64,000 nucleotides of DNA from Terriglobia bacterium (GTDB lineage Bacteria; Acidobacteriota; Terriglobia; 20CM-2-55-15). The DNA is taken from positions 1 through 64,000 of the forward strand of contig CAXWPJ010000005.1 in assembly GCA_963664115.2 (NCBI GenBank), in the 5' to 3' direction. The notes beneath the pieces were generated by a model. The model made no database searches. It was not told the origin of the DNA and saw only the letters and a program-made list of their open reading frames with translations. The first letter of the stretch is position 1. Each line of letters begins with the position of its first letter. Below, one piece after another: positions 1-64,000 of the stretch. The position numbers and the translations under genes are program-made.

Positions 1-2494
1 CGAAGCGTCGGTTTTCGACTTCCTGGAGGTTGCGGGCCATGATCTGCTTTGTCTGGGCATCCAGATCCGTCCGTTGTGCGACCGCCCCAACCCGATCGCT
101 GAGTGTTTGCTGGGCTTCTTCAAGTGCAAGCTGTGCGTCCGATTCGGCCTGCTCTTCACCGGCCACCCTGTCGTCAAGGAAGCCACGAACCTGCGCCTCA
201 ACCCGTTCCAGCGTCCGGTGGCGGGCCCGTTTGCTCCGCAATGAAATGAACGCCGTATCGTCGGTCAGAAGATCCATCGCGTTCAGGAAGAACGTGACAT
301 TGTCAAAGCTCAGGTCTGCCGGTGCTTGCTGGCGTATCTGAAAGAACTGTTCGGAGACAAAGTCGATGTCGGCGACAACGATCACGTTGATTTCCCGGGT
401 GTCGGTCGAAGGCTCTGTGGTGTCGCTGGCTGCGTTTTGCTCCCTAACTTCTGCCTCGTCTTCGGGTATGGCTTCGGTGCCGCGAATGTGGGCGGCGAGA
501 ACGAAATCGCGCCCGTCAGGCCGGTGTGGCGCGTTCGGGTTAATCCGCATTCCGAATAGAGTCCTCTGGACAATCTGGACGTAGGGAAGCAAACCGGATT
601 GAAAGCCGGTTCGCACGAGCGGATGGAAGTCGAATCCCGAATTCGAAGCTTCGCTGATATGGCCCGGGTAGAGCAGAACCAACTCCTGCAGTTGTGAGCT
701 GCTCAGATTTTCGCGGTCGAACGTTAGTTCGTTCTCGTTACCCGGACCGACAAACACGATCTCCGGGGCCAGATGGGCCAGATCGGGATGCGGGTTGTAG
801 GAGTCCCAAACTATTTCCCCCGAATTCCAGTTGACTCCAAGGGCAGTCAGGAAACCCTGGATGTTTCCCTTTTCTTGCGGCGGCGGGCCCGTATTGCCTG
901 AGAATGGATTCGTATTGCCTCCCTGCTCGGAGGGCGCCAGCCCCACATTGACTATAGGCAGGGGATCCACCAACAGGAGCGCGGGTTTCCCGGTTTCGAT
1001 ATAGGCGCGGACCTGGTCCATTTCCTCCTGTGGCAGCGACGATGGCAGGATCACCAGAATCGCATCGAGATCGTCGTTGATGGGCCCGTCGGGCATGACC
1101 GTGACGATCTCGTACTGCTTCCTCAACTCGGCCACGACCGACCACTCCGTCGAGTTCTGCATCGTCTGGAAATCGATTCCACCCATGATTCGCAAACCAG
1201 TATCAACGATCCCGACTTTCTTGCGTTCGGTTTGTGCGACCACACGAATGCTGCGGGTCAGTTCGTATTCGGGCGAAAGACCACGATCGAGGAACGGAAT
1301 GACCTGTTCCCTCGCGCCGGAGGTGAAAGCCACACCGAGAAATACATCAGCAAGGCTCGATCGGGCGCTGGTCAGTGTGGGCACCTGTCGTGGAGTGATT
1401 CCGAACTTCTCTCTCGCATCCCTCGCTTCCTGTGTAAACGGTTCCGTTTCTTCGATCAGAACCTGGACGCGGGAACCTGCAATCGAGTCGACTTCACGAA
1501 GCAGCCCGATCAAGTTTTCGCGAGCCTGAACATACTGTTCAGGAACTTCCGGGCTCACATAAGCCTGGATAAAGACCGGCCTGTCCTCAGGAATTTCGGC
1601 GATGAGACTCCGTGTCTCGTCACTCAGGGAATGGAGTCGTTCGGCGGTGACATCCAGACGGATCGCGCCACGACCGATGACGGTGTTGACAGCCACCACG
1701 GCAACGATGAGGGCCGTCGCCCGGAGCGCATGGTGACCCCACATCGGCAGTCCATCGACACGGTGGGGCCAATGACGGCTGTCGAGCAGGAGGACATTGA
1801 AGTAGAGAGCCAGTGCACCAAGCGAAAAGAAATACAGAAGTCCAGAAAGGCTTACGATTCCCCGTGCAAAATCCTCAAAATGTCCTCCAACGCTGAGCGG
1901 AACGATCCATCGGCTCAGAGACTCGCTGAACGAGATCGCAAGTGGGCCAAATGCCAACACGGCCGAAAACGCTGCTCCTGCAACGAACGCCACGGTCGCG
2001 TTCGTTGTAAGAAGCGATGCCAACATGCCGACACCGATCATCGCCGCACCAACCAGCCAGTACCCCATGTAATTGCCGAACATCAATCCCAAGTCCGGGG
2101 AGCCCAGCCAGAAGAGAACGAGGACGTTGCTCAGCGAGAGAATCAGCGAGACGCTATATATGGCGAGCACGGCCAGGTACTTTCCGGCCACCACATCCAG
2201 ACTCGTTGCCGGCAGCGTGAGCAGGAGTTCATCGGTGGACTGCTTCTTTTCCTCCGACCAGACAGCCATCGTCAACGCCGGGATGAAGAACACCAGAAGG
2301 TACGGGAATACCATGTTCAGTTGATCGAGATTGGCGAGATTGGCCTGGAAAAACCGGTCTTGCCAGAACGCGCCAGCCGCGCTCAGGAAAATGAACAGCG
2401 TAATGACAACGTAGCCGGTGGGATTGGTAAAGTACTTCCACAGGTCCCGCCTGACCAGGGCGAGGATAAAACCTCCGTGAAGCTTGCTGGACAT
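1..2494 (-). CDS. ABC-2 type permease fused to GldG-like auxiliary transport domain (runs off the window)
   Basis: Read by eye on the minus strand: MSSKLHGGFILALVRRDLWKYFTNPTGYVVITLF...PALTMAVWSEEKKQSTDELLLTLP..., with multiple TM segments. GGAGAGG RBS upstream, directly after the ABC ATPase. Absent from the ORF track, consistent with no stop inside the window. Confidence 0.8.
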   Translation of the reverse strand, partial: MSSKLHGGFILALVRRDLWKYFTNPTGYVVITLFIFLSAAGAFWQDRFFQANLANLDQLNMVFPYLLVFFIPALTMAVWSEEKKQSTDELLLTLPATSLDVVAGKYLAVLAIYSVSLILSLSNVLVLFWLGSPDLGLMFGNYMGYWLVGAAMIGVGMLASLLTTNATVAFVAGAAFSAVLAFGPLAISFSESLSRWIVPLSVGGHFEDFARGIVSLSGLLYFFSLGALALYFNVLLLDSRHWPHRVDGLPMWGHHALRATALIVAVVAVNTVIGRGAIRLDVTAERLHSLSDETRSLIAEIPEDRPVFIQAYVSPEVPEQYVQARENLIGLLREVDSIAGSRVQVLIEETEPFTQEARDAREKFGITPRQVPTLTSARSSLADVFLGVAFTSGAREQVIPFLDRGLSPEYELTRSIRVVAQTERKKVGIVDTGLRIMGGIDFQTMQNSTEWSVVAELRKQYEIVTVMPDGPINDDLDAILVILPSSLPQEEMDQVRAYIETGKPALLLVDPLPIVNVGLAPSEQGGNTNPFSGNTGPPPQEKGNIQGFLTALGVNWNSGEIVWDSYNPHPDLAHLAPEIVFVGPGNENELTFDRENLSSSQLQELVLLYPGHISEASNSGFDFHPLVRTGFQSGLLPYVQIVQRTLFGMRINPNAPHRPDGRDFVLAAHIRGTEAIPEDEAEVREQNAASDTTEPSTDTREINVIVVADIDFVSEQFFQIRQQAPADLSFDNVTFFLNAMDLLTDDTAFISLRSKRARHRTLERVEAQVRGFLDDRVAGEEQAESDAQLALEEAQQTLSDRVGAVAQRTDLDAQTKQIMARNLQEVENRRF

Positions 2495-2516
2495 GTTCTG
2501 CCTCTCCTTGGTTTAC

Positions 2517-3299
2517 CTAAGCGTTTTTACCCGCCTGATTCGACGGCGCGTCGTTCGGCGGAAGAGTCGTCATCCGGTAGAAAGGTTCTTCGAGTGAACC
2601 GTCTTTCTTGAGCTCCTCCAGACCGCCGTCGAAAATCAACCTCCCGTCGTTGATGAACAGCACACGGTCAGCAACGGCGTCGACTTCCTGCAGGATGTGC
2701 GTGGATATGAGAATCGTTGTCGTTCGTCCGAGTTCAATGATGTTTTCCCGGAAGATACGCAGTTGGTTGGGGTCCAACCCGACCGTGGGTTCGTCCAGAA
2801 TCAGGACATCAGGGTCGTGAATCAAGGCCTGTGCCAAGCCGACACGCTGGCGATACCCCTTCGATAGCTTGCCGATCGGTTTGTCGAGCACTGTATCGAG
2901 CGAATAGCGTAACGCAACGACGTTGATCCGACGTTCAAGGTCCGGAGAGATCAGCCCCCGCGCTTGCCCGAAAAATCGGAGCAGTTCCAGGGGTGTCATG
3001 TCGAGATATAGAGGGCCGTTTTCTGGCAGGTATCCAAGCCGTTGTAAGGCCTCAATCCGACTCGTATGAACATCGTGGCCGGCAATCAATGCGCGTCCTC
3101 GGCTAGGAGCCATGTAACCGGTCAGAATCTTCATGGCCGTAGACTTGCCGGCTCCATTAGGACCCAGGAACGCAACAATTTGTCCCCGCGGGATCGTGAA
3201 CGAAATGTTTTCGATCGCGACGAACGGACCAAAGTATTTCGTCAGCTCCTTGGCCTCGATCATCGGCTGTGTGTCGCTATTTTTTGAACTCGCTGCCAT
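2517..3299 (-). CDS. ABC transporter ATP-binding protein (GldA-like)
   Basis: Walker A GPNGAGKST, signature LSKGYRQR, Walker B ILDEPT, H-loop STH. Confidence 0.92.
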   Translation of the reverse strand: MAASSKNSDTQPMIEAKELTKYFGPFVAIENISFTIPRGQIVAFLGPNGAGKSTAMKILTGYMAPSRGRALIAGHDVHTSRIEALQRLGYLPENGPLYLDMTPLELLRFFGQARGLISPDLERRINVVALRYSLDTVLDKPIGKLSKGYRQRVGLAQALIHDPDVLILDEPTVGLDPNQLRIFRENIIELGRTTTILISTHILQEVDAVADRVLFINDGRLIFDGGLEELKKDGSLEEPFYRMTTLPPNDAPSNQAGKNA

Positions 3300-3819
3300 G
3301 CGTATGAAGCCTCCCGATATGCCGGAACGAAAGCTACTGCCCGTTCCCTCAATCACTGGTGGCCGATTCCGCCAAGATTTTCATTGCTGACGCCTGAAGG
3401 GCCTCGTCCAACAGGTCTTCTTCCTGACACGTGACCGCAGCCAAGTTCGACAGCCGTCGCCAGCTTGCAATCGAACTATCGAAATGGCCTATAGATTCCC
3501 CTCTGCACGGATGGGGCAATCATGGATCTTCCGATGCTGCCAGCCTTGGAAACGGATTCGCGCCGAATCCGATCTAGTGCAGCCAGTTGGTTGCGGAGTT
3601 GATGAACCTACTGGCATGGCCGAACCCTAAACAGCTCGGAGACGCCGTAATCGTCGAGACCATTGGGCCGCTCTTTAATCACGTCGATAACCTTCTCCTA
3701 TTTGGTGCAAACCGACTCCTGAGTGTCACCATACTGCCTCCGGGCGCTTCCGCCCATCTTTTCCCTTGGATCCAAGCCTACAATATCTTCCGGTCAGAAT
3801 TCCATAGAGACAGCGGCGC

Positions 3820-4263
3820 ATGACCTCAAGTGAGGAAGACTCCGAACCCGAATTGCTGTTGCGGAGTGAATTCACCGAGACCAATGTCCAATTATCACCC
3901 GACCGAAGTTGGGTGGCGCATCAGTACAATGAATCGGGTCAACCCAAGATCCATGTCCAACGGTTTCGGAAAGTGGACGATGGGCGGTTGAAGGTTTCAA
4001 ACGCCGGTGGAGTTTTTCCTCTATGGTTAGGTGATGGACAGAAGCTGTTTTACCTGGCAGCCGGACCTGCCCTCCTTATATATATAGCCGTACCTGTTGA
4101 GATGGACCCTGCGTTTGACGCCCAAAATCCTCTAGAGCTGTTTAAGTGGCTGTACTTCAAGGCAGATGAGGGTCGGACCTACGACGTGTCTCCAAACGGC
4201 CAGCGCTTTCTCGCCATCAATCCGGTTCCTCTTGAAACCGACGCAGATGCCTCGCTTCCGGAT
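3820..4263 (+). pseudogene. C-terminal TolB-like propeller remnant of a Ser/Thr kinase paralog, cut by IS1380
   Basis: LSPDRSWVAHQYNESG and YDVSPNGQRFL resemble the last blades of 8574-11282. No kinase domain upstream. Confidence 0.7.
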
Positions 4264-4267
4264 CTAG

Positions 4268-6116
4268 TCCCTGAACAAGCGTGATTGACGAGGAAATGAT
4301 AGTGCAATAAGAGCGGAAGTACCCGAAATGCCCCGTCTCCGTGCGAAAAAAACCTTGAACAGATTCTTCGGAAAAGGAGGCATTTCAGATGAACGATTAT
4401 ACGCGCAAGAACATGAGGAACCGCAAGCGGCGAATCGAACGTCGGCTTGGGGACCGGCATTGGACGGATCAGGTAGAGCCGATGTTTTCGGCGAGCAACA
4501 TTCAGTACGAGATGGGAGAGCGGACGCGGGGCACATCGGTTGGTGGTATCGGGACGATGCAACTGGTGGCGCGGCGGACCGGGCTGATCGAAGCCATCGA
4601 CAAGGGCGTGCATGTGTTGAAGCGGCACCTGCCGTATCACGAGTCGGATCACGTGCTGAACATCGCCTACAACGCCTTGAGCGGAGGAACGTGCCTGGAA
4701 GACATCGAACTGCGGCGCAACGATGCGGTGTATCTGGATGCGCTGGGAGCGCAACGGATTCCGGATCCGACGACGGCGGGAGACTTCTGCCGGAGATTCG
4801 AGGCCGACGACGTGGAGTGTCTGATGGAGGCAACCAATCAAGTCCGGCTCGGAGTCTGGCGACAGCAACCGGCGGCGTTTTTCGAAGAAGCGGTGTTGGA
4901 CGCGGACGGGACACTGGCCGAAACCACGGGGGAATGCAAGCAAGGGATGGACGTGGCCTACGACGGGACGTGGGGATATCACCCGCTGATGATCTCGCTG
5001 GCCAACACCGCCGAACCGCTGTATCTGGTCAATCGTAGCGGCAACCGGCCGTCGCATGAAGGAGCCGCGGTCCGGTTCGACCAAGCCATCGCATTGTGCC
5101 GGCATGCGGGGTTTCGCCAGATCCTGCTGCGCGGGGACACGGACTTCAGCCAGACCCGGCATCTGGACGGATGGGACGACCAGCAGGTGGGTTTCATATT
5201 CGGGATTGACGCGATGGCGAACCTGAAGGCCCGGGCCGATGAACTGGAGCCGCGCCAGTGGAAGCGCCTGGAACGGCCCGCGAAATACGACGTGGCGACC
5301 GAACCGCGCCAACGTCCCGACAACGTGAAGGAAGAGATCGTTCGGCAGCGCGGTTTCGACAATATCCGCTTGCAGGGTGAGGATGTGGCCGAGTTTCGGT
5401 ATCGACCCGGAGCCTGCGATCGGGACTACCGTGTCGTCGTGGTGCGGAAGAATCTGTCGGTGGCCAAAGGAGAGCAGGTGTTGTTTGACGACATCCGGTA
5501 CTTCTTCTACATTACCAACCGTTCGGATCCGGCCGACCAGATTGTGATGCGTGCCAATCAACGGTGCAATCAGGAGAATCTCATTGAGCAGTTGAAGAAC
5601 GGCGTTCAGGCGTTGCGGATGCCGGTCGGAGATCAGACCAGCAACTGGGCCTACATGGTGATCGCGTCACTGGCCTGGACACTGAAAGCGTGGTTTGCAT
5701 TGCTGCTTCCCGAAACCGGACGTTGGGGCCAAAAATATCAGGCTGAGAAGCAAACCGTGCTGCGCATGGAGTTCAAAACCTTCTTGAACGCTTTCATGCT
5801 TGTGCCGTGCCAACTCGTGCGCACCGGGCGGCGCATTCTGTTCCGGATCCTGGCCTGGAACCGGTGGTTGCCGGTCTTGTTCCGCGGGGTGGATGTGTTG
5901 CGTCAGCCTCTGCGATGTTGACCCGATCATGACTCTGAGCCCGGGCGATCGAGGTCCCGGTTTCTGTCAACCGTCCAACACCAGCGAGGCTGAACTGAAA
6001 CAGATTCAACAGAAACTCGATACCTGGAACAGGCCATCCGGGAACGGGATTCTATGCCTCGAATTCTATCGGCGCGAACTGGGCCTCGGCGGACTGGTTA
6101 TGCGCTTGTTTTGGGG
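4268..6116 (+). mobile_element. IS1380-family element, copy 1
   Basis: Ends CCCTGAACAAGCG / CGCTTGTTTTGGG, flanked by CTAG on both sides. Near-identical to 14876-16724. Confidence 0.9.
4389..5921 (+). CDS. IS1380-family DDE transposase
   Basis: 510 aa; LDADGT, LRGDTDF, ENLIEQLKNG motifs. Confidence 0.9.
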   Translation: MNDYTRKNMRNRKRRIERRLGDRHWTDQVEPMFSASNIQYEMGERTRGTSVGGIGTMQLVARRTGLIEAIDKGVHVLKRHLPYHESDHVLNIAYNALSGGTCLEDIELRRNDAVYLDALGAQRIPDPTTAGDFCRRFEADDVECLMEATNQVRLGVWRQQPAAFFEEAVLDADGTLAETTGECKQGMDVAYDGTWGYHPLMISLANTAEPLYLVNRSGNRPSHEGAAVRFDQAIALCRHAGFRQILLRGDTDFSQTRHLDGWDDQQVGFIFGIDAMANLKARADELEPRQWKRLERPAKYDVATEPRQRPDNVKEEIVRQRGFDNIRLQGEDVAEFRYRPGACDRDYRVVVVRKNLSVAKGEQVLFDDIRYFFYITNRSDPADQIVMRANQRCNQENLIEQLKNGVQALRMPVGDQTSNWAYMVIASLAWTLKAWFALLLPETGRWGQKYQAEKQTVLRMEFKTFLNAFMLVPCQLVRTGRRILFRILAWNRWLPVLFRGVDVLRQPLRC

Positions 6117-6474
6117 CTAGTGGGGTGCGACAAAAGTTCCATCGACCAGCCTAGGAGGTTTAAGCCCCGCGCACTGGGACTCTGCCGGGTGATTCCATCA
6201 CTGCACTCACAAGCGTGCTTGACGTCACCCGCTGTGGGACTCTATTCTGACGTGGCGTCTGTCGTCGCAAAGCAATACCAACGCGGCGAACCTACCTAGG
6301 AGCGTCCCGGAGAAATAGTCCGGGGACCTCGGCAGTCACCGACAGCAAAGGGGACAAGTGTCCCATACCGCAATCAGGGCGGACCGCAGTGAGATCCGTC
6401 CCGCCGGTTTCGGCGTTCTTCCGATTATCGTCACGTCGCAATACGTGGTTCTTAATTTGGTACGAGGGGTGAAC

Positions 6475-7797
6475 ATGAAGTGTTTAATCATCGCGGCCGG
6501 GAAAGGCAGTCGGCTACAGCCGAACGGTGATACCAAACCCCTCATTCCAATTTTGGGGGTTCCCCTGATCGAACGTGTCATTCGCTCTTCTCGGAGGGCC
6601 GGGGCAGATGAGTTTTTGGTGGTTACCGGATATCACGGCGACCGGATTTGTAGTTTCTTAGATGATCTGAGCGGCCGCTCGGGCATTCCCATCACCTGCA
6701 TAGTCAACGAGGCTTGGGAGAAGGAGAACGGCCTTTCGGTGCTCAGAGCCCGGGAATGTTTGCATGAACCCTTCCTAATGACGATGGCAGACCATCTGTT
6801 TGACCCGTCCATTGTCCGGAAACTGCTGGATCTTTCTGTAGCCGATGGCGAAATCGCGCTCGGTGTGGACCGGAACACTCATAATTCCCTCATCGATCTG
6901 GACGATGTCACCCGGGTGAAGACCGTAGGTAGTCAGATCGAAAATATCGGAAAGAGTCTGACGGATTTCAATGGCTTCGACACCGGCATCTTCTTATCCA
7001 CTCCCGCGATTTTTGGAGCCCTGGAGCGTTGCGCGGAGGAATCCGGCGATACGAGCCTGTCTGGGGCAGTGCAGATTCTCGCTACGGAAGGCCGGGCCAA
7101 AGCGGTCGATGTTAGTGGTCGATTTTGGATCGATGTCGATGATCCTAAATCCTTCACCAAAGGTGAACACGCTCTGCTGGCCAACTTACGGGACAAACCC
7201 AGCGACGGTCCCGTCTCGCGGTACTTGAACCGACCGCTGTCCGCAAGGCTTTCTCGGCGATTGGTCAACTACAGTGTCACCCCCAATCAAATTTCGCTCT
7301 TTTCTTTCCTCTTTTCTGTGCTGGCGGCCAGCTTGTTCGCACTGGGCGGATATCCCGCCCTGGTGATTGGTGGGTTTCTGGCGCAGTTCGCCTCGGTCAT
7401 CGACGGTTGCGATGGCGAAATTGCGCGGCTCAAGTTCCAGGAGAGCTCTTACGGCGGGTGGTTCGATGCCGTGCTGGACCGCTATGCGGACGCCTTGCTG
7501 CTTTTGGGTCTCACCTGGCACGCCTATGCAGCCAGTACAAATAGCCTCGTCCTGCTGATCGGATTTATGGCGATTATCGGTTCCTTCATGGTGAGCTATA
7601 CGGCGGACAAATACGACGGCCTCATGCAGGACCGCATCCGCCAGGGTAAAGGATTCCGTTTGGGTCGCGATGTCCGGGTCTTGCTAATTCTTCTCGGTGC
7701 ACTGTTGAACCAGGTTACTTTGACGTTGGTGGTCATTGCTACGGTGATGAACATGGAAACAATACGCCGCCTCGTTATTTGTCGGGACCATGAATAG
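6475..7797 (+). CDS. Bifunctional nucleotidyltransferase / CDP-alcohol phosphotransferase (IPCT/DIPPS-like)
   Basis: N-terminal IIAAGKGSRL...KPL NTP-transferase motif; C-terminal DGCDGEIAR...GGWFDAVLD CDP-alcohol phosphotransferase motif with TM helices. GAGGGG RBS. Confidence 0.85.
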   Translation: MKCLIIAAGKGSRLQPNGDTKPLIPILGVPLIERVIRSSRRAGADEFLVVTGYHGDRICSFLDDLSGRSGIPITCIVNEAWEKENGLSVLRARECLHEPFLMTMADHLFDPSIVRKLLDLSVADGEIALGVDRNTHNSLIDLDDVTRVKTVGSQIENIGKSLTDFNGFDTGIFLSTPAIFGALERCAEESGDTSLSGAVQILATEGRAKAVDVSGRFWIDVDDPKSFTKGEHALLANLRDKPSDGPVSRYLNRPLSARLSRRLVNYSVTPNQISLFSFLFSVLAASLFALGGYPALVIGGFLAQFASVIDGCDGEIARLKFQESSYGGWFDAVLDRYADALLLLGLTWHAYAASTNSLVLLIGFMAIIGSFMVSYTADKYDGLMQDRIRQGKGFRLGRDVRVLLILLGALLNQVTLTLVVIATVMNMETIRRLVICRDHE

Positions 7798-8401
7798 CAT
7801 AGAATGTGCTAAGCGAAGAGTCCGTGCGACGATCGCCGGCTCCAAGATCCCGGAAGATCCCCGCCATGCAGAAAACACGCTGGAGTGGCTGTTAAGGCTT
7901 GATCCCAAGGCCGGGCAGGCGTTGCAGATCGCCGCTCTCAGTCATGATATTGATCGGGCTATAGAGGACCGAAAAGTGCGGCGCGGCGATTTCGGTGACT
8001 ATGACGCATTCAAGGCCGCTCATGCACGCAACGGGGCAAGGATTCTGCGAACCATCCTGGACGAATGCGGTGTCGATCAGCCCACCAAGGACGAGGCATG
8101 TCGGTTGGTAATACGTCATGAAGTCGGAGGTGATCTGAGTTCGGATCTCCTTAAAGACGCAGATAGTATTTCTTTTTTCGACATCAATGTGCCTTTCTAC
8201 TACCAACGCGAAGGGTGGGAGGAAACCAAACGACGCTGCATTTGGGGATATCGCCGTCTCTCAGTCCGGGTGAAAGAACTCGCAAATGGCATCACGTTTG
8301 AAGATGACACGCTGACACGGTTGTTAGCGGAGGCAATGCGAGAATTTGATCTGAAGGCAAAACCCGGCAGACTGCCCGTTCAAGATCGGAGACCGGGTTG
8401 A
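7790..8401 (+). CDS. HD-domain protein (DUF4202-like)
   Basis: H...HDIDR...HA...HE...DAD pattern; overlaps the upstream stop codon. Confidence 0.7.
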   Translation: MNSIECAKRRVRATIAGSKIPEDPRHAENTLEWLLRLDPKAGQALQIAALSHDIDRAIEDRKVRRGDFGDYDAFKAAHARNGARILRTILDECGVDQPTKDEACRLVIRHEVGGDLSSDLLKDADSISFFDINVPFYYQREGWEETKRRCIWGYRRLSVRVKELANGITFEDDTLTRLLAEAMREFDLKAKPGRLPVQDRRPG

Positions 8402-8413
8402 GGCAGTTCAAGA

Positions 8414-8453
8414 CTAGTTTGAAGAACTGAATGAGCGCGTGCCGGTTCCCTGA
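8414..8453 (+). repeat. Orphan kinase 3' tail (FEELNERVPVP*)
   Basis: CTAGTTTGAAGAACTGAATGAGCGCGTGCCGGTTCCCTGA matches the last 40 nt of the kinase 8574-11282. Confidence 0.85.
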
Positions 8454-8462
8454 TTTTGAAGG

Positions 8463-8501
8463 TCGAGTCCTGAGAAATCATCTTCTCGGACCTTGAGAAT
8501 T
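8463..8501 (+). repeat. Putative recombination site (pseudo-palindrome, ATCATC spacer)
   Basis: TCGAGTCCTGAGAA-ATCATC-TTCTCGGACCTTGAGAATT; starts 9 nt after the tail stop codon. Confidence 0.8.
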
Positions 8502-8573
8502 CATTGCCTGCTGTCCCACTCCTTCTATAGACTGCCCCCAGCCTTCTAAACACTGTTCTAGCAGCCCGTAATT

Positions 8574-11282
8574 ATGGAATCAGGCACGAAACTTGCGCAC
8601 TACGAAATTCTGTCCCCGCTTGGTAAAGGCGGCATGGGAGAAGTGTGGCGTGCGAAGGATACAAAGCTCGGTCGTGAAGTCGCCATCAAGACGTTGCCTG
8701 AAGAGTTCGCACAGGATGCGGATCGTCTAGCACGGTTCGAGCGTGAAGCTAAACTCTTAGCGTCGCTGAATCACCCAAACATTGCAGCCATTCACGGTTT
8801 TGAAGAAGACAACGGAACACACTTCCTTGTCATGGAGCTTGTTGAAGGCGACACGCTTGCTGATCGGTTGAAACGTGGTGCGATACCTGTAGAGGACTCC
8901 CTCAAACTAGCCCTCCAGATTACTGAAGCGTTGGAAGCTGCGCACGAAAAAGGCGTCATCCATAGAGACCTGAAACCAGCCAACATCAAAGTCACGCCCG
9001 ACGGGAAAGTGAAGGTGTTGGACTTTGGTCTCGCTAAGGCGTTTGCGGGAGATGAATCCGATGTCAGCGTGTCGAATTCACCCACGCTGAGCATGGCTGC
9101 GACCCAGCAAGGAATCATATTGGGTACAGCGGCATATATGTCGCCCGAACAGGCACGGGGCGAGACGACGGACAATCGTGCCGACATCTGGGCGTTTGGT
9201 TGCGTGTTGTTTGAGACGCTCACTGGGGAAAAGACGTGGACCGGGCGGACTGTCACGGACGTGATTGCGGCGTTGGTCGCCCGTGAGCCTGAATGGAAAC
9301 GTCTGCCTCCAAACCTGCATCCACGCATTCGGTTTCTTCTGGAACGCTGCTTAGAGAAAGAGTCCAAAGACCGACACCACGGCATTGACGAAGCGCGTTT
9401 GGAGATTCAGAAGGCCGTGGCTGAACCGGGTGTCGCATTGACGCAGCCCGTCGCGGGGCTTGCTCAACCGAGACCGCAGTCGAAACTACCGTCGGTTGCT
9501 GTATTCGCTGTGGGATTGGTAATCGCTGGTGTTGCCGTCTGGAACTTGAAGCCATCCGACCCACGTCCTGTCAGCCGATCAGAATATGTACTTCCAGAAG
9601 TCCGCAACTTTAGACAAACGGCGCGACCAGTCCTTACATTTTCTTCTGATGGCAGCAGATTCGTCTACAACGCAACGGGGGGGCTGTATTTGCGCTCTAT
9701 TGACGAACTAGAGTCCAGGGTCATTTCCGGAACGGAGGCCACGCTCGACAATCCGACTTTCTCGCCTGACGGTGAATGGTTAGCTTACTGGTCTGTAACG
9801 GACACTCAACTGAAGAAGATTGCCACTGTTGGCGGTGCCCCAGTGTCGTTAGCCGAGATTGCGGTCAGACCCTCTGGCATTAGTTGGGATGTGGATGATG
9901 CGATCTTGTACGGCGGGTCAGAAGGGATCATGCGTGTGTCTGCGAACGGGGGAGAGCCAGAACTGCTCATTCCGAATTTGGATGAAGGGCCCATTGTTGT
10001 GTATCCACACCTTCTACCCGATGGAAATGCCGTCCTTTTCGGGATCGCCGCTGGGCAGGTTGGGGTGCAATCACTCGATTCAGAAGAACCGCAGTTATTG
10101 TTCCCAGGAGAGCACCCTCGATATGTTTCCACAGGGCATATCATCTATTTCCAAGGGGGTGCGCTTTTCGCCCTTCCGTTTGACCTAGGGGCGCTGGAGG
10201 TAACGGGTGGGCCAGTTCCCCTAGTCGAAGGGGTTCGGGGGGGACCGCCGCAATATGCAGTGTCCGAATCGGGATCGCTTATCTACGTCCCAGGGGCAGG
10301 ATCAGACGCTGTTGCCAATGCGGTTCTTGCATGGGTGGATCGAAACGGAGCGCGGGAACCACTCCCCGTCCCGCCACGGCCTTATCGCCAACCGCAAATA
10401 TCGCCCGACGGGACGCGCCTGGCGGTTGAAGCCGTCGACGCCAGTGGCGACAGCGACATCTGGGTTTACGATCTCGACGGTAGCACGCAGATGAGACAAA
10501 TGACGGGAGAAGGGAACAACAGTCATCCCATCTGGACTCCTGATGGTGAACGATTGACGTTTGCCTCGGATCGGGACGGCCAGGTAAGAATCTACTGGCA
10601 ACTGGCCGACCTCAGTGGCGTCGCGGAGCCGCTGACCGAGCCCGAAGAAGGGCTGGAGCCAAGGCCGGACTCATGGGCCACCGATGGTCAGACTCTTGCG
10701 TTCACAAGGGGATCATCAATTGCCAGCGAGGGCGTATGGATATTTTCCCTCGATGATGGTGCCGTCACGGAAGTTTTCGCGGGGGGGAGCGTTCATCCTG
10801 GTTATTCTAATGCTGGTAGTCCTGCTTTTTCGCCGGACGGGCGATGGCTGGTGTATCGCAGGAACGTGGACGGCGAAGGCGGACAACTCTTTATGGAGCC
10901 GTTTCCAACCACGGGGACCGAATTCAGACTGACCCAGGACGGCGGGTCCGCTCCCATGTGGTCCCGTGACGGGCGGGAACTCTTCTACCGGCGGAATGCT
11001 CAGACGATTGCTGGGCTTGCAGCAGGAGCGCGGTCCCCGAACTTAATGGCTGTGGACATCTCACTCGAAGGCACACCGGAGTGGGGCAACCAGCGCGTCC
11101 TGCCGATTGAGAGTTTCCTGGTCTTCCAGGGTTCTGTGGACTACGACATCACTCCTAACGGCGAGCGATTCATCATGGTCTTCCCCTCAGACCAGACCGA
11201 ATCCGGCGAACCTGCCCGCCCCCGAATCAACATCGCCCTGAACTGGTTTGAAGAACTGAAGGAACGGGTGCCGGTGCCTTAA
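8574..11282 (+). CDS. Hanks-type Ser/Thr protein kinase with TM helix and TolB-like (PD40) beta-propellers
   Basis: [28 protein letters not shown]; repeated SPDG blades; ends NWFEELKERVPVP. Confidence 0.95.
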   Translation: MESGTKLAHYEILSPLGKGGMGEVWRAKDTKLGREVAIKTLPEEFAQDADRLARFEREAKLLASLNHPNIAAIHGFEEDNGTHFLVMELVEGDTLADRLKRGAIPVEDSLKLALQITEALEAAHEKGVIHRDLKPANIKVTPDGKVKVLDFGLAKAFAGDESDVSVSNSPTLSMAATQQGIILGTAAYMSPEQARGETTDNRADIWAFGCVLFETLTGEKTWTGRTVTDVIAALVAREPEWKRLPPNLHPRIRFLLERCLEKESKDRHHGIDEARLEIQKAVAEPGVALTQPVAGLAQPRPQSKLPSVAVFAVGLVIAGVAVWNLKPSDPRPVSRSEYVLPEVRNFRQTARPVLTFSSDGSRFVYNATGGLYLRSIDELESRVISGTEATLDNPTFSPDGEWLAYWSVTDTQLKKIATVGGAPVSLAEIAVRPSGISWDVDDAILYGGSEGIMRVSANGGEPELLIPNLDEGPIVVYPHLLPDGNAVLFGIAAGQVGVQSLDSEEPQLLFPGEHPRYVSTGHIIYFQGGALFALPFDLGALEVTGGPVPLVEGVRGGPPQYAVSESGSLIYVPGAGSDAVANAVLAWVDRNGAREPLPVPPRPYRQPQISPDGTRLAVEAVDASGDSDIWVYDLDGSTQMRQMTGEGNNSHPIWTPDGERLTFASDRDGQVRIYWQLADLSGVAEPLTEPEEGLEPRPDSWATDGQTLAFTRGSSIASEGVWIFSLDDGAVTEVFAGGSVHPGYSNAGSPAFSPDGRWLVYRRNVDGEGGQLFMEPFPTTGTEFRLTQDGGSAPMWSRDGRELFYRRNAQTIAGLAAGARSPNLMAVDISLEGTPEWGNQRVLPIESFLVFQGSVDYDITPNGERFIMVFPSDQTESGEPARPRINIALNWFEELKERVPVP

Positions 11283-11291
11283 TTTTCGAGT

Positions 11292-11320
11292 TCAAGTCAT
11301 CTTCCCGGACGTTGAGAATT
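11292..11320 (+). repeat. Putative recombination site with 10-bp internal deletion
   Basis: TCAAGTC[CTGAGAAATC missing]ATCTTCCCGGACGTTGAGAATT; 9 nt after the kinase stop. Confidence 0.7.
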
Positions 11321-11569
11321 CCCACCTAGAAATTCCGGACTGAAAAATCGGCGCCCATTCCTGACTAAGGGTCTAGGAGTCCCTTTCGATTTGGGTCCCA
11401 TTAAGGTTTGTTTTCTATGTACAGGGGGTCCTAACCACCTTGTTATGAATTTCGACTTCGCATTTTCGAAGTTAGTGGGACGTTTCTGGCCACGAAAAGG
11501 GGTATATAGCTAGAATTGTCAGAGCTTATGAGTCTCGAGATCGTTCTCTGGCTTTTGGCTTTCGTGTTT

Positions 11570-12954
11570 GAGTTATTGTCAAAAGTGGTGTTTAGGAGAT
11601 TGATTCAAGCGGCGGCCTGATCGACTTGTGTCGCTTCGACACCATCGTTGAATTTCACTCCGATGATTACCTTGCTCAGATCATCGAATCCTCGTAATCG
11701 TCGCCAATTGTTCTCAGCGCACTGGCCCAGTTTGAACATCATGTGCAGCATGCCATCCCGTGTCAGGCAACCTCTGGATCGCTTCGTTCGGTGTCGAATG
11801 GTGGCAAAGGTCGACTCAATGGGATTCGTCGTTCTGATGCTCTGCCAGTGCTTGGCCGGAAAGTCGTAAAAGGCCAGCAGTTCCTCTCTGTCTTTCTGCA
11901 GGCAGAGTGTGGCTTTCGGATACTTCGGTTCATAGGTTTCAATGAACAAGTCGAATGCCTTCTCGGCGTCTGCCTTCGTCTCGGCCTGCCAGATCGAGTG
12001 CAGGGCCTGTTTCGCCTTCGCCTGGACCGACTTGGGCAGGCAGTTGAGGACGTTCATGACTTTGTGCATCCAGCAACGTTGTTGACGTGTCTCGGGATAG
12101 ATTTCCTCCAGTGCGGCCCAGAACCCCATCGCACCGTCACCGATGGCCAACTTCGGAACATTCATCCCACGGGACTTCAGCTTCAACAAGACCTCGCGCC
12201 AACTCTGTGTCGATTCCCGTACACCGTCTTCGATCGCCAGGAAACGCTTCTCTCCGCGTTCATTCACGCCGATCACGACCAATGCACACAACTTGGTTTG
12301 TTCCGCCCGAAGTCCGCTGTAGATGCCGTCGGCCCAGACATAGACCCAGCGATCTGCATCCAAACGCTCCTCGCATCCGAGGCGGTACTGTTCGCCCCAA
12401 ACCTGTTTCAACCGCGATACCGTGCTCGCCGACAGACCCTGCGCCTGGGGACCGACAAGAACTTTTAGGGCCTCACCCATCTCGCCGCTGGAAACGCCTT
12501 TCAAATACAACCACGGCACCGCTGCTTCCAGCGACTTCGTCTTCCGAATGTACGGTGGTACCAGGGCCGATCGGAACGTCACAGCTTCGCCCGTCTTGGC
12601 ACGGACCTTCGGGATTTGGACTGTTACCGGACCCAATCCCGTCTGCAGTTCGCGTTCCGGCAGATAACCGTTGCGTACCACCCCGGCGTTTCCTGTCTCA
12701 GTTCGCCGGCCACCGTGCTGGGATAGCAGCTCTGCCAATTCGGCTTCCACTGCGCGTTGGATCAGTTGCTGTGCCCCAACTCGTAGTAGTTCTGTTACTG
12801 GATCCTCAATCGTTTCTCGACCTTCCGGTCCATTCACGTTACTCTTGCTCACAGTGGCGTATCTCCTATGGTTGCTTTGAAGTTTTGTCACAACAAATCA
12901 ACCAGATACGCCGCTCTTATTCAATCCCTCAAACACCAGATTCGGTTATAACTC
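11570..12954 (-). mobile_element. IS256-family element, copy 1
   Basis: Imperfect TIRs GAGTTAT...TGGTGTTT. No matching target duplication (flanks TCGTGTTT vs CGCTATGA). Confidence 0.88.
11605..12891 (-). CDS. IS256-family transposase
   Basis: RNGY, WADGIY, IGDGAMG, QRCWMH, RTTNPIES motifs. Confidence 0.92.
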   Translation of the reverse strand: MTKLQSNHRRYATVSKSNVNGPEGRETIEDPVTELLRVGAQQLIQRAVEAELAELLSQHGGRRTETGNAGVVRNGYLPERELQTGLGPVTVQIPKVRAKTGEAVTFRSALVPPYIRKTKSLEAAVPWLYLKGVSSGEMGEALKVLVGPQAQGLSASTVSRLKQVWGEQYRLGCEERLDADRWVYVWADGIYSGLRAEQTKLCALVVIGVNERGEKRFLAIEDGVRESTQSWREVLLKLKSRGMNVPKLAIGDGAMGFWAALEEIYPETRQQRCWMHKVMNVLNCLPKSVQAKAKQALHSIWQAETKADAEKAFDLFIETYEPKYPKATLCLQKDREELLAFYDFPAKHWQSIRTTNPIESTFATIRHRTKRSRGCLTRDGMLHMMFKLGQCAENNWRRLRGFDDLSKVIIGVKFNDGVEATQVDQAAA

Positions 12955-14193
12955 CGCTATGATATCTAATGGATCTAATTGGGATGATTCCAGCCAACAG
13001 GGTGCCGGAGGTGAAGATGGCAGATGACAGACTGCTTTTAACGATTCCAAGACGTTCCCAGCCTTGTTACGAGTCGGTCTGAACGGCTGAAGTCCATCTT
13101 TCGTTATGCATTCAGATACCTCTAGGAATAAGTAGATCGCGGCCTTAATTGTGTTTTCGTCCACCTCCTCATAGACACCTTCCTGCCGACGGTAGCGATA
13201 GAACACTCCGGCCTGATAGTGCAACGCTTGGATGCCGTCCACTAGGTAGTGGTGCTCGACGAATTTACGGGCACTGGGCATGGGATCCTGAGGATCGAGA
13301 ATCAGCGGCTTACCGTCGGAGCCAGTAACCGGAAGCCCAGGAACATCGGTCACGCCATGCTCAAGAAGGATCTTCCGCAGGGTACCCGCACCGATGTTGT
13401 CTGGACGGCCCGCCTTCAGCGAGCGCCAGCGTGTCTGATTTTTCGAAGCTGCGTTTCGATACTCTGGATCTGAAGTCGACCACGCATTGAACACTGATTC
13501 ACCTTGCCCCCGGGTGGCTTCGTGTGCTGCGGCCATGAGTCGAAACCAATCGTCGTGCTCGCGAAATTCACAAACGTCCAATCCGTTTAGCGCTTCCTCA
13601 AGCTGTTCGGGAGTCCACTCCGCACGACTGAGTTTCTTGCCACCAAGACGTCCTTTCCCGCCGGAACTCCCTTTCCTGATCAGCAAGAGAAGGCTTTCAG
13701 GCACCTGAGGAGCAGGGAAATTCCCGCCTAGTGAATCCCACTCGTACAGCTTCCCTTTTGGTCCCACGCTTCCGGAAGCCACGACTTGCGCACCAAAGGA
13801 CAGGAAATCAATTCCAGGGAGATCTTTCAGCGATCGCGACACTACCTCCCCCTCGGGAATCGAAAGGTACAAATGAAATCCTCCACCCGGGGTGTTAACC
13901 CGTGGACATTCTTCGAAGTCTAGGCCACACCGTTTTTTGAGTTCCTCAAAGGAGTCCCGCCCCTCTGGGAAATTTCTCGGATCGACGTCAATGACGAAAT
14001 CGATTGGACGTAGTCGCACCCCCACATTCCAGCCACGGACTTCTAAGTGTTCACGTGCTTCGACTTCGGTCAGACCAGCGACAGTGGTCCACCTCTTGTC
14101 GAGAGGCCTTTTCGACAGATAGCCTAACCGGATCAATATGTAACCGTTGACTATCAAGAGCTTCAACTGATCGAATATGGTTCTTGTAGTCAT
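12955..14193 (-). pseudogene. Bifunctional primase-polymerase / PriCT-2 / D5-like protein, truncated by IS256
   Basis: NVG...IDVD...TPGGGFHLY prim-pol motifs and W...WS PriCT-2 region. The reading frame runs into the IS256 end before any helicase P-loop. Confidence 0.75.
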
Positions 14194-14471
14194 ACTCGCC
14201 CCTCCGCCATACGGCCCCGGAGCCATTCCTCAATTTCTGCGCGCGAGAAGACGACACGCCCGGGCGACAGACTGATGGGATGTGGAAATCGTGAGGCTGG
14301 ACTTCTGCGAAGGCGCCACAAGGTGGGCTTACTAAGATTCGTTAATTCGCAAACCTTGCTGATGGATAGAAACTGAAGCCGCTCGGTTCTCCAGGACAAG
14401 AACTCCAACTCTGCGGACTCATGCTTGATAAGAGGCTCGACTTCCGTAACGATCGGCTTTCTATTGGCCAT
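14190..14471 (-). CDS. AlpA-family regulator / excisionase
   Basis: FLSISKVCELTNLSKPTLWRL...FPHPISL...VVFSRAEIEEW; ATGA overlap with the primase. Confidence 0.8.
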   Translation of the reverse strand: MANRKPIVTEVEPLIKHESAELEFLSWRTERLQFLSISKVCELTNLSKPTLWRLRRSPASRFPHPISLSPGRVVFSRAEIEEWLRGRMAEGRV

Positions 14472-14875
14472 TCCGAATCTCCTCAGCAGAGGACTCGCGC
14501 TGCTGATGGTTAGCCTGTTCTTGCTTTTGAGATAACGCGGCTTCGAGATCTTCAACGAAAGAATTTCCGCATCCATCCGCCGTTGAATTGAAGGTGGCCC
14601 GGCTCACGCCGGGCGTGTGTTCCACTTCACGAGGGGAAAGAAGTTGACAGATCTGCTTGGTTGCGCGCGGTGCGATTGGTCGAAATTTCATATTTAAAGA
14701 ATATCGACCAACGGCAATTCGATAAACGGGGGGAAAATTGAGTGCTTTAACCTTCCCTCCAGGGGAGAGTTCTCAGCTGCTCATTCAATTGACAAATCGC
14801 TTCGAATTCGTTGCGGGACATCAACACAGACACGTCTAGAAGGGTTTCCGCTGTTTTCAGGCCGTCTCTTACTAG

Positions 14876-16724
14876 TCCCAAAACAAGCGCATAACCAGTC
14901 CGCCGAGGCCCAGTTCGCGCCGATAGAATTCGAGGCATAGAATCCCGTTCCCGGATGGCCTGTTCCAGGTATCGAGTTTCTGTTGAATCTGTTTCAGTTC
15001 AGCCTCGCTGGTGTTGGACGGTTGACAGAAACCGGGACCTCGATCGCCCGGGCTCAGAGTCATGATCGGGTCAACATCGCAGAGGCTGACGCAACACATC
15101 CACCCCGCGGAACAAGACCGGCAACCACCGGTTCCAGGCCAGGATCCGGAACAGAATGCGCCGCCCGGTGCGCACGAGTTGGCACGGCACAAGCATGAAA
15201 GCGTTCAAGAAGGTTTTGAACTCCATGCGCAGCACGGTTTGCTTCTCAGCCTGATATTTTTGGCCCCAACGTCCGGTTTCGGGAAGCAGCAATGCAAACC
15301 ACGCTTTCAGTGTCCAGGCCAGTGACGCGATCACCATGTAGGCCCAGTTGCTGGTCTGATCTCCGACCGGCATCCGCAACGCCTGAACGCCGTTCTTCAA
15401 CTGCTCAATGAGATTCTCCTGATTGCACCGTTGATTGGCACGCATCACAATCTGGTCGGCCGGATCCGAACGGTTGGTAATGTAGAAGAAGTACCGGATG
15501 TCGTCAAACAACACCTGCTCTCCTTTGGCCACCGACAGATTCTTCCGCACCACGACGACACGGTAGTCCCGATCGCAGGCTCCGGGTCGATACCGAAACT
15601 CGGCCACATCCTCACCCTGCAAGCGGATATTGTCGAAACCGCGCTGCCGAACGATCTCTTCCTTCACGTTGTCGGGACGTTGGCGCGGTTCGGTCGCCAC
15701 GTCGTATTTCGCGGGCCGTTCCAGGCGCTTCCACTGGCGCGGCTCCAGTTCATCGGCCCGGGCCTTCAGGTTCGCCATCGCGTCAATCCCGAATATGAAA
15801 CCCACCTGCTGGTCGTCCCATCCGTCCAGATGCCGGGTCTGGCTGAAGTCCGTGTCCCCGCGCAGCAGGATCTGGCGAAACCCCGCATGCCGGCACAATG
15901 CGATGGCTTGGTCGAACCGGACCGCGGCTCCTTCATGCGACGGCCGGTTGCCGCTACGATTGACCAGATACAGCGGTTCGGCGGTGTTGGCCAGCGAGAT
16001 CATCAGCGGGTGATATCCCCACGTCCCGTCGTAGGCCACGTCCATCCCTTGCTTGCATTCCCCCGTGGTTTCGGCCAGTGTCCCGTCCGCGTCCAACACC
16101 GCTTCTTCGAAAAACGCCGCCGGTTGCTGTCGCCAGACTCCGAGCCGGACTTGATTGGTTGCCTCCATCAGACACTCCACGTCGTCGGCCTCGAATCTCC
16201 GGCAGAAGTCTCCCGCCGTCGTCGGATCCGGAATCCGTTGCGCTCCCAGCGCATCCAGATACACCGCATCGTTGCGCCGCAGTTCGATGTCTTCCAGGCA
16301 CGTTCCTCCGCTCAAGGCGTTGTAGGCGATGTTCAGCACGTGATCCGACTCGTGATACGGCAGGTGCCGCTTCAACACATGCACGCCCTTGTCGATGGCT
16401 TCGATCAGCCCGGTCCGCCGCGCCACCAGTTGCATCGTCCCGATACCACCAACCGATGTGCCCCGCGTCCGCTCTCCCATCTCGTACTGAATGTTGCTCG
16501 CCGAAAACATCGGCTCTACCTGATCCGTCCAATGCCGGTCCCCAAGCCGACGTTCGATTCGCCGCTTGCGGTTCCTCATGTTCTTGCGCGTATAATCGTT
16601 CATCTGAAATGCCTCCTTTTCCGAAGAATCTGTTCAAGGTTTTTTTCGCACGGAGACGGGGCATTTCGGGTACTTCCGCTCTTATTGCACTATCATTTCC
16701 TCGTCAATCACGCTTGTTCAGGGA
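14876..16724 (-). mobile_element. IS1380-family element, copy 2 (transposase 15071-16603)
   Basis: Same 510-aa protein as copy 1; CTAG on both flanks. Confidence 0.9.
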
Positions 16725-17388
16725 CTAGTGACCGACAGTCGCAGCCGTAACGGCCGAACGTTCTGCGATGGCTCCTGTTCTTGTGATTTTCTCGGGCTAT
16801 GTCTGCTAGCCTTCGGCCCCCAAAATAGAGATCGTACAACCATCGGGCAGCTCTCTCCAGCTCATCACCTCCATTGCGCGGTTTTCGTTGATGGAATATC
16901 TTCCTAATTTCCTGCTCTGTCAAATGAGACGCGCCTCGCTCGGGCCACATGGCTGACGAAATCATTTTCCCTTCCATCGTGATTTCATTCGGCTCTATTC
17001 CGTGCATTTTATCGTCCACTTCATTGACGAACCGGCCGACCAAGTCCGCGGTGAAATACGACCACCGCTCTCCGAATTTGTCCCTCAAGACACCACCGAT
17101 GTCTTCAAAGAGCGCTGTAAATTCATCAGGAAGACCACGTATGACAGCGTCACATATATCAGTCCAATCGTCAGAGTCATGAGCATCTTTAACGGAACGC
17201 TTGATCATACGAGCAACACACTTTGAGCGATTGGAATGCCACTTCTTGAACAAGCCACCAATTTGCTCATCTTCTAATCGCAATATTCTGAGCAGAGATT
17301 GGCGTACGACATTGTGCTGAAGAATCTGCGACGGCGGATCCATTACCTCGCGATGCTCGGTCAGAATGGTTATGGGGCTGTCCATAGT
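16725..17388 (-). CDS. Hypothetical protein of integrative element 1, 3' end interrupted by IS1380
   Basis: Long ORF reading into the IS1380 end; weak C-terminal HTH-like segment. Confidence 0.45.
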
Positions 17389-17623
17389 GATTCCTTTATT
17401 AAGGTTAAATGGTGTTTCGTTCGACTCAGAGCTCCACAACGATTTAGCACGTGGGCTGCTCGCCTCGAGACATACTTGTATCCCAAAGACAACTCGAAAA
17501 ATATCAACTTTTGCAACTTCGTCTAGTAAAGGGGGGAAGCTCTGAATTACCGAGGAGGATCGTCTACAGCAGGTGTTTCTTCAAACGCACATCCGATCTA
17601 TCGCAACGGGCAGTTCTTGCAGC

Positions 17624-18820
17624 TCATGCGACGATGCCTACTAGCCGACAGGCCCACAGTTCAAGTGCTTCTCTCTTCTCTTGATCGTAGCTGTGCCGAT
17701 CGTAAACGGCAGTCACTCCAGGTTCTGCATGGTTCAAGATACGACCAACAACGAGACGGGGTATTCCCATGCTAGTCATATACGAGGCAGCGGTCCGTCG
17801 CAGATCGTGGGCGCGAAAATCGTTGACTCCATTGTCATCCTCCTCAAGCTTGGCATTCTGGCGGATGCGCTGAGCGGCTTTCTGCAACTCTTTGATGTGC
17901 CCCTTTCCTCGGGGCGCATAGAAAACGAACGGGGATTCGCGCTTGGTCTCATTCCTTAAAATCGATTGCTCCCGTCGAAGAGTCTCTAAGATCCGTAAGG
18001 AACCGTCGGTTATCGGGACCCGATGTGATCGTCCGTTCTTCGCGACCTCAGCAGGGATCGTCCACCACACTTGGTCTTCCTCTTCTGCGATGTCGACCCA
18101 GCGCATTGACGCCACTTCCCCGCCCCTTTGAGCCGTGAAGAACCGAAGCTTGTACATCGAGGACATGAGCAAGGGCTCCTGCTCGATGCCGTTCCAGATC
18201 TTCTTGATTTCGTTTTCCGACAGAACTCTGGTCCTGGACGTGTCTCGAGCCGGCTTTGGAATGTTTAAGCAAGGATTGCTATCGACCAGATCCACACCGA
18301 TGGCCCAGTTGTAGATCTTCCGCATGCAGGCGAGAACGCGGTTGGCCATGACGGTCTCACCCATCTCTTCGAGCATCGCGCGAACGTCCCGACGTTTCAC
18401 ATCTGCGGCACGGATATGCTCAAAACGTGGCAGGAAATATCGATTAATAATCCGCTGGTCTTCTCGCCAGCTTTTCTTCCGTTTCTTCGCCCAACGCTCC
18501 ATGTAGTCAGCGGCAAGTTCGCCAAAGGTCTCAGCTGTTCGCTCTTCCTTCTTCTGGGCTGCGGGATCTTCTCCTTTCGCTGCAGCGCGCAACGCATCAC
18601 GAGCCTCGTCTCTCGCAGCTACAAGTGACCAGCGATCGGTGGTCCCGATCGTGTACCGCCTCAGTCTCCTCCCGTGGCGATACATGACCGAAAAGGTCTT
18701 AACGCCTTTCGTCGTTACGCTGATACAGAATCCTGGCAGATTGGTATCGAAGTAATAGACCCGCTCTGGCTTGGGTTTCAAGGCCGCGACAGACCTTGCG
18801 GTTAGGTTGAGCTTCGCCAT
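17624..18820 (-). CDS. P4-like tyrosine integrase with arm-binding domain
   Basis: N-terminal YYFD...GF...KTF arm domain; TAQRGGE, KNG, HDLRRT, LNH, VY catalytic residues. Adjacent to a tRNA fragment. Confidence 0.92.
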   Translation of the reverse strand: MAKLNLTARSVAALKPKPERVYYFDTNLPGFCISVTTKGVKTFSVMYRHGRRLRRYTIGTTDRWSLVAARDEARDALRAAAKGEDPAAQKKEERTAETFGELAADYMERWAKKRKKSWREDQRIINRYFLPRFEHIRAADVKRRDVRAMLEEMGETVMANRVLACMRKIYNWAIGVDLVDSNPCLNIPKPARDTSRTRVLSENEIKKIWNGIEQEPLLMSSMYKLRFFTAQRGGEVASMRWVDIAEEEDQVWWTIPAEVAKNGRSHRVPITDGSLRILETLRREQSILRNETKRESPFVFYAPRGKGHIKELQKAAQRIRQNAKLEEDDNGVNDFRAHDLRRTAASYMTSMGIPRLVVGRILNHAEPGVTAVYDRHSYDQEKREALELWACRLVGIVA

Positions 18821-18857
18821 ATTCCAAATCTCCTCCGAGGCATCTCCAAACGCTCTT

Positions 18858-18877
18858 GGAGTAACACTGGAGTAACA
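18858..18877 (+). repeat. Integrase arm-type direct repeats (GGAGTAACA x2)
   Basis: The same tandem 9-mer occurs on the minus strand at 63738-63758, next to the tRNA. Confidence 0.65.
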
Positions 18878-18996
18878 GTATCATGGAAACTTGGTGAAAT
18901 ACATAGAAGCCGATTGAGAGCCGTAATACGTTTAAATACAATAGATAGTAGAGCGTTAGCGTTTCAGGAGGTTTCAACAGAATTCAGGAATCGATT

Positions 18997-19043
18997 ACTC
19001 TTAATCAGTAGGTTCGCGGTTCGATTCCGCGAGGGCTCACTTT
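18997..19043 (+). repeat. att core: 3' half of tRNA-Lys(CTT)
   Basis: ACTCTTAATCAGTAGGTTCGCGGTTCGATTCCGCGAGGGCTCACTTT is identical to the 3' part of the tRNA at 63809-63881, in the opposite orientation. Confidence 0.9.
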
Positions 19044-20144
19044 CTATTTCAACAACTTAGATCGGTTCAGTGAGCCTTCGTTTTGCCGCTGTGCAGTTTT
19101 TGTGTCAGTTCGGTAGGCAGTATCGAGGGTTTTGATGGAACGAGTGTTGTGGTCTGGGCTCAGGTGGGCATAACGCATCGTCATGGTGAGACTGGCATGT
19201 CCAAGCAGTTCCTGGACGGTCCGGATATCCACTCCACTCATCACCAGATGACTGGCGAAGGTGTGTCGTAAGTCGTGGAATCTCAGGTCGGCGATGCCTG
19301 CTTTCTCAACCAATCTGCGAAAAACCGGATTGAAGTCGACCATCGGGCGGCCTGGTTTGACGCGTGAAGGAAAGACATAACCCCTTTGAAATCGTGAGGG
19401 ATGGACTTTCAAAGTTTCGTGCAACGTATCGTTCATTGGGATCTTTCGAGACTTGCCGCTTTTGGACTCACTCACGACAATGATGCGATTCCTAAAATCG
19501 ACTTCCGACCATTTGAGATTCAGCAGCTCACCCCGTCTCATGCCACTGTGCAGGGCTGTTAAGAGGATAGGGCGGAACTGATTACTCGCTGTTGTAAGCA
19601 AGCACTCGATCTCATCTTGTTCCAAGTACCTTGTCCTTCCAGTGGGTTCCCGAAGCTTCTCCACAGAAGCCGCAGGGTTCTGATCAATAAGGCCCCACTT
19701 CACACCCCTGTTGAACATTGATTTGAGCATTGCGAGATGACGGTTTCTGGTGGATGCGGCGATGTTGAGTTCATCTGTCCTGCAATTCAGGAAAGCCTCG
19801 ATGTCCTCCTGATTCATATCCTTCAGCGGCTTATTGCCAAAATAGTCCTTCCAGATGTTGACCATTGATTCAAGCCCGTTGAACCGCACATGTCTGCCAC
19901 GTCTATCCCAAAAACGTTCACAGAGTTCATGGAACGCCACCTTGGAAACCTTCTTTACGTCCAGTTGCCGGTTCTCAGCAACCTGAGTCTTACGCTTATC
20001 CAGTATCGCCCTCGCTAACTTCTTCTCAGTTGTGCCCGTGCTCTACCGACGGATGTCTCCGCTTTGATCAGCGTAACGAATCCACCAGTGCGGCGATCCA
20101 GGACGCTGGAAGAGGCCCTTAATTTTTCGGGTCGGTTTTGACAT
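19044..20144 (-). pseudogene. Tyrosine integrase of integrative element 2, with in-frame TAG at codon 34
   Basis: AGGAGG RBS and ATG at 20144 in frame with ORF 19044-19940 (GMRRGE, HDLRHT, LGH, RY); TAG at 20043-20045. Confidence 0.8.
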
Positions 20145-20159
20145 TCATCTACCTCCTTT

Positions 20160-20384
20160 CTATTGCTGTCCAGACTTGAGTAACAAGCACTCGACTGCCA
20201 AATCGACAACCTTCGGCGGTTTGAGATCGCCGCGCTCCCAACGGGCCACGGTGTTGGTCGCCACGCCGAGCTTGTCGGCAAGCCTCGCCTGGCTCACCCC
20301 GAGTTCCAGGCGCAGTCGCTTGATCCGTCTGGGCGAGCCTTTGACGATCTGTCGATGCTTACTAAATATACAGATAGTATACAT
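20160..20384 (-). CDS. XRE-family HTH regulator
   Basis: LRLELGVSQARLADKLGVATNTVARWERG; start codon uncertain. Confidence 0.75.
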   Translation of the reverse strand: MYTICIFSKHRQIVKGSPRRIKRLRLELGVSQARLADKLGVATNTVARWERGDLKPPKVVDLAVECLLLKSGQQ

Positions 20385-20404
20385 ATACGTTTCGTATAGT
20401 CTAG

Positions 20405-20644
20405 TTAATTCTGTAGAGGCACCCGGGTAGTCCTACCCTGCCTTTTGCGCGCCTCCATCCATTCCCTGACTTCGTCGGCGTCGAACCGAACGCATGGTTT
20501 CTTTTTCCCTGTGCCAATGTTTATATGAGGAATGAAGTCCATGCGCGCCCACTCATAGACGGTGCTCACGGCAACATTGAGCAGCTTCGAAACCTCATTG
20601 GCTTTCGCAAGCCTCTTGTCGATCGTTCTAATTGTTGCTGTCAT
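20405..20644 (-). CDS. Excisionase-like HTH protein
   Basis: EVSKLLNVAVSTVYEWAR...IP...VRFD...EW. Confidence 0.75.
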   Translation of the reverse strand: MTATIRTIDKRLAKANEVSKLLNVAVSTVYEWARMDFIPHINIGTGKKKPCVRFDADEVREWMEARKRQGRTTRVPLQN

Positions 20645-20924
20645 AGCTTTTTAGCCTCTTCTTTTTCGTCGCAGCAAGTTGCTTCTAAATTAAATCACGA
20701 CGGATTGTTATTTGTTTAGGCGCCAGCGCTCGACTGACGCCGCCTCTGAACATCCTTCTCCTTCGAACTTATCCGACCGCAAGGACCCCCAGGCGCCACG
20801 CCAAGGGACTCCTGGACTTTGATTTCATTTATTATGCGTGCTCGCGTGTCGGTCTCGAATTTGGGTCCCATCTCGCTGCTTCGGCGTAGAAAGAAAACAC
20901 GCGCGTCTGACTGTCCCGAGGGGC

Positions 20925-21236
20925 CCCAACGCGTCCCCAGTTGCGTGGGGACACGGAACCTCATGATTCCATGCGAGAAAGGTCGTTTGTCCCCAAGTCC
21001 CCACGCGAGGGACTGTGTGTATGAATGTTCATCTTCTTTTACTAATCATTTTTTATAATTCTTGATCTCTTAATCAGTAGTTCTTAAATAGGTTCAGATT
21101 TAAGAACAATTACAGAGTTAGATCTAAACAGATAAACAGACACACACAAGCTGGGGACTGGTGACAAACACCGCATCCCCTTTTGCATCAATCCGATAGG
21201 CGTCCCCACGGCAATGGGGACGGCGTTGGGGACGCA
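20925..21236. other. Putative replication origin (iteron-like repeats around an AT-rich core)
   Basis: Multiple GTCCCCA / TGGGGAC copies in both orientations flank an AT-rich tract at about 21025-21140, directly downstream of the DUF3987-like gene. Confidence 0.5.
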
Positions 21237-22460
21237 TCAGCTTGCCTTCCTTTGTTCTTCACCTCGTAGCCAGTAGGTCTTGGAATCGACGGGCCGACCA
21301 ATTTCTCCCGCCTCCTCGAGTCCGTTCAGCGCCCTGCCAAAAAATTCTGTGCCTTCTCGCTCGGCGTGAACCTTCCTGTAAAGGTGACGGTACGTCTGCG
21401 GTCCGCTCACGGCAGTTAACGCCTTCATGATCTTCTGCTGGAGCGCAGCGACGGGATTGTTGGCGATCCCGGGAAACCACCGCCGTCGAATGTCGACTTG
21501 GTAACGCAGGAACTCAATCACCGCACGAACTGTTTTGGCACGGATCACGCGGTCGTCTTGGAGGAGGGTGAGGATGACCATCAATCGTTCGCCGATTCCG
21601 TCGATCCGATTGAAGACAGCTTCGTCGGTCTTGATCTCTTCCATGTAGAACTTGGCCCAAAGCCGCTCCGCATGGGTGCCAGCAAAGCGAACTCGAATCT
21701 TCCCGTCGGTGGCTGCTTGAGCTTCCGTTTGGACCTTCTCGATGAAACCCCTTAGCTTCTCCGTCAATGCATCCAATCGCACCTGATCGGGCAACGGAGG
21801 GTTCGGCAGGCGGGTCGTCGGTTCACCGTATACCAGCGTCCAACGCGAGAGAAACCCGCTGTCGACGTCGTCTGCCGTCCAAAGATCCGAGAAGCGATCG
21901 GTCGTGGAGTTCGCGAGCATGGCGAGGTGGGCGTCCGTGATAACGACACTGTTTTGTTGGACGACATTTGAGTAGCTGTTGCTTTCGTAAAGGACCTGCA
22001 ACGGCACCACACCGGCGGTGCCCGAAACTTTGGCCTTCCTGAACAGCACTTCGAGTTCGTCTAGATAGATCACGCAGACCTTCGTCGAGGCATTAGACGG
22101 AGCACTAATGATTGCCCGAAGAATGCCTTCCGACGATCCGAATCCATCGACGAAGGTCAAATCGGTCGGGTCGACAGCCCCTCGTATAACCTCTACCGCT
22201 CTCTTCGCGGCGGTCGATTTGCGTCCGAAACCTGAAGGTCCGATGTTGCAGGTGTAGAGCCGGGGTTGTGCTTGGGTCCCATTTCCGCGCTCAACGTACG
22301 GCGACATCAACGCGCCGAACGCGGTCACGAACGCCGACCAGAGGAACTCGCGCGGAGATTCGGTCGTCGGCGTAAAGATGTCTACGAACTCTTTGGAGAG
22401 TCCGGTAATTACAGAGTCTGGGAACGTGGGTGTTGTAGTGTTTGTTGGAGATGCTTTCAC
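21237..22460 (-). CDS. DUF3987/YfjI-like replication-associated P-loop NTPase
   Basis: GPSGFGRKST, SSEGI, YLDEL, SGFLSR motifs; possible C-terminal winged helix. Confidence 0.75.
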   Translation of the reverse strand: MKASPTNTTTPTFPDSVITGLSKEFVDIFTPTTESPREFLWSAFVTAFGALMSPYVERGNGTQAQPRLYTCNIGPSGFGRKSTAAKRAVEVIRGAVDPTDLTFVDGFGSSEGILRAIISAPSNASTKVCVIYLDELEVLFRKAKVSGTAGVVPLQVLYESNSYSNVVQQNSVVITDAHLAMLANSTTDRFSDLWTADDVDSGFLSRWTLVYGEPTTRLPNPPLPDQVRLDALTEKLRGFIEKVQTEAQAATDGKIRVRFAGTHAERLWAKFYMEEIKTDEAVFNRIDGIGERLMVILTLLQDDRVIRAKTVRAVIEFLRYQVDIRRRWFPGIANNPVAALQQKIMKALTAVSGPQTYRHLYRKVHAEREGTEFFGRALNGLEEAGEIGRPVDSKTYWLRGEEQRKAS

Positions 22461-22939
22461 TCTGCACCTCCTTCGGCCGCGGACTCGTCGTTCGAATCTT
22501 CGGTCGACAAATAGAATTCTCGTTTGAACCGCTTCAGCGTTGTTGAATCTGGATCGTTCTCGTAACCGAGCAGGTAGTACTGTTCGTCAGCCAGACCTGT
22601 CGGGGACAAACCTACGATTCTTTGCGTTCCATCGGACTCCGAAACCAAAGCCCATCCGACAAGCGGTTCGCTCCAGGTTTCTAAGTTTCCATTTAAAGGG
22701 AGGCCGCGTATCGAGCACCAATCGTCTGCCGGGATGATGGCAGTGATGGTTCGCGACAGTGCGCCTGATTTGCTTGTTGTAACTGGGAGAGAGTTATTGG
22801 GTCCGTCTTCAGAGGCAGGCTGGACTCGTTCTGTAGCGACAGAATCCTTAGAGTTGTTTGTTGGTGACGTCCCACTGGCACTCAGGTGTGGCTCGTGACT
22901 CTCGGTTGGTTCCGGGTTGCTATTCTTCTGACTTGTCAT
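22457..22939 (-). CDS. Hypothetical protein
   Basis: ORF coupled to both neighbours. Confidence 0.5.
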   Translation of the reverse strand: MTSQKNSNPEPTESHEPHLSASGTSPTNNSKDSVATERVQPASEDGPNNSLPVTTSKSGALSRTITAIIPADDWCSIRGLPLNGNLETWSEPLVGWALVSESDGTQRIVGLSPTGLADEQYYLLGYENDPDSTTLKRFKREFYLSTEDSNDESAAEGGAE

Positions 22940-23624
22940 TTCTACTGTCCTTCGATGTGGAAGTTAATGTCCGATTTCCATCAGATCCTGACTCCACGTT
23001 GCCGGGCTGACGCACTCGTTGAATATCGGCCTCACTCGGACGTCCAAACTGAACAATCCGTGCTTGGGCCTTGATTCGTTCAAAATCGAATTCGATCTTC
23101 GGAATCGGTTTCCCGTCTTTGCCCTTCGGAAAGGTTGACATCGCTCTGCGGACGACCTTCCGGGCTTCCCTTGAATAGGCTTGCCACTGGGTGTCGATCA
23201 TGACGAGCGGTTCTGATTCAAGGGCCTTCACAAGTCCCTTGACGAGAGACTTGGGTGACCTCAGCGACCTTCGATCGACGCCGAGCGCATCGAGCAGGCG
23301 CGAAATTCCGGTCAACTTCTGGCCGTTCCAGCGATAAGGGATCGTCGTGACACGGTCGTACAGACAGCGACCTACTATGTTCTGGTTCGACCGTCCCAGA
23401 GCACGGACAACTGTGGCTTCTAGATAGACCTCGATGTACTTCTTGGAGGTCTTTCTGGCCTCTCTCGTTCTTGTCCCGTTGTACTTGAGCCGAACAGGAT
23501 ATCGGCCGTCATCCGGCAACCACAGATCGTTTGGGTCTGAAGTGTCTATCTCTATTTCGGGTTCGTCGGAAAAGTCCCGTTTGAGGAACTCCTCGACATC
23601 CACGGTTATCAGTTTTGATGTCAA
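22920..23624 (-). CDS. Hypothetical protein, possibly a phage-type ssDNA-binding protein
   Basis: LPDDGRYPVRL N-terminal motif and position in a replication operon; function is inferred. Confidence 0.45.
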   Translation of the reverse strand: MTSKLITVDVEEFLKRDFSDEPEIEIDTSDPNDLWLPDDGRYPVRLKYNGTRTREARKTSKKYIEVYLEATVVRALGRSNQNIVGRCLYDRVTTIPYRWNGQKLTGISRLLDALGVDRRSLRSPKSLVKGLVKALESEPLVMIDTQWQAYSREARKVVRRAMSTFPKGKDGKPIPKIEFDFERIKAQARIVQFGRPSEADIQRVRQPGNVESGSDGNRTLTSTSKDSRNDKSEE

Positions 23625-23750
23625 AATCTAACTCCTTGGTCCGCTGTCGGTGAAGTCCCCGACGTATTGAAAGCATCGATTGGTTTGATCATCGCTATGT
23701 CCTCTTTGAAGTGCATCTGCCCGGGATTGGCCGAGCAGATACTTATTTAG

Positions 23751-24059
23751 TTAACCCAACCGACGTTTGACTTGCGTTAGCCACGGTCGGTGTCGGTCGA
23801 AACAGTCCTGACAGATGTCCATGTCAATTAGGTTGTCGAAGAACCCTACGTATCGATCCTCGAGCCCGGGTTCATCTCGAAACGATCGGCACCAAGTTGT
23901 CCCGTCGTCATCGATCCAACAGGTAACGTAGTCGCCGGTATCGAGTTTGCGGAGAGAAGGGATAGAACCCTCGTCCTCCACTGTCGGAGAGGTTCCGGAA
24001 ACCTCGTAGGCATCCAGATCTGCCTCATTCGATTCGAAAGATCTGTTCTTGCTTTGCAT
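23751..24059 (-). CDS. Hypothetical protein
   Basis: ORF with GAGG RBS and a CxxC motif. Confidence 0.4.
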   Translation of the reverse strand: MQSKNRSFESNEADLDAYEVSGTSPTVEDEGSIPSLRKLDTGDYVTCWIDDDGTTWCRSFRDEPGLEDRYVGFFDNLIDMDICQDCFDRHRPWLTQVKRRLG

Positions 24060-24376
24060 GTGTATTTTTCCTCTCATTGTGCCGGCGGGCGGGCCACCGG
24101 ATCGTTTACTGTTGCACCGACCAACCAGCGCGAGGTCAATGCGTGAAAGTCACTCTTTTCGCCATCGTCGGATGCTCGATCTTTGCGTGTTCGAAATATT
24201 TAGACGACCCGTAAACACTTTAGTTAGTTATGTTTACGCACCATTCAGGCGAGGCTAGTAGGTTCCAGCTATCAACTACTATTCTCTGTACTTTAGGAGG
24301 TCCTGGAAGAATCAGCGCGGCTAGCTGTCTGGCGTTCAGTAAGAAGCGAAGAAGCGGAAAGGCAGTATGACGGGCG

Positions 24377-25261
24377 TCAGCGACGATTCCGCTCCATCCG
24401 CTGGCGCTCCTTCGTTTTCAGCGAGTAAATGTTGTGCCGGTGTCGTTTGTCTTTGTACGCAGCGACCCACGACCCCGGCCACCACTCTTTCCATGAGGCC
24501 AACGGTGGCGTCCTCCGCTGGTCGAGCTTCTCTGCGAATTTTCGGCCTTCCCAGCCCTTTCTGATGGCATACCGGACATTCTTCTGTGTTTCGGTTAGTG
24601 GCGGAAGGCGGCCTGATTTCTTCTTGTAATCGGAGTGCTGTGCCGCGATATCGATCAAGGCCTGTCCTCTCGCTCGCTGCAACCGCTCGCCAACCACTCC
24701 CCAAATGCGAAAATGAACTTCCGCCGTCAACAACTCTGTTGACTCCTTACCCAAACGCCCTTTGTCATCGACTTGCCCATTTTCCTCATCTAGCCACGCG
24801 GGGGCACGCCAACTCGCGATCTGACTGTCGAGATCAATTCGGGATCCCGTCACGGCGGCAACCCAGTGAACTACATCCTTGAAGGCTCGGCCACCGTCTT
24901 CCCGCCAGTTGTCGACATGGGCGTCGGCAGTGCCGAACTGGTGGGGCGGATCCCCCAGGTGGAACTTCAGAAGGTCGACGGTTTTGTCGTAGGCCCAATC
25001 AATGGTGCGATCGGGATCGTGAAGCCTCTGCGGTGCGGTCCCCAAAAAGTCCTTGAACACCCTTGCCGCGTGATTCCCGACGATCCTCATCCACAACTTG
25101 AGGTGCTTTTTAAAGACGGCTCTCTTTTCATACGGAGCGGCTCGTTGAAGAGCGAGCATTGCTCTGAGTTCTGCCTGGTGCCATAACACCTGGAAGTTCG
25201 TTTGACTTTGCTCGATAGCCTCTAAGGCACGGCTCTGTGCGAGGTCACTTCGCGTTGGCAT
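24377..25261 (-). CDS. Hypothetical protein
   Basis: 294-aa ORF with no recognised motif. Confidence 0.5.
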   Translation of the reverse strand: MPTRSDLAQSRALEAIEQSQTNFQVLWHQAELRAMLALQRAAPYEKRAVFKKHLKLWMRIVGNHAARVFKDFLGTAPQRLHDPDRTIDWAYDKTVDLLKFHLGDPPHQFGTADAHVDNWREDGGRAFKDVVHWVAAVTGSRIDLDSQIASWRAPAWLDEENGQVDDKGRLGKESTELLTAEVHFRIWGVVGERLQRARGQALIDIAAQHSDYKKKSGRLPPLTETQKNVRYAIRKGWEGRKFAEKLDQRRTPPLASWKEWWPGSWVAAYKDKRHRHNIYSLKTKERQRMERNRR

Positions 25262-25399
25262 CGGTCCGATCCTTCGCTGGATGGTATACGAAAGGACTAC
25301 TCTTGAGACGATTGAATAGTCAAAGGCTAGAGTAGTCGAGGGGGTGAGTAGAATCAGGGAGCGTTCACTGGACGGTCTTTTTCACAGCAGGTCATATGA

Positions 25400-25627
25400 C
25401 TACAGCTTGGCCTTCCTGATCAATTCCGACAACCGTACTCCCAGCACCGACGCCAAACTATGCATCACACCCAGCGTCGGATTCCTCTGCCCTCGCTCGA
25501 TGCCGCCCACATAGCTGATGTCCAGACCGCAGGCGTCGGCCAGACCCTGCTGACTCATCTCTAGCTTGAGACGCTGAGCGCGGACGGCACCACCAAACTG
25601 GCGTGCCACGGCTAGGGGCGGCTGCAT
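25400..25627 (-). CDS. XRE-family HTH regulator (C-protein-like)
   Basis: FGGAVRAQRLKLEMSQQGLA...SYVGGIERGQRNPTL. Confidence 0.85.
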   Translation of the reverse strand: MQPPLAVARQFGGAVRAQRLKLEMSQQGLADACGLDISYVGGIERGQRNPTLGVMHSLASVLGVRLSELIRKAKL

Positions 25628-26168
25628 CGGGCGAGCGTAAAGCTTGCCGACTATAATCGTTAGGGACTATAGTCACTAGCACTCGCAGACCTTCTGAAAA
25701 CTACTGGAAACCTCTCATGTTGCTCGTCGCGCTTCTCTTGGTACCGGCCCTGGTCTTGCGCTTTGCCATCATCTTCAGACCACTTCATCGCCTGTCGGCG
25801 GGAGGAGTGGTCGGAGTGCTTTTCATAGCGGAACTCTTTCTCGCCGAAAATCCGACGGCTGTTGGCGCTATTTCCTTTCTAGTCTTGTCATGGTCGAGCC
25901 AGCGCAGGAAACCTAACAGGCGTGACGAATCTCACACGACTCTCACACGAGGACGAAAAAAATCCTCCGGCGTCGACTAAGGACTATATTTTTTGTTCCT
26001 CCTGCGGGTTCGAACAATGGATCGGTTATTCGACGTGTCAGAAGTGCGGAACCGTCTTCGAGAAGAATTCGAAGGGATAAAGGACGACATCCTTATGGAC
26101 GAACCCATCAGCAAGCACGGTCTTGACCTGCCACCCGAGCCTCAAAGTCACAGGTCGACAGGAGATGA

Positions 26169-26588
26169 GTGGTGGAGCTGATTAGCGGATTCATCAAATG
26201 GCTGATTCAAACGGCTCTCTTTTTCGCCATATTTCACCTCGCGGTACCGACCGTTGTGCATGCCTGGACAAAGAATAGCTGGGGGAAATTGCCTGTAATG
26301 GTCCTGCTGGGCATCGCATCCGGAAGTTTGATGGCATATTTCGAGTACGTCCCGTTTCTACTCTTGGTCATTTGGCTAACGTCAGTTCACTCGGGCCTGA
26401 AGGTGATGTCCGAAACAGAATTTGAAGAGGAGCACATGACGAATGTCGGCGCGCCCGTTGCTCTCAGAGTCTACCGAATTTCTATGTATTCCTACGTGTT
26501 CGTATCATGTTTAGTGGCGGTGTTGCTCCAGACCACTGTAGTCGGCCCGGACGGAGAATTAACTTTATTACGGTTCATTTTCAGCTAG
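26169..26588 (+). CDS. Hypothetical membrane protein
   Basis: About four hydrophobic segments; GGAG RBS. Confidence 0.5.
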   Translation: MVELISGFIKWLIQTALFFAIFHLAVPTVVHAWTKNSWGKLPVMVLLGIASGSLMAYFEYVPFLLLVIWLTSVHSGLKVMSETEFEEEHMTNVGAPVALRVYRISMYSYVFVSCLVAVLLQTTVVGPDGELTLLRFIFS

Positions 26589-26855
26589 TTTTTCGAACCC
26601 CCATGACGAAAGAACTTGACCGCCGCAGTCCTTCGACCTTCTAATAATCCTTAGCATCAGGAGTGGTTCGGTACTTACCGAACCCGGCAACCGGTACGGA
26701 GAGACACGGTGCCTTTGACGCCGAAAGCGTCAGATGTGCGAGACGACTCGAAACAACTCTCCAACACCAACCGTCGCCCTGCCCTGTGCAGGGCGTTCGT
26801 ATTTTCGCCCTCCTGGTGCGTGTCGAATCATTTCGATCTAGCCCAGGAGGTAACG

Positions 26856-27482
26856 ATGCCGAAAATAAGAGTCTACGGAGTAACTGAAAACAACGCCCCG
26901 ACCGATGTCGACTACTCCAAAATGTCGATCTGCTCGACGTGCTGCGAAATCAAAGGCCCGTGGCGATATCTGGATGACGGCTCGGGCGGCCACCGGCAGA
27001 AGTGCGACTGCGACAGAAAATCGGGAACGCGCGCAAGAACCTGGCCGGGCTTCGATTTCAACACCACCATCGAGTCCTGTTATTGCTGCGGCCTCGAATT
27101 GCTGAGCAGTGGTTCGAGATGGGCGTTGTGATTCTGCGGAGACTGCGTGACGAACGTGGTTGGCTTCAACAACCAGCACCAGGCGTACCTGATACCGATC
27201 GGAAGGCATTCGCTGCACGCAGGCGCTGGTCTAACAATCGACGAGATAACGAATAAAGCTAAAGTCGACGAGTTTGCCAGGGGATGGGCCGGTACGGTCG
27301 GCGGGATCAAAGCACTCTCGATGTGGGCCCACCAGATCGTCGCGTCGAACCTCGACGCGTTCGGCTTCGACCGTCGGAACGACACCCCGCTGTCGGACTA
27401 TCTGGCTGCAATCGCGCGACAACCGGTGGACAAGCACAGGGCTTTCACTCAGCTCTGTGAATTCATAGGAGGGCTGTCTTGA
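26856..27482 (+). pseudogene. Cys-rich hypothetical protein split by an in-frame TGA
   Basis: AGGAGG RBS. Several CxxC motifs continue across the TGA at 27129-27131 (SRWAL*FCGDC) into ORF 27147-27482. Confidence 0.5.
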
Positions 27483-28063
27483 TGGACACTCGCATCACCG
27501 ACTACGACCTCGACCTCCTCACACCCGGCCTGTCCGTAGACAACGCCCTCGTTCTGTTCAAGTCCGCATGCAACAAACGCGACACGCTCTTCATCACGCC
27601 GTCGTGGTTCGACTGGCGCGAGGCGCGACTACGCACCCTCCTGGATGACCCGATCACTGCCGACCATGCCCAGGCCCTGCGCGAGACCGTGCTAGAAACC
27701 ATTCACGTCGACGAGGTCCTTGTCTGGCTTGAGAACGACCCGCTGCGCTGGTCAGAGTTCGCCGCCGAACAGAAACGCGTCAGAGAGGGTCTAGACGCGA
27801 TGTCGAAGGCCGAACACGACGCCCGGTTCAAGGTAGAGTTCGAGGCCGCTCTCAAGGAAGCACGCAACCAGCCTCGGCCCGAGTGCCCGAACTGCGACCC
27901 GGAAGGCTATATGATCCCGGTCAGCTACGGGCTACTCGATGAGGTCTGGGCGGCTGTCGCTGGCGCCGGGGAAATGGTGAACGGCGGGTGTATGATCGGG
28001 GAGGACCGGTGGGTTTGTAGGAAATGTGGTCTACGGTTTGCAGATGAAGAAGCAGTCGAATAA
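27479..28063 (+). CDS. Hypothetical protein with C-terminal zinc ribbon
   Basis: CPNC...YG...GGC...WVCRKCG. Confidence 0.55.
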   Translation: MMDTRITDYDLDLLTPGLSVDNALVLFKSACNKRDTLFITPSWFDWREARLRTLLDDPITADHAQALRETVLETIHVDEVLVWLENDPLRWSEFAAEQKRVREGLDAMSKAEHDARFKVEFEAALKEARNQPRPECPNCDPEGYMIPVSYGLLDEVWAAVAGAGEMVNGGCMIGEDRWVCRKCGLRFADEEAVE

Positions 28064-28246
28064 TCAGCAGAGAATCTTCCAGGTCTACATTCACATCTAC
28101 GCTTGCTGAATACTGAACCGACGAGGGGAGGGGCCAGGCGCCAGACATGGGACTCCGACTGTTGGTTCCATCACCTTCAATACTCCCAGCTTCTCAGTTT
28201 CTTAGCCCATATAGGAATGAAAATCTGAGAAACTGGCTCTGCCACC

Positions 28247-28279
28247 CCAGTCACCCCTTCTCTACCCCGGCTATATGTC
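28247..28279 (+). repeat. 33-bp direct repeat, copy 1
   Basis: CCAGTCACCCCTTCTCTACCCCGGCTATATGTC; 1 mismatch to 29993-30025. Confidence 0.75.
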
Positions 28280-28364
28280 GGAATATTGGCATGTCATGGG
28301 GTATTGAACGGAATAGAAACGCCGTGACACCCATGACACGGGTGGCATCCACCCTTACTCAGAA

Positions 28365-29909
28365 TCAGGTGCGCTTGACGCTTTTGCCCAGTGCCATCAG
28401 AAAGATTGCACTCTTACCGGAGGCGTGGGGTGAAAAGAACTCGACCACCTCGTCGTCGTAGAATGTGAGCCCCGTAGCGCCGAGACGCTGGGCGTAGGCA
28501 GCCAGATAGAGTTTTCCACCGAGGATTCCGGCTTCGAGCTGAACGGCACGGTATCCGCGATTCCCGAACCGTTCTAAGATCGGCCCGAGGTCTGCTAGAA
28601 AGAAGACCGCAACACTGGCGTCGCCGGGGAGCGGTTGGTCCAAACCCAGGTGTGCGGCCATGCCTCGGAAATCACCTTGTTTTAAGAGTTCTAGCTTGTT
28701 CTCTTTGGGGTGGTACGTATAGGAACCGGGTTGGATTCCGTCCACCGCGTTCACGATCAGATAAATGTCATTCAAGGATGACCCGAAAGGAGTCAGAAAG
28801 TCCGCGCGAATGCCACGCGTCGCGCGGTAGAGCATGGTCGAGAGCTGTTCCATCGTCAACGATACCCGCGCGAACTGCCGTGTCGATCCGCGTCTGAGGA
28901 TCACGCTTTCGATGCTGTCGTGGGGGATCTGACTGTCAGACAGCGGCAAGAGAGAAACGGCTCTGTTTTCTAAAGACGGTCTCGGGGCGACCGGAATACT
29001 CCCGCTCCACGCCGCAACGTCATCTACAGTCTCAAGCGACGACGCCTGGTGTATTCGGTTCATCTCAGGGTATTGCACCTCGCTCTTTGAAAGAGGCACC
29101 GTGTCGAGGTTCAGTGGCGTGACTTCCCTTCGAGACGTTCCGGGAGAAGCGGACCCAAAACCCAGAGGGATCATCGAAAATACCACTTCTCGTTCCGTAT
29201 CGAGGTCTAGCAAACGATTGACCTCAGAGTCGACAAAGCCACACGTCACTTGTGCCGTGAGACCGAGAGCATCCGCAACGGCCAACGTGTTCGCAAGGAT
29301 CGTGCCGTTATCCCAGCCGAAATGACGATACGTTCGAGCCTGATACTTCCAGGCGTTCCGCCAGTAAGTGCCAGTGCAGATCATGATCACAGGAGCCCGA
29401 ACCACTGCCGGATCGTTCCCGCTTGCCTGGAACAGCACACTTCGAAAATCCCCTTCGCGCAGTCGTCGCAGGCCAAAGTCGCCCGGACCGAACTGGTATA
29501 CGCCTGCGCTTAGCCCTTCAAGATCGCTGCATACGATGTACAACTCGATCTCATAGAGCGCTCCCGTGCAGGATGCGGCGCGGAAGTACTGTGTACCACC
29601 CGGGTAATCGACTTTCTTGGTGACGCCTGCTGAAAAGTACAGCAACTGGCTCAGTTGTTTCAGGTCCGGAACAGTTTCGGTTGCCGTGTCGAACTCGGTT
29701 GTCGACACTGCCTGGAGCGCCGGAACCCCGGTCCTGGCAATCGACGGATCCAGCCGGATCGGTTCCAGTTTGGGATACGGAATCGGTTCCTTGAACGGAA
29801 TGGGCTTATTCGACCAATCCATCCAATGAGCATTGCTCCGAACGCTCGACTGCGAATGTTTTGTTGCGTCGTGATACTCCCGCGCGGCCTTTGTGTTTCG
29901 GTTGGTCAT
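28365..29909 (-). CDS. SagB/ThcOx-family nitroreductase-like dehydrogenase (two domains)
   Basis: YHDATKHS, RAASCTGALY, WKYQARTYRH, RRGSTRQF, RGYR...LEAG, GATGLTFYDD. Confidence 0.88.
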   Translation of the reverse strand: MTNRNTKAAREYHDATKHSQSSVRSNAHWMDWSNKPIPFKEPIPYPKLEPIRLDPSIARTGVPALQAVSTTEFDTATETVPDLKQLSQLLYFSAGVTKKVDYPGGTQYFRAASCTGALYEIELYIVCSDLEGLSAGVYQFGPGDFGLRRLREGDFRSVLFQASGNDPAVVRAPVIMICTGTYWRNAWKYQARTYRHFGWDNGTILANTLAVADALGLTAQVTCGFVDSEVNRLLDLDTEREVVFSMIPLGFGSASPGTSRREVTPLNLDTVPLSKSEVQYPEMNRIHQASSLETVDDVAAWSGSIPVAPRPSLENRAVSLLPLSDSQIPHDSIESVILRRGSTRQFARVSLTMEQLSTMLYRATRGIRADFLTPFGSSLNDIYLIVNAVDGIQPGSYTYHPKENKLELLKQGDFRGMAAHLGLDQPLPGDASVAVFFLADLGPILERFGNRGYRAVQLEAGILGGKLYLAAYAQRLGATGLTFYDDEVVEFFSPHASGKSAIFLMALGKSVKRT

Positions 29910-29992
29910 TGATTACCGCTATCCTCACAGACAAACGCGGACCTGTCCAATCGCTTCTGCTTGGCAAGCTCTCCCGTGCCATAGGTGTCACA

Positions 29993-30025
29993 CCAGTCAC
30001 CCCTTCTCTATCCCGGCTATATGTC
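29993..30025 (+). repeat. 33-bp direct repeat, copy 2
   Basis: See 28247-28279. Confidence 0.75.
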
Positions 30026-30699
30026 AGGTTCTGGGTCTATATATGAATATTGAGAGAAGTGGAAAGCCGTGACTGGGGTGGTAGGTGTGGTATTCGGGCT
30101 ATTTGCTCTGTTCAATAGCCTTGATTATTTGATCAGCGAGATTCTGCCATCGAGTCCTGCCAACCTTTCGCTCGTAGGTGTCCAGTTTGCCGGTGACGGG
30201 TTCAAGCCATCCCCACTTGATCGCCAATTTCAAATGAGGCTCGTATTCCTGTTGGTCTGGAGTGCTTTCCGGGTCGACACCACCCACCATTCCCTGGATG
30301 TTCTCAAGAGTTACTATCAGGGCGTGGTCACAATACAACAGACGATCTTACTGCGCGCCATGCGTTTGCGAAAATTCCACTAAAGATCAGCATAGATCTG
30401 AAAAAAGGTGAGTACTCATTGGCATAGAAATGGGGAGGGACCGAAACAGCCACAGCACATTCACGATGACGATGAATCTGCAGAATGGAGATTGTTCGAT
30501 CACCTGAGTTACCAGACGTGGGTCGTTCGTTACGGATTGAGATTAAGCGGCCCAGAAACGATTACTCACAGCGGAGGCTTGCAAGAATTCTCGTCTCTAC
30601 GAAGAGTCGATTACTCAGTAGTGGGAAGAATCGATAAACACTTCGGCGTTTATCGCGGGTAATCGGTGTCGATAGCACCCAAGGTCGCAACCAGTGATG

Positions 30700-31171
30700 A
30701 TCCGGCGGTAGGCAGGATTCAGGTTGACCAATATCAGACCTGCCTTGGCCGTGGCAAACTGGGTGACGATCCACTGGATGTTATTGGGGGATCAGACCCC
30801 GACTCGGTCTCCGGGTCGGAGGCCCAGCTTCAAGAGCCCGGCGGCGAACCGATCTGCGGCCGCCCCCAGCTGCCGATAACTCCAGGGACGCCCTGGAGTT
30901 GACGATCCACTGGATGTTATTGGGGGATCAGACCCCGACTCGGTCTCCGGGTCGGAGGCCCAGCTTCAAGAGCCCGGCGGCGAACCGATCTGCGGCCGCC
31001 CCCAGCTGCCGATAACTCCAGCGGACGCCCTGGTCGCGCACCACGACCGCTTCGCGTTCGCCCCAGCGGGCGGACGGCTTCGTCCAGCACTTCGCCCACC
31101 GTCGCGTACCTCAAGGGGTGGCGGGTGGTCCCACATACGTAGCTCTTGTCTGCAGCGGACATGAGGGCCAC
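30700..31171 (-). pseudogene. Acyl-CoA synthetase (AMP-binding) N-terminal fragment with internal duplication
   Basis: SYRQL...AAGLLKLGLRPGDRVGV*SPN...[19 protein letters not shown], with stop and frameshifts. About 120 bp duplicated with a 136-bp period. Confidence 0.7.
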
Positions 31172-31577
31172 CTCCGAGGTGCTTATCTTCGTCTTTTTCG
31201 ATTCCCGGGTGCGATTTTAGTCACCACGTCGATACGAGGGATAGATGCCTTGGTGTCTAAGTAATTTATAACAACTTATGGAAAATCCTCTGAGAGTTTA
31301 CGTACCTTTGTTGGAATATACGTAGTATTTAGGCGGCTTGATTTGCGGCGTAGGTTCCTAACTGCGTAGGCTGCGCGAACTCCAACAGCAGGTTCACGCA
31401 ACGACTTGTTCGGTTACTGAGGATCCGAACAGGTCTTTTGAGCATGCGCCAATCACGCGAGCCGCAGCGTCAGATTCTCAGATTCAGGCGGAAATCTTTT
31501 TCCGCCGAAGCGGCCTCAACGGATACGATTACGTTGAATTCGGTCTCCGCTCTCGAATTCATGAGGTAAACGCTCGG

Positions 31578-32339
31578 ATGTTCGGCTGGTTTCGAGATCG
31601 GCGACGGGAAAGGATCCGGGCCCGACCGTTCCCGGCGGCTTGGAACGCCGAGCTTGAAGCTCTGCCTATCTACCGTCGGCTCCCCGACGCGGATCGCGCC
31701 GAGCTTCGTGGGCACATACAGGTTTTTCTCGGCGAGAAGCGCTTCGAAGGCTGTGGAGGTTTGGAGCTCACCGATCGCATACGGGTCACGATCGCCGCCT
31801 ATGCCTCAATTCTGCTGCTGCACCGCGACAGCAATTACTACCCGCAGCTGGAAAGCATCCTCGTTTACCCCCACGCCTACGAAGCACCGAACGAACGTCA
31901 TCTGGGCGACTACCTGGTCGAAGAAGGCACCGAGATCCGCGAAGGCGAATCCTGGTACCGGGGGGCGATGGTCCTGTCCTGGGAAGACGTCCAGCGGGGC
32001 GCGGCCGGCCAGAAGGACGGCGAAAGTCTCGTATTCCATGAATTCGCCCACCAACTCGACGACGAATCCGGCGAGGCCGACGGCACACCGGTTCTGAAAA
32101 CCCGGGACCAGTGGCGGGACTGGGTGGAGGTGTTCCAGCACGAATACGAAGCGCTCCGGGACGCCGCCGATAGTGGCTGCCGCACAGTGCTCGACCCATA
32201 CGGTGCCGAGAGCCCCTCGGAGTTCTTCGCCGTTGCGACCGAATGCTTCTTCGAACGCCCCCGCGACTTGCGGCAACGGCACCGGGAACTTTACGAACAG
32301 CTCCGAGAGTTTTACCAGCAGGATCCGGCACAATGGTAG
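31578..32339 (+). CDS. MtfA-like zinc-dependent peptidase (M90)
   Basis: FLGEKRFEGCGGL, HEFAHQLD, YGAESPSEFFAVATECFFE, FYQQDP. Confidence 0.9.
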   Translation: MFGWFRDRRRERIRARPFPAAWNAELEALPIYRRLPDADRAELRGHIQVFLGEKRFEGCGGLELTDRIRVTIAAYASILLLHRDSNYYPQLESILVYPHAYEAPNERHLGDYLVEEGTEIREGESWYRGAMVLSWEDVQRGAAGQKDGESLVFHEFAHQLDDESGEADGTPVLKTRDQWRDWVEVFQHEYEALRDAADSGCRTVLDPYGAESPSEFFAVATECFFERPRDLRQRHRELYEQLREFYQQDPAQW

Positions 32340-32503
32340 TGCATTGGTAACGAACAAAGCTCTTCATAAGCAATCGCGCCCCAATTGCCAAGAGCGGTAA
32401 GCCTAGATTTGTCAGCTGCCTGGGGGAACCCCCTGGCAGGAAGGCTTTTCGGGATAGCTTCGATTTCCAGTTAGTTGGCGACCGGACTGATGGTCTAAGC
32501 ACG

Positions 32504-32543
32504 TCTCAGTTTCCCCGAAGCCGACTTCTCGGGGGTTGAGATT
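32504..32543 (+). repeat. Degenerate copy of the putative recombination site
   Basis: TCTCAGTTTCCCCGAA-GCCGAC-TTCTCGGGGGTTGAGATT; right arm similar to consensus, left arm diverged. Confidence 0.4.
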
Positions 32544-32988
32544 GGATCAGTAAACGAAACGGCGTTACTCGGGAGCGAATCGACACTCTTTAACCCAAGT
32601 CGCATAATCAGTTAGGAAACTATGCCGCTCATCGAGCAGCATAATTACATTGTCCGTGCCGGTTCGCTAGAGGTATAAAATGTGCCGAGTAAATCATTCA
32701 CATCACTGGTCGACAGTCTCCACAAAACACAGAGGCCGCTGTGAGAAGCGGTCTCGCACAGGTCGACTTAGATGTGCTGCGGGACAGTTGTTGCCCCGCT
32801 CTGAGGATGGGAGACTAGCTGGGTAGATCGCAGCCGACCACGGCCACGGTTCGCCAGGCTGGAGGCAGATGCGAGGGCAACGCTCGACGAGTTCGCCGGG
32901 ACAGAACTTGTTTGTAATTACATTGTCCGTGCCGGTTCGCCCGCTCTGAGGATGGGAGACTAGCATTGGGTCGATACACGGAGGACCA

Positions 32989-33666
32989 ATGAAGCAAATC
33001 CTACCAATTCTCTTCCTAGTGGTGCTTTCTTCGCAGCCGACCACGGCCACGGTTCGCCAGGCTGGAGACACACAGGATGCGAGGGCAACGCTGCGCGGAC
33101 TAGACGAGTTCGCCGTAGTTGTTGATCTCAACCTTGAACTCGAGGAAACCGGCCTCAACAAAAACCAGTTACAGACTGACGTCGAGCTCCGGTTGAGGAG
33201 GGACGGTATTCGAGTCACCTCTTCCGGGATGGCCTTCCTTGCCATAAATGTCAATGGTTTCGCCGGTCCCGATCAGACCGGGCTTTATGTGTTTTCTGTG
33301 ACAGCACAGGTCATACAGCCAGTGAGCCTCGTTAGAGACTCCGATATTACAATCTTCGCCGGGACGTGGTCGCTCTCTCTGACCGGCCTCGCCGGAAGTG
33401 CGAGAGTTGAAGGCGGTGTGCGAAACTACGTGGCAGACCTTGTGGACAGTTTCATCAACGCTTACCTGGCAGTGTTTTCTGTGACAGCACAGGTCATACA
33501 GCCAGTGAGCCTCGTTAGAGACTCCGATATTACAATCTTCGCCGGGACGTGGTCGCTCTCTCTGACCGGCCTCGCCGGAAGTGCGAGAGTTGAAGGCGGT
33601 GTGCGAAACTACGTGGCAGACCTTGTGGACAGTTTCATCAACGCTTACCTGGCAGAAAATCGTTAG
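32989..33666 (+). CDS. Secreted hypothetical protein with a perfect 183-bp internal tandem duplication
   Basis: GGAGG RBS and signal peptide; 33289-33471 equals 33472-33654. Confidence 0.6.
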   Translation: MKQILPILFLVVLSSQPTTATVRQAGDTQDARATLRGLDEFAVVVDLNLELEETGLNKNQLQTDVELRLRRDGIRVTSSGMAFLAINVNGFAGPDQTGLYVFSVTAQVIQPVSLVRDSDITIFAGTWSLSLTGLAGSARVEGGVRNYVADLVDSFINAYLAVFSVTAQVIQPVSLVRDSDITIFAGTWSLSLTGLAGSARVEGGVRNYVADLVDSFINAYLAENR

Positions 33667-33913
33667 AGAGTCCAGCGGGAAATCACGAAGAAGCACGGAA
33701 GGCACAGATAACGAGAATTTCTATGGATCGGCAGACTTTGCTGCGGCAGGAATGCGTACGTGAATTTGAGGCAGTGAAAGCCCAAGTCGCAAGGCTTTTG
33801 AAGCGAGAGGAAAAGTACATAGATCCCGGCCATGCCATCGATCCATCTTCCGGTCGTAACGTGTGGGAGCGATACTGCACGCTCCAATCAGGGAAGAGCG
33901 GCAAGTAAAAGCA

Positions 33914-34069
33914 TTAGGAGGCTTCTTTGCGGACGAATGTCCACTCAACGTGCTTGCTGTGAAGCGGACACTCGGGGAACGACTCTCCTTGGAGCATCAT
34001 GATTTCGTAGTCGCAATCGTTCGAGGAGTAGATGCCGGCTTGGGTGCAAAGTTCGCCAGTGCGAAACAT
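33914..34069 (-). CDS. Small YjzC-like zinc-ribbon protein
   Basis: MFRTGELCTQAGIY...GESFPECP...W pattern. Confidence 0.5.
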   Translation of the reverse strand: MFRTGELCTQAGIYSSNDCDYEIMMLQGESFPECPLHSKHVEWTFVRKEAS

Positions 34070-35283
34070 CGGTCGTCTGACATCGCGGCTGTCCACATTC
34101 CCTCCCAGGATGCGGAAATAGGGGCCCAGCCGACCAGCCGGCCAAGGCGAGAGGGTCAGCCAGGCACGGGAGCACTAATCCTTGACAGAGGTGAGAGTGC
34201 GCCCACCCGGAATTATATTCCTGAATTTGACGGTGACGAAGGAAAAGCAACCCCCGGCCCAGTGGACCGACCTGCGGAGCGAGTAAAGAAGAGGAAAAGG
34301 ACGATTACGGCGAAAACTATTACGACTTTTCGCATAATCCACCTCCACCTGAAACTGTGCGCCTGACCGTCACGTATTTCAATAAAAATGGCGCTATGGC
34401 TGGTACATTCGGCACAAATTCTTCTTGGAGGCTAGCATCGAGTTGGTTGGGATTCTTACTCAAAGATCGAACAAAATCGAGCACTTCCCATAATCTCGAC
34501 GGACTTCCGCTGCAAAGAAATCACAGGCCGCGTCTCGGAACCGGCATCCATGCCGCACGCGACCGCCGAATCTTCGAGATGTGGATGGCGTGCTGGACCG
34601 GCGCTGAAATAGCAAAGGCTGTCGGGTGTGATGAGAAAACCGTTTCAGCGGTCGTTTCTGGAAAATCGGCAGAGTTGCCAAATGTCCAGAAAGCCGCCGC
34701 TTCGGTAGTGTCCTAAGATTGAGTTGGTAGTTCCTTTGCCAGACGGATTACGTCGTCAGGTGAATACATCTTACCGTCAACCTCGATTTTTGAATCTGGA
34801 CCGAGAACAATGGGCCCTATCTTGTAACCACGTTCCTGAAGCTGATCGACCGCTTCTTTTAATTCAAACAGGCCTGTCATTGCTGGCCTGCAATCAATGT
34901 GAAATCTGTTCCAGGCGGTTGAGGATGCTGGCCTTCTGTTCGTCGGTCAGATTGAGGTTGCATTTTTTGTCGCACAGGATGCAGCGGAAAGGGACATTTC
35001 CGACATCTACGAACCATCGCCATTGAAGATCCGTGTACTGAGGGCTCGGCCTGCCATTGCAGCCGTCTTTTGGGCAATCACCCATCGACAGCGGTATTCT
35101 TTTTTCATCCATCTCATGACCCTGGTGCTGGACTGTATGGACTGTGAAGTAGCGTTCACCCTGCACATTTCAGGCTGAGACGGTCGAAATCCAAATAATT
35201 CTATCTACGCACAAAGGCCATGGGCAATAAGCGTCTTGAGTCCGGCAGGTCCGCGTTTGAAAGACGCGACCCATCCCCATCTT

Positions 35284-37482
35284 CTAGAAGTTAAAAAGAT
35301 TCGTCAACTTGAACACGATGCCTCGCCCGAGCAGTTGACCGTTGCTGGTATCGCGCAGTTCGTTGTAAACGAGGAAGAGATCGCTCAACGGGTGATGGGT
35401 GAGGTTGAAGCGGATGTTTGAGCTCACCTGATTCGTGTCCGCGTTGTACTGAATGAACGCATTGACAAACGCACGTGGGCTGAACGCATACAGGAAACGG
35501 GCCCCCACCAGGTCCGAGCTAAAACGCCCTTGGGTCAACCTCACCTGGTTGCGCGTGTAGTCCACATCCAACCTGAAATGGATGTTCGGCTTCCAACTCA
35601 CACCCCCGGTAAACGAGCGGCGGCGACCGCTCCAGAACTCACCCCATTCCACAGTTCCGTTCCCGCTGATCTTTCCCGAGGGATTGCTCGAAGCTTCGGC
35701 CGAATAGCTGAGATATCGGTAGTCACCTTCGGGAATGGAGACGCTTTGATGTATCGGAAACACATCCCTCAATCGATCAAACGTCTGAACGATGCTGAGG
35801 TCAGCGGAACCGTTGTTTTCGAACCGAAGGCCCAGGTTCACGCGCTCTTCACGTGTTTCGATCTGTTCGATCTCGCCATCCTCGTAATAATCGAACGTCG
35901 TACCGATCACCAGGTTCCTGAATACGGGACTGGTTTCGAACAGCGGGTTCCAGGAAACTTCCCCGCTGTAATGTGTGTTGTCTCCGCGCCTTACGAACCC
36001 TACTTCAGGATTGAAATTCGTCTGGATCTCGTTGTAACTCGCAACCAGGATCAACTCGTCGTCGCGCCACCGGGCCTCGAACTGCCGCGCCTGATTGAGG
36101 TCGGACAACCCCGCCGTGTCGCTTCGAAGCAGGAAGGAATCCAACTCGAGACGATCGAACTGTAAGTGTGTGTCGACGCCATAGACGCGGTTGTAGTCCC
36201 CATCCCGAGACGACTCCCGGTCCGTCAACAGGCCACCCACCCATGAGTTGGTCAGAAACCTTCTCTTGAGCCGCCCGACCACATATTCGGTGGATGCCGT
36301 CTGGCCCTGACTTTCAGTTTTCATGACGAGAAAACCGATGTCATAGGGTCCTGCCTGTCCGGTCACACGGGCGCCACCGACGATCGGTATCGGTGTTCCC
36401 TGACTGCTCAGCCCGATACGTCTGCTGAAAAACGGAACCAGGTTATTTCCGGCTCCAAAGTTGAACGTCCCCGAATTCTCGAGGAAAAAATCGCGTTTCT
36501 CCGGAAAGAAGAGGTTGAAGCGCGTCAGATTGACCTGTTGCTGATCGACTTCCACCTGCGCAAAGTCTGTACGATACGTGGCGTCGAGCGTAAGTGACGA
36601 CGTCAGACTGTACTTCAGGTCCAAGCCACCGTCGTAGTCGGGATCTGTGTCGAAGTCTCCGAAGGGGTCGTTCGCGGGGCGGACCTGGGTCACGCCGGCA
36701 GTCACGAACGGCGTTATCTTCAGATTACGTCCCGGGCGGATGTTCTCGAGGCCCTCGAGGGTCCCGTACTGCGACACACGAGAGAGGTCCCACCGAATCG
36801 GAATCGGGGTCCAATCGCTCTCTTCGTTGATCCGAAGAATGTTGCGATTCATGTTGATTCCCCACTCCTGGATTGTGGCGCTGGAAAATCGGAGCGTCTT
36901 GAACGGGATCACGAACTCTGCGACCCATCCTTCGGAGTTCTGGGTAACCTGGACGTCCCACACGCCATCCCAATCGGTATTGAATCCGGTCAGGCCGACC
37001 TGGAAATCGGCCTTGGCGCCAGCGGGATTGGTTGTAAACAGAACGCTCGACTGCAGATTGTGGAGACTGTCGATAGCGATGGTGAAGACATCCCCGCTCA
37101 GGTAACCGAAGTCTTCCTCGAGTTCGTTGACCACGATGTTCCCAGGATCGGAGTCATAGCAGAAGACACCGACATAAAGATTGTCTTCATCAAATAAGAA
37201 CCGGGCCTCGGTGCGTTCCAGGGAAGGAGCACCCGGGTTGGGCCGCCGTTGAACAAAGTTTGTGGCCGGAGTCGCCAGGTCCCAGGCCGCCTCGTCCAGA
37301 AGGCCGTCAATGGAAATCTCTTCGGTCATTCCGACTGCTGTGATGACGCGCTCCAAGCGGGCCGCTTCGTAGTCAACGACAATGGGGACATCGGAACCAG
37401 TCACGCCCTGACTGCGGGCGGGCCCCTCAAACAGCATCCCAAGAAGGGCGTAGCAGATAGTCCGTCTCACAAAGTCAGGCAC
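35284..37482 (-). CDS. DUF5916-like outer-membrane protein with N-terminal CBM9-like domain
   Basis: IDGLLDEAAW, DWDGVW, EFVIPFKTLRF, TDFAQVEVD, FFPEKRDFFLE, FFSRRIG; C-terminal Phe. Confidence 0.85.
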   Translation of the reverse strand: MPDFVRRTICYALLGMLFEGPARSQGVTGSDVPIVVDYEAARLERVITAVGMTEEISIDGLLDEAAWDLATPATNFVQRRPNPGAPSLERTEARFLFDEDNLYVGVFCYDSDPGNIVVNELEEDFGYLSGDVFTIAIDSLHNLQSSVLFTTNPAGAKADFQVGLTGFNTDWDGVWDVQVTQNSEGWVAEFVIPFKTLRFSSATIQEWGINMNRNILRINEESDWTPIPIRWDLSRVSQYGTLEGLENIRPGRNLKITPFVTAGVTQVRPANDPFGDFDTDPDYDGGLDLKYSLTSSLTLDATYRTDFAQVEVDQQQVNLTRFNLFFPEKRDFFLENSGTFNFGAGNNLVPFFSRRIGLSSQGTPIPIVGGARVTGQAGPYDIGFLVMKTESQGQTASTEYVVGRLKRRFLTNSWVGGLLTDRESSRDGDYNRVYGVDTHLQFDRLELDSFLLRSDTAGLSDLNQARQFEARWRDDELILVASYNEIQTNFNPEVGFVRRGDNTHYSGEVSWNPLFETSPVFRNLVIGTTFDYYEDGEIEQIETREERVNLGLRFENNGSADLSIVQTFDRLRDVFPIHQSVSIPEGDYRYLSYSAEASSNPSGKISGNGTVEWGEFWSGRRRSFTGGVSWKPNIHFRLDVDYTRNQVRLTQGRFSSDLVGARFLYAFSPRAFVNAFIQYNADTNQVSSNIRFNLTHHPLSDLFLVYNELRDTSNGQLLGRGIVFKLTNLFNF

Positions 37483-37577
37483 GTTGCAGCTCCGGATTCC
37501 ATTGTTTCAGCGTGTGTCGAAACGAACCACGGAAACCTGCTACAAGATACGAAATGCGGGGTTTAGAAGCAAACGAA

Positions 37578-37606
37578 GAGAAATGATTCCCTTGGATGTT
37601 GAGAAT
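37578..37606 (+). repeat. Degenerate partial recombination site
   Basis: GAGAA-ATGATT-CCCTTGGATGTTGAGAAT; faces the site at 37621. Confidence 0.45.
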
Positions 37607-37620
37607 CGGGCGAAAACGGA

Positions 37621-37648
37621 AATTCTCAAGGTCCGCGAAGATGATTTC
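37621..37648 (-). repeat. Recombination site, 3' part (split by group II intron; 5' part at 39652-39666)
   Basis: Joining the flanks gives ATTCTCAAGTCCTGA|GAAATCATCTTCGCGGACCTTGAGAATT. Confidence 0.85.
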
Positions 37649-39651
37649 GTAGGGTCGAGCACTGGTGCGGTAACCCGTAGGCCACTCCTTGGCTGTATCC
37701 GGCGTTTCCGCCTTCGTGCCCGTTTAGGAGTGGCCGTAGCTCCGTTTCCAGCGCCCGCCACTTCGCACGCAGCGTGCGGATTTCCCGCACTACGCGCTCC
37801 TGCACACTTCGCCTCAAGGGTTATGAGACCTGTCGAGTGAAAGCGACTATGCAGAATGGCAGGAATAGGACACACGGTAGGCATTGAACAACCCCACCGT
37901 CCCATACAGCCAAGCTGCACTCCACCGCTTCCATCCGAAACCGCGACGCTGACTGGCTCGGGCCCGGTGGGACCGGATCTTCTTTTCAACCCAGGCGCGA
38001 ATGAACTGGAAGCATCCGCTGGAGTGACCAAACGCAAAGTAACGCACCCACCCGCGCAGGATCGGATTGATCTGCTCGATCACCCGATGGAGCGGCTGGG
38101 ACTGCGTACGCTTGAATATCTGATTGAGTCGACGGAGCAACGCGGTCCGCTTTGCTAACTTCGGCGTCCGCAATGCCATCCATCGTCCCCGGCGACTACG
38201 AACGCGCCGGAACTCAAAGCCGAGAAATCCAAAGCTCTCTCCCCGCGTCAGGTCCACCCGTCGGCTCTTCTCCGCATTCACTTCCACCTGAATCTTCGCC
38301 AACTCTTCCCGAAGTCGCTTCTCGACAACCTGCCGAAGCCACTGATACCGCGGATGCGCATCCACCAGGACCACCATGTCATCGGCATACCTGGCGTACT
38401 CGATACACTCCCGCTGCCGGTTCCGGGTAACTTGCTTAGCCCGCTCTAACATCCGATCGACATCATTGAGATAGATGTTACTGAGCAGCGGCGAAATCAC
38501 CCCACCTTGCGGCACACCCTGCTTCCCTGACGCCTTCAGCATCCATTTCAGGAGTCCAAGCACCTCCGGATCGCGGACTCTCTCGGCGACTTTCGCTAAA
38601 ACGATGGGGTGTTTCACCGTGTCGAAGTAGCGTCGCAGATCGAGATCGATCACGTCGGTCTTACCCTCAACGATGGCTCTGGAAACGCGCCCGATGGCAG
38701 CGTGTGCGGTCTTCTTCGGTCGATAGCCGAAGGATCCGGGTTGAAAGTCTGCTTCAAAGATTGGTTCCAGGATCAGCTTCAATGCACCCTGAACCACCCG
38801 GTCCCGGATCGATGGGATCGAAAGCATCCGTTGCTTGCCCCCCTCCTTGGGTATCCCCACCTTCCGGAGCCGTCCGGGTCGATATCTACGTTCGATCAGC
38901 TCCTCTCGAAGCTGGTCGAGAAACCCTTCCACGCCTGCGGCCTCAACGGCGTCAAACGTTACCCCATCGATTCCCGGGGCACCGTCGTTGGCCTTTGCCA
39001 ACCGGTACGCTTCCTGAAGCGTTTCTCGCTTTACCACGTGGATATACAACCCCCAAAAGCGCCAGGCCGGTTCGGCCTTCGCCTTGACGTATAGTCGTCG
39101 CCTCAGGTCTTGCAGACTAATGGGCGCATTTGTCATTTCACCCCTGCCTCCCGTCTTGGTTTCGACCTCATGTACAGCAGGGCCCCTTGGCTCCACGGGC
39201 GTTACTCCGCTTCATCGCTACTACGGACCCGGCCGCCACCGTCTCGTCTGCTCCCGACTTTCCGGTTGTGCCGGTTATACGATCGCTCCTGCTCCACCGA
39301 TTTCTCGATGGGACGAGGACGGTTTCTCCAGTTGCTCGGCATGTCCTTGTCACCGTGCTGCCCCTAATCACCCCGCCGGAGTGACAAGCCGCTTCGGTCA
39401 GATTGCGACATATCATGCTGCCTTCGCCCGTCCCAAGAAGGCTCGGCCTCCGGATCTACTCATTTCGAGGCCACCTCTAGGTTCACTTGCGTTGCGGCCC
39501 GGTGACTCACTCACCATCCTTTCTGATGGCTTTGTCGATCGGCTTCATCCGCTTCGTTTCCTCCACGGATGCGACCCAAGTTACAGAGTCTCTGACTCTT
39601 ACTCTGGTGGGGCTCTATCCCACTGAACATGCCAGCCTTAGCTGGACGCAC
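37649..39651 (-). mobile_element. Group II intron (about 2.0 kb)
   Basis: 5' GTGCG, 3' CTCGACCCTAC; domain V-like GAGCGCGTAGTGCGGGAAATCCGCACGCTGCGTGC after the ORF. Confidence 0.9.
37847..39133 (-). CDS. ltrA: Group II intron reverse transcriptase/maturase, no endonuclease domain
   Basis: GAPGIDG, IPSIRDRVVQ, SFGYRP, PQGGVISPLLSNIYL, YADD, NPILRGWVRYF. Confidence 0.92.
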   Translation of the reverse strand, partial: TNAPISLQDLRRRLYVKAKAEPAWRFWGLYIHVVKRETLQEAYRLAKANDGAPGIDGVTFDAVEAAGVEGFLDQLREELIERRYRPGRLRKVGIPKEGGKQRMLSIPSIRDRVVQGALKLILEPIFEADFQPGSFGYRPKKTAHAAIGRVSRAIVEGKTDVIDLDLRRYFDTVKHPIVLAKVAERVRDPEVLGLLKWMLKASGKQGVPQGGVISPLLSNIYLNDVDRMLERAKQVTRNRQRECIEYARYADDMVVLVDAHPRYQWLRQVVEKRLREELAKIQVEVNAEKSRRVDLTRGESFGFLGFEFRRVRSRRGRWMALRTPKLAKRTALLRRLNQIFKRTQSQPLHRVIEQINPILRGWVRYFAFGHSSGCFQFIRAWVEKKIRSHRARASQRRGFGWKRWSAAWLYGTVGLFNAYRVSYSCHSA

Positions 39652-39776
39652 TCAGGACTTGAGAATGGATTTCAGGGCACCGGCACCCGTTCCTTCAGTT
39701 CTTCAAACCAGTTAAGGACGATGTTGATTTGGGGAGAGGCCGCTAAGTCCGTTTGGCCTTCAGGTAACGCCACTAG

Positions 39777-41490
39777 ACCCTGAACAAGCGTGATTGACGA
39801 GGAAATGATAGTGCAATAAGAGCGGAAGTACCCGAAATGCCCCCTCTCCGTGCGAAAAAAACCTTGGACAGATTCTTCGGAAAAGGAGGCATTTCAGATG
39901 AACGATTATACGCGCAAGAACATGAGGAACCGCAAGCGGCGAATCGAACGTCGGCTTGGGGACCGGCATTGGACGGATCAGGTAGAGCCGATGTTTTCGG
40001 CGAGCAACATTCAGTACGAGATGGGAGAGCGGACGCGGGGCACATCGGTTGGTGGTATCGGGACGATGCAACTGGTGGCGCGGCGGACCGGGCTGATCGA
40101 AGCCATCGACAAGGGCGTGCATGTGTTGAAGCGGCACCTGCCGTATCACGAGTCGGATCACGTGCTGAACATCGCCTACAACGCCTTGAGCGGAGGAACG
40201 TGCCTGGAAGACATCGAACTGCGGCGCAACGATGCGGTGTATCTGGATGCGCTGGGAGCGCAACGGATTCCGGATCCGACGACGGCGGGAGACTTCTGCC
40301 GGAGATTCGAGGCCGACGACGTGGAGTGTCTGATGGAGGCAACCAATCAAGTCCGGCTCGGAGTCTGGCGACAGCAACCGGCGGCGTTTTTCGAAGAAGC
40401 GGTGTTGGACGCGGACGGGACACTGGCCGAAACCACGGGGGAATGCAAGCAAGGGATGGACGTGGCCTACGACGGGACGTGGGGATATCACCCGCTGATG
40501 ATCTCGCTGGCCAACACCGCCGAACCGCTGTATCTGGTCAATCGTAGCGGCAACCGGCCGTCGCATGAAGGAGCCGCGGTCCGGTTCTGATTGTGCCGGC
40601 ATGCTTCCTGCTGCGCGGGGACACGGACTTCAGCCAGACCCGGCTCTGGACGGATCCAGGTGGGTTTCATATTCGGGATTGACGCGATGGCGAACCTGAA
40701 GGCCCGGGCCGATGAACTGGAGCCGCGCCAGTGGAAGCGCCTGGAACGGCCCGCGAAATACGACGTGCGACGACAACGTGAAGGAAGAGATCGTTCGGCA
40801 GCGCGGTTTCGACAATATCCGCTTGCAGGATGTGGCCGAGTTTCGGTATTTCGGAGCCTGCGATCGGGACTACCGTGTCGTCGTGTGCGGAAGAATCTGT
40901 CGGTGGCCAAAGGAGAGCAGGTGTTGTTTGACGACATCCGGTACTTCTTCTACATTACCAACCGTTCGGATCCGGCCGACCAGATTGTGATGCGTGAACG
41001 GTGCAATCAGGAGCCAGTTGAAGAACGGCGTTCAGGCTTGCGGAGCCGGTGGACCAGCAACTGGGCCTCAGGTCACTTGGACACTGAAAGCGTGGTTTGC
41101 ATTGCTGCTTCCCGAAACCGGACGTTGGGGCAAAAATATCAGGCTGAGGCAAACCGTGCTGCGCGTTCAAAACCTTCTTGAACGTCATCTTGTGCCGTCA
41201 ACTCGTGCGCACCGGGCGGCGCATTCTGTTCCGGATCCTGGCCTGGAACCGGTGGTTGCCGGTCTTGTTCCGCGGGGTGGATGTGTTGGACGATGTTGAC
41301 CCGATCATGACTCTGAGCCCGGGCGATCGAGGTCCCGGTTTCTGTCAACCGTCCAACACCAGCGAGGCTGAACTGGCCAGATTCAACAGAAACTCGATAC
41401 CTGGAACAGGCCATCCGGGAACGGGATTCTATGCCTCGAATTCTATCGGCGCGAACTGGGCCTCGGCGGATCTGGGCGCTTGTTTTGGGA
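39777..41490 (+). mobile_element. IS1380-family element, copy 3 (3' half riddled with small deletions)
   Basis: Same ends and CTAG flanks; near-identical to copy 1 up to about 40585, then many indels. Confidence 0.85.
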
Positions 41491-43361
41491 CTAGAAATCG
41501 TTACATCGTAGTCTCGGTACGGACGAGAGGCGAGGAAACCCTGTATTGCAAGGGATCGCTCGGGTCCATTTTGAAATCCCTCTGTTGTTGCGACATCGAC
41601 CGCCGTTATCCCATTCATCAATTGATAGAACAGTTCAGTGCCGTCCGCTGACCACAGCGGTCCAAAAATGTTAACGGAGGCTTCCGTGACGCGATATGTC
41701 CGACCCGTTGGTGGGAAGGGCTGCACATAGACGTCACCGGCGGCACCAGCCTCATCGGAGCGGTAGGCAATCCAGTTTCCATCTGGTGAGAATGTAGCAC
41801 CCAACTGGGCGGTATCGGGGTCGTCATAAAAGAGTGTTGGCTCCGCTTCCGCCCCGCCATCGAGCGACAGCGTCCAGATACCACCATCTTGCACAAACAA
41901 AGGTGTGCGTCCTTGCGTAAAGATAAGAGTACGTCCATCAGGAGACCACCCAGTTGGAAGAAGGTAGGTGTCTTCTTCCGCTAAGAACAGCGCCTCTGCC
42001 ACGTCAGTCCCATCTGCGGACTGCCAATAAATGCCCTGCACCCCGTCTCTGTCGGACGTGAACGTCACGCGCTCACTATCAGGCGTCCAGAGAGGGAAAC
42101 CGTTGCTGCCTTCCGAAGTCTGGGTCAGCCGACGCATGGCCGTACTTCCAGATAGGTCATAGACAAAAATCGCACTCCCACCTTCACTCCTGGCTTCTAC
42201 AGCTAGGCGCGTGCCGTCAGGGGACAGACGTGGACCGACATAATCTTGCAGAGGTACGTCGAGGATTTCCTGAGTCCCGTCTCGGTTTACAAGAGCAAGA
42301 GCAACTCCTCCGCTCCCTGTATCGCCTGGAAGATAGGCGAGAGTGCCTGCTTCGGAAACAGCATACTGGGCGGTGTCGCTGCCAAGGTTCGTGGATCGCC
42401 GTGTGCCCTCGACGAGCGGCACGGCCCCGCCGGCGATTGTAAGTGTGTCAAGGTCGAACACGGAGGCGAACAGCGTGTTGCCCTGCGCGTACACGATGTG
42501 ACCCGTCGGCAGATACCGTGCTGCTCCGCCGCCGTCCCAGACCAGAGTGCGCTCGCTGCCACTGATTGACTGCACGACAATCTGGGCGGCGTCTCCAAAA
42601 GCGCCGACCGCGTTCGCAGGATCCTCGAGAGTTCGTGTAAACAGTACCTGCTCGCCACCGGGCAGAATCTGCGGACTGTCGAACATCTCATCCTCCCCTC
42701 TCGTCACGAGCACCTCAGGCGCCCCCCCATTCGCTGGAATGCGAAGAATGCCATCTTGGTGGGCAAACACCATCGTTTCAGGTGTGGGCCAGGACAGACC
42801 GATCTGGAAGCCCGACTCAAAAACCGTCACCGGCGTCCCTCCAGACACCGGCACTCGCTTCAGGAGACTCTCGGTGGGACTCAGCACGTGTATGTAGGCC
42901 AGCCACTCACCATCCGGGGAGAAGACCGGCGTCGCAGGGCCACCGTCGGGTTCATCTGTGCCAGGAACAGGTAGGGAGTCGGTTTGGTTGAAGTCTCGGA
43001 GATGCAGTTGGCCGTTCGCGACATACGCCATCCGCATCCCGTCCGGTGACAGCGCGACCATCGAGAGTTCCGGCCTCGAGAACTGCTGCCCTTCCGGTAA
43101 CAGAAACGGGAAGCGAGTGACGGAACCGGACTCGGGCAGTGGCACGGGCTTTAGGCTCCATGCCGCCAAACCGGTGACTGCTGCGACCAAAACGATCAAC
43201 GCGATCCACCGAAGTCTGGATTGTGGCGCTTGGACAACCTCAATAACGGGCTGCACGACTACTCCGGCGGGATCAGCCAAAACTTTTTGAACGTCCACTC
43301 GTGCGTCGGCAATGGCGTGGTATCGATTCTTCGCTTCTTTCTCCAAGCAGCGCTCCAACAA

Positions 43362-44245
43362 GAGTTATAACCGAATCTGGTGTTTGAGGGATTGAATAAG
43401 AGCGGCGTATCTGGTTGATTTGTTGTGACAAAACTTCAAAGCAACCATAGGAGATACGCCACTGTGAGCAAGAGTAACGTGAATGGACCGGAAGGTCGAG
43501 AAACGATTGAGGATCCAGTAACAGAACTACTACGAGTTGGGGCACAGCAACTGATCCAACGCGCAGTGGAAGCCGAATTGGCAGAGCTGCTATCCCAGCA
43601 CGGTGGCCGGCGAACTGAGACAGGAAACGCCGGGGTGGTACGCAACGGTTATCTGCCGGAACGCGAACTGCAGACGGGATTGGGTCCGGTAACAGTCCAA
43701 ATCCCGAAGGTCCGTGCCAAGACGGGCGAAGCTGTGACGTTCCGATCGGCCCTGGTACCACCGTACATTCGGAAGACGAAGTCGCTGGAAGCAGCGGTGC
43801 CGTGGTTGTATTTGAAAGGCGTTTCCAGCGGCGAGATGGGTGAGGCCCTAAAAGTTCTTGTCGGTCCCCAGGCGCAGGGTCTGTCGGCGAGCACGGTATC
43901 GCGGTTGAAACAGGTTTGGGGCGAACAGTACCGCCTCGGACGAGGAGCGTTTGGATGCAGATCGCTGGGTCATGTCTGGGCCGACGGCATCTACAGCGGA
44001 CTTCGGGCGGAACAAACCAAGTTGTGTGCATTGGTCGTGATCGGCATGAACGCGGAGAGAAGCGTTTCCGCCGAAGACGGTGTACGGGTCGACACTGGCG
44101 CGAGGTCTGAAGCGAAGTCCCATGTTCCGAAGTTGGCCACGATCAACGAAATCTATCCCGATCCAACCGAAGTCTGAACGATGCCTGTCGGTCCAGGCGA
44201 AGGCGAAACAGGCCCTGCACTCGATCTGGCAGGCCGAGACGAAGG
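43362..44245 (+). mobile_element. IS256-family element, copy 2 (partial, garbled)
   Basis: Left end matches copy 1; decays after about 43940 and has no right end. Confidence 0.75.
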
Positions 44246-45061
44246 CAGTTGGACAACCTCAATAACGGGCTGACACGGGCACGACTGATGTTCAAACTCC
44301 GGCGGGATCAGCCAAAACTTTTTGAACGTCCACTCGTGCGTCGGCAATGGCGTGGTATCGATTCTTCGCTTCTTTCTCCAAGCAGCGCTCCAACAACTCG
44401 CCAATCCTTGGATGGAGGTTCGGAGGTAGAGCCGCAAACTCCGGCTGTCTCTCTAGCACCCGAGCCAAGGTGAGGGAAACGTCATCACCTGCAAAGACGG
44501 AATGTCCAGTCAACATCTCAAATAGGACACAACCGAAAGCCCACACATCCGTGCGGTTATCGACTTCTCGCCCTCGTGCTTGCTCCGGCGACATGTACGC
44601 TGCAGTACCCAGAATGATTCCTTCTTGCGTGGCCTGCATACTTAGGGTTGGTGATTTGGAAAGGTTTACATCGGAGTCTCCTGAAAATGCCTTGGCTAAA
44701 CCGAAGTCCAGCACCTTCACTTTGCCGTCGGGAGTCACCTTGATGTTGTCCGGTTTCAGGTCTCGGTGAATGACACCATTTTCGTGTGCTGCTTCGAGAG
44801 CTTCTGCAATTTGCAACGCGAGCTTCAGAGACTCTTCAACTGGAATCGCGCCCTGCTTGATGCGATCGCCCAGGGTGGGGCCTTCGACGAGTTCGAGCAC
44901 AAGGAACCCCGTACCCTCGTGTTCTTCCAGTCCGTAGATTGCTGCGATGTTGGGATGATTGAGAGACGCAAGTAGCTGTGCTTCTCTACGGAAACGAGCT
45001 ACGCGGTCGCCGTCCTGTGCAAATTCCTCGGGCAGCGTTTTGATAGCGACTTCACGACCTA

Positions 45062-46212
45062 GTGTACCCCGCTCGAAGTAATGTAACTAAAATAGCTTTC
45101 CAACGTCCAATAGAGAATGAGGAAAGCACCGACCATTGAATTGGATGACAAGCAGCGGATGGAGTTGGAGCGACTGAGTCGAAGCCGGAGTACATCGGTC
45201 CGGTTGGCGGAACGATCCCGAATTGTATTACTGGCCGCTGAAGGTCGGAACAATTATGAGATCGCCGCCCGCTTGGAGATCACGCGCCAGAAAGCGGGCC
45301 GCTGGCGCAATCGTTTTGTGGAACAGGGCTTGGCTGGGATCGAAAAGGATGCGCCGCGAAGCGGACGGATTCCCACGATCAGTCGCCGGAAGCGAGCCCG
45401 GATCGTCAAGAAGACACTGGAAGAGAAGCCCCCGAACGCGACGCACTGGAGTCGGGCCTCGATGGCGAAGGCCGTTGGCGTGAGCGAGTCCACGGTCGGG
45501 AAAATCTGGCGGGTCCATGGACTGAAGCCTCATCTGTCACGAACCTTCAAACTATCCAACGACAAACGATTCGCCGAAAAGCTGGAGGATGTGGTCGGTC
45601 TGTATCTGAGCCCACCGGAAAACGCCATTGTCTTGTCCTGCGATGAGAAGAGCCAGATGCAGGCCCTGGACCGCACGCAACCCGGGTTACCTCTGAAGAA
45701 GGGGCGGTGTGGCACCATGACCCACGATTACAAACGTAACGGGACAACCACGCTTTTCGCCGCGCTCAACATCCTGGACGGTTCGGTCATCGGAACCTGC
45801 ATGCCAAAGCATCGCCATCAGGAATGGATCCGGTTTCTGAATCAGATCAAACGCGCCATGCCGAAAGATAAGGAGATCCACATTATTTGCGACAACTATG
45901 CGACTCACAAACATCAGAAAGTCGTCAACTGGCTCAAGCGTAACAAGCGTTTTCATGTGCACTTCACGCCAACCAGTGCGTCGTGGCTCAACATGGTCGA
46001 GCGCTTTTTCCGGGATCTGTCCGAGCAACGACTCCGGCGTGGCGTTTTCCGCTCGGTCCCCGAGTTGATCCAGGCCGTGGAGGACTACCTCGCTCGTCAC
46101 AATGAAGACCCGAAACCCTTCATCTGGACTGCAACGGCTTCCGACATCCTTGCTAAAGTCCAGCGCGGCCGGCGAAATCTTGATAAGTTACAGTCTGTTT
46201 AACGGGGACCAC
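45062..46212 (+). mobile_element. IS630-family element (transposase 45117-46202)
   Basis: DEK, DNYATH, SWLNMVE DDE motifs; ends GTGTACCCCG / CGGGGACCAC in a CTAG context. Confidence 0.9.
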
Positions 46213-46260
46213 TAGGGCACCGGCACCCGCTCCTTCAGTTCTTCAAACCGATTCAGGACG
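46212..46260 (-). repeat. Orphan kinase 3' tail (VLNRFEELKERVPVP*)
   Basis: Begins 7 nt after the stop of 46268-47743. Confidence 0.85.
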
Positions 46261-46267
46261 TGCTGTA

Positions 46268-47743
46268 CTACTCTCGCCTCAGAATAAAAAGACCGGCACC
46301 TACTCTATCGGACGCATAGAGCAGCCCTAGATGATCGATGGCCACGTCGTTGATCTGGATAACGGTCGGCTGGCCGGGTTGGATGGGGTGGGAGTTCTCA
46401 TTCGGGCTGGGAATGTAATAGCCGACTTCAATCATGTTGTAAGGATCCGAGACATCGACGACCCTTAACCCTGCATTGAAGTAGGGAACGTAAGCGATTT
46501 TATCGTCGAATCTGTTAAGCACTCCATTGATCGTCTCCGCAAATTGATGAGGTCCGAAACGACCTCCCTTCTCGCAGAAACCAGCATCCGGAACCTGCCA
46601 CGTATCCACCGGGTAGGGGACGCCCGTTTCGTCGGCATGCGTCATGTCGAACATGTAGATCTTCGTTCTGACGGGATCGGCACACCCTATATCCGGATTA
46701 GTGGCTTCATCCGCAACCAAGGCATACGCCCTCGGAAAGGAATCTCGCCCGAAGTTGGGGACGTCATCATAGAATATGGGTGCTACAGTGTGGGTTCCTC
46801 TTCCCGGTGGCTCGGTATCGATACGCCAAACCAGCTCAGGATTGGACGGATCCTCGATATCAAAGGAAACGACGTCTCCTCCACCCAAATAGGCTCCGTA
46901 GACCCTGTTGTTCTGTTCGTCCACGATGGGATGGTGCCAGTTGTTCCCATTTGAAGTCTCAGGTTCGCTCGTTCTTTGCCCCGGCAACCAAGCCCGCCCA
47001 ACGAAATCAGGGTTCGCGGGATCGGTGAGATCGAAAATCACTAGATGGTTTCCGTTGCGAAAACCCGGTTCGTTGGCTGCGCTGTAGTACAGGCCAGTCT
47101 CGGGCGACCACCAGCCTTTGTGCACGGACGCTAGCAATCCGCCGCACCCCTGCCCACAGGAATCTTCCGGTGTTCCCGTGATCTCTGCGACCAAGCGAAT
47201 CTGAGACGGATCCGTGTCTCTAGAAGTGATATCGAAGATCTGAAACTTCGCAAACCCCTCTCCCTGGGAATTTCGTATCAGGTAGTCTCTCCCCAGGGGA
47301 TTGGAATCGAAAGCGTAGTCATACACGACTGAAGTCGAGCGGGAGTTGGCGCTGAGAGTATTCGGTATGTGCCAGACCAATTCCGGATTGGCTGGATCGG
47401 AGACGTTCAGTATCGAAGTCCCGTTCCATTCCATTTGGCTGGTGATGGGGTTGAAGCGTTGGGTCTCGTCCCAGGCGTTCTCCGAATGCCCTACGTACAC
47501 CCACTCGCCGTTGGCTTCATCCCCTTTTGCCGTTACCTGGAGCGACTCACGGCCCTGTAAGTCATGGTGACCAACGAACTCGACGTTCTGGGCTTCAGCA
47601 ACATCCTGAGTCGCGGCGGCGTTGGTCAGGGTCGTCGACAGCACCATCAGCGGAAGCGCTGAGCAGACAGCGAAGGATAGTCTTATTATTGCCCGCCGTA
47701 TCAGTCGTTTCATTCCTGCAAGAGTGTTCTGCTTGGTCATCAC
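46268..47743 (-). CDS. Secreted LVIVD-repeat beta-propeller protein
   Basis: Signal peptide; NVEFVGHHDLQGR, ILNVSDPANP, GRFGPH, YFNAGLRVVDVSDPY, DRVGAGLFIL. Confidence 0.82.
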   Translation of the reverse strand: MMTKQNTLAGMKRLIRRAIIRLSFAVCSALPLMVLSTTLTNAAATQDVAEAQNVEFVGHHDLQGRESLQVTAKGDEANGEWVYVGHSENAWDETQRFNPITSQMEWNGTSILNVSDPANPELVWHIPNTLSANSRSTSVVYDYAFDSNPLGRDYLIRNSQGEGFAKFQIFDITSRDTDPSQIRLVAEITGTPEDSCGQGCGGLLASVHKGWWSPETGLYYSAANEPGFRNGNHLVIFDLTDPANPDFVGRAWLPGQRTSEPETSNGNNWHHPIVDEQNNRVYGAYLGGGDVVSFDIEDPSNPELVWRIDTEPPGRGTHTVAPIFYDDVPNFGRDSFPRAYALVADEATNPDIGCADPVRTKIYMFDMTHADETGVPYPVDTWQVPDAGFCEKGGRFGPHQFAETINGVLNRFDDKIAYVPYFNAGLRVVDVSDPYNMIEVGYYIPSPNENSHPIQPGQPTVIQINDVAIDHLGLLYASDRVGAGLFILRRE

Positions 47744-47850
47744 CTACACCGTAACAAAGTTGGACGGAAGTGAGCCTCGAAAATCTTCGCAAATTCAACT
47801 ACAGGCATGATTGATAAGCAAGAAAGTTGTCAACTCGCTTTTCTTGGGTG

Positions 47851-47878
47851 ATTCTCAACGTCCGAGAAGATGATTTAT
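47851..47878 (-). repeat. Recombination site, 3' part (split by IS110; 5' part at 49337-49346)
   Basis: Joining the flanks gives TCAAGTCCTG|ATAAATCATCTTCTCGGACGTTGAGAAT. Confidence 0.85.
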
Positions 47879-47993
47879 TGATGGTATGGACTCCTCTTTG
47901 ATGACTGAGTCGGCATCGAAGTGCCAAAGTCATTTTGAGCCTCGCAATAAAGCGGGCGAAACACGTGTACGTGTGAACAAAAAGGAGTCCGAG

Positions 47994-49028
47994 ATGAAGA
48001 ATAGAACGATAGCAGTGGATCTGGCAAAGAATGTTTTTCAAATTGGTGTTTCAGATCGCCCCGGGCATGTAGAGAAAACCTATCGTTTAAGTCGGGCAAA
48101 GTTTCTGGGGTTCTTTGCGAACCAGGAGCTGGCGACCGTGGTGATGGAAGCCTGCGGATCCGCCCATTACTGGGGTCGGAAGATCCGGGAACTGGGACAC
48201 ACGGTCGTTCTGATCTCGCCGCAGTATGTGACGCCCTACGTCAGGCGCAACAAGACCGACCGTACGGATGTGAAAGGATTGTTGGAAGCCTATCGTGACA
48301 GCGATATTCATCCAGTGCCGGTCAAAACCCTGGCCCAACAGCAACTGACCTCATTGCATCGAATCCGTTCGGCGTGGATGCGAACCCGAACCGCACGGAT
48401 CAATACGGTGCGGGGGTTGTTACGGGAGTTTGGCTACGTGATCCCGACCGGAGCGGATCATCTGGTGCCGGGGGTAATGGAGCTGATCGAAGATGCAGAT
48501 GTCGTCATCCCCAGTGTCGTTCGGGAGATGTTTCACCAGGTGTGTGGCGAGATCCGTGAATTGGAATCTCGCATGCGATCGGTGGAACAAGAGTTGAAGA
48601 CGCTGGCTCGGCAGATGCCTGAGGTCGCGCGTCTGACGTCGATTCCCGGCATCGGCCTGTTAACGGCAACGGCAATGGTGGGGTTTGTTGGAAACATCAA
48701 ACGATTCCGAACGTCCCGCCATTTTGCCAGTTATCTGGGACTCACACCCCGGGAACATTCCAGTGGCAACCAGCGACGCATGGGCCGGATCAGTAAGCAA
48801 GGCGATCGTTACCTCCGGATGCTGTTGGTTCATGGGGGCCGTTCCCTGTTGTGGAGTGCCCATCGAGAGGGCGCCACACCGACACCTCTCCAGCAATGGG
48901 GTCTCCAGAAACACGAGTTCCGCGGACACAACAAGGCAATCGTTGCACTGGCCAACAAGTTGGCGCGTCGCGTGTGGGCGGTTTGGAACCGTGACTGTGA
49001 CCATCAGGCCCGGTATCAGGCGGCCTGA
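47994..49028 (+). CDS. IS110-family DEDD transposase
   Basis: AVDLAKNVFQ, MEACG, KTDRTD, IPGIG, GLTPREHSSG, ALANKLAR. Confidence 0.93.
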   Translation: MKNRTIAVDLAKNVFQIGVSDRPGHVEKTYRLSRAKFLGFFANQELATVVMEACGSAHYWGRKIRELGHTVVLISPQYVTPYVRRNKTDRTDVKGLLEAYRDSDIHPVPVKTLAQQQLTSLHRIRSAWMRTRTARINTVRGLLREFGYVIPTGADHLVPGVMELIEDADVVIPSVVREMFHQVCGEIRELESRMRSVEQELKTLARQMPEVARLTSIPGIGLLTATAMVGFVGNIKRFRTSRHFASYLGLTPREHSSGNQRRMGRISKQGDRYLRMLLVHGGRSLLWSAHREGATPTPLQQWGLQKHEFRGHNKAIVALANKLARRVWAVWNRDCDHQARYQAA

Positions 49029-49049
49029 CCCGAAACAGTCGGAATATCT

Positions 49050-49240
49050 TTTCAGCGAGCTGCGATGAGGTTCGAGATGATGGCGTACCGGTCAGACCGG
49101 CGCGGGGCAACGCCGACAAGTCCTTTGGCCCTTAGAGGCCGTTATTTTATCGGTTGGCTCCCCGCGCGCAAATTTCCATCATGGCCTGGAACAATACAGT
49201 TCCACTTTTGAGGCCGAAGATACGGGTGCAGTCGACTAGC
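49050..49240 (+). ncRNA. Putative seekRNA / bridge RNA of the IS1111-type element
   Basis: Downstream non-coding region contains CAAGTCCT and TTTAT (match target flanks) and CCATCA and AGATA (match IS ends). Boundaries approximate. Confidence 0.55.
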
Positions 49241-49355
49241 TACTCACCTCGTAACTTCTAGTCAGTCCTGCTGAATGCATTTTGCCGAAGAAAGCTGACG
49301 GGAGAGCTGCGCCTACTTGACAGAGGAGTCCAGATACAGGACTTGACCTCGAAAA

Positions 49356-49412
49356 TCAGGGCACCGGCACCCGTTCCTTCAGTTCTTCAAACCAGTTCAG
49401 GACGATGTTGAT
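49356..49412 (-). repeat. Orphan kinase 3' tail (INIVLNWFEELKERVPVP*)
   Basis: Followed after 9 nt by the site. Confidence 0.88.
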
Positions 49413-49637
49413 TACTGAAGGTTCAGCTCAAGCAGCGTTCCGCTCTGGTAGAAGGATCCCACCACGCCCAAGCAAGACTGTCCTCCTATGCCAATAAAGA
49501 GAATCAACGGTCGTCTAGCCGCATGCGGAAACAACAGTTCAGCCCTCGTCGTGGCACCCGCCCCGCCAGGGCGATCTTGAAGGACTGCTGTTCCTCCTGT
49601 ATCCAGATCCGCCCGCTGGTGGGAGAAACATCAATTC

Positions 49638-51701
49638 TCAGAAGATCTCCGGTACTGAAAACACCAGAATACCCTGATTGCGCATGTCGGAGACGATCAC
49701 TTCCTGATCTTCCGGGTTCAGAACCACTCCGAAAGGCTTCTTGAGCTGGGTTGTAGGGCCCACAGGGATTTTCCAAATCGGAGGAACATCCCCGTTATCA
49801 TCGTAACTCCAGACGCCTATAAACGCTTCCTCCGGTTCCATTTGATCTTGAATCCCTGGCATCGCGGCAATGATCAGCCTCCGCTGGGGATACATCTGCA
49901 TCTGGTTGATCCGGATAATTTCCGACTTCGGACCGCGGATAACAGCCCGTGGCGCTACGTTTCCTTCGTCCGTCCGGTTAAACACCAGGATTGCGCCTGT
50001 CTCCGAGTCACTTCTCCCTATGCTGGCCCTATAGGTTCCGAAGTTGCTCTGTGTTCCGACGACCAGAAGATCGTTGATCGGATCCACGGCAATCGCATGA
50101 AGTCTCCCCAACCTGGTGTCCGGGCCCTTGATCACTCGAATCGGTGCAACGTCACCGTTGGCTTCGCGCGGATAGACCTTAATACTGTCGTTGGTGTAGG
50201 TGAAAATCTCATCGTGAATGTTGTCCACGTCCAGCCGGTCGCTGATCGGCCCGGTTCTGGGGCCCTGGATAGTGCGAATGGGCGACTCCTGTCCATCGGC
50301 TCCTCCGGCGAACGTCAGTATGGCCTCTCCATAAGGGACAGGTACAACGATTTCATCGTTGACCGCGTCGTAGCGTATGTCATGCATGGTGCGGGACAGC
50401 CTGCTGGCCTGTCCATAGAGTGTTCGGACCGGTGTTTCTCCTCCGTCCGCCAACCTGGCGAACATCGCAATCTGCGGATGCGCCACTCAGTTGGGCACCA
50501 GGATCTGTCCCCGTCTGCTGTCGTAGCCAACGGCTCCGGGATTGCCGATCATGAGGCTCTCCGTCCCTACTGGCGCTCCTCGAATCGTTCTAATGGGTTC
50601 GACATCCCCATTGGCCGTCACCGGGAAAACCGTAACCGAGGGGGTTCCCATGCTCGCCACAAACAACTCGTCCAGTCGTTCATCCAGCGCAATACCAGGA
50701 GGATGTTGGATTCCGGTATTGGGTCCCGCGATGACGCGGATCGGAGCCACATCGCCTTCGGCCGAGGCGTCGAATATCAGTATGGAGCTGTCGGCATCAT
50801 TGGCCACAAACAGTTCCTGCCTTTCATTGTGCAGTGCCATGTGTGAAGGCCAATTCATTAACGTTCGAGGTCCTTCGATAGTCCGAAGAGGTGCCGTATT
50901 TCCTGAAGCGTTCAGGGGATACACGGTGATTGATGGCAGCTCAAAGCTGCCATAGGTTTCACCGGTCTCCGGATTCAGGTTTTGAGCATTGCCGAAATTG
51001 CTCACGTACATGAGATTGTTTGTCGTGTCCAGGGCAATCCCGTGCGGATCTTCCAGTTGCGTATCCGGTCCTTCGAGAGTCCGAAGTGGTTGTTCTTCAC
51101 CTTCGGCCTGCTTGCGGAACACATGCACGTAACCGCTCTGATTCACGACGAACAACTCCTGCCGTACTTCGTCCGCGGCAACGGAGAATCCACGAATGCT
51201 TGCCAGGAACCGATCCGGCGCGACGTTGCCCCGGGCGTCTGTCGAAAAAACCGGCAACCAACGCTGCGTATCATTGTTGAGCACATAGATGTCCAGGGTC
51301 ACCGGGTCAATGTAGACCCCACACATCATTTCGGCTTTTGTGTTGGTTCCCGAAATGACACGTCGGGGTTCTGTGAAACGGGCTTGAGGCGGCGTATCTT
51401 CGCGACTGTCATACTCCAGGATCTGAAACAAATTCTCGTCCGTGACCACCAGCATGTTGTTTTCGGAATTGACGGCCACGGCGCTAAACGCCGGATTCGG
51501 ATCTCGGATGAAACGCAGCGGAGGTCGCTCAATCACCACCGGCGTCCTGTCCTCCTGGCCCTGCACCGCCGTCACGGCCGCAGACGCAACCCCGGCAACG
51601 TCGCCGCTATCGATTAGAACGGCTTGAGCCATCCAGACGATCAATCCCGCTAAGACGAGCTGAAGTCGCCAACCTTTCCCGTCGCGAAAAGTTTTAGCCA
51701 T
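49638..51701 (-). CDS. Secreted NHL-like beta-propeller protein, probable selenoprotein (in-frame TGA 50487-50489)
   Basis: Repeats GxVAPIRxIxG...L..P.GIALD. Two abutting in-frame ORFs; TGA and downstream hairpin conserved in the paralog 53843-56008. Confidence 0.75.
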
Positions 51702-51857
51702 TGCTCAACCTCCAATGGGAGAACCCTTATGTACTTGAATATTGGCGCGATTATCAGAGGACCGATAATCAAAGTCAAGCGTATGGGCGAATGTGAAGAC
51801 TTTTGGCAACAAAGCAGGTGTGGGTATGTGACGATTCCAACGCTTGAGCAAGGGGGC

Positions 51858-51983
51858 TGGCAGGGTCTTGATCGCCACTTTACGCCCGAGCTTCGTGTCA
51901 CGAGCACGCCACACTTCTCCCATACCACCTTTGCCGAGGAGTGTGCCGATCTCGTAGTGGCCCAGTTTGGTGCCAGATTCCAT
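51858..51983 (-). pseudogene. Orphan kinase 5' stub ([12 protein letters not shown]...VAIKTLP)
   Basis: First 42 codons of the kinase family, then unrelated sequence. Confidence 0.85.
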
Positions 51984-52056
51984 CGTTATAGTGTGTCGCT
52001 GAAATACAGTGAAAAACTCTGCAAAGGATACTAAGGCAGGAAGTTAGGCGCTATTA

Positions 52057-52097
52057 AATTCTCAAGTCCTGAGAAACGACATTCTCGGACCTTGAGA
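52057..52097 (+). repeat. Recombination site flanking the recombinase (ACGACA spacer)
   Basis: AATTCTCAAGTCCTGAGAA-ACGACA-TTCTCGGACCTTGAGA. Confidence 0.85.
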
Positions 52098-52188
52098 CTT
52101 TGATTGGCAGCTCGACACAGCACGGCCGTATATAAGGCTCTCTAACTCTCTTAAGAATGTGTGGCTTCGCCTATTTTCCGGTGAATGG

Positions 52189-53139
52189 CTATGCGCCTTC
52201 CAGACCCAACCGATCATTTACTGCATGACGCAGTTTCTGTTTGCAGCCCAGGTAGCGTTCCGTCGTCAACACTGAGGAATGACCCAGCAGGAACTGAATC
52301 TGCTCAATCTCGCCCCCGGCCTGGTAGCACAACCGAGCGCAGGTCCGACGCAGATCGTGTGGGGCAAGTTGGCTGATCTCCGATCGCTTTGCAACTTGCT
52401 TGATAATTCGCCAGACGACTTTTCCAGACAGACCGTCACCCCAGACACCTCCATAACGGTTCACTCTGCGAAAAATTCTTCCAGCACTAATTCCGGCCGA
52501 CCGTGTCCAGTTGTCCAATGCAGCTTTGACCCAGTCCGGCATTGGCACGGTTCTAACGCGTCGACCTTTGCCGATAAGATCCGCAATGATCCAGTGGTCT
52601 TCCCGGACCTGCAAATTCTCGACTCGCAGATCTACCAACTCAGATCGTCTTAAACCACATCCGAGGAGTACGGCAACGATCGCGCGATCTCGAAGGCCCC
52701 GGAGGTCGTCAGACTTGAAGCCAGTTAATAAGGTCCGCCCTTGCTCGGCCGTGAGCCAGTTGCCTATGATTCGTCCCTTTGATTTTGCTCCCTTGACATG
52801 CTGGATTCCCGCTGCCAACTCGGGACTCAGGAGTCCGCAATCCGAAGCCTCATGCGCCAAACGGCGAACAGCAGCCAGGTGCACATTGATGGTCGAAGCG
52901 GCGAGGTTTCTTTCCTTCAGATAGGTTTTGTATCGTCGAACAACAGTCCGGTTGAAAGCAAGGCGGGGCTCTGAACAATACCATCGTATGAATTCGTCAA
53001 TTGCTCGTCGATATGATCTTTGTGAACTTTCTGACGCCAGTGAAGCCAAGACCGCGGCCCTGGATTGTTCAAGGTCTGGCAGCTTGAGGGTCGTCTTCAT
53101 CCGTGACTTTTTCCGCTTCTTATCCGTTTCTCTTTTCAT
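52189..53139 (-). CDS. Stand-alone tyrosine recombinase (Xer-like size, no arm-binding domain)
   Basis: GCGLRRSE, GKG, HDLRRT, LGH, TERY catalytic set; GGAGG RBS. Confidence 0.92.
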   Translation of the reverse strand: MKRETDKKRKKSRMKTTLKLPDLEQSRAAVLASLASESSQRSYRRAIDEFIRWYCSEPRLAFNRTVVRRYKTYLKERNLAASTINVHLAAVRRLAHEASDCGLLSPELAAGIQHVKGAKSKGRIIGNWLTAEQGRTLLTGFKSDDLRGLRDRAIVAVLLGCGLRRSELVDLRVENLQVREDHWIIADLIGKGRRVRTVPMPDWVKAALDNWTRSAGISAGRIFRRVNRYGGVWGDGLSGKVVWRIIKQVAKRSEISQLAPHDLRRTCARLCYQAGGEIEQIQFLLGHSSVLTTERYLGCKQKLRHAVNDRLGLEGA

Positions 53140-53229
53140 AGTCGTGCCTCCATTTCAAATTGAACAAGGGAGGCAGATTTTCTGGAAAACAAGGCAAAAC
53201 ACTGAAATAGAGGGCTTGTCACGCCGGCG

Positions 53230-53272
53230 ATTCTCAAGGTCCGAGAATGTCGTTTCTCAGGACTTGAGAATT
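53230..53272 (-). repeat. Recombination site flanking the recombinase (ACGACA spacer), inverted
   Basis: 53232-53272 is the exact reverse complement of 52057-52097. Confidence 0.85.
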
Positions 53273-53346
53273 TAATAGCGCCTAAGTTCCTGCCTTAGTA
53301 TCCTTTGCAGAGTTTTTCGCAGCTTTTTCAGCGACACACTTTAAAC

Positions 53347-53529
53347 ATGGAATCTGGCACCAAACTCGGTCATTACGAGATCTCAACGCTTTTAGGTAAG
53401 GGTGGAATGGGTGAAGTGTGGCGTGCTCGTGATACCAAGCTCGGGCGCGAAGTTGCGATCAAGACTCTTCCTGCAGAGTTTGCGAAGGATTCAGATCGAC
53501 TCGCCCGGTTTGAACGTGAAGCCAAGCTG
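53347..53529 (+). pseudogene. Orphan kinase 5' stub ([12 protein letters not shown]...FEREAKL)
   Basis: First 61 codons of the kinase family, then unrelated sequence. Confidence 0.85.
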
Positions 53530-53842
53530 CGGATCAGCGGTATAAGCAGTGTCTGACGACTATGGCAGCGCTGTCAGTGTCGTCGTATGGGTGTTATGTC
53601 AATCCGGGTTCAGCGCTTGTACTGCCAGCGCCATGGCATGCCATTGGCTCAGGGTTACCGGTTGCCGCCAGGATGGCAGCGCTACGACCGGACCAAATTT
53701 CAAATATCTTTGCTTAGGTTAGTGGCGAGAGGGGCTAGAAGCCGATGTGTAAGGGGAATAATGAGATCGCCACCCCAGCGATGGGTGCGAACTCATGCCC
53801 CCCTTGATCATTTGGCAGTCAGGCGGGACCGGCCGAAAACTC

Positions 53843-56008
53843 CTAGAACAGCTCCGGCACGTGGAAACTCAACACTGCGTTCTGCTTCATGTCGGACACT
53901 ATGACCGTCTGGTTCTTCGGGTCCAGCGCCATGCCAAAGGGCTTAACGAGTACCTCACCGGGTCCGGCAAAAGTCCAGCGCGGTTCAATGTTGCCATCGT
54001 CTTCGTGGATGTCCCAGACGCCCACATGTGGCGCCTTGTCGTCCGGTCCTCGGATGGCCGCAAAAATCAAACCGCGCGGTGGGAAAACACGAAGCGCTCT
54101 GAGACCTGACAGCTCCGCCTTCGCCCCCCGGATGGACCTGAGGGGCTGCGCATTGCCTTCGGCAGTACGCTCAAAGATGAATATGCCGCGGTTGCCCCCA
54201 GTGACCAGCAGATCGTTGAGGGTATCGACCGCAACCTGCCCCTGGGCTCCCTCCAGAATACGGATCGGCGCCACATTGCCATTCGCCTCCCGCGGGAAGA
54301 CCAGGATTCTACCTGAGTCGGGAACCAGGATTTCGTTGTTAACCGGATCGACCACCATCTTGTCGGGCCGACGCAGCTGAGTCCGGCTGCCTTGAATCAC
54401 TCGCAGTGGAGGCTCTGCTCCATCGGCTCCGCCCCGAAACGTCATGATCGCCTGGGCAAACTGTTGCGGCACCACAACCTCGTCGTTCACCTCATCGTAT
54501 TCGATGCCGTGCATCGTTCGGCCCAGTAGTGTCGACTGTCCTTCGATTCTGCGCATCGGGGCAGCTGCTCCATCCGCCAACCTGGCGAAAGCCGCAATTT
54601 GCGGGTGGGCCACTCAGTTGGGCACTAGAATAGCCTCCCTCTTCGTGTCGTACGCCAGAGCTCCCGGATTGCCGATCATCAAGGCCCTTTGTCCCGCCGG
54701 GGCGCTGCGGATCATGCGAAGGGGGGGAGTGTCACCTTCGGCCCCCAGCTCGAAAACGGTCAGCGAATTATTACCGTAGTTGGCCACCCAGAGCTCTTCG
54801 TTCTTGATGTCCAGAAACAAGCCGACGGGGCTGTCCAGCATCGTTTGTGGCCCCTTCAACACTCGAATTGGCGCCACATCGCCATCCGCGTCGGACGTGA
54901 ACACCAGGATTGATTGCCCGGTGTCGTTGGCAACATACAACTCGCCGCGACGCTCATCCACACCGATACCAGAGGGCCAGTTCAACTGTGTCTTCGGTCC
55001 TACGATGACTCGCACTGGCGGCGCATCGCCGCTGGCGGAGCGCTCGTGGACTGTGATGGCCGGGGGCAAAAATCTCCCCGACCCGGGTACCGCCATGTTG
55101 CGTCCTAACGGTCGAGTCGGCTCCAGGTCATTCGCATCGGCTCCTTCAGCCGATCTGCTGGACACGTGCCCGTGGTTCGTTACATAGATCAGGTCATGCC
55201 CTTTATCGACGGCGATCCCGTGAGGGTTGGCCAGGCGGGTTCGGTCACCTTGCAGCAACCGGATCGGCGGCTCATCCCCTGACGCGAGCTTGCGGAACAC
55301 CACAACTGCGCTGTTGTGCTGGCTGGTCAGGAAGAGCTCCTGATTCTCATCATCCACGGCGATTCCACGCCCTCTGGTCGAATAACCCGTGTTCAGTTGG
55401 CGCGCAGGCGGCACATTCCCTTCCTGATCGCGGGAGAAAACCAGCATTTTAGCGGCGGTATCGGCATGGGTGGCGTAAATGTCTCCCGAGAGCGGATCGA
55501 CATACAGACCGCACACGAACTCAATCTCCGTTTGGTCTCCACCCAAGATCCGCTTTGGTTCAGTCAACGCCGCATTGGGCGGCGTATTCGCCGTTCGGTC
55601 ATACACCAGGATCTGGTGCAGGTTTTCGTCGGCCGCCACCACCTCGTTGCGGTCCGCGTCCACGGAGACGCCGCTAAAGCTGGGACTCGAATCTCGGATA
55701 ACCCGTACGGGATCCCTTCTGAGCCGCACCGTCCGAGATGGTTCCTGCAATGGGAACGCTCGGGCGCCCCCAACTCCCGACATGAGGAGTCCAGCCTGCC
55801 TCTGACCCGCTGCGGCAGCCGAAGCGGTGCTAGCGCTGCCCACCCGCCCTTCCGAAAGCGGTTGATAGCCGTTGAGCCCGGCCTCGTTGCCGGGCTGCCC
55901 CTTCTCTGGGTCCAACGCCGACGAAAGTAGGACCAGGGACAGGCTGACCATCGTGATACCGAGCACCGTCCGTATCAAGGTGCGGTTCGTTTTCGGTGTC
56001 TCAAACAT
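53843..56008 (-). CDS. Secreted NHL-like beta-propeller protein, probable selenoprotein (in-frame TGA 54614-54616)
   Basis: Paralog of 49638-51701 with the same ILVPN*VAHPQIA junction. Confidence 0.75.
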
Positions 56009-56146
56009 GTCTGATTCTCCGTGAATTCATATCCGACCAATTCCTACCGGATCATCCTTGTTGGCCTCGTGCGCCGTAACATAGGCTTCCAGCCTGTGAA
56101 TTCCAAACTTCGGGACGCAGCACTCAACGGTATTATACATTGCCAG

Positions 56147-56938
56147 GGCATTGTCAGGTTATGTCCCCAGCGTGCAGACTGACGGGATGAAGACGCGACG
56201 ATCCCGCTACATCAGGCACCGATTTCCTCCAGAGATTATCAGCCATGCTGTCTGGCTCTACTACCGATTCAGTCTGAGTTTCCGGAATGTCGAGGATCTG
56301 CTCGCTGAGCGCGGCGTGAACGTGACCTACGAATCGATCCGCCAGTGGTCCGTCAAGTTCGGAGCTCAGTATGCGCGTCGATTGAAACGACGCCAGGGGC
56401 GTCTCGGTGACACATGGCACCTGGACGAGGTCTTCGTCACGATTAACGGTGAAAGGCAATATCTCTGGCGTGCCGTGGATCAAGACGGTGATGTGATCGA
56501 TATTTTTGTTACAGCCCCGTCGGGATGGGCGTGCGGCGCGGAGATTCTTTCGGAAGCTGTTAAAGCATCAGGGAAAGGAACCATTCCGTCTCGTGACCGA
56601 CAAGCTGGGCAGCTACCGTGTCGCACATCGCGAACTCACGCCCCTGATCACCCATGATTCCCGCCAATATGCGAACAATTGGGCCGAGGTGTCACACCAG
56701 CCAACGCGACAACGCGAGCGACAAATGCGATGCTTCAAGTCGCCGGATCAGGCTCAGCGCTTCTTGCACGTTCACGGAGTCGTTCAGAATCTCTTTAGAC
56801 TGGCACGACACCGACTCAGGTCGGCTCACTATCGAATGTTGCGCACACGATCCTTCTCGACGTGGGCAGCCGTAACCACAGCGTGAGGTTTGCCTTCCCG
56901 GTCTTTTTCTGCCTTGCGCCAGCTAATTTCACAGTACC
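56147..56938 (+). mobile_element. IS6-family element with frameshifted transposase
   Basis: RHRFPPEII, WHLDE, YLWRAVD, VTDK, NNWAE split over two frames; ends GGCATTGTC / CACAGTACC. Confidence 0.8.
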
Positions 56939-56953
56939 CCCACGAGGGGGAGG

Positions 56954-58012
56954 CTACTGTGACGATTCCAGGAACCAACCCAGCTGTGCCTCGGCGCACT
57001 CACCGACGACGGTCAGATGACGCTGGACGGCTTCTGAGTCAACGAAGGGGTGCGGTTCGCCCGGGTTCCGAAATCGGAGACCGTTGACCTTGGCCAAGGT
57101 ATTGTCATGGTTCGTATGACTGGCCAGAAAGACATCAACGCGGGCCCTTAGTGCGATGTCTCGAAAACGCCGCGCCGAGGCGCTATAGATTGCTAGGCCC
57201 TCTGAACGCTCCGGCCAGTACCGGACCCCCATGGAATTACCTCCCCAGATGCTTCCCAAATGCCAGCGGTCTCCATCCTTGAGTGGAATCAAGGTCGATA
57301 TCGTCCCCGGGGTGTGACCAGGCGTGATATAGAGCGTTACGGTGGTATCACCCAGCGTCAGTTCCATCCCGTCCGTGGCCACCATGTCTTTCCTGGGCTT
57401 CAACTCTGGCGGACTGTTGTCGTTGGCTACGAGATTCCAATCGGCCTCAGACATGATGATGCGCGCTCCGTACCTGTCCTGGAGCGTCTTAGCTCCGTAA
57501 TAGTGGTCGGAATGGCCGTGGGCAATAATGACGTACTTGATGTCGGCCGCATCAAGCCCCATCTGTCGCAGTCCGTCGACGATTTCGTCCTCGACCATAT
57601 AGTCGTAGGCCGTATCGTGGAGAATAATTCCTTCCGAAGTCGTCACCGCCCACATCGCTAGGCCTTGGATGTACGATCCGTCAGCAAGAGTCATCTCATT
57701 GCTACCGATGTAATAAAGGTTGTCGAATATTTTATGTGGCGGTTCGTACCATAGTTCGCGCGGTGGAATCGTTCGGGGGGGCCGCGCAGCCGTCGGCGCC
57801 GCAGGCGGCCGAGCGGACGCATTGATGACGTTTCTAGAGAACTCTCCGCAATTCCTGTCGAATATCCAGGTGAAATCATTTCCAGGTGAGTATGCCGCAG
57901 CCTTGGCTGCGGCCTCATGACTTTCCGGTGTACCGGTCTGCGCGTTCGATTCAGTCGAAATCCAACCGCCTGCAAGCAGGATCGAGAGCACGGACGGCAA
58001 GTAGCGCTTCAT
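56954..58012 (-). CDS. Secreted metallo-beta-lactamase-fold hydrolase (subclass B3-like)
   Basis: PHKIFDNLYYIG, HGHSDH, TPGHTPG; signal peptide. Confidence 0.85.
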   Translation of the reverse strand: MKRYLPSVLSILLAGGWISTESNAQTGTPESHEAAAKAAAYSPGNDFTWIFDRNCGEFSRNVINASARPPAAPTAARPPRTIPPRELWYEPPHKIFDNLYYIGSNEMTLADGSYIQGLAMWAVTTSEGIILHDTAYDYMVEDEIVDGLRQMGLDAADIKYVIIAHGHSDHYYGAKTLQDRYGARIIMSEADWNLVANDNSPPELKPRKDMVATDGMELTLGDTTVTLYITPGHTPGTISTLIPLKDGDRWHLGSIWGGNSMGVRYWPERSEGLAIYSASARRFRDIALRARVDVFLASHTNHDNTLAKVNGLRFRNPGEPHPFVDSEAVQRHLTVVGECAEAQLGWFLESSQ

Positions 58013-58299
58013 GGATTCTCCCCCGTGTTAAGTCAGGATCAATGACGGATGTCGCAAGACTACCAGATACCCAATGGACGACAAAGCCAATCGTTTTCCG
58101 GCCCCTCAGGGAGAGCTTTGTCCAACTTGACATCGTCGTGACGGGTTGAGGCTCTTGGGTTGGCTGCTTTTCTCATCATGAGAGATCCAGCCTACCGGGT
58201 CTGGCGTCGCGATGAGTACTTCGAAGGTTCTGAACCAGAGGAACCAGTCCCTTGGGACCGGTTCACGCTGCGTGCACGAGGCGATGGGCGTCCGACCTC

Positions 58300-58343
58300 A
58301 ATTCCCAAGTCCCGATAAATCATCTTCTCGGACGTTGAGAATT
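58300..58343 (+). repeat. Putative recombination site (ATCATC spacer)
   Basis: AATTCCCAAGTCCCGATAA-ATCATC-TTCTCGGACGTTGAGAATT. Confidence 0.85.
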
Positions 58344-58479
58344 GGCGAGCAGAATTCCCCCGGAAAAATTCAGAAGCCGAACGACCCAGGGGTCGCCGGA
58401 GTCCCAAGCGATGGGCCCCCACTTTGAAGTCAAGCCACTCGCATGCCGTGCTTTGCTTTTCGGCACGCAAACTGCAACC

Positions 58480-58608
58480 TCAGTCAGCCTGCACTTTGCC
58501 TGGTACAATTTCGGTCGAATTCACCAGACATTGAGGGTCAAGCCCGCGATGGAAGTGGATATCACGGACCACATATGGACGTGGGAGGAAATCCTGGGAG
58601 ATAGATAA
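58480..58608 (+). pseudogene. C-terminal remnant of an IS1-like transposase
   Basis: LHFAWYNFGRIHQTLRVKPAME...DHIWTWEEIL. Confidence 0.6.
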
Positions 58609-58668
58609 CCGCCGCTTGATTAGGAATTACCCAACCGGATCGGTTCTGGCCCAGCTTTGGGCCAGCGT

Positions 58669-58869
58669 CTATGGCGTTGGAGGTATAAAAGTGACGCCAT
58701 TTCTTTCAATAAATATTTTCGGAGTCAATGGCGCACCATCCGAACAGTCTGCCCCAGAACTAACAATCACACCTTCACCCACGGTAATCAGAATGCACAC
58801 GGGCATTGAAGGGGCAATCCGCTCCTCCAGATCCTCTATCCGTACATCCAACTCGATGAATTCATCCAT
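58669..58869 (-). CDS. Small peptide with IEDLEERIAP leader-like motif
   Basis: AAGGAG RBS; acidic N-terminus followed by a hydrophobic region with two Cys. Confidence 0.6.
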   Translation of the reverse strand: MDEFIELDVRIEDLEERIAPSMPVCILITVGEGVIVSSGADCSDGAPLTPKIFIERNGVTFIPPTP

Positions 58870-58983
58870 GATCTGCTCCTTGGCGGGAACCCTATCATGG
58901 AGCCATCCAGACGGCTAGGTTTTCGGAAGAGAGTGTCCTAAGTGTCCCCGAACATCCCAGCATTTCCTCCGAATCTTCCCGGG

Positions 58984-59022
58984 TCAAGTCCTGATAAATC
59001 ATCTTCGCGGAAGTTGAGAATT
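58984..59022 (+). repeat. Putative recombination site (ATCATC spacer)
   Basis: TCAAGTCCTGATAA-ATCATC-TTCGCGGAAGTTGAGAATT. Confidence 0.82.
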
Positions 59023-59108
59023 AGTTTTGTTAGCAGATGTAGGTTACTGTCGATTTCTAAACAGATGCAATTAGTCGCCCGCGTTTACACGCGAGCAAGG
59101 AGATCATC

Positions 59109-59396
59109 ATGGCAGTCGGAGTTCAGCTTGATTTCGAGGGCGCAACAATAGAACAATACGACCAGATCTTAGAAAAGATGGGCTTAACCCACCGAGGACC
59201 GGGCGGACCGGGTAGTTTGTTCCATTGGGTGACGAAGACGGAGAACGGCCTGCGTGCCACCGATGTTTGGGAGTCCCGTGAGGTTTTCGAGAAGTTCGCA
59301 GAAGAGAAGATTGGACCGATCTCCCAAGCGGTGGGGGTTCCCGCTGCACCTGTGATCCAGTTCTTCGAGGTTTACAACTACCTCACCGCGGGCTGA
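59109..59396 (+). CDS. Small dimeric alpha+beta barrel (ABM-like) protein
   Basis: T.EQYD...G.LFH...DVWESRE.FEKF pattern; AAGGAG RBS. Confidence 0.7.
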   Translation: MAVGVQLDFEGATIEQYDQILEKMGLTHRGPGGPGSLFHWVTKTENGLRATDVWESREVFEKFAEEKIGPISQAVGVPAAPVIQFFEVYNYLTAG

Positions 59397-59512
59397 GCTG
59401 AAAATGGGATTGGGGGTCGTTACCCGGAGGCTTTAGCCGGGACCCAGATGCGCCAATGTGGTCGGGTGAGCGACTCGTCGCGGGAGTCGCTCTGGACCAG
59501 AACCGGCTGGCC

Positions 59513-59578
59513 CAGCCGCAGATCAACATCGTCCTCAACTGGTTTGAAGAACTGAAGGAACGGGTGCCGGTGCCGTGA
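59513..59578 (+). repeat. Orphan kinase 3' tail (PQINIVLNWFEELKERVPVP*)
   Basis: Matches the other tails. No site follows; IS3 begins 22 nt later. Confidence 0.85.
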
Positions 59579-59600
59579 AGCAGGTCGTTCGTCCCCGCCT

Positions 59601-61089
59601 GTAGCCCGTCAGAGCATTTCGCACAGAATCCGCTGAAAAACTAAGAGACACTTTTCTAATCAGAACGATCTGAAGGAGGATCGAATGAGTGAGAAAGTGT
59701 CGGCAGAGAATCGGGTACGGGAAATTCGTCGGAAGACGAGGAAGAAGTACTCGTCGGAAGAGAAAGTGCGGATTGTGTTGGAAGGACTGCGAGGGGAAGA
59801 GAGCATCGCAGCGCTGTGCCGACGCGAAGGGATTCCATCGAATTTGTATTACCGGTGGAGCAAGGACTTCCTGGAGGCAGGCAAGAAGAGACTGGCTGGG
59901 GACACGAAGCGGGAAGCCACGTCGAGCGAAGTCACTGAGTTGCGGCAGGAAAACGATCAGTTGAAGCAGGTCGTGGCCGAAATACTGCTAAAGAATCGTT
60001 TTCTGAAAAAAACGTTGAACGTAACGGACTCCGAGAGCATCGATATATGAGGCAATCGGGATCTGAGAAGCTGGAGACGATCCGAGTGGTGGAAGACTCG
60101 GAGTTGTCGGTGACAGCGACCCTCCGGGAGCTGGGCGTCCCCCGCAGCACGTTCTACGGTTGGTATCGACGATACAAAGAGCGTGGCGCAGCCGGCTTGT
60201 TAGATCGGCATTCCGGCCCCGGCTTCTGCTGGAACCGGATTCCGGGACCGGTGCGGGAACAGGTGGTCGAAACCGCGTTGAACCACCCGGAAGCCTCACC
60301 GCGGGAACTGGCCTGGCAGATCACCGACACCCAGGACTACTTCATCTCCGAATCCAGCGTGTATCGGATTCTGAAGAGATGCGACCTGATCACCAGTCCC
60401 GCATACATCGTGATGACGGCCAGCGATCACTTCCAGCAGCCAACCCGGCGTGTGAACGAACTCTGGCAAACTGATTTCACTTACTTCAGGGTCGTCGGTT
60501 GGGGTTGGTACTACCTGTCGACCGTGCTGGACGATTACTCTCGCTACATCATCGCCTGGAAGCTCTTTCAAACCATGGCCGCATCTGACGTTCAGGACAC
60601 GCTGGACGTTGCACTACAGGCGACAGATGTCGGACAAGTACAAGTCCGGCACCGACCGCGATTGTTGAGCGACAACGGCCCCTGCTACGTATCGCACGAA
60701 CTCAAAGACTATTTACAACGTCGTGGTATGGAACACACCCGGGGTGCGCCCTATCACCCGATGACACAGGGCAAGATCGAACGCTATCACCGTTCGATGA
60801 AGAACGTGGTCAAGTTGGAACACTACTATTATCCGTGGGAACTTGAGCAGGCGATCGCGCAATGGGTCGAACACTACAACCACCATCGGTATCACGAATC
60901 TCTGAACAACGTGACACCGGCTGACGTGTTCTTCGGGAGGGATCAGCAGATCCTTGCACGTCGTGACCAGATCAAAAGAAAAACGCTGGCTCGACGCAAA
61001 ATCGAGAACCTTAGGATTGGAGTGGTATAACTTCAAAACCGTCTCTTAGCTAAATGGTCTTTTTGTCCGAATTATTCTGACGACGTACA
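59601..61089 (+). mobile_element. IS3-family element, complete (orfA 59685-60050, orfB 60047-61030)
   Basis: TG...CA ends (TGTAGCCCGTCAGA / TCTGACGACGTACA); WQTDFT, SDNG, GKIER DDE motifs. Confidence 0.9.
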
Positions 61090-62397
61090 GTTCAGAGATT
61101 CGTGATACCGATGGTGGTTGTAGTGTTCGACCCATTGCGCGATCGCCTGCTCAAGTTCCCACGGATAATAGTAGTGTTCCAACTTGACCACGTTCTTCAT
61201 CGAACGGTGATAGCGTTCGATCTTGCCCTGTGTCATCGGGTGATAGGGCGCACCCCGGGTGTGTTCCATACCACGACGTTGTAAATAGTCTTTGAGTTCG
61301 TGCGATACGTAGCAGGGGCCGTTGTCGCTCAACAATCGCGGTCGGTGCCGGACTTGTACTTGTCCGACATCTGTCGCCTGTAGTGCAACGTCCAGCGTGT
61401 CCTGAACGTCAGATGCGGCCATGGTTTGAAAGAGCTTCCAGGCGATGATGTAGCGAGAGTAATCGTCCAGCACGGTCGACAGGTAGTACCAACCCCAACC
61501 GACGACCCTGAAGTAAGTGAAATCAGTTTGCCAGAGTTCGTTCACACGCCGGGTTGGCTGCTGGAAGTGATCGCTGGCCGTCATCACGATGTATGCGGGA
61601 CTGGTGATCAGGTCGCATCTCTTCAGAATCCGATACACGCTGGATTCGGAGATGAAGTAGTCCTGGGTGTCGGTGATCTGCCAGGCCAGTTCCCGCGGTG
61701 AGGCTTCCGGGTGGTTCAACGCGGTTTCGACCACCTGTTCCCGCACCGGTCCCGGAATCCGGTTCCAGCAGAAGCCGGGGCCGGAATGCCGATCTAACAA
61801 GCCGGCTGCGCCACGCTCTTTGTATCGTCGATACCAACCGTAGAACGTGCTGCGGGGGACGCCCAGCTCCCGGAGGGTCGCTGTCACCGACAACTCCGAG
61901 TCTTCCACCACTCGGATCGTCTCCAGCTTCTCAGATCCCGATTGCCTCATATATCGATGCTCTCGGAGTCCGTTACGTTCAACGTTTTTTTCAGAAAACG
62001 ATTCTTTAGCAGTATTTCGGCCACGACCTGCTTCAACTGATCGTTTTCCTGCCGCAACTCAGTGACTTCGCTCGACGTGGCTTCCCGCTTCGTGTCCCCA
62101 GCCAGTCTCTTCTTGCCTGCCTCCAGGAAGTCCTTGCTCCACCGGTAATACAAATTCGATGGAATCCCTTCGCGTCGGCACAGCGCTGCGATGCTCTCTT
62201 CACCTCGCAGTCCTTCCAACACAATCCGCACTTTCTCTTCCGACGAGTACTTCTTCCTCGTCTTCCGACGAATCTCCCGTACCCGATTCTCTGCCGACAC
62301 TTTCTCACTCATTCGATCCTCCTTCAGATCGTTCTGATTAGAAAAGTGTCTCTTAGTTTTTCAGCGGATTCTGTGCGAAATGCTCTGACGGGCTACA
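61090..62397 (-). mobile_element. IS3-family element, second copy truncated at its 3' end by copy 1
   Basis: Near-identical inverted copy; stops at HESLN where the right end of copy 1 abuts. Confidence 0.9.
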
Positions 62398-63526
62398 CTG
62401 CCAGGTAGCTGATCGTGTTCGTCCAGGAGTCATTTGGCTGGCCGTCCAGGAAGGCCAACTGACGAACGCGTTCCATAGACTGATTCTCGAGTTCCCGGGC
62501 CGCGAGGAACTCGCCGTAGGACGCGAGCTGGAAACCAATGCCTGTGGAAGTTCTCAGGAGAATGGACTGGTCAAGTTCACTGAGAATCGTTTGCGCTTTC
62601 TCTTCGGATATTGCCATGGCATTCGTGAGGACGCTCGTGGCTTCCTCAACCGTCAGCTCGTTTCGCGAGTAAGTTTCCATGGCAATCGCGAGCATTCTCA
62701 GAGCACGCTGCTGCTGCGTGCGGGAGATAGCCGGCCTACTCTCGATCAATCGAGTGACGACGAAGTCAAGATTGTCGCTTTTCAGGGGGTCAAGACGGCC
62801 CACATTCCGATACCGTTCGACGAGACACGAGAGCACAAACGGAATACCAGCATCGTCTGTCAAATTATGAGCAACGAGTTCAGCCCAGAAGACACCGGGG
62901 TCGACCTGATGGGAGCTCGCGTAGCCGCGGATATCTGACTCGCTGAAAGGGAGTATTCGAAGGACTATGCTGTTAGCCGGAACGAGTGAAGGCCTATTCT
63001 CGAGGAACGCCTGTCTCGACGTGAGGATGAAATCAGCATTCCTGTCCTGAAGCAAGAGCTGTTCGAGATCCGTTCTGAACGTGTCGACAGAGTCAGCTTG
63101 GAGCTCATCGAGGCCGTCAAGGAGGTAGACCCGCTTCAGATTGTCTGCAGCAAGAATGTGCTCGTCTGTGGAACTGTAGAGCACGCCGCTCAAGTCACCA
63201 CTGTAACCTCGGAGGGTAGCGCGCACAGGCACTGCGCTAGGAGAAGCTGCAAGAGCCAAGCGTTTGGCAGCTTCCAGCGTGATTACGGTCTTGCCGGAAC
63301 CCGGTTCGCCAATTAGGACCGTCCGGGAATTCTTCAGAATCGCGTCTAGATCTGGTGATTGCTCGCGGAAGATTCCCCGAAACCTTAGTTCGTCAACGGA
63401 GATCCTCCCAAGATCCGTCACTGATTCGAAGCGCCGGTCCAGGTAGCGTTCTCTTTCTTCCTGATCCAGTTTGTCGAGTAGAGAGTGCAGATACTCCTGA
63501 AGTTCTTCTTGAGTGATACTCGGCAT
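62398..63526 (-). pseudogene. NACHT/STAND-type NTPase, truncated by IS3
   Basis: GEPGSGKT, LLDGLDE, ILTSR motifs; frame ends at the IS3 terminus. Confidence 0.75.
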
Positions 63527-63737
63527 GTGTGAACGGTTCTAGAAGTTCTATTTTGACACGAACTGGGACCGTGAAATTCCGTGTGACTTTGAGGGCTGTC
63601 GGGCTGGACTTTCCAGACGTTCATAAACGCGTTCTTTCCCGTCCGATCCTCATTTCGACCGTTCTGCTCAGAAAGTGCTTCTTGTCTTTCAGTGGATTCT
63701 CGCTGATATGTCCTACCCTGTGTTCTGCTATGGTCGA

Positions 63738-63758
63738 TGTTACTCCAGGTGTTACTCC
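63738..63758 (-). repeat. Integrase arm-type direct repeats (GGAGTAACA x2)
   Basis: Counterpart of 18858-18877. Confidence 0.65.
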
Positions 63759-63759
63759 G

Positions 63760-63788
63760 AACAAAAATGCTCGGGGCCGTCCTCGAGC
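63760..63788 (-). terminator. Possible intrinsic terminator downstream of the tRNA
   Basis: GCTCGAGGACGGCCCCGAGC hairpin followed by ATTTTTGTT. Confidence 0.45.
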
Positions 63789-63808
63789 TAAGTCATTGAT
63801 TTATAAAG

Positions 63809-63881
<73 letters not shown>

Positions 63882-64000
63882 GCCGCGGCCAATCATAACA
63901 AACGATTCTGGGCCGTGGAAGGGACGAGACGAGTTGAAAACGGACGGTAAAGGTAAAGAAGAACGGGAGCTATAGACCGTGGGCGGCCAAGGGTTGTCCG

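What the first reader, a model, noticed from the sequence alone, without database searches (positions are those of the whole stretch)
8414..59578. Cargo genes framed by head and tail stubs of one kinase gene, with the site a fixed 9 nt after the stop
Seen: the last 40-65 nt of the kinase (NWFEELKERVPVP*) occur six times. Two belong to kinase genes (11282, 39672) and four are orphans (8414, 46212, 49356, 59513) that follow unrelated genes, two of them within 7-12 nt of the cargo stop. Where a site follows (4 cases), its TCRAGTC starts exactly 9 nt after the stop. Two orphan 5' stubs (51858-51983, 53347-53529) open units. Unit 52097 to 49337 reads site, kinase head, cargo, kinase tail, site. Inference: the kinase gene is the ancestral mobile unit, and its interior is replaced by foreign genes while the ends are kept as cis elements. 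This could be a route to making new cassettes, and might explain expansions of these kinase-propeller paralogs.
Basis: partly seen in the sequence, partly recalled or inferred. Interest (0 to 1): 0.85.

Follow-up and report, generated by a model that had tools for sequence, protein, structure and literature searches.

The report
Kinase-end cassette arrays in Acidobacteria
About a tenth of this acidobacterial genome is made of same-direction arrays of unrelated genes, punctuated by a repeated 38-base palindrome and short leftover ends of one receptor-kinase gene, and those leftover ends likely serve as matching arms through which the genes are swapped between arrays and species, with no dedicated shuffling enzyme found.

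Summary
Observation confirmed and far larger than the window: the genome holds 142 'A' and 26 inverted 'B' copies of a 38-bp palindromic site, 139 kinase tails and 57 heads in clusters spanning 557 kb. 95 of 139 tails have a site or its left arm behind them, 66 at exactly 9 nt (chance 29/5000). Units recur in other arrays and species, never with both neighbours kept; shared array genes are 96% identical to a congener against 88% elsewhere. Exchange points lie inside the stubs: 25 of 30 pairs sharing a cargo have swapped tails (4 expected), 6 of 9 swapped leaders, also across different site families, and not at a fixed point in the site. No array-linked recombinase is common to the genomes. Best reading (0.55): recombination through kinase-end homology shuffles cassettes, which arose from tandem kinase arrays by illegitimate joins; the site is a protein-bound hotspot of unknown partner. 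The stubs are useful but not required (36 of 91 units lack both). The scan noted like arrays on other DNA (e1-6669214, e1-776197, e1-845804); no paper found in 10 searches.

The parts
6358..8401 (+). cargo: NTP-transferase/CDP-alcohol phosphotransferase and HD-domain genes
8413..8453 (+). orphan kinase tail stub, 41 nt, 11 nt after the cargo stop
8463..8500 (+). A site, intact
8501..8573 (+). kinase leader (111-nt junction type)
8574..11282 (+). full-length Ser/Thr kinase with PD40 beta-propeller, 902 aa (founder-type unit)
11292..11319 (+). A site with a 10-nt internal deletion
37622..37648 (-). right part (positions 12-38) of the intron-split A site
37649..39651 (-). group II intron with RT gene, inserted between site positions 11 and 12
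39652..39662 (-). left part (positions 1-11) of the intron-split A site
39672..39776 (-). tail of the IS-broken kinase (aa 867-902)
41499..45062 (-). broken kinase pieces aa 251-860 and aa 32-285, interrupted by IS fragments
46212..46260 (-). orphan tail stub; an IS630-type element begins at its stop, no site follows
46268..47743 (-). cargo: LVIVD-repeat protein; 97-98% copy in a G002 array
47851..47876 (-). right part (positions 13-38) of the IS110-split A site, followed by a kinase-type leader without head
47877..49336 (+). IS110-family element inserted in the A site
49337..49346 (-). left part (positions 1-10) of the IS110-split A site
49356..49457 (-). orphan tail stub (aa 868-902)
49638..51701 (-). 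cargo: two genes (404 aa NHL/lactonase-type propeller; 282 aa without Pfam hit); same head-cargo-tail unit in G004 between other sites
51831..51983 (-). orphan head stub (aa 1-51)
52062..52099 (+). B site, inverted to its unit, 79 nt before the head ATG
52189..53139 (-). tyrosine recombinase gene between two B sites; single copy, not found in G002-G004
53230..53267 (-). B site, 80 nt before the head ATG
53347..53538 (+). orphan head stub (aa 1-64)
53843..58012 (-). cargo on the opposite strand: propeller-type gene pair, transposase-like ORFs, metallo-beta-lactamase-fold gene
58305..58342 (+). A site without tail
58984..59021 (+). A site without tail
59109..59396 (+). cargo: 95-aa ORF without Pfam hit
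59462..59578 (+). orphan tail stub (aa 862-902), no site behind it

Best explanation
The window is part of genus-wide arrays of gene cassettes separated by a repeated junction (kinase tail, 9 nt, palindromic A site, optional inverted B site, leader, kinase head), and cassettes are likely exchanged by homologous recombination that uses these junction pieces as short matching arms. Shown: the arrays, their polarity, units shared among arrays and species, and exchange points spread through tails, heads and site arms. Inferred: (1) the arrays began as tandem receptor-kinase arrays whose ends were homogenised; (2) new cassettes arise when illegitimate joins put a whole foreign gene, with its own flanks and in either orientation, next to whatever length of leader/head and tail survives, possibly one side at a time; (3) once framed, a gene is copied or replaced by RecA-type exchange or gap repair, across species probably by DNA uptake; (4) the palindrome is a double-stranded protein-binding site (operator or recombination hotspot) of unknown partner, which several mobile elements use as a landing site.
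For: Tails swap under a shared cargo: 30 disjoint pairs (of 42; 357 tails from six genomes) differ 3.1% upstream but 15.1% in the last 36 nt (random pairs 24.8%); 25 of 30 have 3 or more mismatches, 4.2 expected; mismatch climbs from 0.05 to 0.44 across the stop. 6 of 9 pairs sharing head plus cargo have a different leader up to the ATG, including swaps between site families (read by eye; 2 differ further upstream, 1 doubtful). The window's propeller unit sits in G004 with the same head junction but other sites. In the site, pairs sharing the upstream unit agree 12/12 at position 9 but 2/12 at 12; pairs sharing the downstream unit agree 13/13 at 35 but 7/13 at 23 and 9/13 at 30; 0 pairs among 258 sites share both flanks. 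Fourfold sites: tail 0.68, head 0.50, rest 0.29-0.39 in 19 full kinases of 46% identity. Tandem kinase arrays without the A site in G013, G021, G047, G048, G159; head stub fused to cargo in G159. Array genes 96.0% (n=59) against 87.8% (n=147) identical G000-G002. Of 589 array families only the kinase is in all six genomes. ComEC in 4 of 5, DprA in 4 of 5 genus genomes. Possible intermediates: LVIVD gene with leader join but no tail in G003; an 84-nt empty head-tail unit.
Against: 36 of 91 units have neither stub, and two site-to-site duplicates start and end at the 38-bp sites, short for RecA (own knowledge: about 25-30 bp is the lower limit). The two arms around a class-specific 6-bp spacer, with symmetric free positions 12 and 23 (p=0.54 for linkage), look like a tyrosine-recombinase core. 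5 of 30 tail pairs have 2 or fewer mismatches and fit exchange at or after the site; partial linkage at positions 24-30 allows a share of spacer crossovers. ComEC was not found in G000 and DprA not in G002 (97% complete); RecT 0 of 5, Ku 1 of 5; RecA was not searched. Pairs are few, kin are not independent, relatives were sampled only around arrays. No donor locus close enough to read junction microhomology was found.
Confidence: 0.55

Rival explanations
1. An integron- or dif-module-like system: a trans-acting tyrosine recombinase excises and inserts cassettes at the A sites (spacer classes giving exclusivity), and homologous recombination and conversion among stubs and arms are secondary and blur the crossover record.
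For: 14-6-14 palindrome with conserved spacer classes; 91 of 93 neighbouring A sites in direct repeat; stub-less duplicates bounded by sites; at least five different element ends split the site (by eye); the right arm matches the host dif XerC arm at 8 of 11 positions (my comparison).
Against: Arm variants are not co-inherited with the adjoining cassette even in 99-100% identical copies; among G000, G002 and G003 only XerC, XerD and prophage-type integrases are shared (30 of the 39 G002/G003 hits had loci to compare); the host has a separate canonical dif; units move between site families.
Confidence: 0.25

Closest known systems
Neisseria dRS3/NIME arrays and minimal mobile elements (PMC1797815, passages read)
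   Same: Abundant short palindromes proposed as hotspots that work together with RecA exchange; targeted by a phage-borne transposase/recombinase; small gene cassettes swapped between conserved flanks in a transformable organism.
   Different: There the arms are syntenic core genes or non-coding RS repeats; here they are multicopy ends of one kinase gene, so a cassette can move among dozens of arrays.
rhs / maf / fha orphan-tip arrays (PMC2935791 abstract; PMC1797815 passages)
   Same: Arrays built by homologous recombination through a short conserved piece of a large gene, leaving gene remnants between variable cargo.
   Different: Orphans are alternative C-termini of the same protein; here cargo is unrelated whole genes, 1 of 108 in frame with the tail.
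Integrons, attC cassette arrays (PMC8876359 passages)
   Same: Polar arrays of one- to few-gene units in direct repeat; sites invaded by group II introns.
   Different: No GTTRRRY core crossover, 38-bp sites, no linked intI/attI, cargo in both orientations with own upstream DNA, no fixed crossover.
Acinetobacter dif/pdif modules (PMC12907356 abstract; PMC9455709 passages)
   Same: Palindromic sites with 6-bp centre, module islands on the chromosome, IS elements that target the sites.
   Different: pdif sites resemble dif and flank modules in inverse orientation; these are direct repeats unlike the host dif.
IS91/ISCR and REP-RAYT systems (recalled; no paper read)
   Same: Palindromic repeats hit by IS110-type elements; rolling-circle elements nearby.
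   Different: RAYT-like genes are not flanked by the site; the Y2 element was not found in one array-rich genome.

Membership tests
Integron | intI next to attI at the head of the array | tested here: not met
   An IntI-like gene at C9:714590 has no site within 2.5 kb and lies outside all clusters.
Integron | attC with RYYYAAC/GTTRRRY core and crossover at G/TT | tested here: not met
   Position 30 is G in 86, A in 53, C in 36 of 179 sites; crossovers are spread.
Integron | site recognised as a folded single strand | tested here: inconclusive
   B site folds (z -4.6, -5.4), two A sites do not (z -1.0 to 0.3); positions 12 and 23 do not covary.
Integron | promoterless cassettes in one orientation | tested here: not met
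   68 tandem and 40 divergent cargo genes at tails; first gene after a site on the same strand in 76 of 114.
dif/pdif modules | sites resemble host dif (XerC and XerD arms) | tested here: not met
   A separate single dif-like site in G000, matched in 5 of 5 relatives; no XerD arm in the array site; 8 of 11 match to the XerC arm only.
dif/pdif modules | inverse orientation of flanking sites | tested here: not met
   91 of 93 neighbouring A sites are direct repeats; only A-B pairs are inverted.
Tyrosine-recombinase core site | two arms around a 6-8 bp spacer with spacer classes | tested here: met
Tyrosine-recombinase core site | crossover confined to the spacer | tested here: not met
   (small n; later conversion not excluded)
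Tyrosine-recombinase core site | cognate enzyme binds and recombines it | not testable with these tools
   needs a binding or recombination assay
Minimal mobile element / homology-arm cassette | variable genes exchanged through conserved flanking homology | tested here: met
Minimal mobile element / homology-arm cassette | one syntenic locus between conserved core genes | tested here: not met
   arms are multicopy; units move among arrays
Minimal mobile element / homology-arm cassette | RecA- and transformation-dependent | tested here: inconclusive
   ComEC 4 of 5, DprA 4 of 5; dependence not testable here
rhs-type orphan arrays | cargo is an in-frame alternative C-terminus | tested here: not met
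   1 of 108 ORFs ends at a tail stop, and it is a kinase remnant
REP/RAYT | RAYT gene flanked by the repeats | tested here: not met
   no site in 3 of 3 relatives' Y1 loci examined, one site 300 nt upstream in G000
IS91/ISCR-driven capture | Y2 element present wherever arrays are and confined to the sites | tested here: not met

The most novel reading that the evidence does not exclude
A recombinase-free counterpart of the integron: the junction of a tandem receptor-kinase array was domesticated into a universal adaptor, so that any gene caught between two junction remnants joins a shared pool shuffled among dozens of arrays and across species, with a protein-bound palindrome as hotspot; half-framed and empty units record how cassettes are born.
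Probability: 0.4. Interest if true: 0.87.

Novelty: new variant of a known kind. Interest (0 to 1): 0.72.

Why it matters
It is a gene-shuffling platform over 557 kb of a 4.9-Mb genome, shared by several species, with hydrolases, oxidoreductases, outer-membrane and secreted-type proteins as cargo. How cassettes first form is hard to see in integrons (own knowledge); here stubs of graded length, empty units and one-sided units leave a readable record. It also gives a testable 38-bp site used by at least five mobile-element types, and a caution that direct-repeat palindrome arrays need not be run by a site-specific recombinase.

Tried and rejected
TCRAGTC as a marker: chance level. Window recombinase as the array enzyme: a very large family (8000 of 8000 scored candidates hit), in 8 of 41 relatives but not G002-G004, and no site by PWM in the 8 other loci. 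XerCD/dif, IntI, RAYT: see membership test. Serine recombinases: present in 5 of 5, their loci were not examined for sites; none is among the array families shared by three or more genomes. Target-site duplication of the site interior: 150 neighbouring pairs match at 0.43/0.52/0.57/0.52 against background 0.35/0.52/0.58/0.45. Structured RNA: no Rfam hit on sites. Sigma-70 promoter in the B leaders: not among the 3 scan hits. Junction microhomology: 33 alignments gave no clean donor. Empty-site test at one solo junction was swamped by a multicopy IS and gave only non-contiguous flanks. Contig laying: joints across sites are unreliable (short sides, repeats); lower contig depth on the B-to-B recombinase segment (4.6 and 5.1 against 17-25 in X1, X8) and on 58316-59301 (8.7, 2.2, 7.9 against about 20, 6, 19) hints at strain variation, but the tool warns depth is no share of cells, so it is not counted as evidence. 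Rows dropped before counts: assembly-overlap duplicates, 24 kinase remnants over 200 nt and 7 tails with an insertion. Paper searches found nothing on these arrays; the habitat word was my guess; subscription papers and all supplements were not seen.
Full report
Observation. The six tails, two heads and the 9-nt spacing are as described. An iterated profile finds 184 copies in the 4.89-Mb assembly and none in 3 of 3 column-shuffled controls; 144 tails and 58 heads were found likewise. They fall into 56 clusters spanning 557 kb. After removing assembly overlaps: 139 tails, 57 heads, 142 A sites, 26 B sites; 69 tails have a full site and 26 a left arm behind them, 66 of these 95 at 9 nt, against 29 of 5000 random positions; 91 of 93 neighbouring A sites point the same way; the 91 site-to-site units have a median of 2.4 kb, 15 with head and tail, 31 tail only, 9 head only, 36 neither. 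Records carrying the same site are titled Terriglobia MAGs, so the host is probably an acidobacterium.

Anatomy. The fullest junction reads tail, stop, 9 nt, A site, about 17 nt, inverted B site, 80 nt, ATG; the 138- and 111-nt forms look like deletions of B (my reading). The protein is a 902-aa Ser/Thr kinase with a PD40 propeller. Of 141 A sites, 24 are followed by a head, 16 by a kinase leader alone, 39 by a 33-290 nt leader shared with other cargo, 23 only match a whole copy and 39 are unique: interior replacement also happens to units that are no longer kinase-like. Cargo is whole genes in both orientations (68 tandem, 40 divergent of 108 classified; 1 overlap over 60 nt; divergent genes keep a median 238 nt upstream), which points to DNA capture, not RNA. 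97 of the 113 families shared between genomes were scanned: hydrolases, oxidoreductases, outer-membrane and propeller proteins, DUF6152, and many transposases. The site is a landing place for a group II intron, an IS110 and at least three more element types.

Mobility. Site-to-site units recur in other arrays of the same genome (C2:264297-265623 = C6:43763-45089, 99.3%; C6:39777-40199 = C10:252898-252476, 95.5%) and in G002 in other orders. The site pattern is in 7 of 41 relatives (128, 85, 38, 10, 1, 1, 1 matches), the tail DNA in 20 of 35 family genomes and 2 of 301 phylum genomes. Array genes shared with G002 are 96.0% identical (n=59) against 87.8% for other genes (n=147) (G002 was sampled around its arrays). 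Contigs of public runs span head-cargo junctions (X2 50604-51977, X8 53397-56252) and reach into the 59578 tail (X4 58319-59545); one of these runs may be the assembly's source.

Where exchanges fall. Among 258 A sites from four genomes no pair shares both flanks. Pairs sharing the upstream unit agree at position 9 (12/12) but not 12 (2/12); pairs sharing the downstream unit agree from 35 on (13/13) but only 7/13 at 23 and 9/13 at 30. A clean exchange at the spacer would keep each arm with its flank. Among 30 disjoint pairs of tails under the same cargo (3.1% mismatch) the tail differs by 15.1%, 25 of 30 by 3 or more bases where 4.2 are expected, and the mismatch rises steadily across the stop. 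Of 9 pairs sharing head and cargo, 6 have a different leader up to the ATG, some from another site family. The window's propeller unit recurs in G004 with the same head junction between different sites. In 19 full kinases (46% identity) fourfold sites agree 0.68 in the tail, 0.50 in the head and 0.29-0.39 elsewhere. So the stubs are where recombination happens. Against this: 5 of 30 tail pairs fit exchange at or after the site, and stub-less units have only 38 bp of homology.

Origin. Genomes of other genera and one other family have tandem full-length kinase arrays with the same tail DNA but no A site, and G159 has a head stub fused to a foreign ORF. G004, G047 and G048 have divergent site forms. 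I infer that kinase tandem arrays came first. Possible intermediates: an 84-nt empty head-tail unit; the LVIVD gene with the leader join but no tail within 1.5 kb in G003 and no stubs in G004; a G007 unit with B site, head, cargo, tail and A site whose cargo has a stub-free 86.6% homologue on G000 C8. None was close enough to read microhomology, so the joining step is inferred.

Enzyme. The window's recombinase is single-copy and not found in G002-G004. G000, G002 and G003 share XerC, XerD and prophage-type integrases only, and a canonical dif exists elsewhere. The Tyr plus Y2 element prefers the sites but was not found in G003 and is untargeted in G001. RAYT-like genes are not flanked by sites. 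Of 589 array families (1075 proteins, sampled arrays of six genomes) only the kinase is in all six. ComEC is in 4 of 5 and DprA in 4 of 5 genus genomes, Ku in 1, RecT in none. Free positions 12 and 23 are symmetric and independent (p=0.54), as for a protein binding double-stranded DNA; its identity is open.

Comparison. It works most like the Neisseria dRS3/NIME and minimal-mobile-element model (PMC1797815, passages) and rhs tip displacement (PMC2935791, abstract), and looks like integrons (PMC8876359, passages) or dif-module islands (PMC12907356, abstract; PMC9455709, passages), but fails defining tests of each. Ten paper searches (listings only) found no description; subscription journals and supplements were not seen. 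Earlier scan notes describe like arrays in another acidobacterial genome (e1-6669214, IS91-driven reading, partly tested and not favoured here), a decay reading (e1-776197) and a kinase-promoter repeat with homologous exchange in another phylum (e1-845804); they are leads, not support.

Verdict. Real, active-looking cassette arrays founded on a kinase gene; homology-arm exchange 0.55, trans-acting tyrosine recombinase 0.25, decay 0.10, IS91-like driver 0.08. New variant of a known kind; interest 0.72.

Noticed in passing
G000 C2:764673, C2:744842, C6:31708, C9:937813, C12:585587, C12:562520: A repeated element of unidentified family is inserted at the same base inside the kinase tail in 6 of 6 copies found; it contributes to the peak of 39-41 nt stubs.
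   Followed up: partly
G000 C1:92965, C1:108556, C2:196490, C3:2990, C12:36231, C12:159079, C12:487026, C12:570146: Tyrosine recombinase plus Y2 transposase elements, most flanked by a short GTT-type core on both sides; they prefer the sites here but not in G001.
   Followed up: partly
window 52002-53327: The recombinase gene lies between 96-nt inverted repeats (95%) that include both B sites and outward-facing leaders, so it could be invertible; contig depth is low there in 2 of 4 runs.
   Followed up: partly
G000 C2:766452; L176:389; L205:7181: Head stubs fused in frame to cargo give it the kinase's first 8-40 residues and its start.
   Followed up: no
L167-L177, L210-L213 (G004, G047, G048): Divergent relatives of the site with other centres (ATCCGG, GTCG-centred) follow tails or precede heads.
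   Followed up: partly
L204-L217 (G159, G047, G048, G013, G021): Tandem arrays of full-length kinase-propeller genes, several with overlapping stop and start; G159 is in another family yet has 5 tails within 3 mismatches of the G000 tail DNA.
   Followed up: partly
window 1-11221: 99.9% duplicate of the end of contig C9 (1282676-1293897): assembly overlap; similar overlaps on C2, C6 and C11.
   Followed up: yes
window 18997-19064 and 63784-63851: 68-nt inverted repeat (91%) overlapping a tRNA at 63809-63881, beside two phage-type integrases and a primase at 12946-19940: likely island ends.
   Followed up: no
window 26649-26766: SAM-I/IV riboswitch match.
   Followed up: no
window 59600-62397: 1308-nt perfect inverted duplication of a two-ORF transposase-like element.
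   Followed up: no
window 33289-33654: Exact 183-nt tandem duplication inside a 225-aa ORF.
   Followed up: no
G000 C2 about 108145: Single canonical dif-like site, matched in 5 of 5 relatives.
   Followed up: yes
arrays of five genomes: DUF6152 small proteins are the commonest non-kinase array family (37 members in five genomes) and metallo-beta-lactamase-fold hydrolases recur.
   Followed up: no

Follow-up and report, generated by a model that had tools for sequence, protein, structure and literature searches.

What kind of system is formed when a tyrosine recombinase gene lies among dispersed, nearly palindromic motifs that separate units of one to a few genes? The question is raised by a DNA stretch of 64,000 nucleotides (the window) from Terriglobia bacterium (assembly GCA_963664115.2, contig CAXWPJ010000005.1, positions 1-64,000 of the forward strand), whose own genome is labelled G000. 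A first-pass annotation had proposed a local, integron- or shufflon-like platform in which the product of 52189-53139 moves these units through two classes of sites. The features of the window are collected in Table 1.

Table 1. Sites, cassettes and inserted elements in the window.
Feature	Position	Strand	Remarks
A-class site, spacer ATCATC	8459-8500	+	preceded by kinase C-terminal stub
Full Ser/Thr kinase-PD40 gene	8574-11282	+	cassette between two directly repeated A sites
A site, most of left arm deleted	11289-11319	+	right arm intact, 11302-11319
Weak site, third spacer class GTCGGC	32502-32543	-	
A site split by group II intron	37622-39665	-	
Group II intron, 2003 bp, in left arm of site	37649-39651	-	RT 37847-39196
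A site split by IS110-family element	47851-49350	-	
Site-targeting IS110	47879-49336	+	transposase 47886-49028; downstream non-coding region with two guide-like matches to site
Head module	49337-52057	-	promoter-like motif; kinase N-terminal stub (51983 down); beta-propeller cargo with in-frame TGA; kinase C-terminal stub 49340-49413
B-class site, spacer ACGACA	52058-52099	+	right arm towards recombinase
Simple tyrosine recombinase, 316 aa	52189-53139	-	core-binding and catalytic domains; R164 K191 H261 R264 H287 Y296; single copy in genome
B-class site, spacer ACGACA	53230-53271	-	right arm towards recombinase
Head module	53272-58300	+	promoter-like motif; kinase N-terminal stub (53347 up); beta-propeller gene with in-frame TGA, IS6 remnant, MBL-fold hydrolase
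A-class site	58301-58342	+	
637-bp unit between two directly repeated A sites	58343-58979		
A-class site	58980-59021	+	

The Site and Its Distribution

All the places listed in the first-pass annotation hold the motif, with small corrections of position, and the copy at 11292 has indeed lost most of its left arm. The motif is likewise present at 37621/39666 and 47851/49346, which had been counted as two sites each; either pair is a single site split by an insertion. The weaker copy at 32504 is real, and that at 37578 is too degenerate to be scored. The window motif has no match in 100 shuffles. Beyond what the window alone could show, a profile scan of G000 finds 175 copies (0 in the reversed-genome control) on 9 contigs, falling into 49 clusters that span about 360 kb. 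Four congeners carry 2-74 sites each, and high copy number is restricted to the genus. The sites are intergenic for the most part, as had been stated: only 11 of the 175 lie inside crude ORFs of at least 150 aa; such ORFs occupy 80% of the genome. They occur at gene ends as well as at gene starts.

Each site consists of a conserved 14-6-14 core, the outer 4 bases being variable. Of 154 arm pairs, 141 enclose a spacer of 6 bp, the left-right polarity of the arms is kept in 149/150, and covariation between the arms is absent at all 17 pairs tested, where pairing stays at the shuffled level. Because spacer length and arm polarity are fixed and the arms do not covary, the motif has the appearance of a duplex tyrosine-recombinase site of 14-6-14 layout rather than of an attC hairpin.

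The site is also a target for mobile elements, namely an IS110 element with matching guides and a group II intron, two G002 copies of which are inserted at the identical base of the site.

Spacer Classes and Orientation

Two main spacer classes are found, A (ATCATC) and B (ACGAC.), and their placement is as first described, with ATCATC at unit ends and ACGACA at the two sites flanking the recombinase. The third class, GTCGGC, is present at the weak window site and also in other families of the class. In four genomes, neighbouring A sites are direct repeats in 144 of 150 cases and A-B neighbours are inverted in all 70. The two classes differ in spacer and are never seen in direct repeat, which leaves the analogy with attI and attC as recombination partners without support. 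G000 holds 27 B sites, spread across many clusters, and one recombinase gene.

Conservation points to an outward promoter-like motif at B sites; a general sigma-70 scan did not call a promoter there. The slot between a tail A site and the next head B site is usually an empty linker of 16-17 or 106 bp, and in recombinase homologues the gene fills this slot. Short linkers between two right arms were considered as remnants of the recombinase unit and rejected, as no resemblance was visible by eye. Excision scars in the form of hybrid junctions were also discarded (left-left 0, right-right 1, the latter doubtful).

Cassettes and Their Contexts

The sites bound gene cassettes that occur in different neighbourhoods and species. 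Within G000, a cassette of 1247 bp recurs at 99.8% identity and one of 347 bp at 97%, both with their two ends at sites and with unrelated flanks. Cassettes shared between species behave alike: 673 bp are 90.5% identical between G000 and G001, and 486 bp are 92.6% identical between G000 and G003, again ending at sites in unrelated flanks, compared with 72-83% for core DNA. These shared cassettes support the original proposal that recombination-type sites in two classes bound mobile units.

About one third of the cassettes are reversed. Their accessory cargo comprises hydrolases, MBL-fold enzymes, beta-propellers and kinases, and many look like kinase-PD40 modules that were hollowed out and given a new interior. 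The kinase-derived stubs do point outward from the recombinase, as had been noticed. The idea of a constant position for a second crossover within the kinase ends was rejected, since the breakpoints are dispersed; phage carriage was rejected with 0 exact matches in viral contigs.

The Recombinase and Its Family

The catalytic set of the recombinase is complete (R-K-H-R-H-Y). It has been confirmed that the IntI-specific insertion is absent, the distance from K to HxxR being 71 aa vs 107 in the genome's own IntI-like protein; the absence of attC ends likewise agrees with the view that this is not a classical integron. The enzyme scores 61 bits against TIGR02249 (cut-off 265) and 60 bits against the XerS model (cut-off 267).

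Flanks of homologues were scanned with a cross-validated profile, which scored at least 15 with the right arm inward in 40/167; the reversed arm gave 0/167 and distant controls 1/101. In a recombinase tree obtained by quick search, the upstream flanks of two clades contain family-2 sites in 27/60 vs 0/21 and, in the same clade order, family-1-like sites in 6/60 vs 8/21, counts in which kin are not independent and the family-2 profile is partly trained on recombinase loci. The clades also differ in the putative recognition helix, and the two site families lie 40-600 bp apart within single hosts. Both share TCA/TGA outside the 11-bp core, whereas dif is without it. On this sequence evidence, there is a link between the recombinase family and sites of this type, and the division into two site families parallels that into two enzyme clades. 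The earlier tie between 52189-53139 and the sites thus stands at the level of the family; its role as the acting enzyme is our inference.

The linkage is uneven. Under strict thresholds 59 of 94 homologues have no site, none was found at five genome loci with 61-69% homologues, and the plasmid homologue of Granulicella tundricola pACIX905 has none above control. An intact homologue was not found in G001 (broken copy), G002, G003, G207, G227, G237 and G366, with 8-74 sites each. A local platform around the recombinase gene is contradicted by the spread of the clusters over 9 contigs and by congeners with 74 and 39 sites and no gene.

In six runs, the depth of the recombinase unitig relative to its flanks is 0.2-0.3 in X1 and X5, about 0.5 in X6 and about 1x in X2, X3 and X7. 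The circular or inverted junctions anticipated at the recombinase unit were sought in Logan contigs, which at 97% likeness yielded no joint indicative of a circle, an inversion or a deletion; those appearing at 90% are repeat artefacts with short sides. Contig breaks at sites are expected for any repeat and were left out of the evidence.

Alternative Explanations

The sites might be targets of the host XerC/XerD, as chromosomal dif modules are in Acinetobacter, with the recombinase gene a passenger or in an unrelated role, which is the less likely but still a plausible reading. XerC and XerD are the sole tyrosine recombinases common to seven site-rich genomes compared over part of each genome's loci, and the host has both, together with a canonical dif. 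(The first dif pattern missed five genomes, of which a relaxed pattern recovered 3/5.) The site shares the 11-6-11 core with two non-equivalent arms. The XerC-binding arm of pdif sites is matched in sequence: the reverse complement of the right arm, ACGTCCGAGAA, agrees with the dif XerC arm of G573 at 10/11 positions, and the right arm matches acidobacterial XerC arms at a mean of 8.8/11 (8.8/11 to the Ellin345 XerC arm). The family-2 B spacer CAGGC. also resembles the host dif spacer CAGGTA, and an Acinetobacter dif module carries a serine recombinase as passenger (PMC12907356). However, neither arm of either site family resembles the XerD arm TTATGT (5-6 of 11), the XerC arm of the genome's own dif matches at 7.0/11 only, the two extra dif-like sites of G002 retain canonical arms, and a single host lineage harbours two dissimilar site families, which track the recombinase clades. 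A mixed pair, in which host XerC would take one arm and either the encoded recombinase or an accessory factor the other, would suit the strict arm polarity and the finding that one arm is XerC-like in both site families while the other is not XerD-like. Accessory factors have a precedent in XafT for TLC phage. This arrangement is nevertheless improbable: both arms are XerC-like in family 1, arrays without the gene would still be unexplained, and a single enzyme can read shifted arms, as in XerH/difH (PMC5241119).

Integron-like recombination of single-strand hairpins, by 52189-53139 or by the genome's IntI, is very improbable. The consensus does fold with one bulge per arm (-11.5 kcal/mol), the IS110 and the group II intron target it as they do attC, and an IntI-like gene is present in G000, G001 and G002. 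Yet none of the 17 pairs exceeds shuffled pairing (one inner pair is 39% paired), the enzyme lacks the IntI insertion, the GTTRRRY/RYYYAAC ends are absent, and the IntI-like gene (C9:714590), not found in G003, is separated from the nearest site by 195 kb, so that it was also rejected as driver; a simple attC pattern has no match within 10 kb of it. The hairpin idea with extrahelical bases put forward earlier finds no support in the arms, which do not covary, and a one-base register shift is also known in the duplex site difH (PMC5241119). The integrase of a six-copy IS91-like element was rejected as driver because it was not found in G003. Most of the six copies lie 25-200 bp from sites. A role outside cassette movement, as a selfish repeat of REP/MITE type or as an operator for a transcription factor, is scarcely tenable. 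The site is genome-wide, intergenic and of genus-restricted high copy number, but its two spacer classes are conserved and follow an absolute rule of orientation, and shared cassettes end at it. REP/REPIN elements are structure-conserved hairpins without bounded cargo; here hairpin covariation is missing, cassettes are bounded, and sites stand at gene ends too.

Proposed Mechanism

On balance, the motif is a genome-wide 14-6-14 cassette-border site, probably recombined as duplex by a tyrosine recombinase, most likely the family of 52189-53139, whose gene is a site-bounded module in its own right. A cassette system akin to dif modules, with a dedicated and mobile recombinase, is thus held to be somewhat more likely than not. 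Like spacers would recombine and unlike spacers would not, giving two channels. Between directly repeated A sites, A x A recombination would excise a cassette as a circle, to be reinserted at any A site. A module between inverted A and B sites would need two crossovers to move, one A x A and one B x B, which amounts to cassette exchange. B sites would serve as array heads, supplying the outward promoter, and the recombinase gene, placed here between two B sites, would be invertible. Gene-less arrays may be orphans, or may be served while the recombinase module passes through. The acting enzyme, the chemistry and present activity are what we infer from these patterns.

Comparison with Known Systems

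Acinetobacter pdif/dif modules and dif module islands are XerC/XerD-based (PMC13141974, PMC11705084, PMC12907356). Common to both systems are gene modules between 6-bp-spacer sites with two non-equivalent arms, like arms facing inward (C and D modules), partners set by spacer match, a site-targeting IS, chromosomal islands of modules, and the recurrence of one module in different contexts with its ends at sites. Here, in contrast, there is no XerD arm, the conserved core has 14 bp per arm, only two fixed spacer classes occur, bound to orientation and with a promoter-like motif at one, and a recombinase family is tied to the sites, which number about 175 per chromosome. Direct-repeat units, the exception in Acinetobacter (CD modules), are the majority: the alternation of inverted sites in C and D modules is confined here to the 70 A-B pairs, against 144 direct A-A pairs. 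A point against the excision proposed here is that in Acinetobacter xrs failed to excise even when in direct repeat (PMC11705084).

XerH/difH (PMC5241119) and XerS/difSL are similar in their longer arms, 6-bp centre, one-base register shift and reading on duplex DNA. They are single chromosome-dimer sites, whereas here a canonical dif with XerC/D exists apart from the dispersed sites. Integrons and CALIN likewise have directly repeated site arrays parting one- to few-gene cassettes, a head promoter, orphan arrays without enzyme, and site-targeting IS110/IS1111 and group II introns. Unlike in integrons, IntI insertion, attC ends and structural conservation are missing, cassettes stand in either orientation, and the head site is inverted and heterospecific; instead of attI and a promoter beside an integrase with its array in cis, there are many B-headed clusters for one recombinase gene. 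A resemblance to shufflons (Rci/sfx) lies in the several asymmetric sites next to a tyrosine recombinase. The recombinase unit here is similarly bounded by inverted sites of identical spacer, but the sites are dispersed over the chromosome, mostly direct and intergenic, with no swapping of gene ends at one locus.

Significance

Literature searches found no description of such a two-channel gene-shuffling platform. It is quite possible, though held tentatively, that a third prokaryotic cassette platform exists beside integrons and dif modules, with duplex sites, two heterospecific channels (A excision/insertion and A-B natural cassette exchange), a dedicated tyrosine-recombinase family travelling as its own module in a fraction of cells, lineage-specific site dialects across Acidobacteriota, and an age sufficient for its own IS110 and group II intron parasites. 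If true, it would lie outside what integron and pdif searches are built to detect, and would either extend the dif-module principle beyond Acinetobacter or reveal a principle of its own. The recombinase, with two spacer channels that are orthogonal by nature and sites that differ between clades, would be a ready candidate for cassette-exchange engineering. For a widespread, barely cultured phylum, the system would provide a route for the assembly and exchange of a large accessory gene pool.

Sites and Their Arrangement

The genome of the Terriglobia bacterium (G000; 4.89 Mb, 12 contigs) carries a recombination-type site of about 42 bp, in which a left and a right arm enclose a spacer. Three places in the window match its consensus with at most three mismatches (none in 100 shuffles), and a profile made from the full genome sequence returned 175 sites at a score of at least 18, against zero when the genome was reversed. 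The conserved 14-6-14 core reads TCAAGTCCTGAnAA-N6-TTsTCGGACnTTGA, with the spacers ATCATC (class A, 129 sites), ACGACA, and ACGACC (class B, 12 and 9). The sites form 49 clusters, those with at least two sites spanning 362 kb, and 11 of the 175 lie inside crude ORFs of at least 150 aa, though such ORFs make up 80% of the genome. The site seen in the first-pass annotation is real, but far more widespread than was noticed there; two presumed pairs, 37621/39666 and 47851/49346, are each a single site, interrupted by a group II intron in the first case and an IS110 element in the second. Of 61 genomes searched with a pattern, 52 have no match; G000 has 126, its four congeners 74, 39, 10, and 2, and four members of a second genus 1-4 each. 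With a looser pattern, no further genome among 401 of the phylum exceeded 2 matches.

Neighboring sites less than 10 kb apart follow a grammar. A-A pairs are direct in 78 cases and inverted in 5 in G000, A-B pairs are inverted in 35 and never direct, and there are 2 B-B pairs and 6 of an A with another spacer. The corresponding counts in 20 site-rich regions (90 sites) of the related genome G002 are 42 and 1 for A-A, with 22 A-B inverted and 0 direct; seven regions of the relatives G003 and G001 hold 24 direct A-A pairs and 13 inverted and 0 direct A-B pairs. Outside the left arm of B sites, a conserved pair of TTGATA-like and TAGTAT motifs, 17-18 bp apart and pointing away from the site, is present in most of the 28 B sites listed and is presumably a promoter. 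In most cases the A-to-B slot with right arms inward is empty apart from a linker, which measures 16-17 bp in 7 cases in G000 and 106 bp in 4, and about two thirds of the genes beside A sites in G000 are oriented left to right. The array reads B, promoter-like motif, head module, A, cassette, A, and so on to the linker and the next B.

The spacer measures 6 bp in 141 of 154 strong arm pairs of G000, and left arm is joined to right arm in 149 of 150 junctions. An attC-like hairpin had been proposed, but across 165 sites the paired fraction of the bulged hairpin equals the shuffled value at all 17 pairs (at one inner pair, 39% versus 42%), so that conservation lies in the sequence and not in the structure. 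Nor does the one-base shift between the arms need a single-strand account, since the two arms of difH, offset by a single extra base pair, are recognized as double-stranded DNA by one enzyme (PMC5241119).

Probable Cassette Movement and Cargo

G000 holds two copies of a 1247-bp unit (99.8% identity) and two of a 347-bp unit (97%); each copy is bordered by sites on both sides, and the sequences beyond are unrelated. One further repeated unit has a differing flank on one side only, and the remaining six whole-unit matches are parts of larger duplications. Units of 673 bp (G001, 90.5%) and 486 bp (G003, 92.6%) are likewise shared between species, bounded by sites at either end and set in unrelated surroundings; several others, at 95-97%, have a site at one end. 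Core DNA around dif and xer is 72-83% identical, as against 90.5-97% for these shared units. It is very probable that the sites bound mobile modules.

The cargo was surveyed in 16 array regions with 162 non-repeated ORFs, 138 of which were compared with Pfam. Twelve MBL-fold hydrolases, six DUF6152, and four GNAT proteins were found, together with NHL, ankyrin, and alpha/beta and amidohydrolases, and many of the 138 have no Pfam match. C-end motifs of kinase-PD40 genes number 125, of which 65 lie within 70 bp of an intact site and only 7 have a long open frame; 26 of the 39 N-starts lie within 250 bp of a site. These recurring end stubs, whose inner breakpoints are dispersed, suggest that many cassettes are hollowed kinase modules. 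Four kinase stubs run, at different codons, into one sequence starting CGGATAAGCG, perhaps the terminus of a small element responsible for hollowing such modules.

Two pairs of adjacent ORFs in the window each read as one beta-propeller frame interrupted by one in-frame TGA, placed in both cases in the motif ILVPN-TGA-VAHPQ; these are candidate selenoproteins carried as cassette cargo. Two direct A sites enclose a second gene for ribosomal protein S1, the regular rpsA being elsewhere; this second gene is 97% identical in G004 and 80% in G001, and was not found in G002 or G003. The arrays also hold a second rpoD-like gene, the only rsgA, and one rluA-like match.

Recombinase Family and Candidate Acting Enzyme

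The gene at 52189-53139 encodes a tyrosine recombinase of the simple type: its catalytic residues are intact, it lacks the IntI insertion, and it scores below every NCBIfam cut-off. Its family comprises at least 8000 clusters; among 201 genomes from the class, 42 have a member (a count that takes in the unpublished G493), and so do 7 plasmids. When a profile trained on homologue flanks was scored on held-out flanks, 40 of 167 reached at least 15 with the right arm inward, as against 0 of 167 reversed and 1 of 101 controls. This search revealed a second site family, TG.cGaaA-N6-ATT.CACTCA, with spacers ATCsCs and CAGGCn, represented by 136 sites across 18 selected loci, where the control gave 0. 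Its neighbors there are A-B inverted (64) or direct (3), A-A direct (22) or inverted (2), and B-B (18, mixed), and the recombinase gene often lies between an A and a B.

All but one of 32 enzymes flanked by this second family fall in one clade of a quick tree (SH-aLRT 98; 59 of 94 rows unlabelled). Upstream flanks in the window's clade hold sites like those of the window in 8 of 21 cases and second-family sites in none; the figures are 6 and 27 of 60 for other enzymes and 4 and 8 of 113 for controls, all counts including kin that are not independent. The clades differ in one helix (TPKVIW versus SQNVVW), which we take to be the counterpart of the XerD recognition helix. Both site families lie 40-600 bp apart in three hosts; a third dialect, AAGTCCTGATAA-GTCGCn-TTACCGGACAAG with ACGCGn partners, surrounds a 64% homologue, and five genome loci with close homologues hold no site.

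The adjoining recombinase had been named as the driver in the first-pass annotation; the link of its family to such sites favors this, but site-rich genomes without an intact gene count against it. No trace beyond XerC/D-level matches is found in G002 (74 sites, 2 contigs, 97% complete) or G003, the G001 copy is only a broken one, and G237, G207, G227, and G366, with 24, 9, 8, and 8 exact second-family matches, have no homologue at 1e-40. We lean slightly towards the dedicated recombinase. Action of the host XerC and XerD would suit the finding that these, both confirmed, are the only recombinases common to seven genomes compared (a comparison covering every one of the 12 loci in G003 and, for the other five, 30 of the 58 matches), and the right arm of the site agrees at 8.8/11 with the XerC arm that PMC3025954 predicts for Ellin345. 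However, the XerC arm of the host's own dif (ACGTCGCATAA-TGAGTA-TTATGTCAAGT, near the skew turn) matches this right arm at only 7.0/11 and XerD arms are matched by neither site arm (5-6/11); host action is considered rather unlikely, and a mixed enzyme pair improbable.

G002 has two further dif-like sites of canonical form, possibly IMEX-type insertions; a phage-type integrase lies near one of them. An integron-integrase-like gene with the IntI insertion occurs in G000, with relatives in G001 and G002; a simple pattern found no attC near it.

Depth was compared in Logan contigs that match over 1-2.7 kb with at most one difference. The unitig with the recombinase is shallower than its flanks in runs X1 (4.6 versus 19-25), X5 (5.1 versus 15-20), and X6 (3.7 versus 6.6-7.2) and about equal to them in X2, X3, and X7; X1 and X5 also show low depth in the unit that follows 58301. 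The pattern points to an optional gene that an assembly may fail to include, depth not being a share of cells and strain mixture accounting for it as well as excision does.

Elements Targeting the Sites

The IS110 insertion falls at the same left-arm base in 7 of 9 left junctions and in 10 of 13 right ones. The non-coding region downstream in the element contains AGATGAT and CAAGTCCT, which correspond in order to the two sides of the target (1/2000 shuffles), and such guide matches are expected of the target-binding loop of IS110-type elements (PMC11208160). In G002, two close relatives of the intron occupy its insertion base within other cassettes, unlike three remoter relatives in G004. Six identical two-gene elements of G000 (tyrosine recombinase and IS91-like transposase) are inserted at CCGGTT/GGTTAGAAC-like motifs, mostly near an intact or damaged site. 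Multi-cassette blocks are common to contigs C2 and C6/C11.

Coordinates of accessory features (window unless a contig, genome, or locus is named; C, contigs of G000)
Feature	Position	Remark
IS91-like element copies	C1:93031, C1:108490, C2:196556, C12:36165, C12:159013, C12:487092	
High-copy IS families	4264-6120, 11570-12954, 45059-46215, 59600-62398	dozens of near-identical genome-wide copies
Integrated element	12946-28063	primase-polymerase, AlpA; no sites inside
Its integrases	17624-18820, 19044-19940	
SAM-I/IV riboswitch match	26649-26766	in the integrated element
Duplicated segment	1-11221	99.9%, end of C9; contig overlap or segmental duplication
Tandem duplications	30764-31033, 33289-33655	about 134 bp, about 184 bp
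Sequence following kinase stubs	53539, C2:776087, C12:509424, C1:103978	
Beta-propeller frames	49638-51701(-), 53843-56008(-)	
Second S1 gene	locus L290:1969-3510	C2:256972-258510
Integron-integrase-like gene	C9:714590-715759	
Extra dif-like sites	G002 C1:478201, C2:3627229	contigs of G002
Third site dialect	locus L044:323-7436	

Comparison with Known Systems

No description of the system was found in the literature searched (subscription journals and bioRxiv supplements lay outside coverage), and Acidobacteria are unmentioned in the available part of a tyrosine recombinase classification (PMC8138268). Its layout resembles that of an integron, but by the IntI and attC tests it is not one, as the first-pass annotation had anticipated in setting it apart from classical integrons. 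The closest known system, which it resembles in its working, is that of the Acinetobacter dif modules. According to PMC13141974, their C and D modules lie between inverted sites, crossovers are spacer-matched, exchange proceeds via cointegrates, and direct-repeat modules are exceptional; chromosomal islands of dif modules are described in PMC12907356, and xrs cassettes gave no excision in the tests of PMC11705084. The present system departs from the dif modules in the XerD-arm and alternation tests. It is a variant of site-bounded module systems, possibly a class of its own.

Follow-up and report, generated by a model that had tools for sequence, protein, structure and literature searches.

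Insertion into recombination sites is known for the group IIC-attC introns (S.ma.I2 and its relatives), which lack an endonuclease and occupy a fixed base of a repeated cassette junction (PMC3001079, PMC7923331), and IIB introns have been reported beside attC (PMC7923331). According to the same literature, IIC introns have no EBS2 and carry a stem-loop upstream of a short IBS1 (PMC3753933, PMC7923331), and IIC-attC introns lie opposite to the direction of cassette transcription (PMC7923331). Homing to a multicopy element by EBS-IBS pairing is described for RmInt1 of Sinorhizobium meliloti, an endonuclease-less IIB intron of class D that targets an IS630-family insertion sequence and apparently exploits DNA that is single-stranded at the replication fork (PMC5894124). 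The g2 introns, among them B.th.I3 (RT-X only, about 2.0 kb, 5-nt domain V loop), have as their listed hosts transposases, a hypothetical gene, and non-coding DNA, none of the listed hosts being a repeated recombination site (PMC3552965). Among DNA transposases, elements of the IS1111-attC group and of the IS1202 family at pdif/dif also specialize on recombination sites, and the targets of IS1111/IS110 elements include REPs as well as attC (PMC11187229). In the open-licence literature (titles and abstract openings), no report was found of a group II intron in dif-like or REP sites, nor of the site system described below; the REP literature found there concerned insertion sequences, and that on Acidobacteria cassettes concerned integrons or mobile elements generally.

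The window, that is, the whole stretch of 64,000 nucleotides of Terriglobia bacterium DNA analysed here, contains a group II intron that interrupts one copy of an abundant 41-bp repeat (Table 1). Like the IIC-attC introns, it is endonuclease-less and sits at a fixed base of a repeated junction whose site family is also hit by IS110/IS1111-family elements, but it differs from them in its probable g2 protein, its 6-nt EBS1 and additional EBS2, the position of the IBS within the putative stem, and its sense orientation to the upstream gene. It resembles RmInt1 in mode and B.th.I3 in clade, and differs from the former in target and in the class of its intron-encoded protein (IEP), and from the listed members of the latter group in residing in a repeated recombination site. 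The explanation regarded as probable is that its EBS pair with the left arm of the repeat, and that a small sub-lineage retrohomes there by ordinary RNA-DNA base pairing.

Table 1. Features of the interrupted site, the intron, and the related elements in the window.
Feature	Position	Strand	Basis or remark
Group II intron, 2,003 nt, IIB-type ribozyme; IEP probably group g2 (class F in the wide sense)	37649-39651	-	
Left part of interrupted site (site positions 1-14), with IBS1 (39652-39657) and IBS2 (39660-39663)	39652-39665	-	
Right part of interrupted site (site positions 15-41: rest of left arm, 6-bp spacer ATCATC, right arm)	37622-37648	-	
EBS1 (UUGGGA), 6/6 with IBS1 (4 Watson-Crick, 2 wobble)	39431-39436	-	domain I alignment and covariation
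EBS2 (AUGAGU); UGAG pairs with CTCA at exon -12 to -9	39458-39463	-	alignment to homologues, by eye
EBS3 candidates: A in family register (mismatch to +1 G) or adjacent U (wobble)	39367-39368	-	
Intron-encoded RT/maturase, YADD, no endonuclease domain; likely ATG start at 39136	37847-39196	-	
Domain V, 5-nt GAAAU loop, AC bulge	37765-37797	-	fold
Extended domain VI, bulged A (37655) 7 bases from 3′ end	37649-37762	-	fold
3′ end of Ser/Thr kinase-PD40 gene (INIVLNWFEELKERVPVP and stop), truncated upstream by IS1380 remnant; intron in its sense direction	39672-39728	-	
Degenerate opposite-facing site copy just downstream of the intron's site	37581-37608	+	repeat family D4, 68% identity
Empty site copy	8460-8500	+	
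Empty site copy	58302-58342	+	
Empty site copy	58981-59021	+	
Site with second spacer type (ACGACA), adjoining tyrosine recombinase gene	52059-52099	+	
Site with second spacer type, other flank of recombinase gene	53230-53270	-	
XerC-like tyrosine recombinase between two B-type sites; candidate cognate enzyme	52189-53139	-	
IS110-family element in another site copy, 1-2 bases from the intron's position	47877-49337	+	

The intron runs on the minus strand from GTGCG at 39651 to CGACCCTAC at 37649 and shows the hallmarks of a group II intron (GUGYG 5′ end, AY 3′ end, domain V, and domain VI with a bulged A), together with a match to the Rfam model group-II-D1D4-4 at 39487-39625; on the question of domain I, an unconstrained fold gave z = -3.05. 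Excision in silico regenerates TTCTCAAGTCCTGA/GAAATCATCTTCGCGGACCTTGAGAAT (here and below the slash marks the insertion point) without duplication, and the restored junction scores 68.5 bits against a profile of the genome's own sites, so that the coordinates given by the first-pass annotation, from which a full site had been restored on removal of the intron, are exact. The 3′ junction is bridged, with 0-1 differences, by contigs from 4 of 4 sequencing runs (4 studies), one of which may be the source sample itself, and the intron is therefore not an assembly artefact. Two sediment-metagenome contigs (X13 record 14 and X14 record 22) extend from the intron 15 bases into the left arm, an overlap shorter than the 31-letter minimum and left uncounted, and the remaining X13 contigs end at the intron 5′ end with unrelated sequence and with the EBS out of view. 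In the joints that skip the intron, from runs X1, X2, X4, and X5, one side spans no more than 25-28 bases, too few to call an empty allele.

The open reading frame codes, from a GTG, for 449 aa with an RVT_1 (115-329) and a GIIM (352-424) domain, and it passes TIGR04416 with 350 bits (cut-off 300). The domain search of this ORF found no endonuclease domain, in line with what had been read from the sequence initially; since this absence is the norm in classes C, D, E, and F (PMC4424553), it is uninformative on the structure of the target. Identity of the IEP is 46-47% to B.th.I3 (g2), 36-37% to Ni.ha.I1 (g3), and 31% to Sr.me.I2 (g1), with the group labels of Table S2 in PMC3552965. In a quick IQ-TREE search, run without bootstrap on 58 of the 124 collected proteins after 85% dereplication and with one reference per class (class E and g4 left out, and class C represented by Microscilla alone, so called in PMC3001079), B.th.I3 joins the IEP and its near relatives in one clade (SH-aLRT 100), from which the references for class C, class D, g1, and g3 are separate. 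Features of IIF type are present as well, namely an RT-X without En and the 5-nt domain V loop that is described for IIE/IIF (PMC3753933). As judged from sequence, the protein likely belongs to g2, class F in the wide sense, and firmly not to class C, and the analogy with IIC-attC introns, for which RT phylogeny had been named as the check, is lost at this level.

Recognition of the target, as read from the exon-binding sequences, is of the IIB type: the short EBS1 of IIC introns (3-4 bp), with no EBS2, was not found here, the 6-nt EBS1 covarying with the exons and an EBS2 being present. Over 71 distinct intron/exon pairs, with four duplicate loci and L141 left out, EBS1 and exon pair at a mean of 5.55 of 6 positions versus 2.93 +/- 0.14 after shuffling, and over the 31 distinct EBS1 sequences at 5.61 versus 2.62 +/- 0.21; wobble is common in the family, with a mean of 5.21 Watson-Crick among the 5.55 paired positions. 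The EBS1 of the window is the only one in the set with complete pairing to TCCTGA, the exon end that the first-pass annotation had proposed as its partner. An earlier candidate, UUAGGG near 39366, was dropped, as the alignment puts the covarying loop at 39431-39436. EBS2 in the homologues matches the exon near -12 to -9 (by eye), and the family register of EBS3 is Watson-Crick in 43 of 47 rows and mismatched in the window copy unless the adjacent U is used; the +1 base of the site is itself variable (G 91, T 51, C 38, and A 3 in 183 sites). In the source genome (G000), 63 of 144 strict targets (CTCA-NN-TCCYRA) and 124 of 362 relaxed ones (TCA-NN-TCCYRA) fall in sites, both motifs having been drawn up after the site was known, and loose wobble rules derived from the EBS sequences alone give 1,346 compatible targets, 53 of which (3.9%) are sites. 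Because this last fraction is so small, base pairing alone is perhaps insufficient to place 3 of 3 copies in sites, and the IEP or the exon structure could add specificity.

The same fraction counts in favour of another reading, according to which the intron would recognize the site as a folded single-stranded hairpin, in the manner of the IIC-attC introns, and the site would be an attC-like substrate of single-strand recombination. The empty site is indeed imperfectly palindromic, with predicted folds of -8.3 and -7.8 kcal/mol for its two strands and a bulge on each arm, and position 33, bulged in the predicted fold, is highly variable. Against this, the median fold energy of the sites is only about -5 kcal/mol, and a comparison of 153 distinct sites gave no compensatory change at the variable positions of the stem: Watson-Crick pairing is seen at 15/26 in 56 of them versus 58.2 +/- 4.8 after shuffling, at 3/38, 2/39, and 1/40 in 72 (73.2), 74 (75.8), and 65 (63.9), respectively, and of the 16 stem pairs tested only 17/24 lies above all shuffles (145 vs 139.4), owing to a few rare variants. 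Structure kept over sequence through compensatory changes, as in attC, is thus not what the site displays; its sequence is conserved. Furthermore, IBS1 and IBS2 lie inside the 5′ arm of the putative stem, so that folding would hide both binding sites, whereas the stem-loop of IIC introns is upstream of IBS1; an EBS2 is present and the IEP falls outside class C; and the window intron, like the two copies in a congeneric genome (G002), runs in the sense direction of the ORF upstream of it, the orientation opposite to that of the IIC-attC introns. No integron integrase was recognized in the 64-kb window, where the XerC-like recombinase reaches 61 bits and the three recombinases at most 110.5 bits with the integron-integrase model TIGR02249 (cut-off 265). 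Recognition of a hairpin is considered unlikely on these grounds, and neither the single-stranded structure nor the IIC-attC-like homing proposed at first is supported.

The abundance of the site, also proposed at first, is borne out: 183 copies at >=18 bits were found in G000 and none in the reversed-genome control. Only 1 of the 183 holds the intron, and there is no sign of a current burst. With a stricter pattern applied to 35 genomes, the counts are 109 in G000, 60 in G002, 26 in G003, 7 in G001, and 0 in G004, and four genomes of another genus have 1-2; the congener G004 has the same arms around a different spacer. In viral contigs, the site pattern had a single match, below full-site score. 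By spacer, 152 of the sites in G000 are of type A, 25 of type B (ACGACA or ACGACC), and 6 unassigned, A sites being tandem and B sites opposite-facing; the 126 pairs of neighbours less than 8 kb apart comprise 83 tandem A-A, 33 opposite A-B, and 2 inverted A-A pairs. The flanks are shuffled at the site: 26 of the 32 downstream-flank families with at least two members are joined to at least two upstream families, and in 10 site pairs the downstream side is >=95% identical and the upstream side unrelated. Crossover mapping (10 and 17 near-identical pairs) did not localize the exchange point. The cores of dif and pdif-like sites consist of two inverted arms around a spacer of 6-8 bp, and the spacer can differ between systems. 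Inverted arms with a 6-bp spacer, spacer variation, and flank exchange were all found in the repeat, and because of the shuffled flanks, the tandem order, and the different spacer in another genome, it looks like a double-stranded recombination core rather than an attC-like hairpin. As to its cargo, 73 of the 183 sites directly follow the 3′ end of members of a Ser/Thr kinase-PD40 gene family, the commonest cargo, which is also present in the window at 8574-11282 and as fragments, and B sites carry a conserved promoter-like stretch that is directed into the next gene (52002-52058 and 53271-53327 in the window, and the 3′ flanks in G002).

Whether the intron lineage has specialized on this site, as the first-pass annotation had supposed, depends on how widely the lineage is drawn. 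A search for the junction pattern over 401 genomes of the class matched 24 loci in 23 genomes, where the only introns are the window copy and two loci in G002, the other loci being chance matches (a reversed control matched about as often); a 3′ junction pattern matched only G002 among 5 genomes. The G002 copies are ORF-deleted (864 and 861 nt), are 89-94% identical to the window intron (about 90%), and share with it EBS1, EBS2, and the insertion point at TCCTGA/GAAATCATC; their empty junctions score 64 and 68 bits. A full-length copy of the sub-lineage is absent from G002, where the best IEP match is 41%. By contrast, among homologues at <=79% IEP identity, drawn from GTDB genomes, metagenomes, and relatives, none of 66 junctions (including duplicates and a few distant introns) resembles the site, the best scoring -29 bits; these relatives, the nearest full-length one (from G004) included, sit in unrelated targets, the outcome that the first-pass annotation had named as a refutation, and the family has 31 distinct EBS1 sequences. 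The GTCC-like flanks of L003-L008, L034, and L038 had seemed site-like and proved to be the introns' own IBS2, with scores of <=-29 bits. No other intron of G000 (about 30% identical, with loosely placed 5′ ends) was seen splitting a site, a 58-nt intron remnant at C2:196129 in G000 has a different exon that matches a G004 copy, and a search with the EBS1-loop pattern had no match in 400 other sampled genomes of the phylum (G002 lying outside the sample) or in viral contigs. Specialization on the repeat therefore does not extend to the wider lineage, and it holds, on sequence comparison, for a narrow sub-lineage of three copies in two genomes of one genus.

Those three copies might instead go back to a single chance insertion in an ancestor of the genus, copied later by duplication, gene conversion, or recombination between introns, with no true specialization. 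All of them were found in a single genus; L196, one of the G002 pair, has the same 41-bp site variant as the window copy and 10 identical bases upstream, an identity that could stem from one old insertion; the two G002 copies share a 3′ flank family; and three wobble or mismatch positions (two in EBS1, one in EBS3) would fit an ectopic event, although wobble is, as noted above, common in the family. On the other hand, the two G002 introns are 97.3% identical to each other and their 3′ flanks only 89.5%, over a mere 114 nt, their 5′ flanks and genes are unrelated, and the left and right arms of their sites differ, which makes two or more separate insertions likely. In G000, the shared 3′ flank family is found next to an empty site (C9:1127792), and the three copies agree in EBS1 and EBS2 but vary in the EBS3 loop. 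A single insertion is accordingly judged decidedly unlikely, and specialization of the narrow sub-lineage is preferred.

Several further observations concern the relatives. ORF-less copies in G002 (864/861 nt) and G004 (854/861 nt) have a near-identical internal deletion junction with different EBS1 and targets (L195, L196, L233-L236), which suggests either an old non-autonomous lineage or swapping of domain I. The introns of T. elongatus are from a different host and have a different IEP class, with an endonuclease. They, too, include ORF-deleted copies and families with diverged targets, as in G002 and G004 (PMC2882425). Many relatives sit in other group II introns, either within domain V or a short way in from the 5′ end, as judged by eye after 20 profile hits lacking a recognized GUGYG start had been set aside (L002, L010-L012, L018, L121-L124; L020, L021, L025, L027, L029, L031, L046), and one set targets a recurring TTTTGGCGA-NNN-A/C motif (L013-L015, L042, L051, L056, L156, L163).

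The intron is not alone at the site. The IS110-family element of the window has six full copies in G000 (the others at C12:332440, C10:234725, C9:1234249, C11:39768, and C3:6354), 6 of 6 after the left arm and 5 of 6 before the right part, and among its relatives in congeners 7 of 12 loci (L271-L282) adjoin site arms, including those of G004 with the different spacer. It is comparable in this to the IS1111-attC and IS1202-family elements, which are likewise DNA transposases, with known targets (attC, REP, and Xer sites) other than the repeat of the window (PMC11187229). Further elements probably target the same site. A second one at the site spacer is represented by seven right ends and three left ends with sub-terminal inverted repeats, and a third, with ends AGATCAACCGGTCGAT, also inserts there (second and third element loci in G000: C2:753737, C9:941394, C10:419022, C11:28970, C11:1099, C12:342002, and C12:167621). 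Sub-terminal inverted repeats are typical of IS1111-type elements. In addition, half-sites directly adjoin the start of a unit made up of an integrase and, after it, a transposase-like ORF (C3:2882-3778 and C12:569307-570296 in G000; L264, L265), which suggests another site-using element or the recombinase of the site itself. Elsewhere in the window, a SAM-I/IV riboswitch match lies on the plus strand within a prophage-like or integrative island (26649-26766), a metallo-beta-lactamase-fold protein with weak B3-subclass matches, all below cut-off, adjoins a site on the minus strand (56954-58012), two identical inverted IS copies of 1,308 nt lie 182 nt apart (59600-62397), and IS1380 and IS256 are represented by several copies, of which some show many small deletions.

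A search of G002 and G003 for the XerC-like gene that lies between two B-type sites gave nothing at E <= 1e-40, and the site was absent from all 12 homologue loci; for these reasons the gene may be cargo. That no recombinase was tied to the site by these searches is compatible with a further reading, in which the intron's specialization stands but its target is a selfish palindrome of the REP kind instead of a recombination site. The repeat is intergenic, palindromic, and multi-copy, it lies after stop codons (most often those of the kinase genes), and IS1111/IS110 elements hit REPs as well as attC (PMC11187229). This reading is highly improbable, given that flanks are swapped exactly at the site, the ten pairs above among them, that two spacer types occur in fixed relative orientation, that G004 keeps the arms and changes the spacer, and that the stem shows no covariation.

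In summary, the favoured explanation is retargeting of an endonuclease-less intron by base pairing, in which EBS mutations would have directed a g2 ancestor onto the left arm of the repeat, and the repeat would then have supplied some 180 non-coding targets on the gene-sense strand. Reverse splicing by the RNP would occur while the site is transiently single-stranded at the replication fork, by analogy with RmInt1, the GC skew on contig C5 being too weak to assign the replication strand, and the ORF-less copies would depend for their movement on an IEP provided in trans. The repeat itself would be a double-stranded tyrosine-recombinase core, arms plus 6-bp spacer, separating shuffled gene cassettes, and the copy split by the intron, three bases from the spacer, would be inactive. 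A broader interpretation, which is favoured by a modest measure only, regards the repeat as the crossover site of an undescribed two-spacer gene-cassette system of the genus, old and abundant, on which parasites would have converged independently: the retargeted g2 intron with its non-autonomous copies, at least two and probably three IS110-family elements, and the integrase-transposase element. The intron would then be a non-IIC intron specialized on a double-stranded recombinase core.

Taken alone, the intron is mechanistically ordinary, and the novelty lies mostly in the site system. It may represent a second route to life at junction sites, plain EBS retargeting in a IIB-type lineage with at least 30 other EBS1 specificities, and, as the IBS and the stem can be mutated separately, base pairing and hairpin recognition are cleanly separable here. 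Parasites favour abundant, neutral, long-lived sites; since both the intron and the IS110 elements appear specialized on the repeat, as IIC-attC introns and IS1111-attC elements are on the junctions of integrons, they provide independent evidence that the repeat is a real functional junction.

Follow-up and report, generated by a model that had tools for sequence, protein, structure and literature searches.

The RNA guidance of IS1111 insertion sequences is established, so an RNA-guided element of this kind is in itself no surprise. As described in PMC11187229 and PMC11208160, the seekRNA or bridge RNA elements ISEc11, ISKpn4, ISPst6 and ISPa11 have a DEDD transposase of ~340 amino acids, subterminal inverted repeats in a 7/3 arrangement, a long 3' non-coding region in which a complement of the target's top strand precedes a match to its bottom strand, a fixed orientation of insertion, and natural reprogramming among close relatives, all of which recur at the locus described here. 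Family members combine, in 330-350 amino acids, a RuvC-like DEDD domain and a Tnp domain with a catalytic serine. By the rule given in PMC11187229, the repeats are 11-13 bp long and lie 7 bp from the left and 3 bp from the right end. We analysed such an element in a 64,000-nucleotide stretch of bacterial DNA (the window), and conclude that its predicted bridge RNA very likely directs its recombinase to a single left-arm nucleotide of an Xer-like 14-6-14 site, of which the genome has about 190 copies.

The element occupies 47879-49336 on the plus strand, is intact, 1458 bp long and without target duplication; its boundaries were set by near-identical copies with the same ends and different flanks. 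The left subterminal inverted repeat (47887-47897, plus strand) is a perfect 11-bp match to the right one (49322-49332, plus strand), as read from the sequence, and a mismatch between 47886 and 49333, just outside them, accounts for the 7/3 spacing of the ends. A 344-amino-acid DEDD transposase/recombinase is encoded at 47994-49028 (plus strand), with 308 bp of non-coding DNA downstream of its gene; it scores 316.6 bits against NF033542 (cut-off 140), also matches PF01548 and PF02371, and has all of D9, E52, D89, D92 and S257. When the ends are joined in silico as a circle, the -35 box TTGACA of a predicted junction promoter (49317-49322, plus strand) lies 17 bp from TGGTAT (47882-47887). Single target, single orientation and absence of duplication are further family features of the element, and by every feature testable in sequence the element is a member of IS1111.

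Removing 47879-49336 restores CCTG followed by ATAAATCATC on the minus strand, as an earlier note made from the letters had claimed. The two parts of the interrupted site lie at 47855-47878 (minus strand; last four left-arm bases, the 6-bp spacer ATCATC and the 14-bp right arm) and at 49337-49346 (minus strand; the outer ten left-arm bases). A profile search of the genome gave 193 such sites, 187 of them intact, and none in reversed DNA. Their core is of the Xer-like 14-6-14 form with two spacer classes, and across 61 genomes the site was abundant only in this genus. The exact 35-letter site pattern found no stretch in a database of genome contigs from which the own and near genomes may be excluded. 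Elsewhere in the window, Rfam models mark a SAM-I/IV riboswitch (26649-26766, plus strand) and a tRNA (63809-63881, minus strand), and the DNA runs X13 and X15, which contain the stretch (0.75 and 0.61 of words), are labelled sponge metagenome.

Other copies in the genome sit at the same site, the outcome the earlier note's proposed check of flanks called for: eight of nine left ends adjoin a site arm (seven the left, one the right; the left flank of the copy on contig C3 is not a site), as do 12 of 14 right ends exactly (ten with a left-arm flank and two with a right-arm flank, the remainder being one with a single mismatch and one unrelated). TTTAT is the flank sequence in all seven insertions into the left arm for which the site flank is intact. 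ATAAA follows the CCTG/CCCG position in 37 of the 187 intact sites, and the insertions show a preference for this ATAAA variant. The 14-mer defined by the guides has 32 matches in the genome, all of them in intact, shortened or interrupted sites; the guides alone can therefore explain the specificity.

The predicted bridge RNA (49074-49237, plus strand) consists of a 5' segment, a small hairpin, a target loop and a donor loop. Target guide 1, CAAGTCCT(T) at 49117-49125 (plus strand), is complementary to positions +2 to +9 of the right flank and mismatched at +1. Target guide 2 (49146-49154, plus strand) reads TTTAT, the left flank's last five bases, followed by the core or handshake letters CGGT. 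The left donor guide TTCCAT (49174-49179, plus strand) is complementary at five of six bases to IS positions 3-8, and changes in it go with changes at positions 7 and 8 of the left end. The right donor guide (49218-49226, plus strand) reads AGATA, the last five bases of the IS, followed by CGGG, handshake letters that fit the right flank CAGG/CGGG. All four segments that the earlier note had picked out are present at the positions it gave, but the note overlooked the handshake letters. One of them, CCATCA (49176-49181), had been read as matching an IS end. In this element it agrees with the left end; among 58 distant relatives, however, its last two positions agree with the left end in 22 and 12 cases (shuffled 20.8 and 17.5) and with the RNA 5' segment in 42 and 46 of 51 (shuffled 35.1 and 36.6). 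Since these two letters track the 5' segment and not the IS end, we take TTCCAT as the donor guide. The 5' segment TGATGG (49078-49083, plus strand) is predicted to pair with 49176-49181 within the RNA, the helix being 99.1% paired with three pairs showing two-sided change, and CCATCA doubles as a helix arm. Durrant et al. mention multi-loop donor nucleotides in IS1111.

Across an alignment of 19 sequences, 98.7% of the cells assigned to this structure are paired and 13 pairs show two-sided change; pairing is far above that of slid controls, and the guides occupy variable loops. A model of the RNA (R1) found 81 matches in 90 other loci. The fold check proposed in the earlier note thus came out in its favour: the structure has two loops and covaries, and the matches lie in its variable internal loops. 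Folding the RNA region as a single sequence gave a structure no more stable than shuffles (z -1.09), in which parts of the guides pair with each other. When the non-coding region was shuffled 20,000 times with dinucleotides preserved, an 8-mer of the right flank arose 537 times, TTTAT 5,066 times and all four segments never; matches of five bases are therefore weak alone, and the case rests on covariation.

We examined covariation among close relatives found by searching 61 related genomes, with 40 further regions fetched. The 46 RNA regions parsed gave 18 guide classes, from which same-target classes were collapsed and those without the needed flank dropped. Guide 1 made 74.2 matches to its own right flank over ten target classes, compared with 43.3 when permuted (equalled in 0 of 200,000 permutations, an offset of 0 or 1 being allowed), and guide 2 made 32.75 matches to its own left flank over eight classes, compared with 13.1 (6 of 200,000), figures that overstate the effect because the relatives are kin. 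The same columns were then scored in a distant set: 62 of the matches to R1 had both ends, and four were dropped: a close relative, a duplicate, an element with its guide deleted and one with a doubtful end. In the 58 distant IS1111 elements that remained, with handshake columns set by hand in four, the guides made 212 matches against 77.6 and 367 against 235.6 (0 of 5,000 shuffles each), values likewise inflated by kinship. At each of three variable positions, all 58 have the same letter in the right donor guide and the right end, and the left donor guide tracks left-end positions 7 and 8 and not 1 and 2. The earlier note's idea of an RNA-programmed parasite of the site gains its main support from these correspondences between guides and the relatives' own flanks.

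Single-letter retuning of guide 2 is seen in L083 (TTTAA with GATTTAA) and in L111 and L113 (TTTCT with GATTTCT). A sister lineage at 75% identity (L121 class) has 11 loci in the related genome G002 and has left remnants in this genome. Its insertions lie in the right arm, at the mirror position and oppositely oriented, and its guide matches at 9/9. Trees addressing a single origin of the left-arm and right-arm lineages gave no decision (p-AU 0.27 and 0.40; one left out distant, partial and duplicate rows). A few loci fit poorly: L139 and L142 score 2 and 3 of 9 for guide 1 in our register, L089 scores 2/5 for guide 2, and L082 has a left-arm guide, yet its right flank is the right arm. Of the remnants, the guide on C10 matches at 7/9, and the one on C12 has guide 2 CCCAA and has lost its left flank. 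Among the related genomes covered, guides directed at the site occurred in no genus but the one with abundant sites. A relative in G007 with guide CACATGTCC occupies the same arm position of an apparently diverged 14-6-14 site at three loci (L085, L119, L130), and non-site sequences at others.

The first bases of the exchange set the close clade apart. Among the 26 close copies with both ends, the left end has T where the target has C or G, and starts with TG where the flank has CG, CA or GG, in every case. The left end's first base matches the target in 53 of 58 distant relatives and in none of the 26 close copies. In the distant set, the letter that follows each right guide is also the left end's first base in 56 of 58 and the right flank's first base in 53. 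As judged from these ends and flanks, distant IS1111 relatives have a shared core and the close clade has none, and the core dinucleotide common to donor and target that belongs to the IS621 model is absent from it. With no core shared between donor and target, the product would be fixed by whichever strand is exchanged first. Junctions never show the partner's base, a pattern that fits fixation of the product by one strand.

A route of insertion can be proposed on this basis. By analogy with IS621, ISEc11 and CazIS110, the element's ends would join in a circle, and the junction promoter (TTGACA-17-TGGTAT) would then make the RNA. The target loop would open the site through 8 + 5 pairs while the donor loop holds the joined ends, and one strand would be exchanged first. 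By our count, with wobble allowed, the CGGT/CGGG handshake pairs would rise from five before exchange to seven after it, favouring insertion. The top strands of IS621 are cut beside the core and then exchanged (PMC11208158), a handshake rule is given for bridge recombinases (PMC13626964), and integration of CazIS110 is top-strand-dominant (10.1101/2025.10.25.684509). Because insertion separates ten of the 14 arm bases from the rest, the site hit is predicted to stop working. The benefit to the element would likely be a large stock of landing places outside genes, and transport along with the module to which it becomes fused. Contigs of eight sequencing runs showed no circle joint among the joints listed. 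Joints that skip 47879-49336 occur in runs X2, X4, X6 and X17, with sides of 20-26 letters that may come from other site copies, and RNA-library contigs, which show neither ends nor strand, span the RNA region (49038-49236 in X16).

The element is one of six types that split the site, three of them RNA-programmed IS. The earlier note had reported two elements converging on it; the convergence is real, but wider than the note saw. A group II intron (37649-39651, minus strand) splits a sibling site between CCTGA and GAAATC, one base further on than the IS, in agreement with the distance of 1 nt given in that note. On the 44-base site, the element inserts after base 15, intron 1 after base 16, a third IS110/IS1111-type element after base 20 and the sister IS after base 29. 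The third element (1541 bp; G000:C2:753733-755275, minus strand, plus seven more copies) has a transposase only 24% identical and lies in the spacer with a duplicated TC core; 8/8 left and 7/7 right ends are at the site, and it carries guide-like ACAAGATG and TTAAA matching both flanks. A group II intron-like element of ~670 bp without room for an ORF (G000:C12:17035-16365, 20172-19488 and 564490-563816, minus strand) follows base 29 in 3/3 copies and so shares its insertion point with the IS lineage of the right arm. An IS30-like DDE element, so labelled from reading its ORF, lies in the spacer (G000:C12:547170-548420 and others), and its ends adjoin a site arm in 20 of 21 cases by eye and in 12 of 21 under a strict automatic flank test. 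An internally deleted miniature of it also lies in the spacer (C2:88940-89020, C2:330005-330070). At G000:C1:92880-95220 and in five identical copies, an element combines a tyrosine recombinase with an IS91-like transposase (again a label from ORF reading), and four or five of the six start 30-45 bases outside a site arm; the six-copy recombinase belongs to this element and was set aside as a candidate.

That the IS is RNA-guided leaves room for the repeat itself being passive, a relic or REP-like sequence on which parasites converge through its abundance and non-coding nature. We consider this unlikely, given how the sites are arranged. Of 89 pairs of adjacent class I sites, 87 are direct repeats, and all 35 pairs made up of a class I and a class II neighbour are inverted. 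A candidate cognate tyrosine recombinase in the window (52189-53139, minus strand; 316 amino acids, with R-K-H-R-H-Y motifs, scoring below all NCBIfam cut-offs) lies between two inverted class II sites (52057-52100 and 53229-53272). The 55 loci of its relatives are all titled Acidobacteriota or members of it, and 33 of them have sites of the same 14-6-14 geometry with two spacer classes and a different sequence (110 matches against 2 in reversed DNA, using a profile seeded by eye from nine candidates). What a passive repeat would explain better is that two site-rich genomes, G002 (60 sites) and G003 (25 sites), yielded no close homologue of the candidate recombinase, and that the sites of this genome go unscored by the profile made at the loci of the recombinase relatives. 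In the reverse search, this genome's profile found no sites at the 55 loci. On balance the repeat is probably an active core site of a tyrosine recombinase, for which the 316-amino-acid protein is a candidate. It appears distinct from a host dif. What we take to be a single canonical-looking dif-like sequence, found by a motif search, lies at C2:108138; the repeat's right arm is unlike it, and XerC/XerD-type arms like those of the host dif were not found in the repeat.

The surroundings of the sites are also ordered. A stub encoding a C-terminal peptide (…NWFEELKERVPVP; 49358-49420, minus strand), presumably of kinase type, precedes many class I sites; it lies upstream of 77 of the 193 sites, 70 of them with the spacer ATCATC. 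Class II sites adjoin a promoter and a kinase N-terminal stub (23 sites; in the window, 51870-52058 and 53273-53400). Stubs at the sites suggest, from their sequence, cassettes built inside a kinase gene shell.

Less probable still is an attC-like target, that is, a single-stranded hairpin used by an integron integrase and read by the IS as hairpin plus sequence; ISPpu10 reportedly reads a hairpin as well as sequence. The arms do pair best when shifted by one base, with one unpaired base per side, class I sites form direct arrays, and an integron integrase above cut-off is present in the genome (C9:714608-715549, within 714590-715714, minus strand), as in G001 and G002. Against this, compensatory change between the arms is no greater than in shuffles for 15 of 16 pairs; at the variable pair 17/28, 62 of 176 sites have complementary bases (shuffled 63.6), and the mean fold is only about -5.8 kcal/mol on either strand. 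No site scoring above 15.7 lies in the 120-kb region around the C9 integrase, and a simple attC pattern has no match near it. G003 has sites and no integron integrase match, and the two classes of spacer each keep their sequence, which is how core sites used as double strands behave. We dropped the hairpin model of the site, whose arms lack covariation. The parallel with attC drawn in the earlier note holds only as ecology: the site has Xer-like geometry and no compensatory pairing between its arms.

The idea that the transposase docks on recombinase bound at the site and that the RNA matches are incidental can draw on docking proposed for IS1202-family elements at dif, on the chance frequency of individual 5-mers, and on the IS30-like element, for which no guide RNA is expected and whose targeting of the site is therefore probably led by protein, but we judge it highly improbable for the IS1111 element because guides change with targets across near-identical transposases, unrelated targets included, and because dependence on the non-coding region was shown experimentally for IS1111 members (PMC11187229).

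With RNA guidance to a probable recombination site as the preferred reading, a broader and tentative picture follows, whose three parts we hold jointly at slightly less than an even chance. Acidobacteriota would have a gene-cassette system, so far undescribed, in which a dedicated Xer-like recombinase works on this repeat as its site; three RNA-guided IS lineages, each programmed separately, would have been drawn to that site (to the two arms and to the spacer), as would two group II introns and an IS30-like element; and the clade of 47879-49336 would be a natural bridge recombinase needing no core shared by donor and target. The literature search, outside which lay most subscription journals and supplements, returned no IS110/IS1111 element at dif-like sites and no such cassette system in Acidobacteriota. 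A pile-up of six parasites is independent evidence of an old, safe and mobile address. Transposases 62-100% identical, with about ten targets and single-letter retunings, form a natural reprogramming series that maps IS1111 guide registers and handshake letters without experiments. A clade without a common first core base makes the need for core homology in bridge recombinases directly testable, and likewise one-strand fixation of the product, which bears on use as editing tools.

Set beside known systems, the mechanism is known and the kind of target is new. IS621 likewise has four guide segments in two loops, with neighbours of the right guides that fit the partner DNA after exchange (PMC11208158, PMC13626964); the present element differs in having its RNA at the 3' end, in reading DNA in the opposite orientation, in lacking a shared CT-type core, and in a left donor guide that overlaps a helix with the RNA 5' segment. 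The published IS1111 seekRNA or bridge RNA elements go to attC, to REP or to linear gene targets, whereas the target here is a 14-6-14 Xer-like site. Site hunting guided by RNA, so far a matter of attC and REP, thereby comes to include an Xer-like cassette site. The IS1111-attC group and the group IIC-attC introns share with this locus the convergence of RNA-guided IS and introns on a multicopy site between cargo genes (PMC11187229); here, however, the site is shorter than attC, lacks hairpin covariation and does not occur near the genome's integron integrase, and the element is not a member of that group, its target not being an integron attC. The nearest precedent is the IS1202-family DDE elements at pdif (PMC10132070). 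There, and in Acinetobacter dif modules, Xer-like sites are hunted, sites bound modules and neighbours follow orientation rules, as they do here; IS1202, however, uses DDE transposases and inserts 5 bp outside the site with duplication, whereas the element described here inserts within the arm and is RNA-guided.
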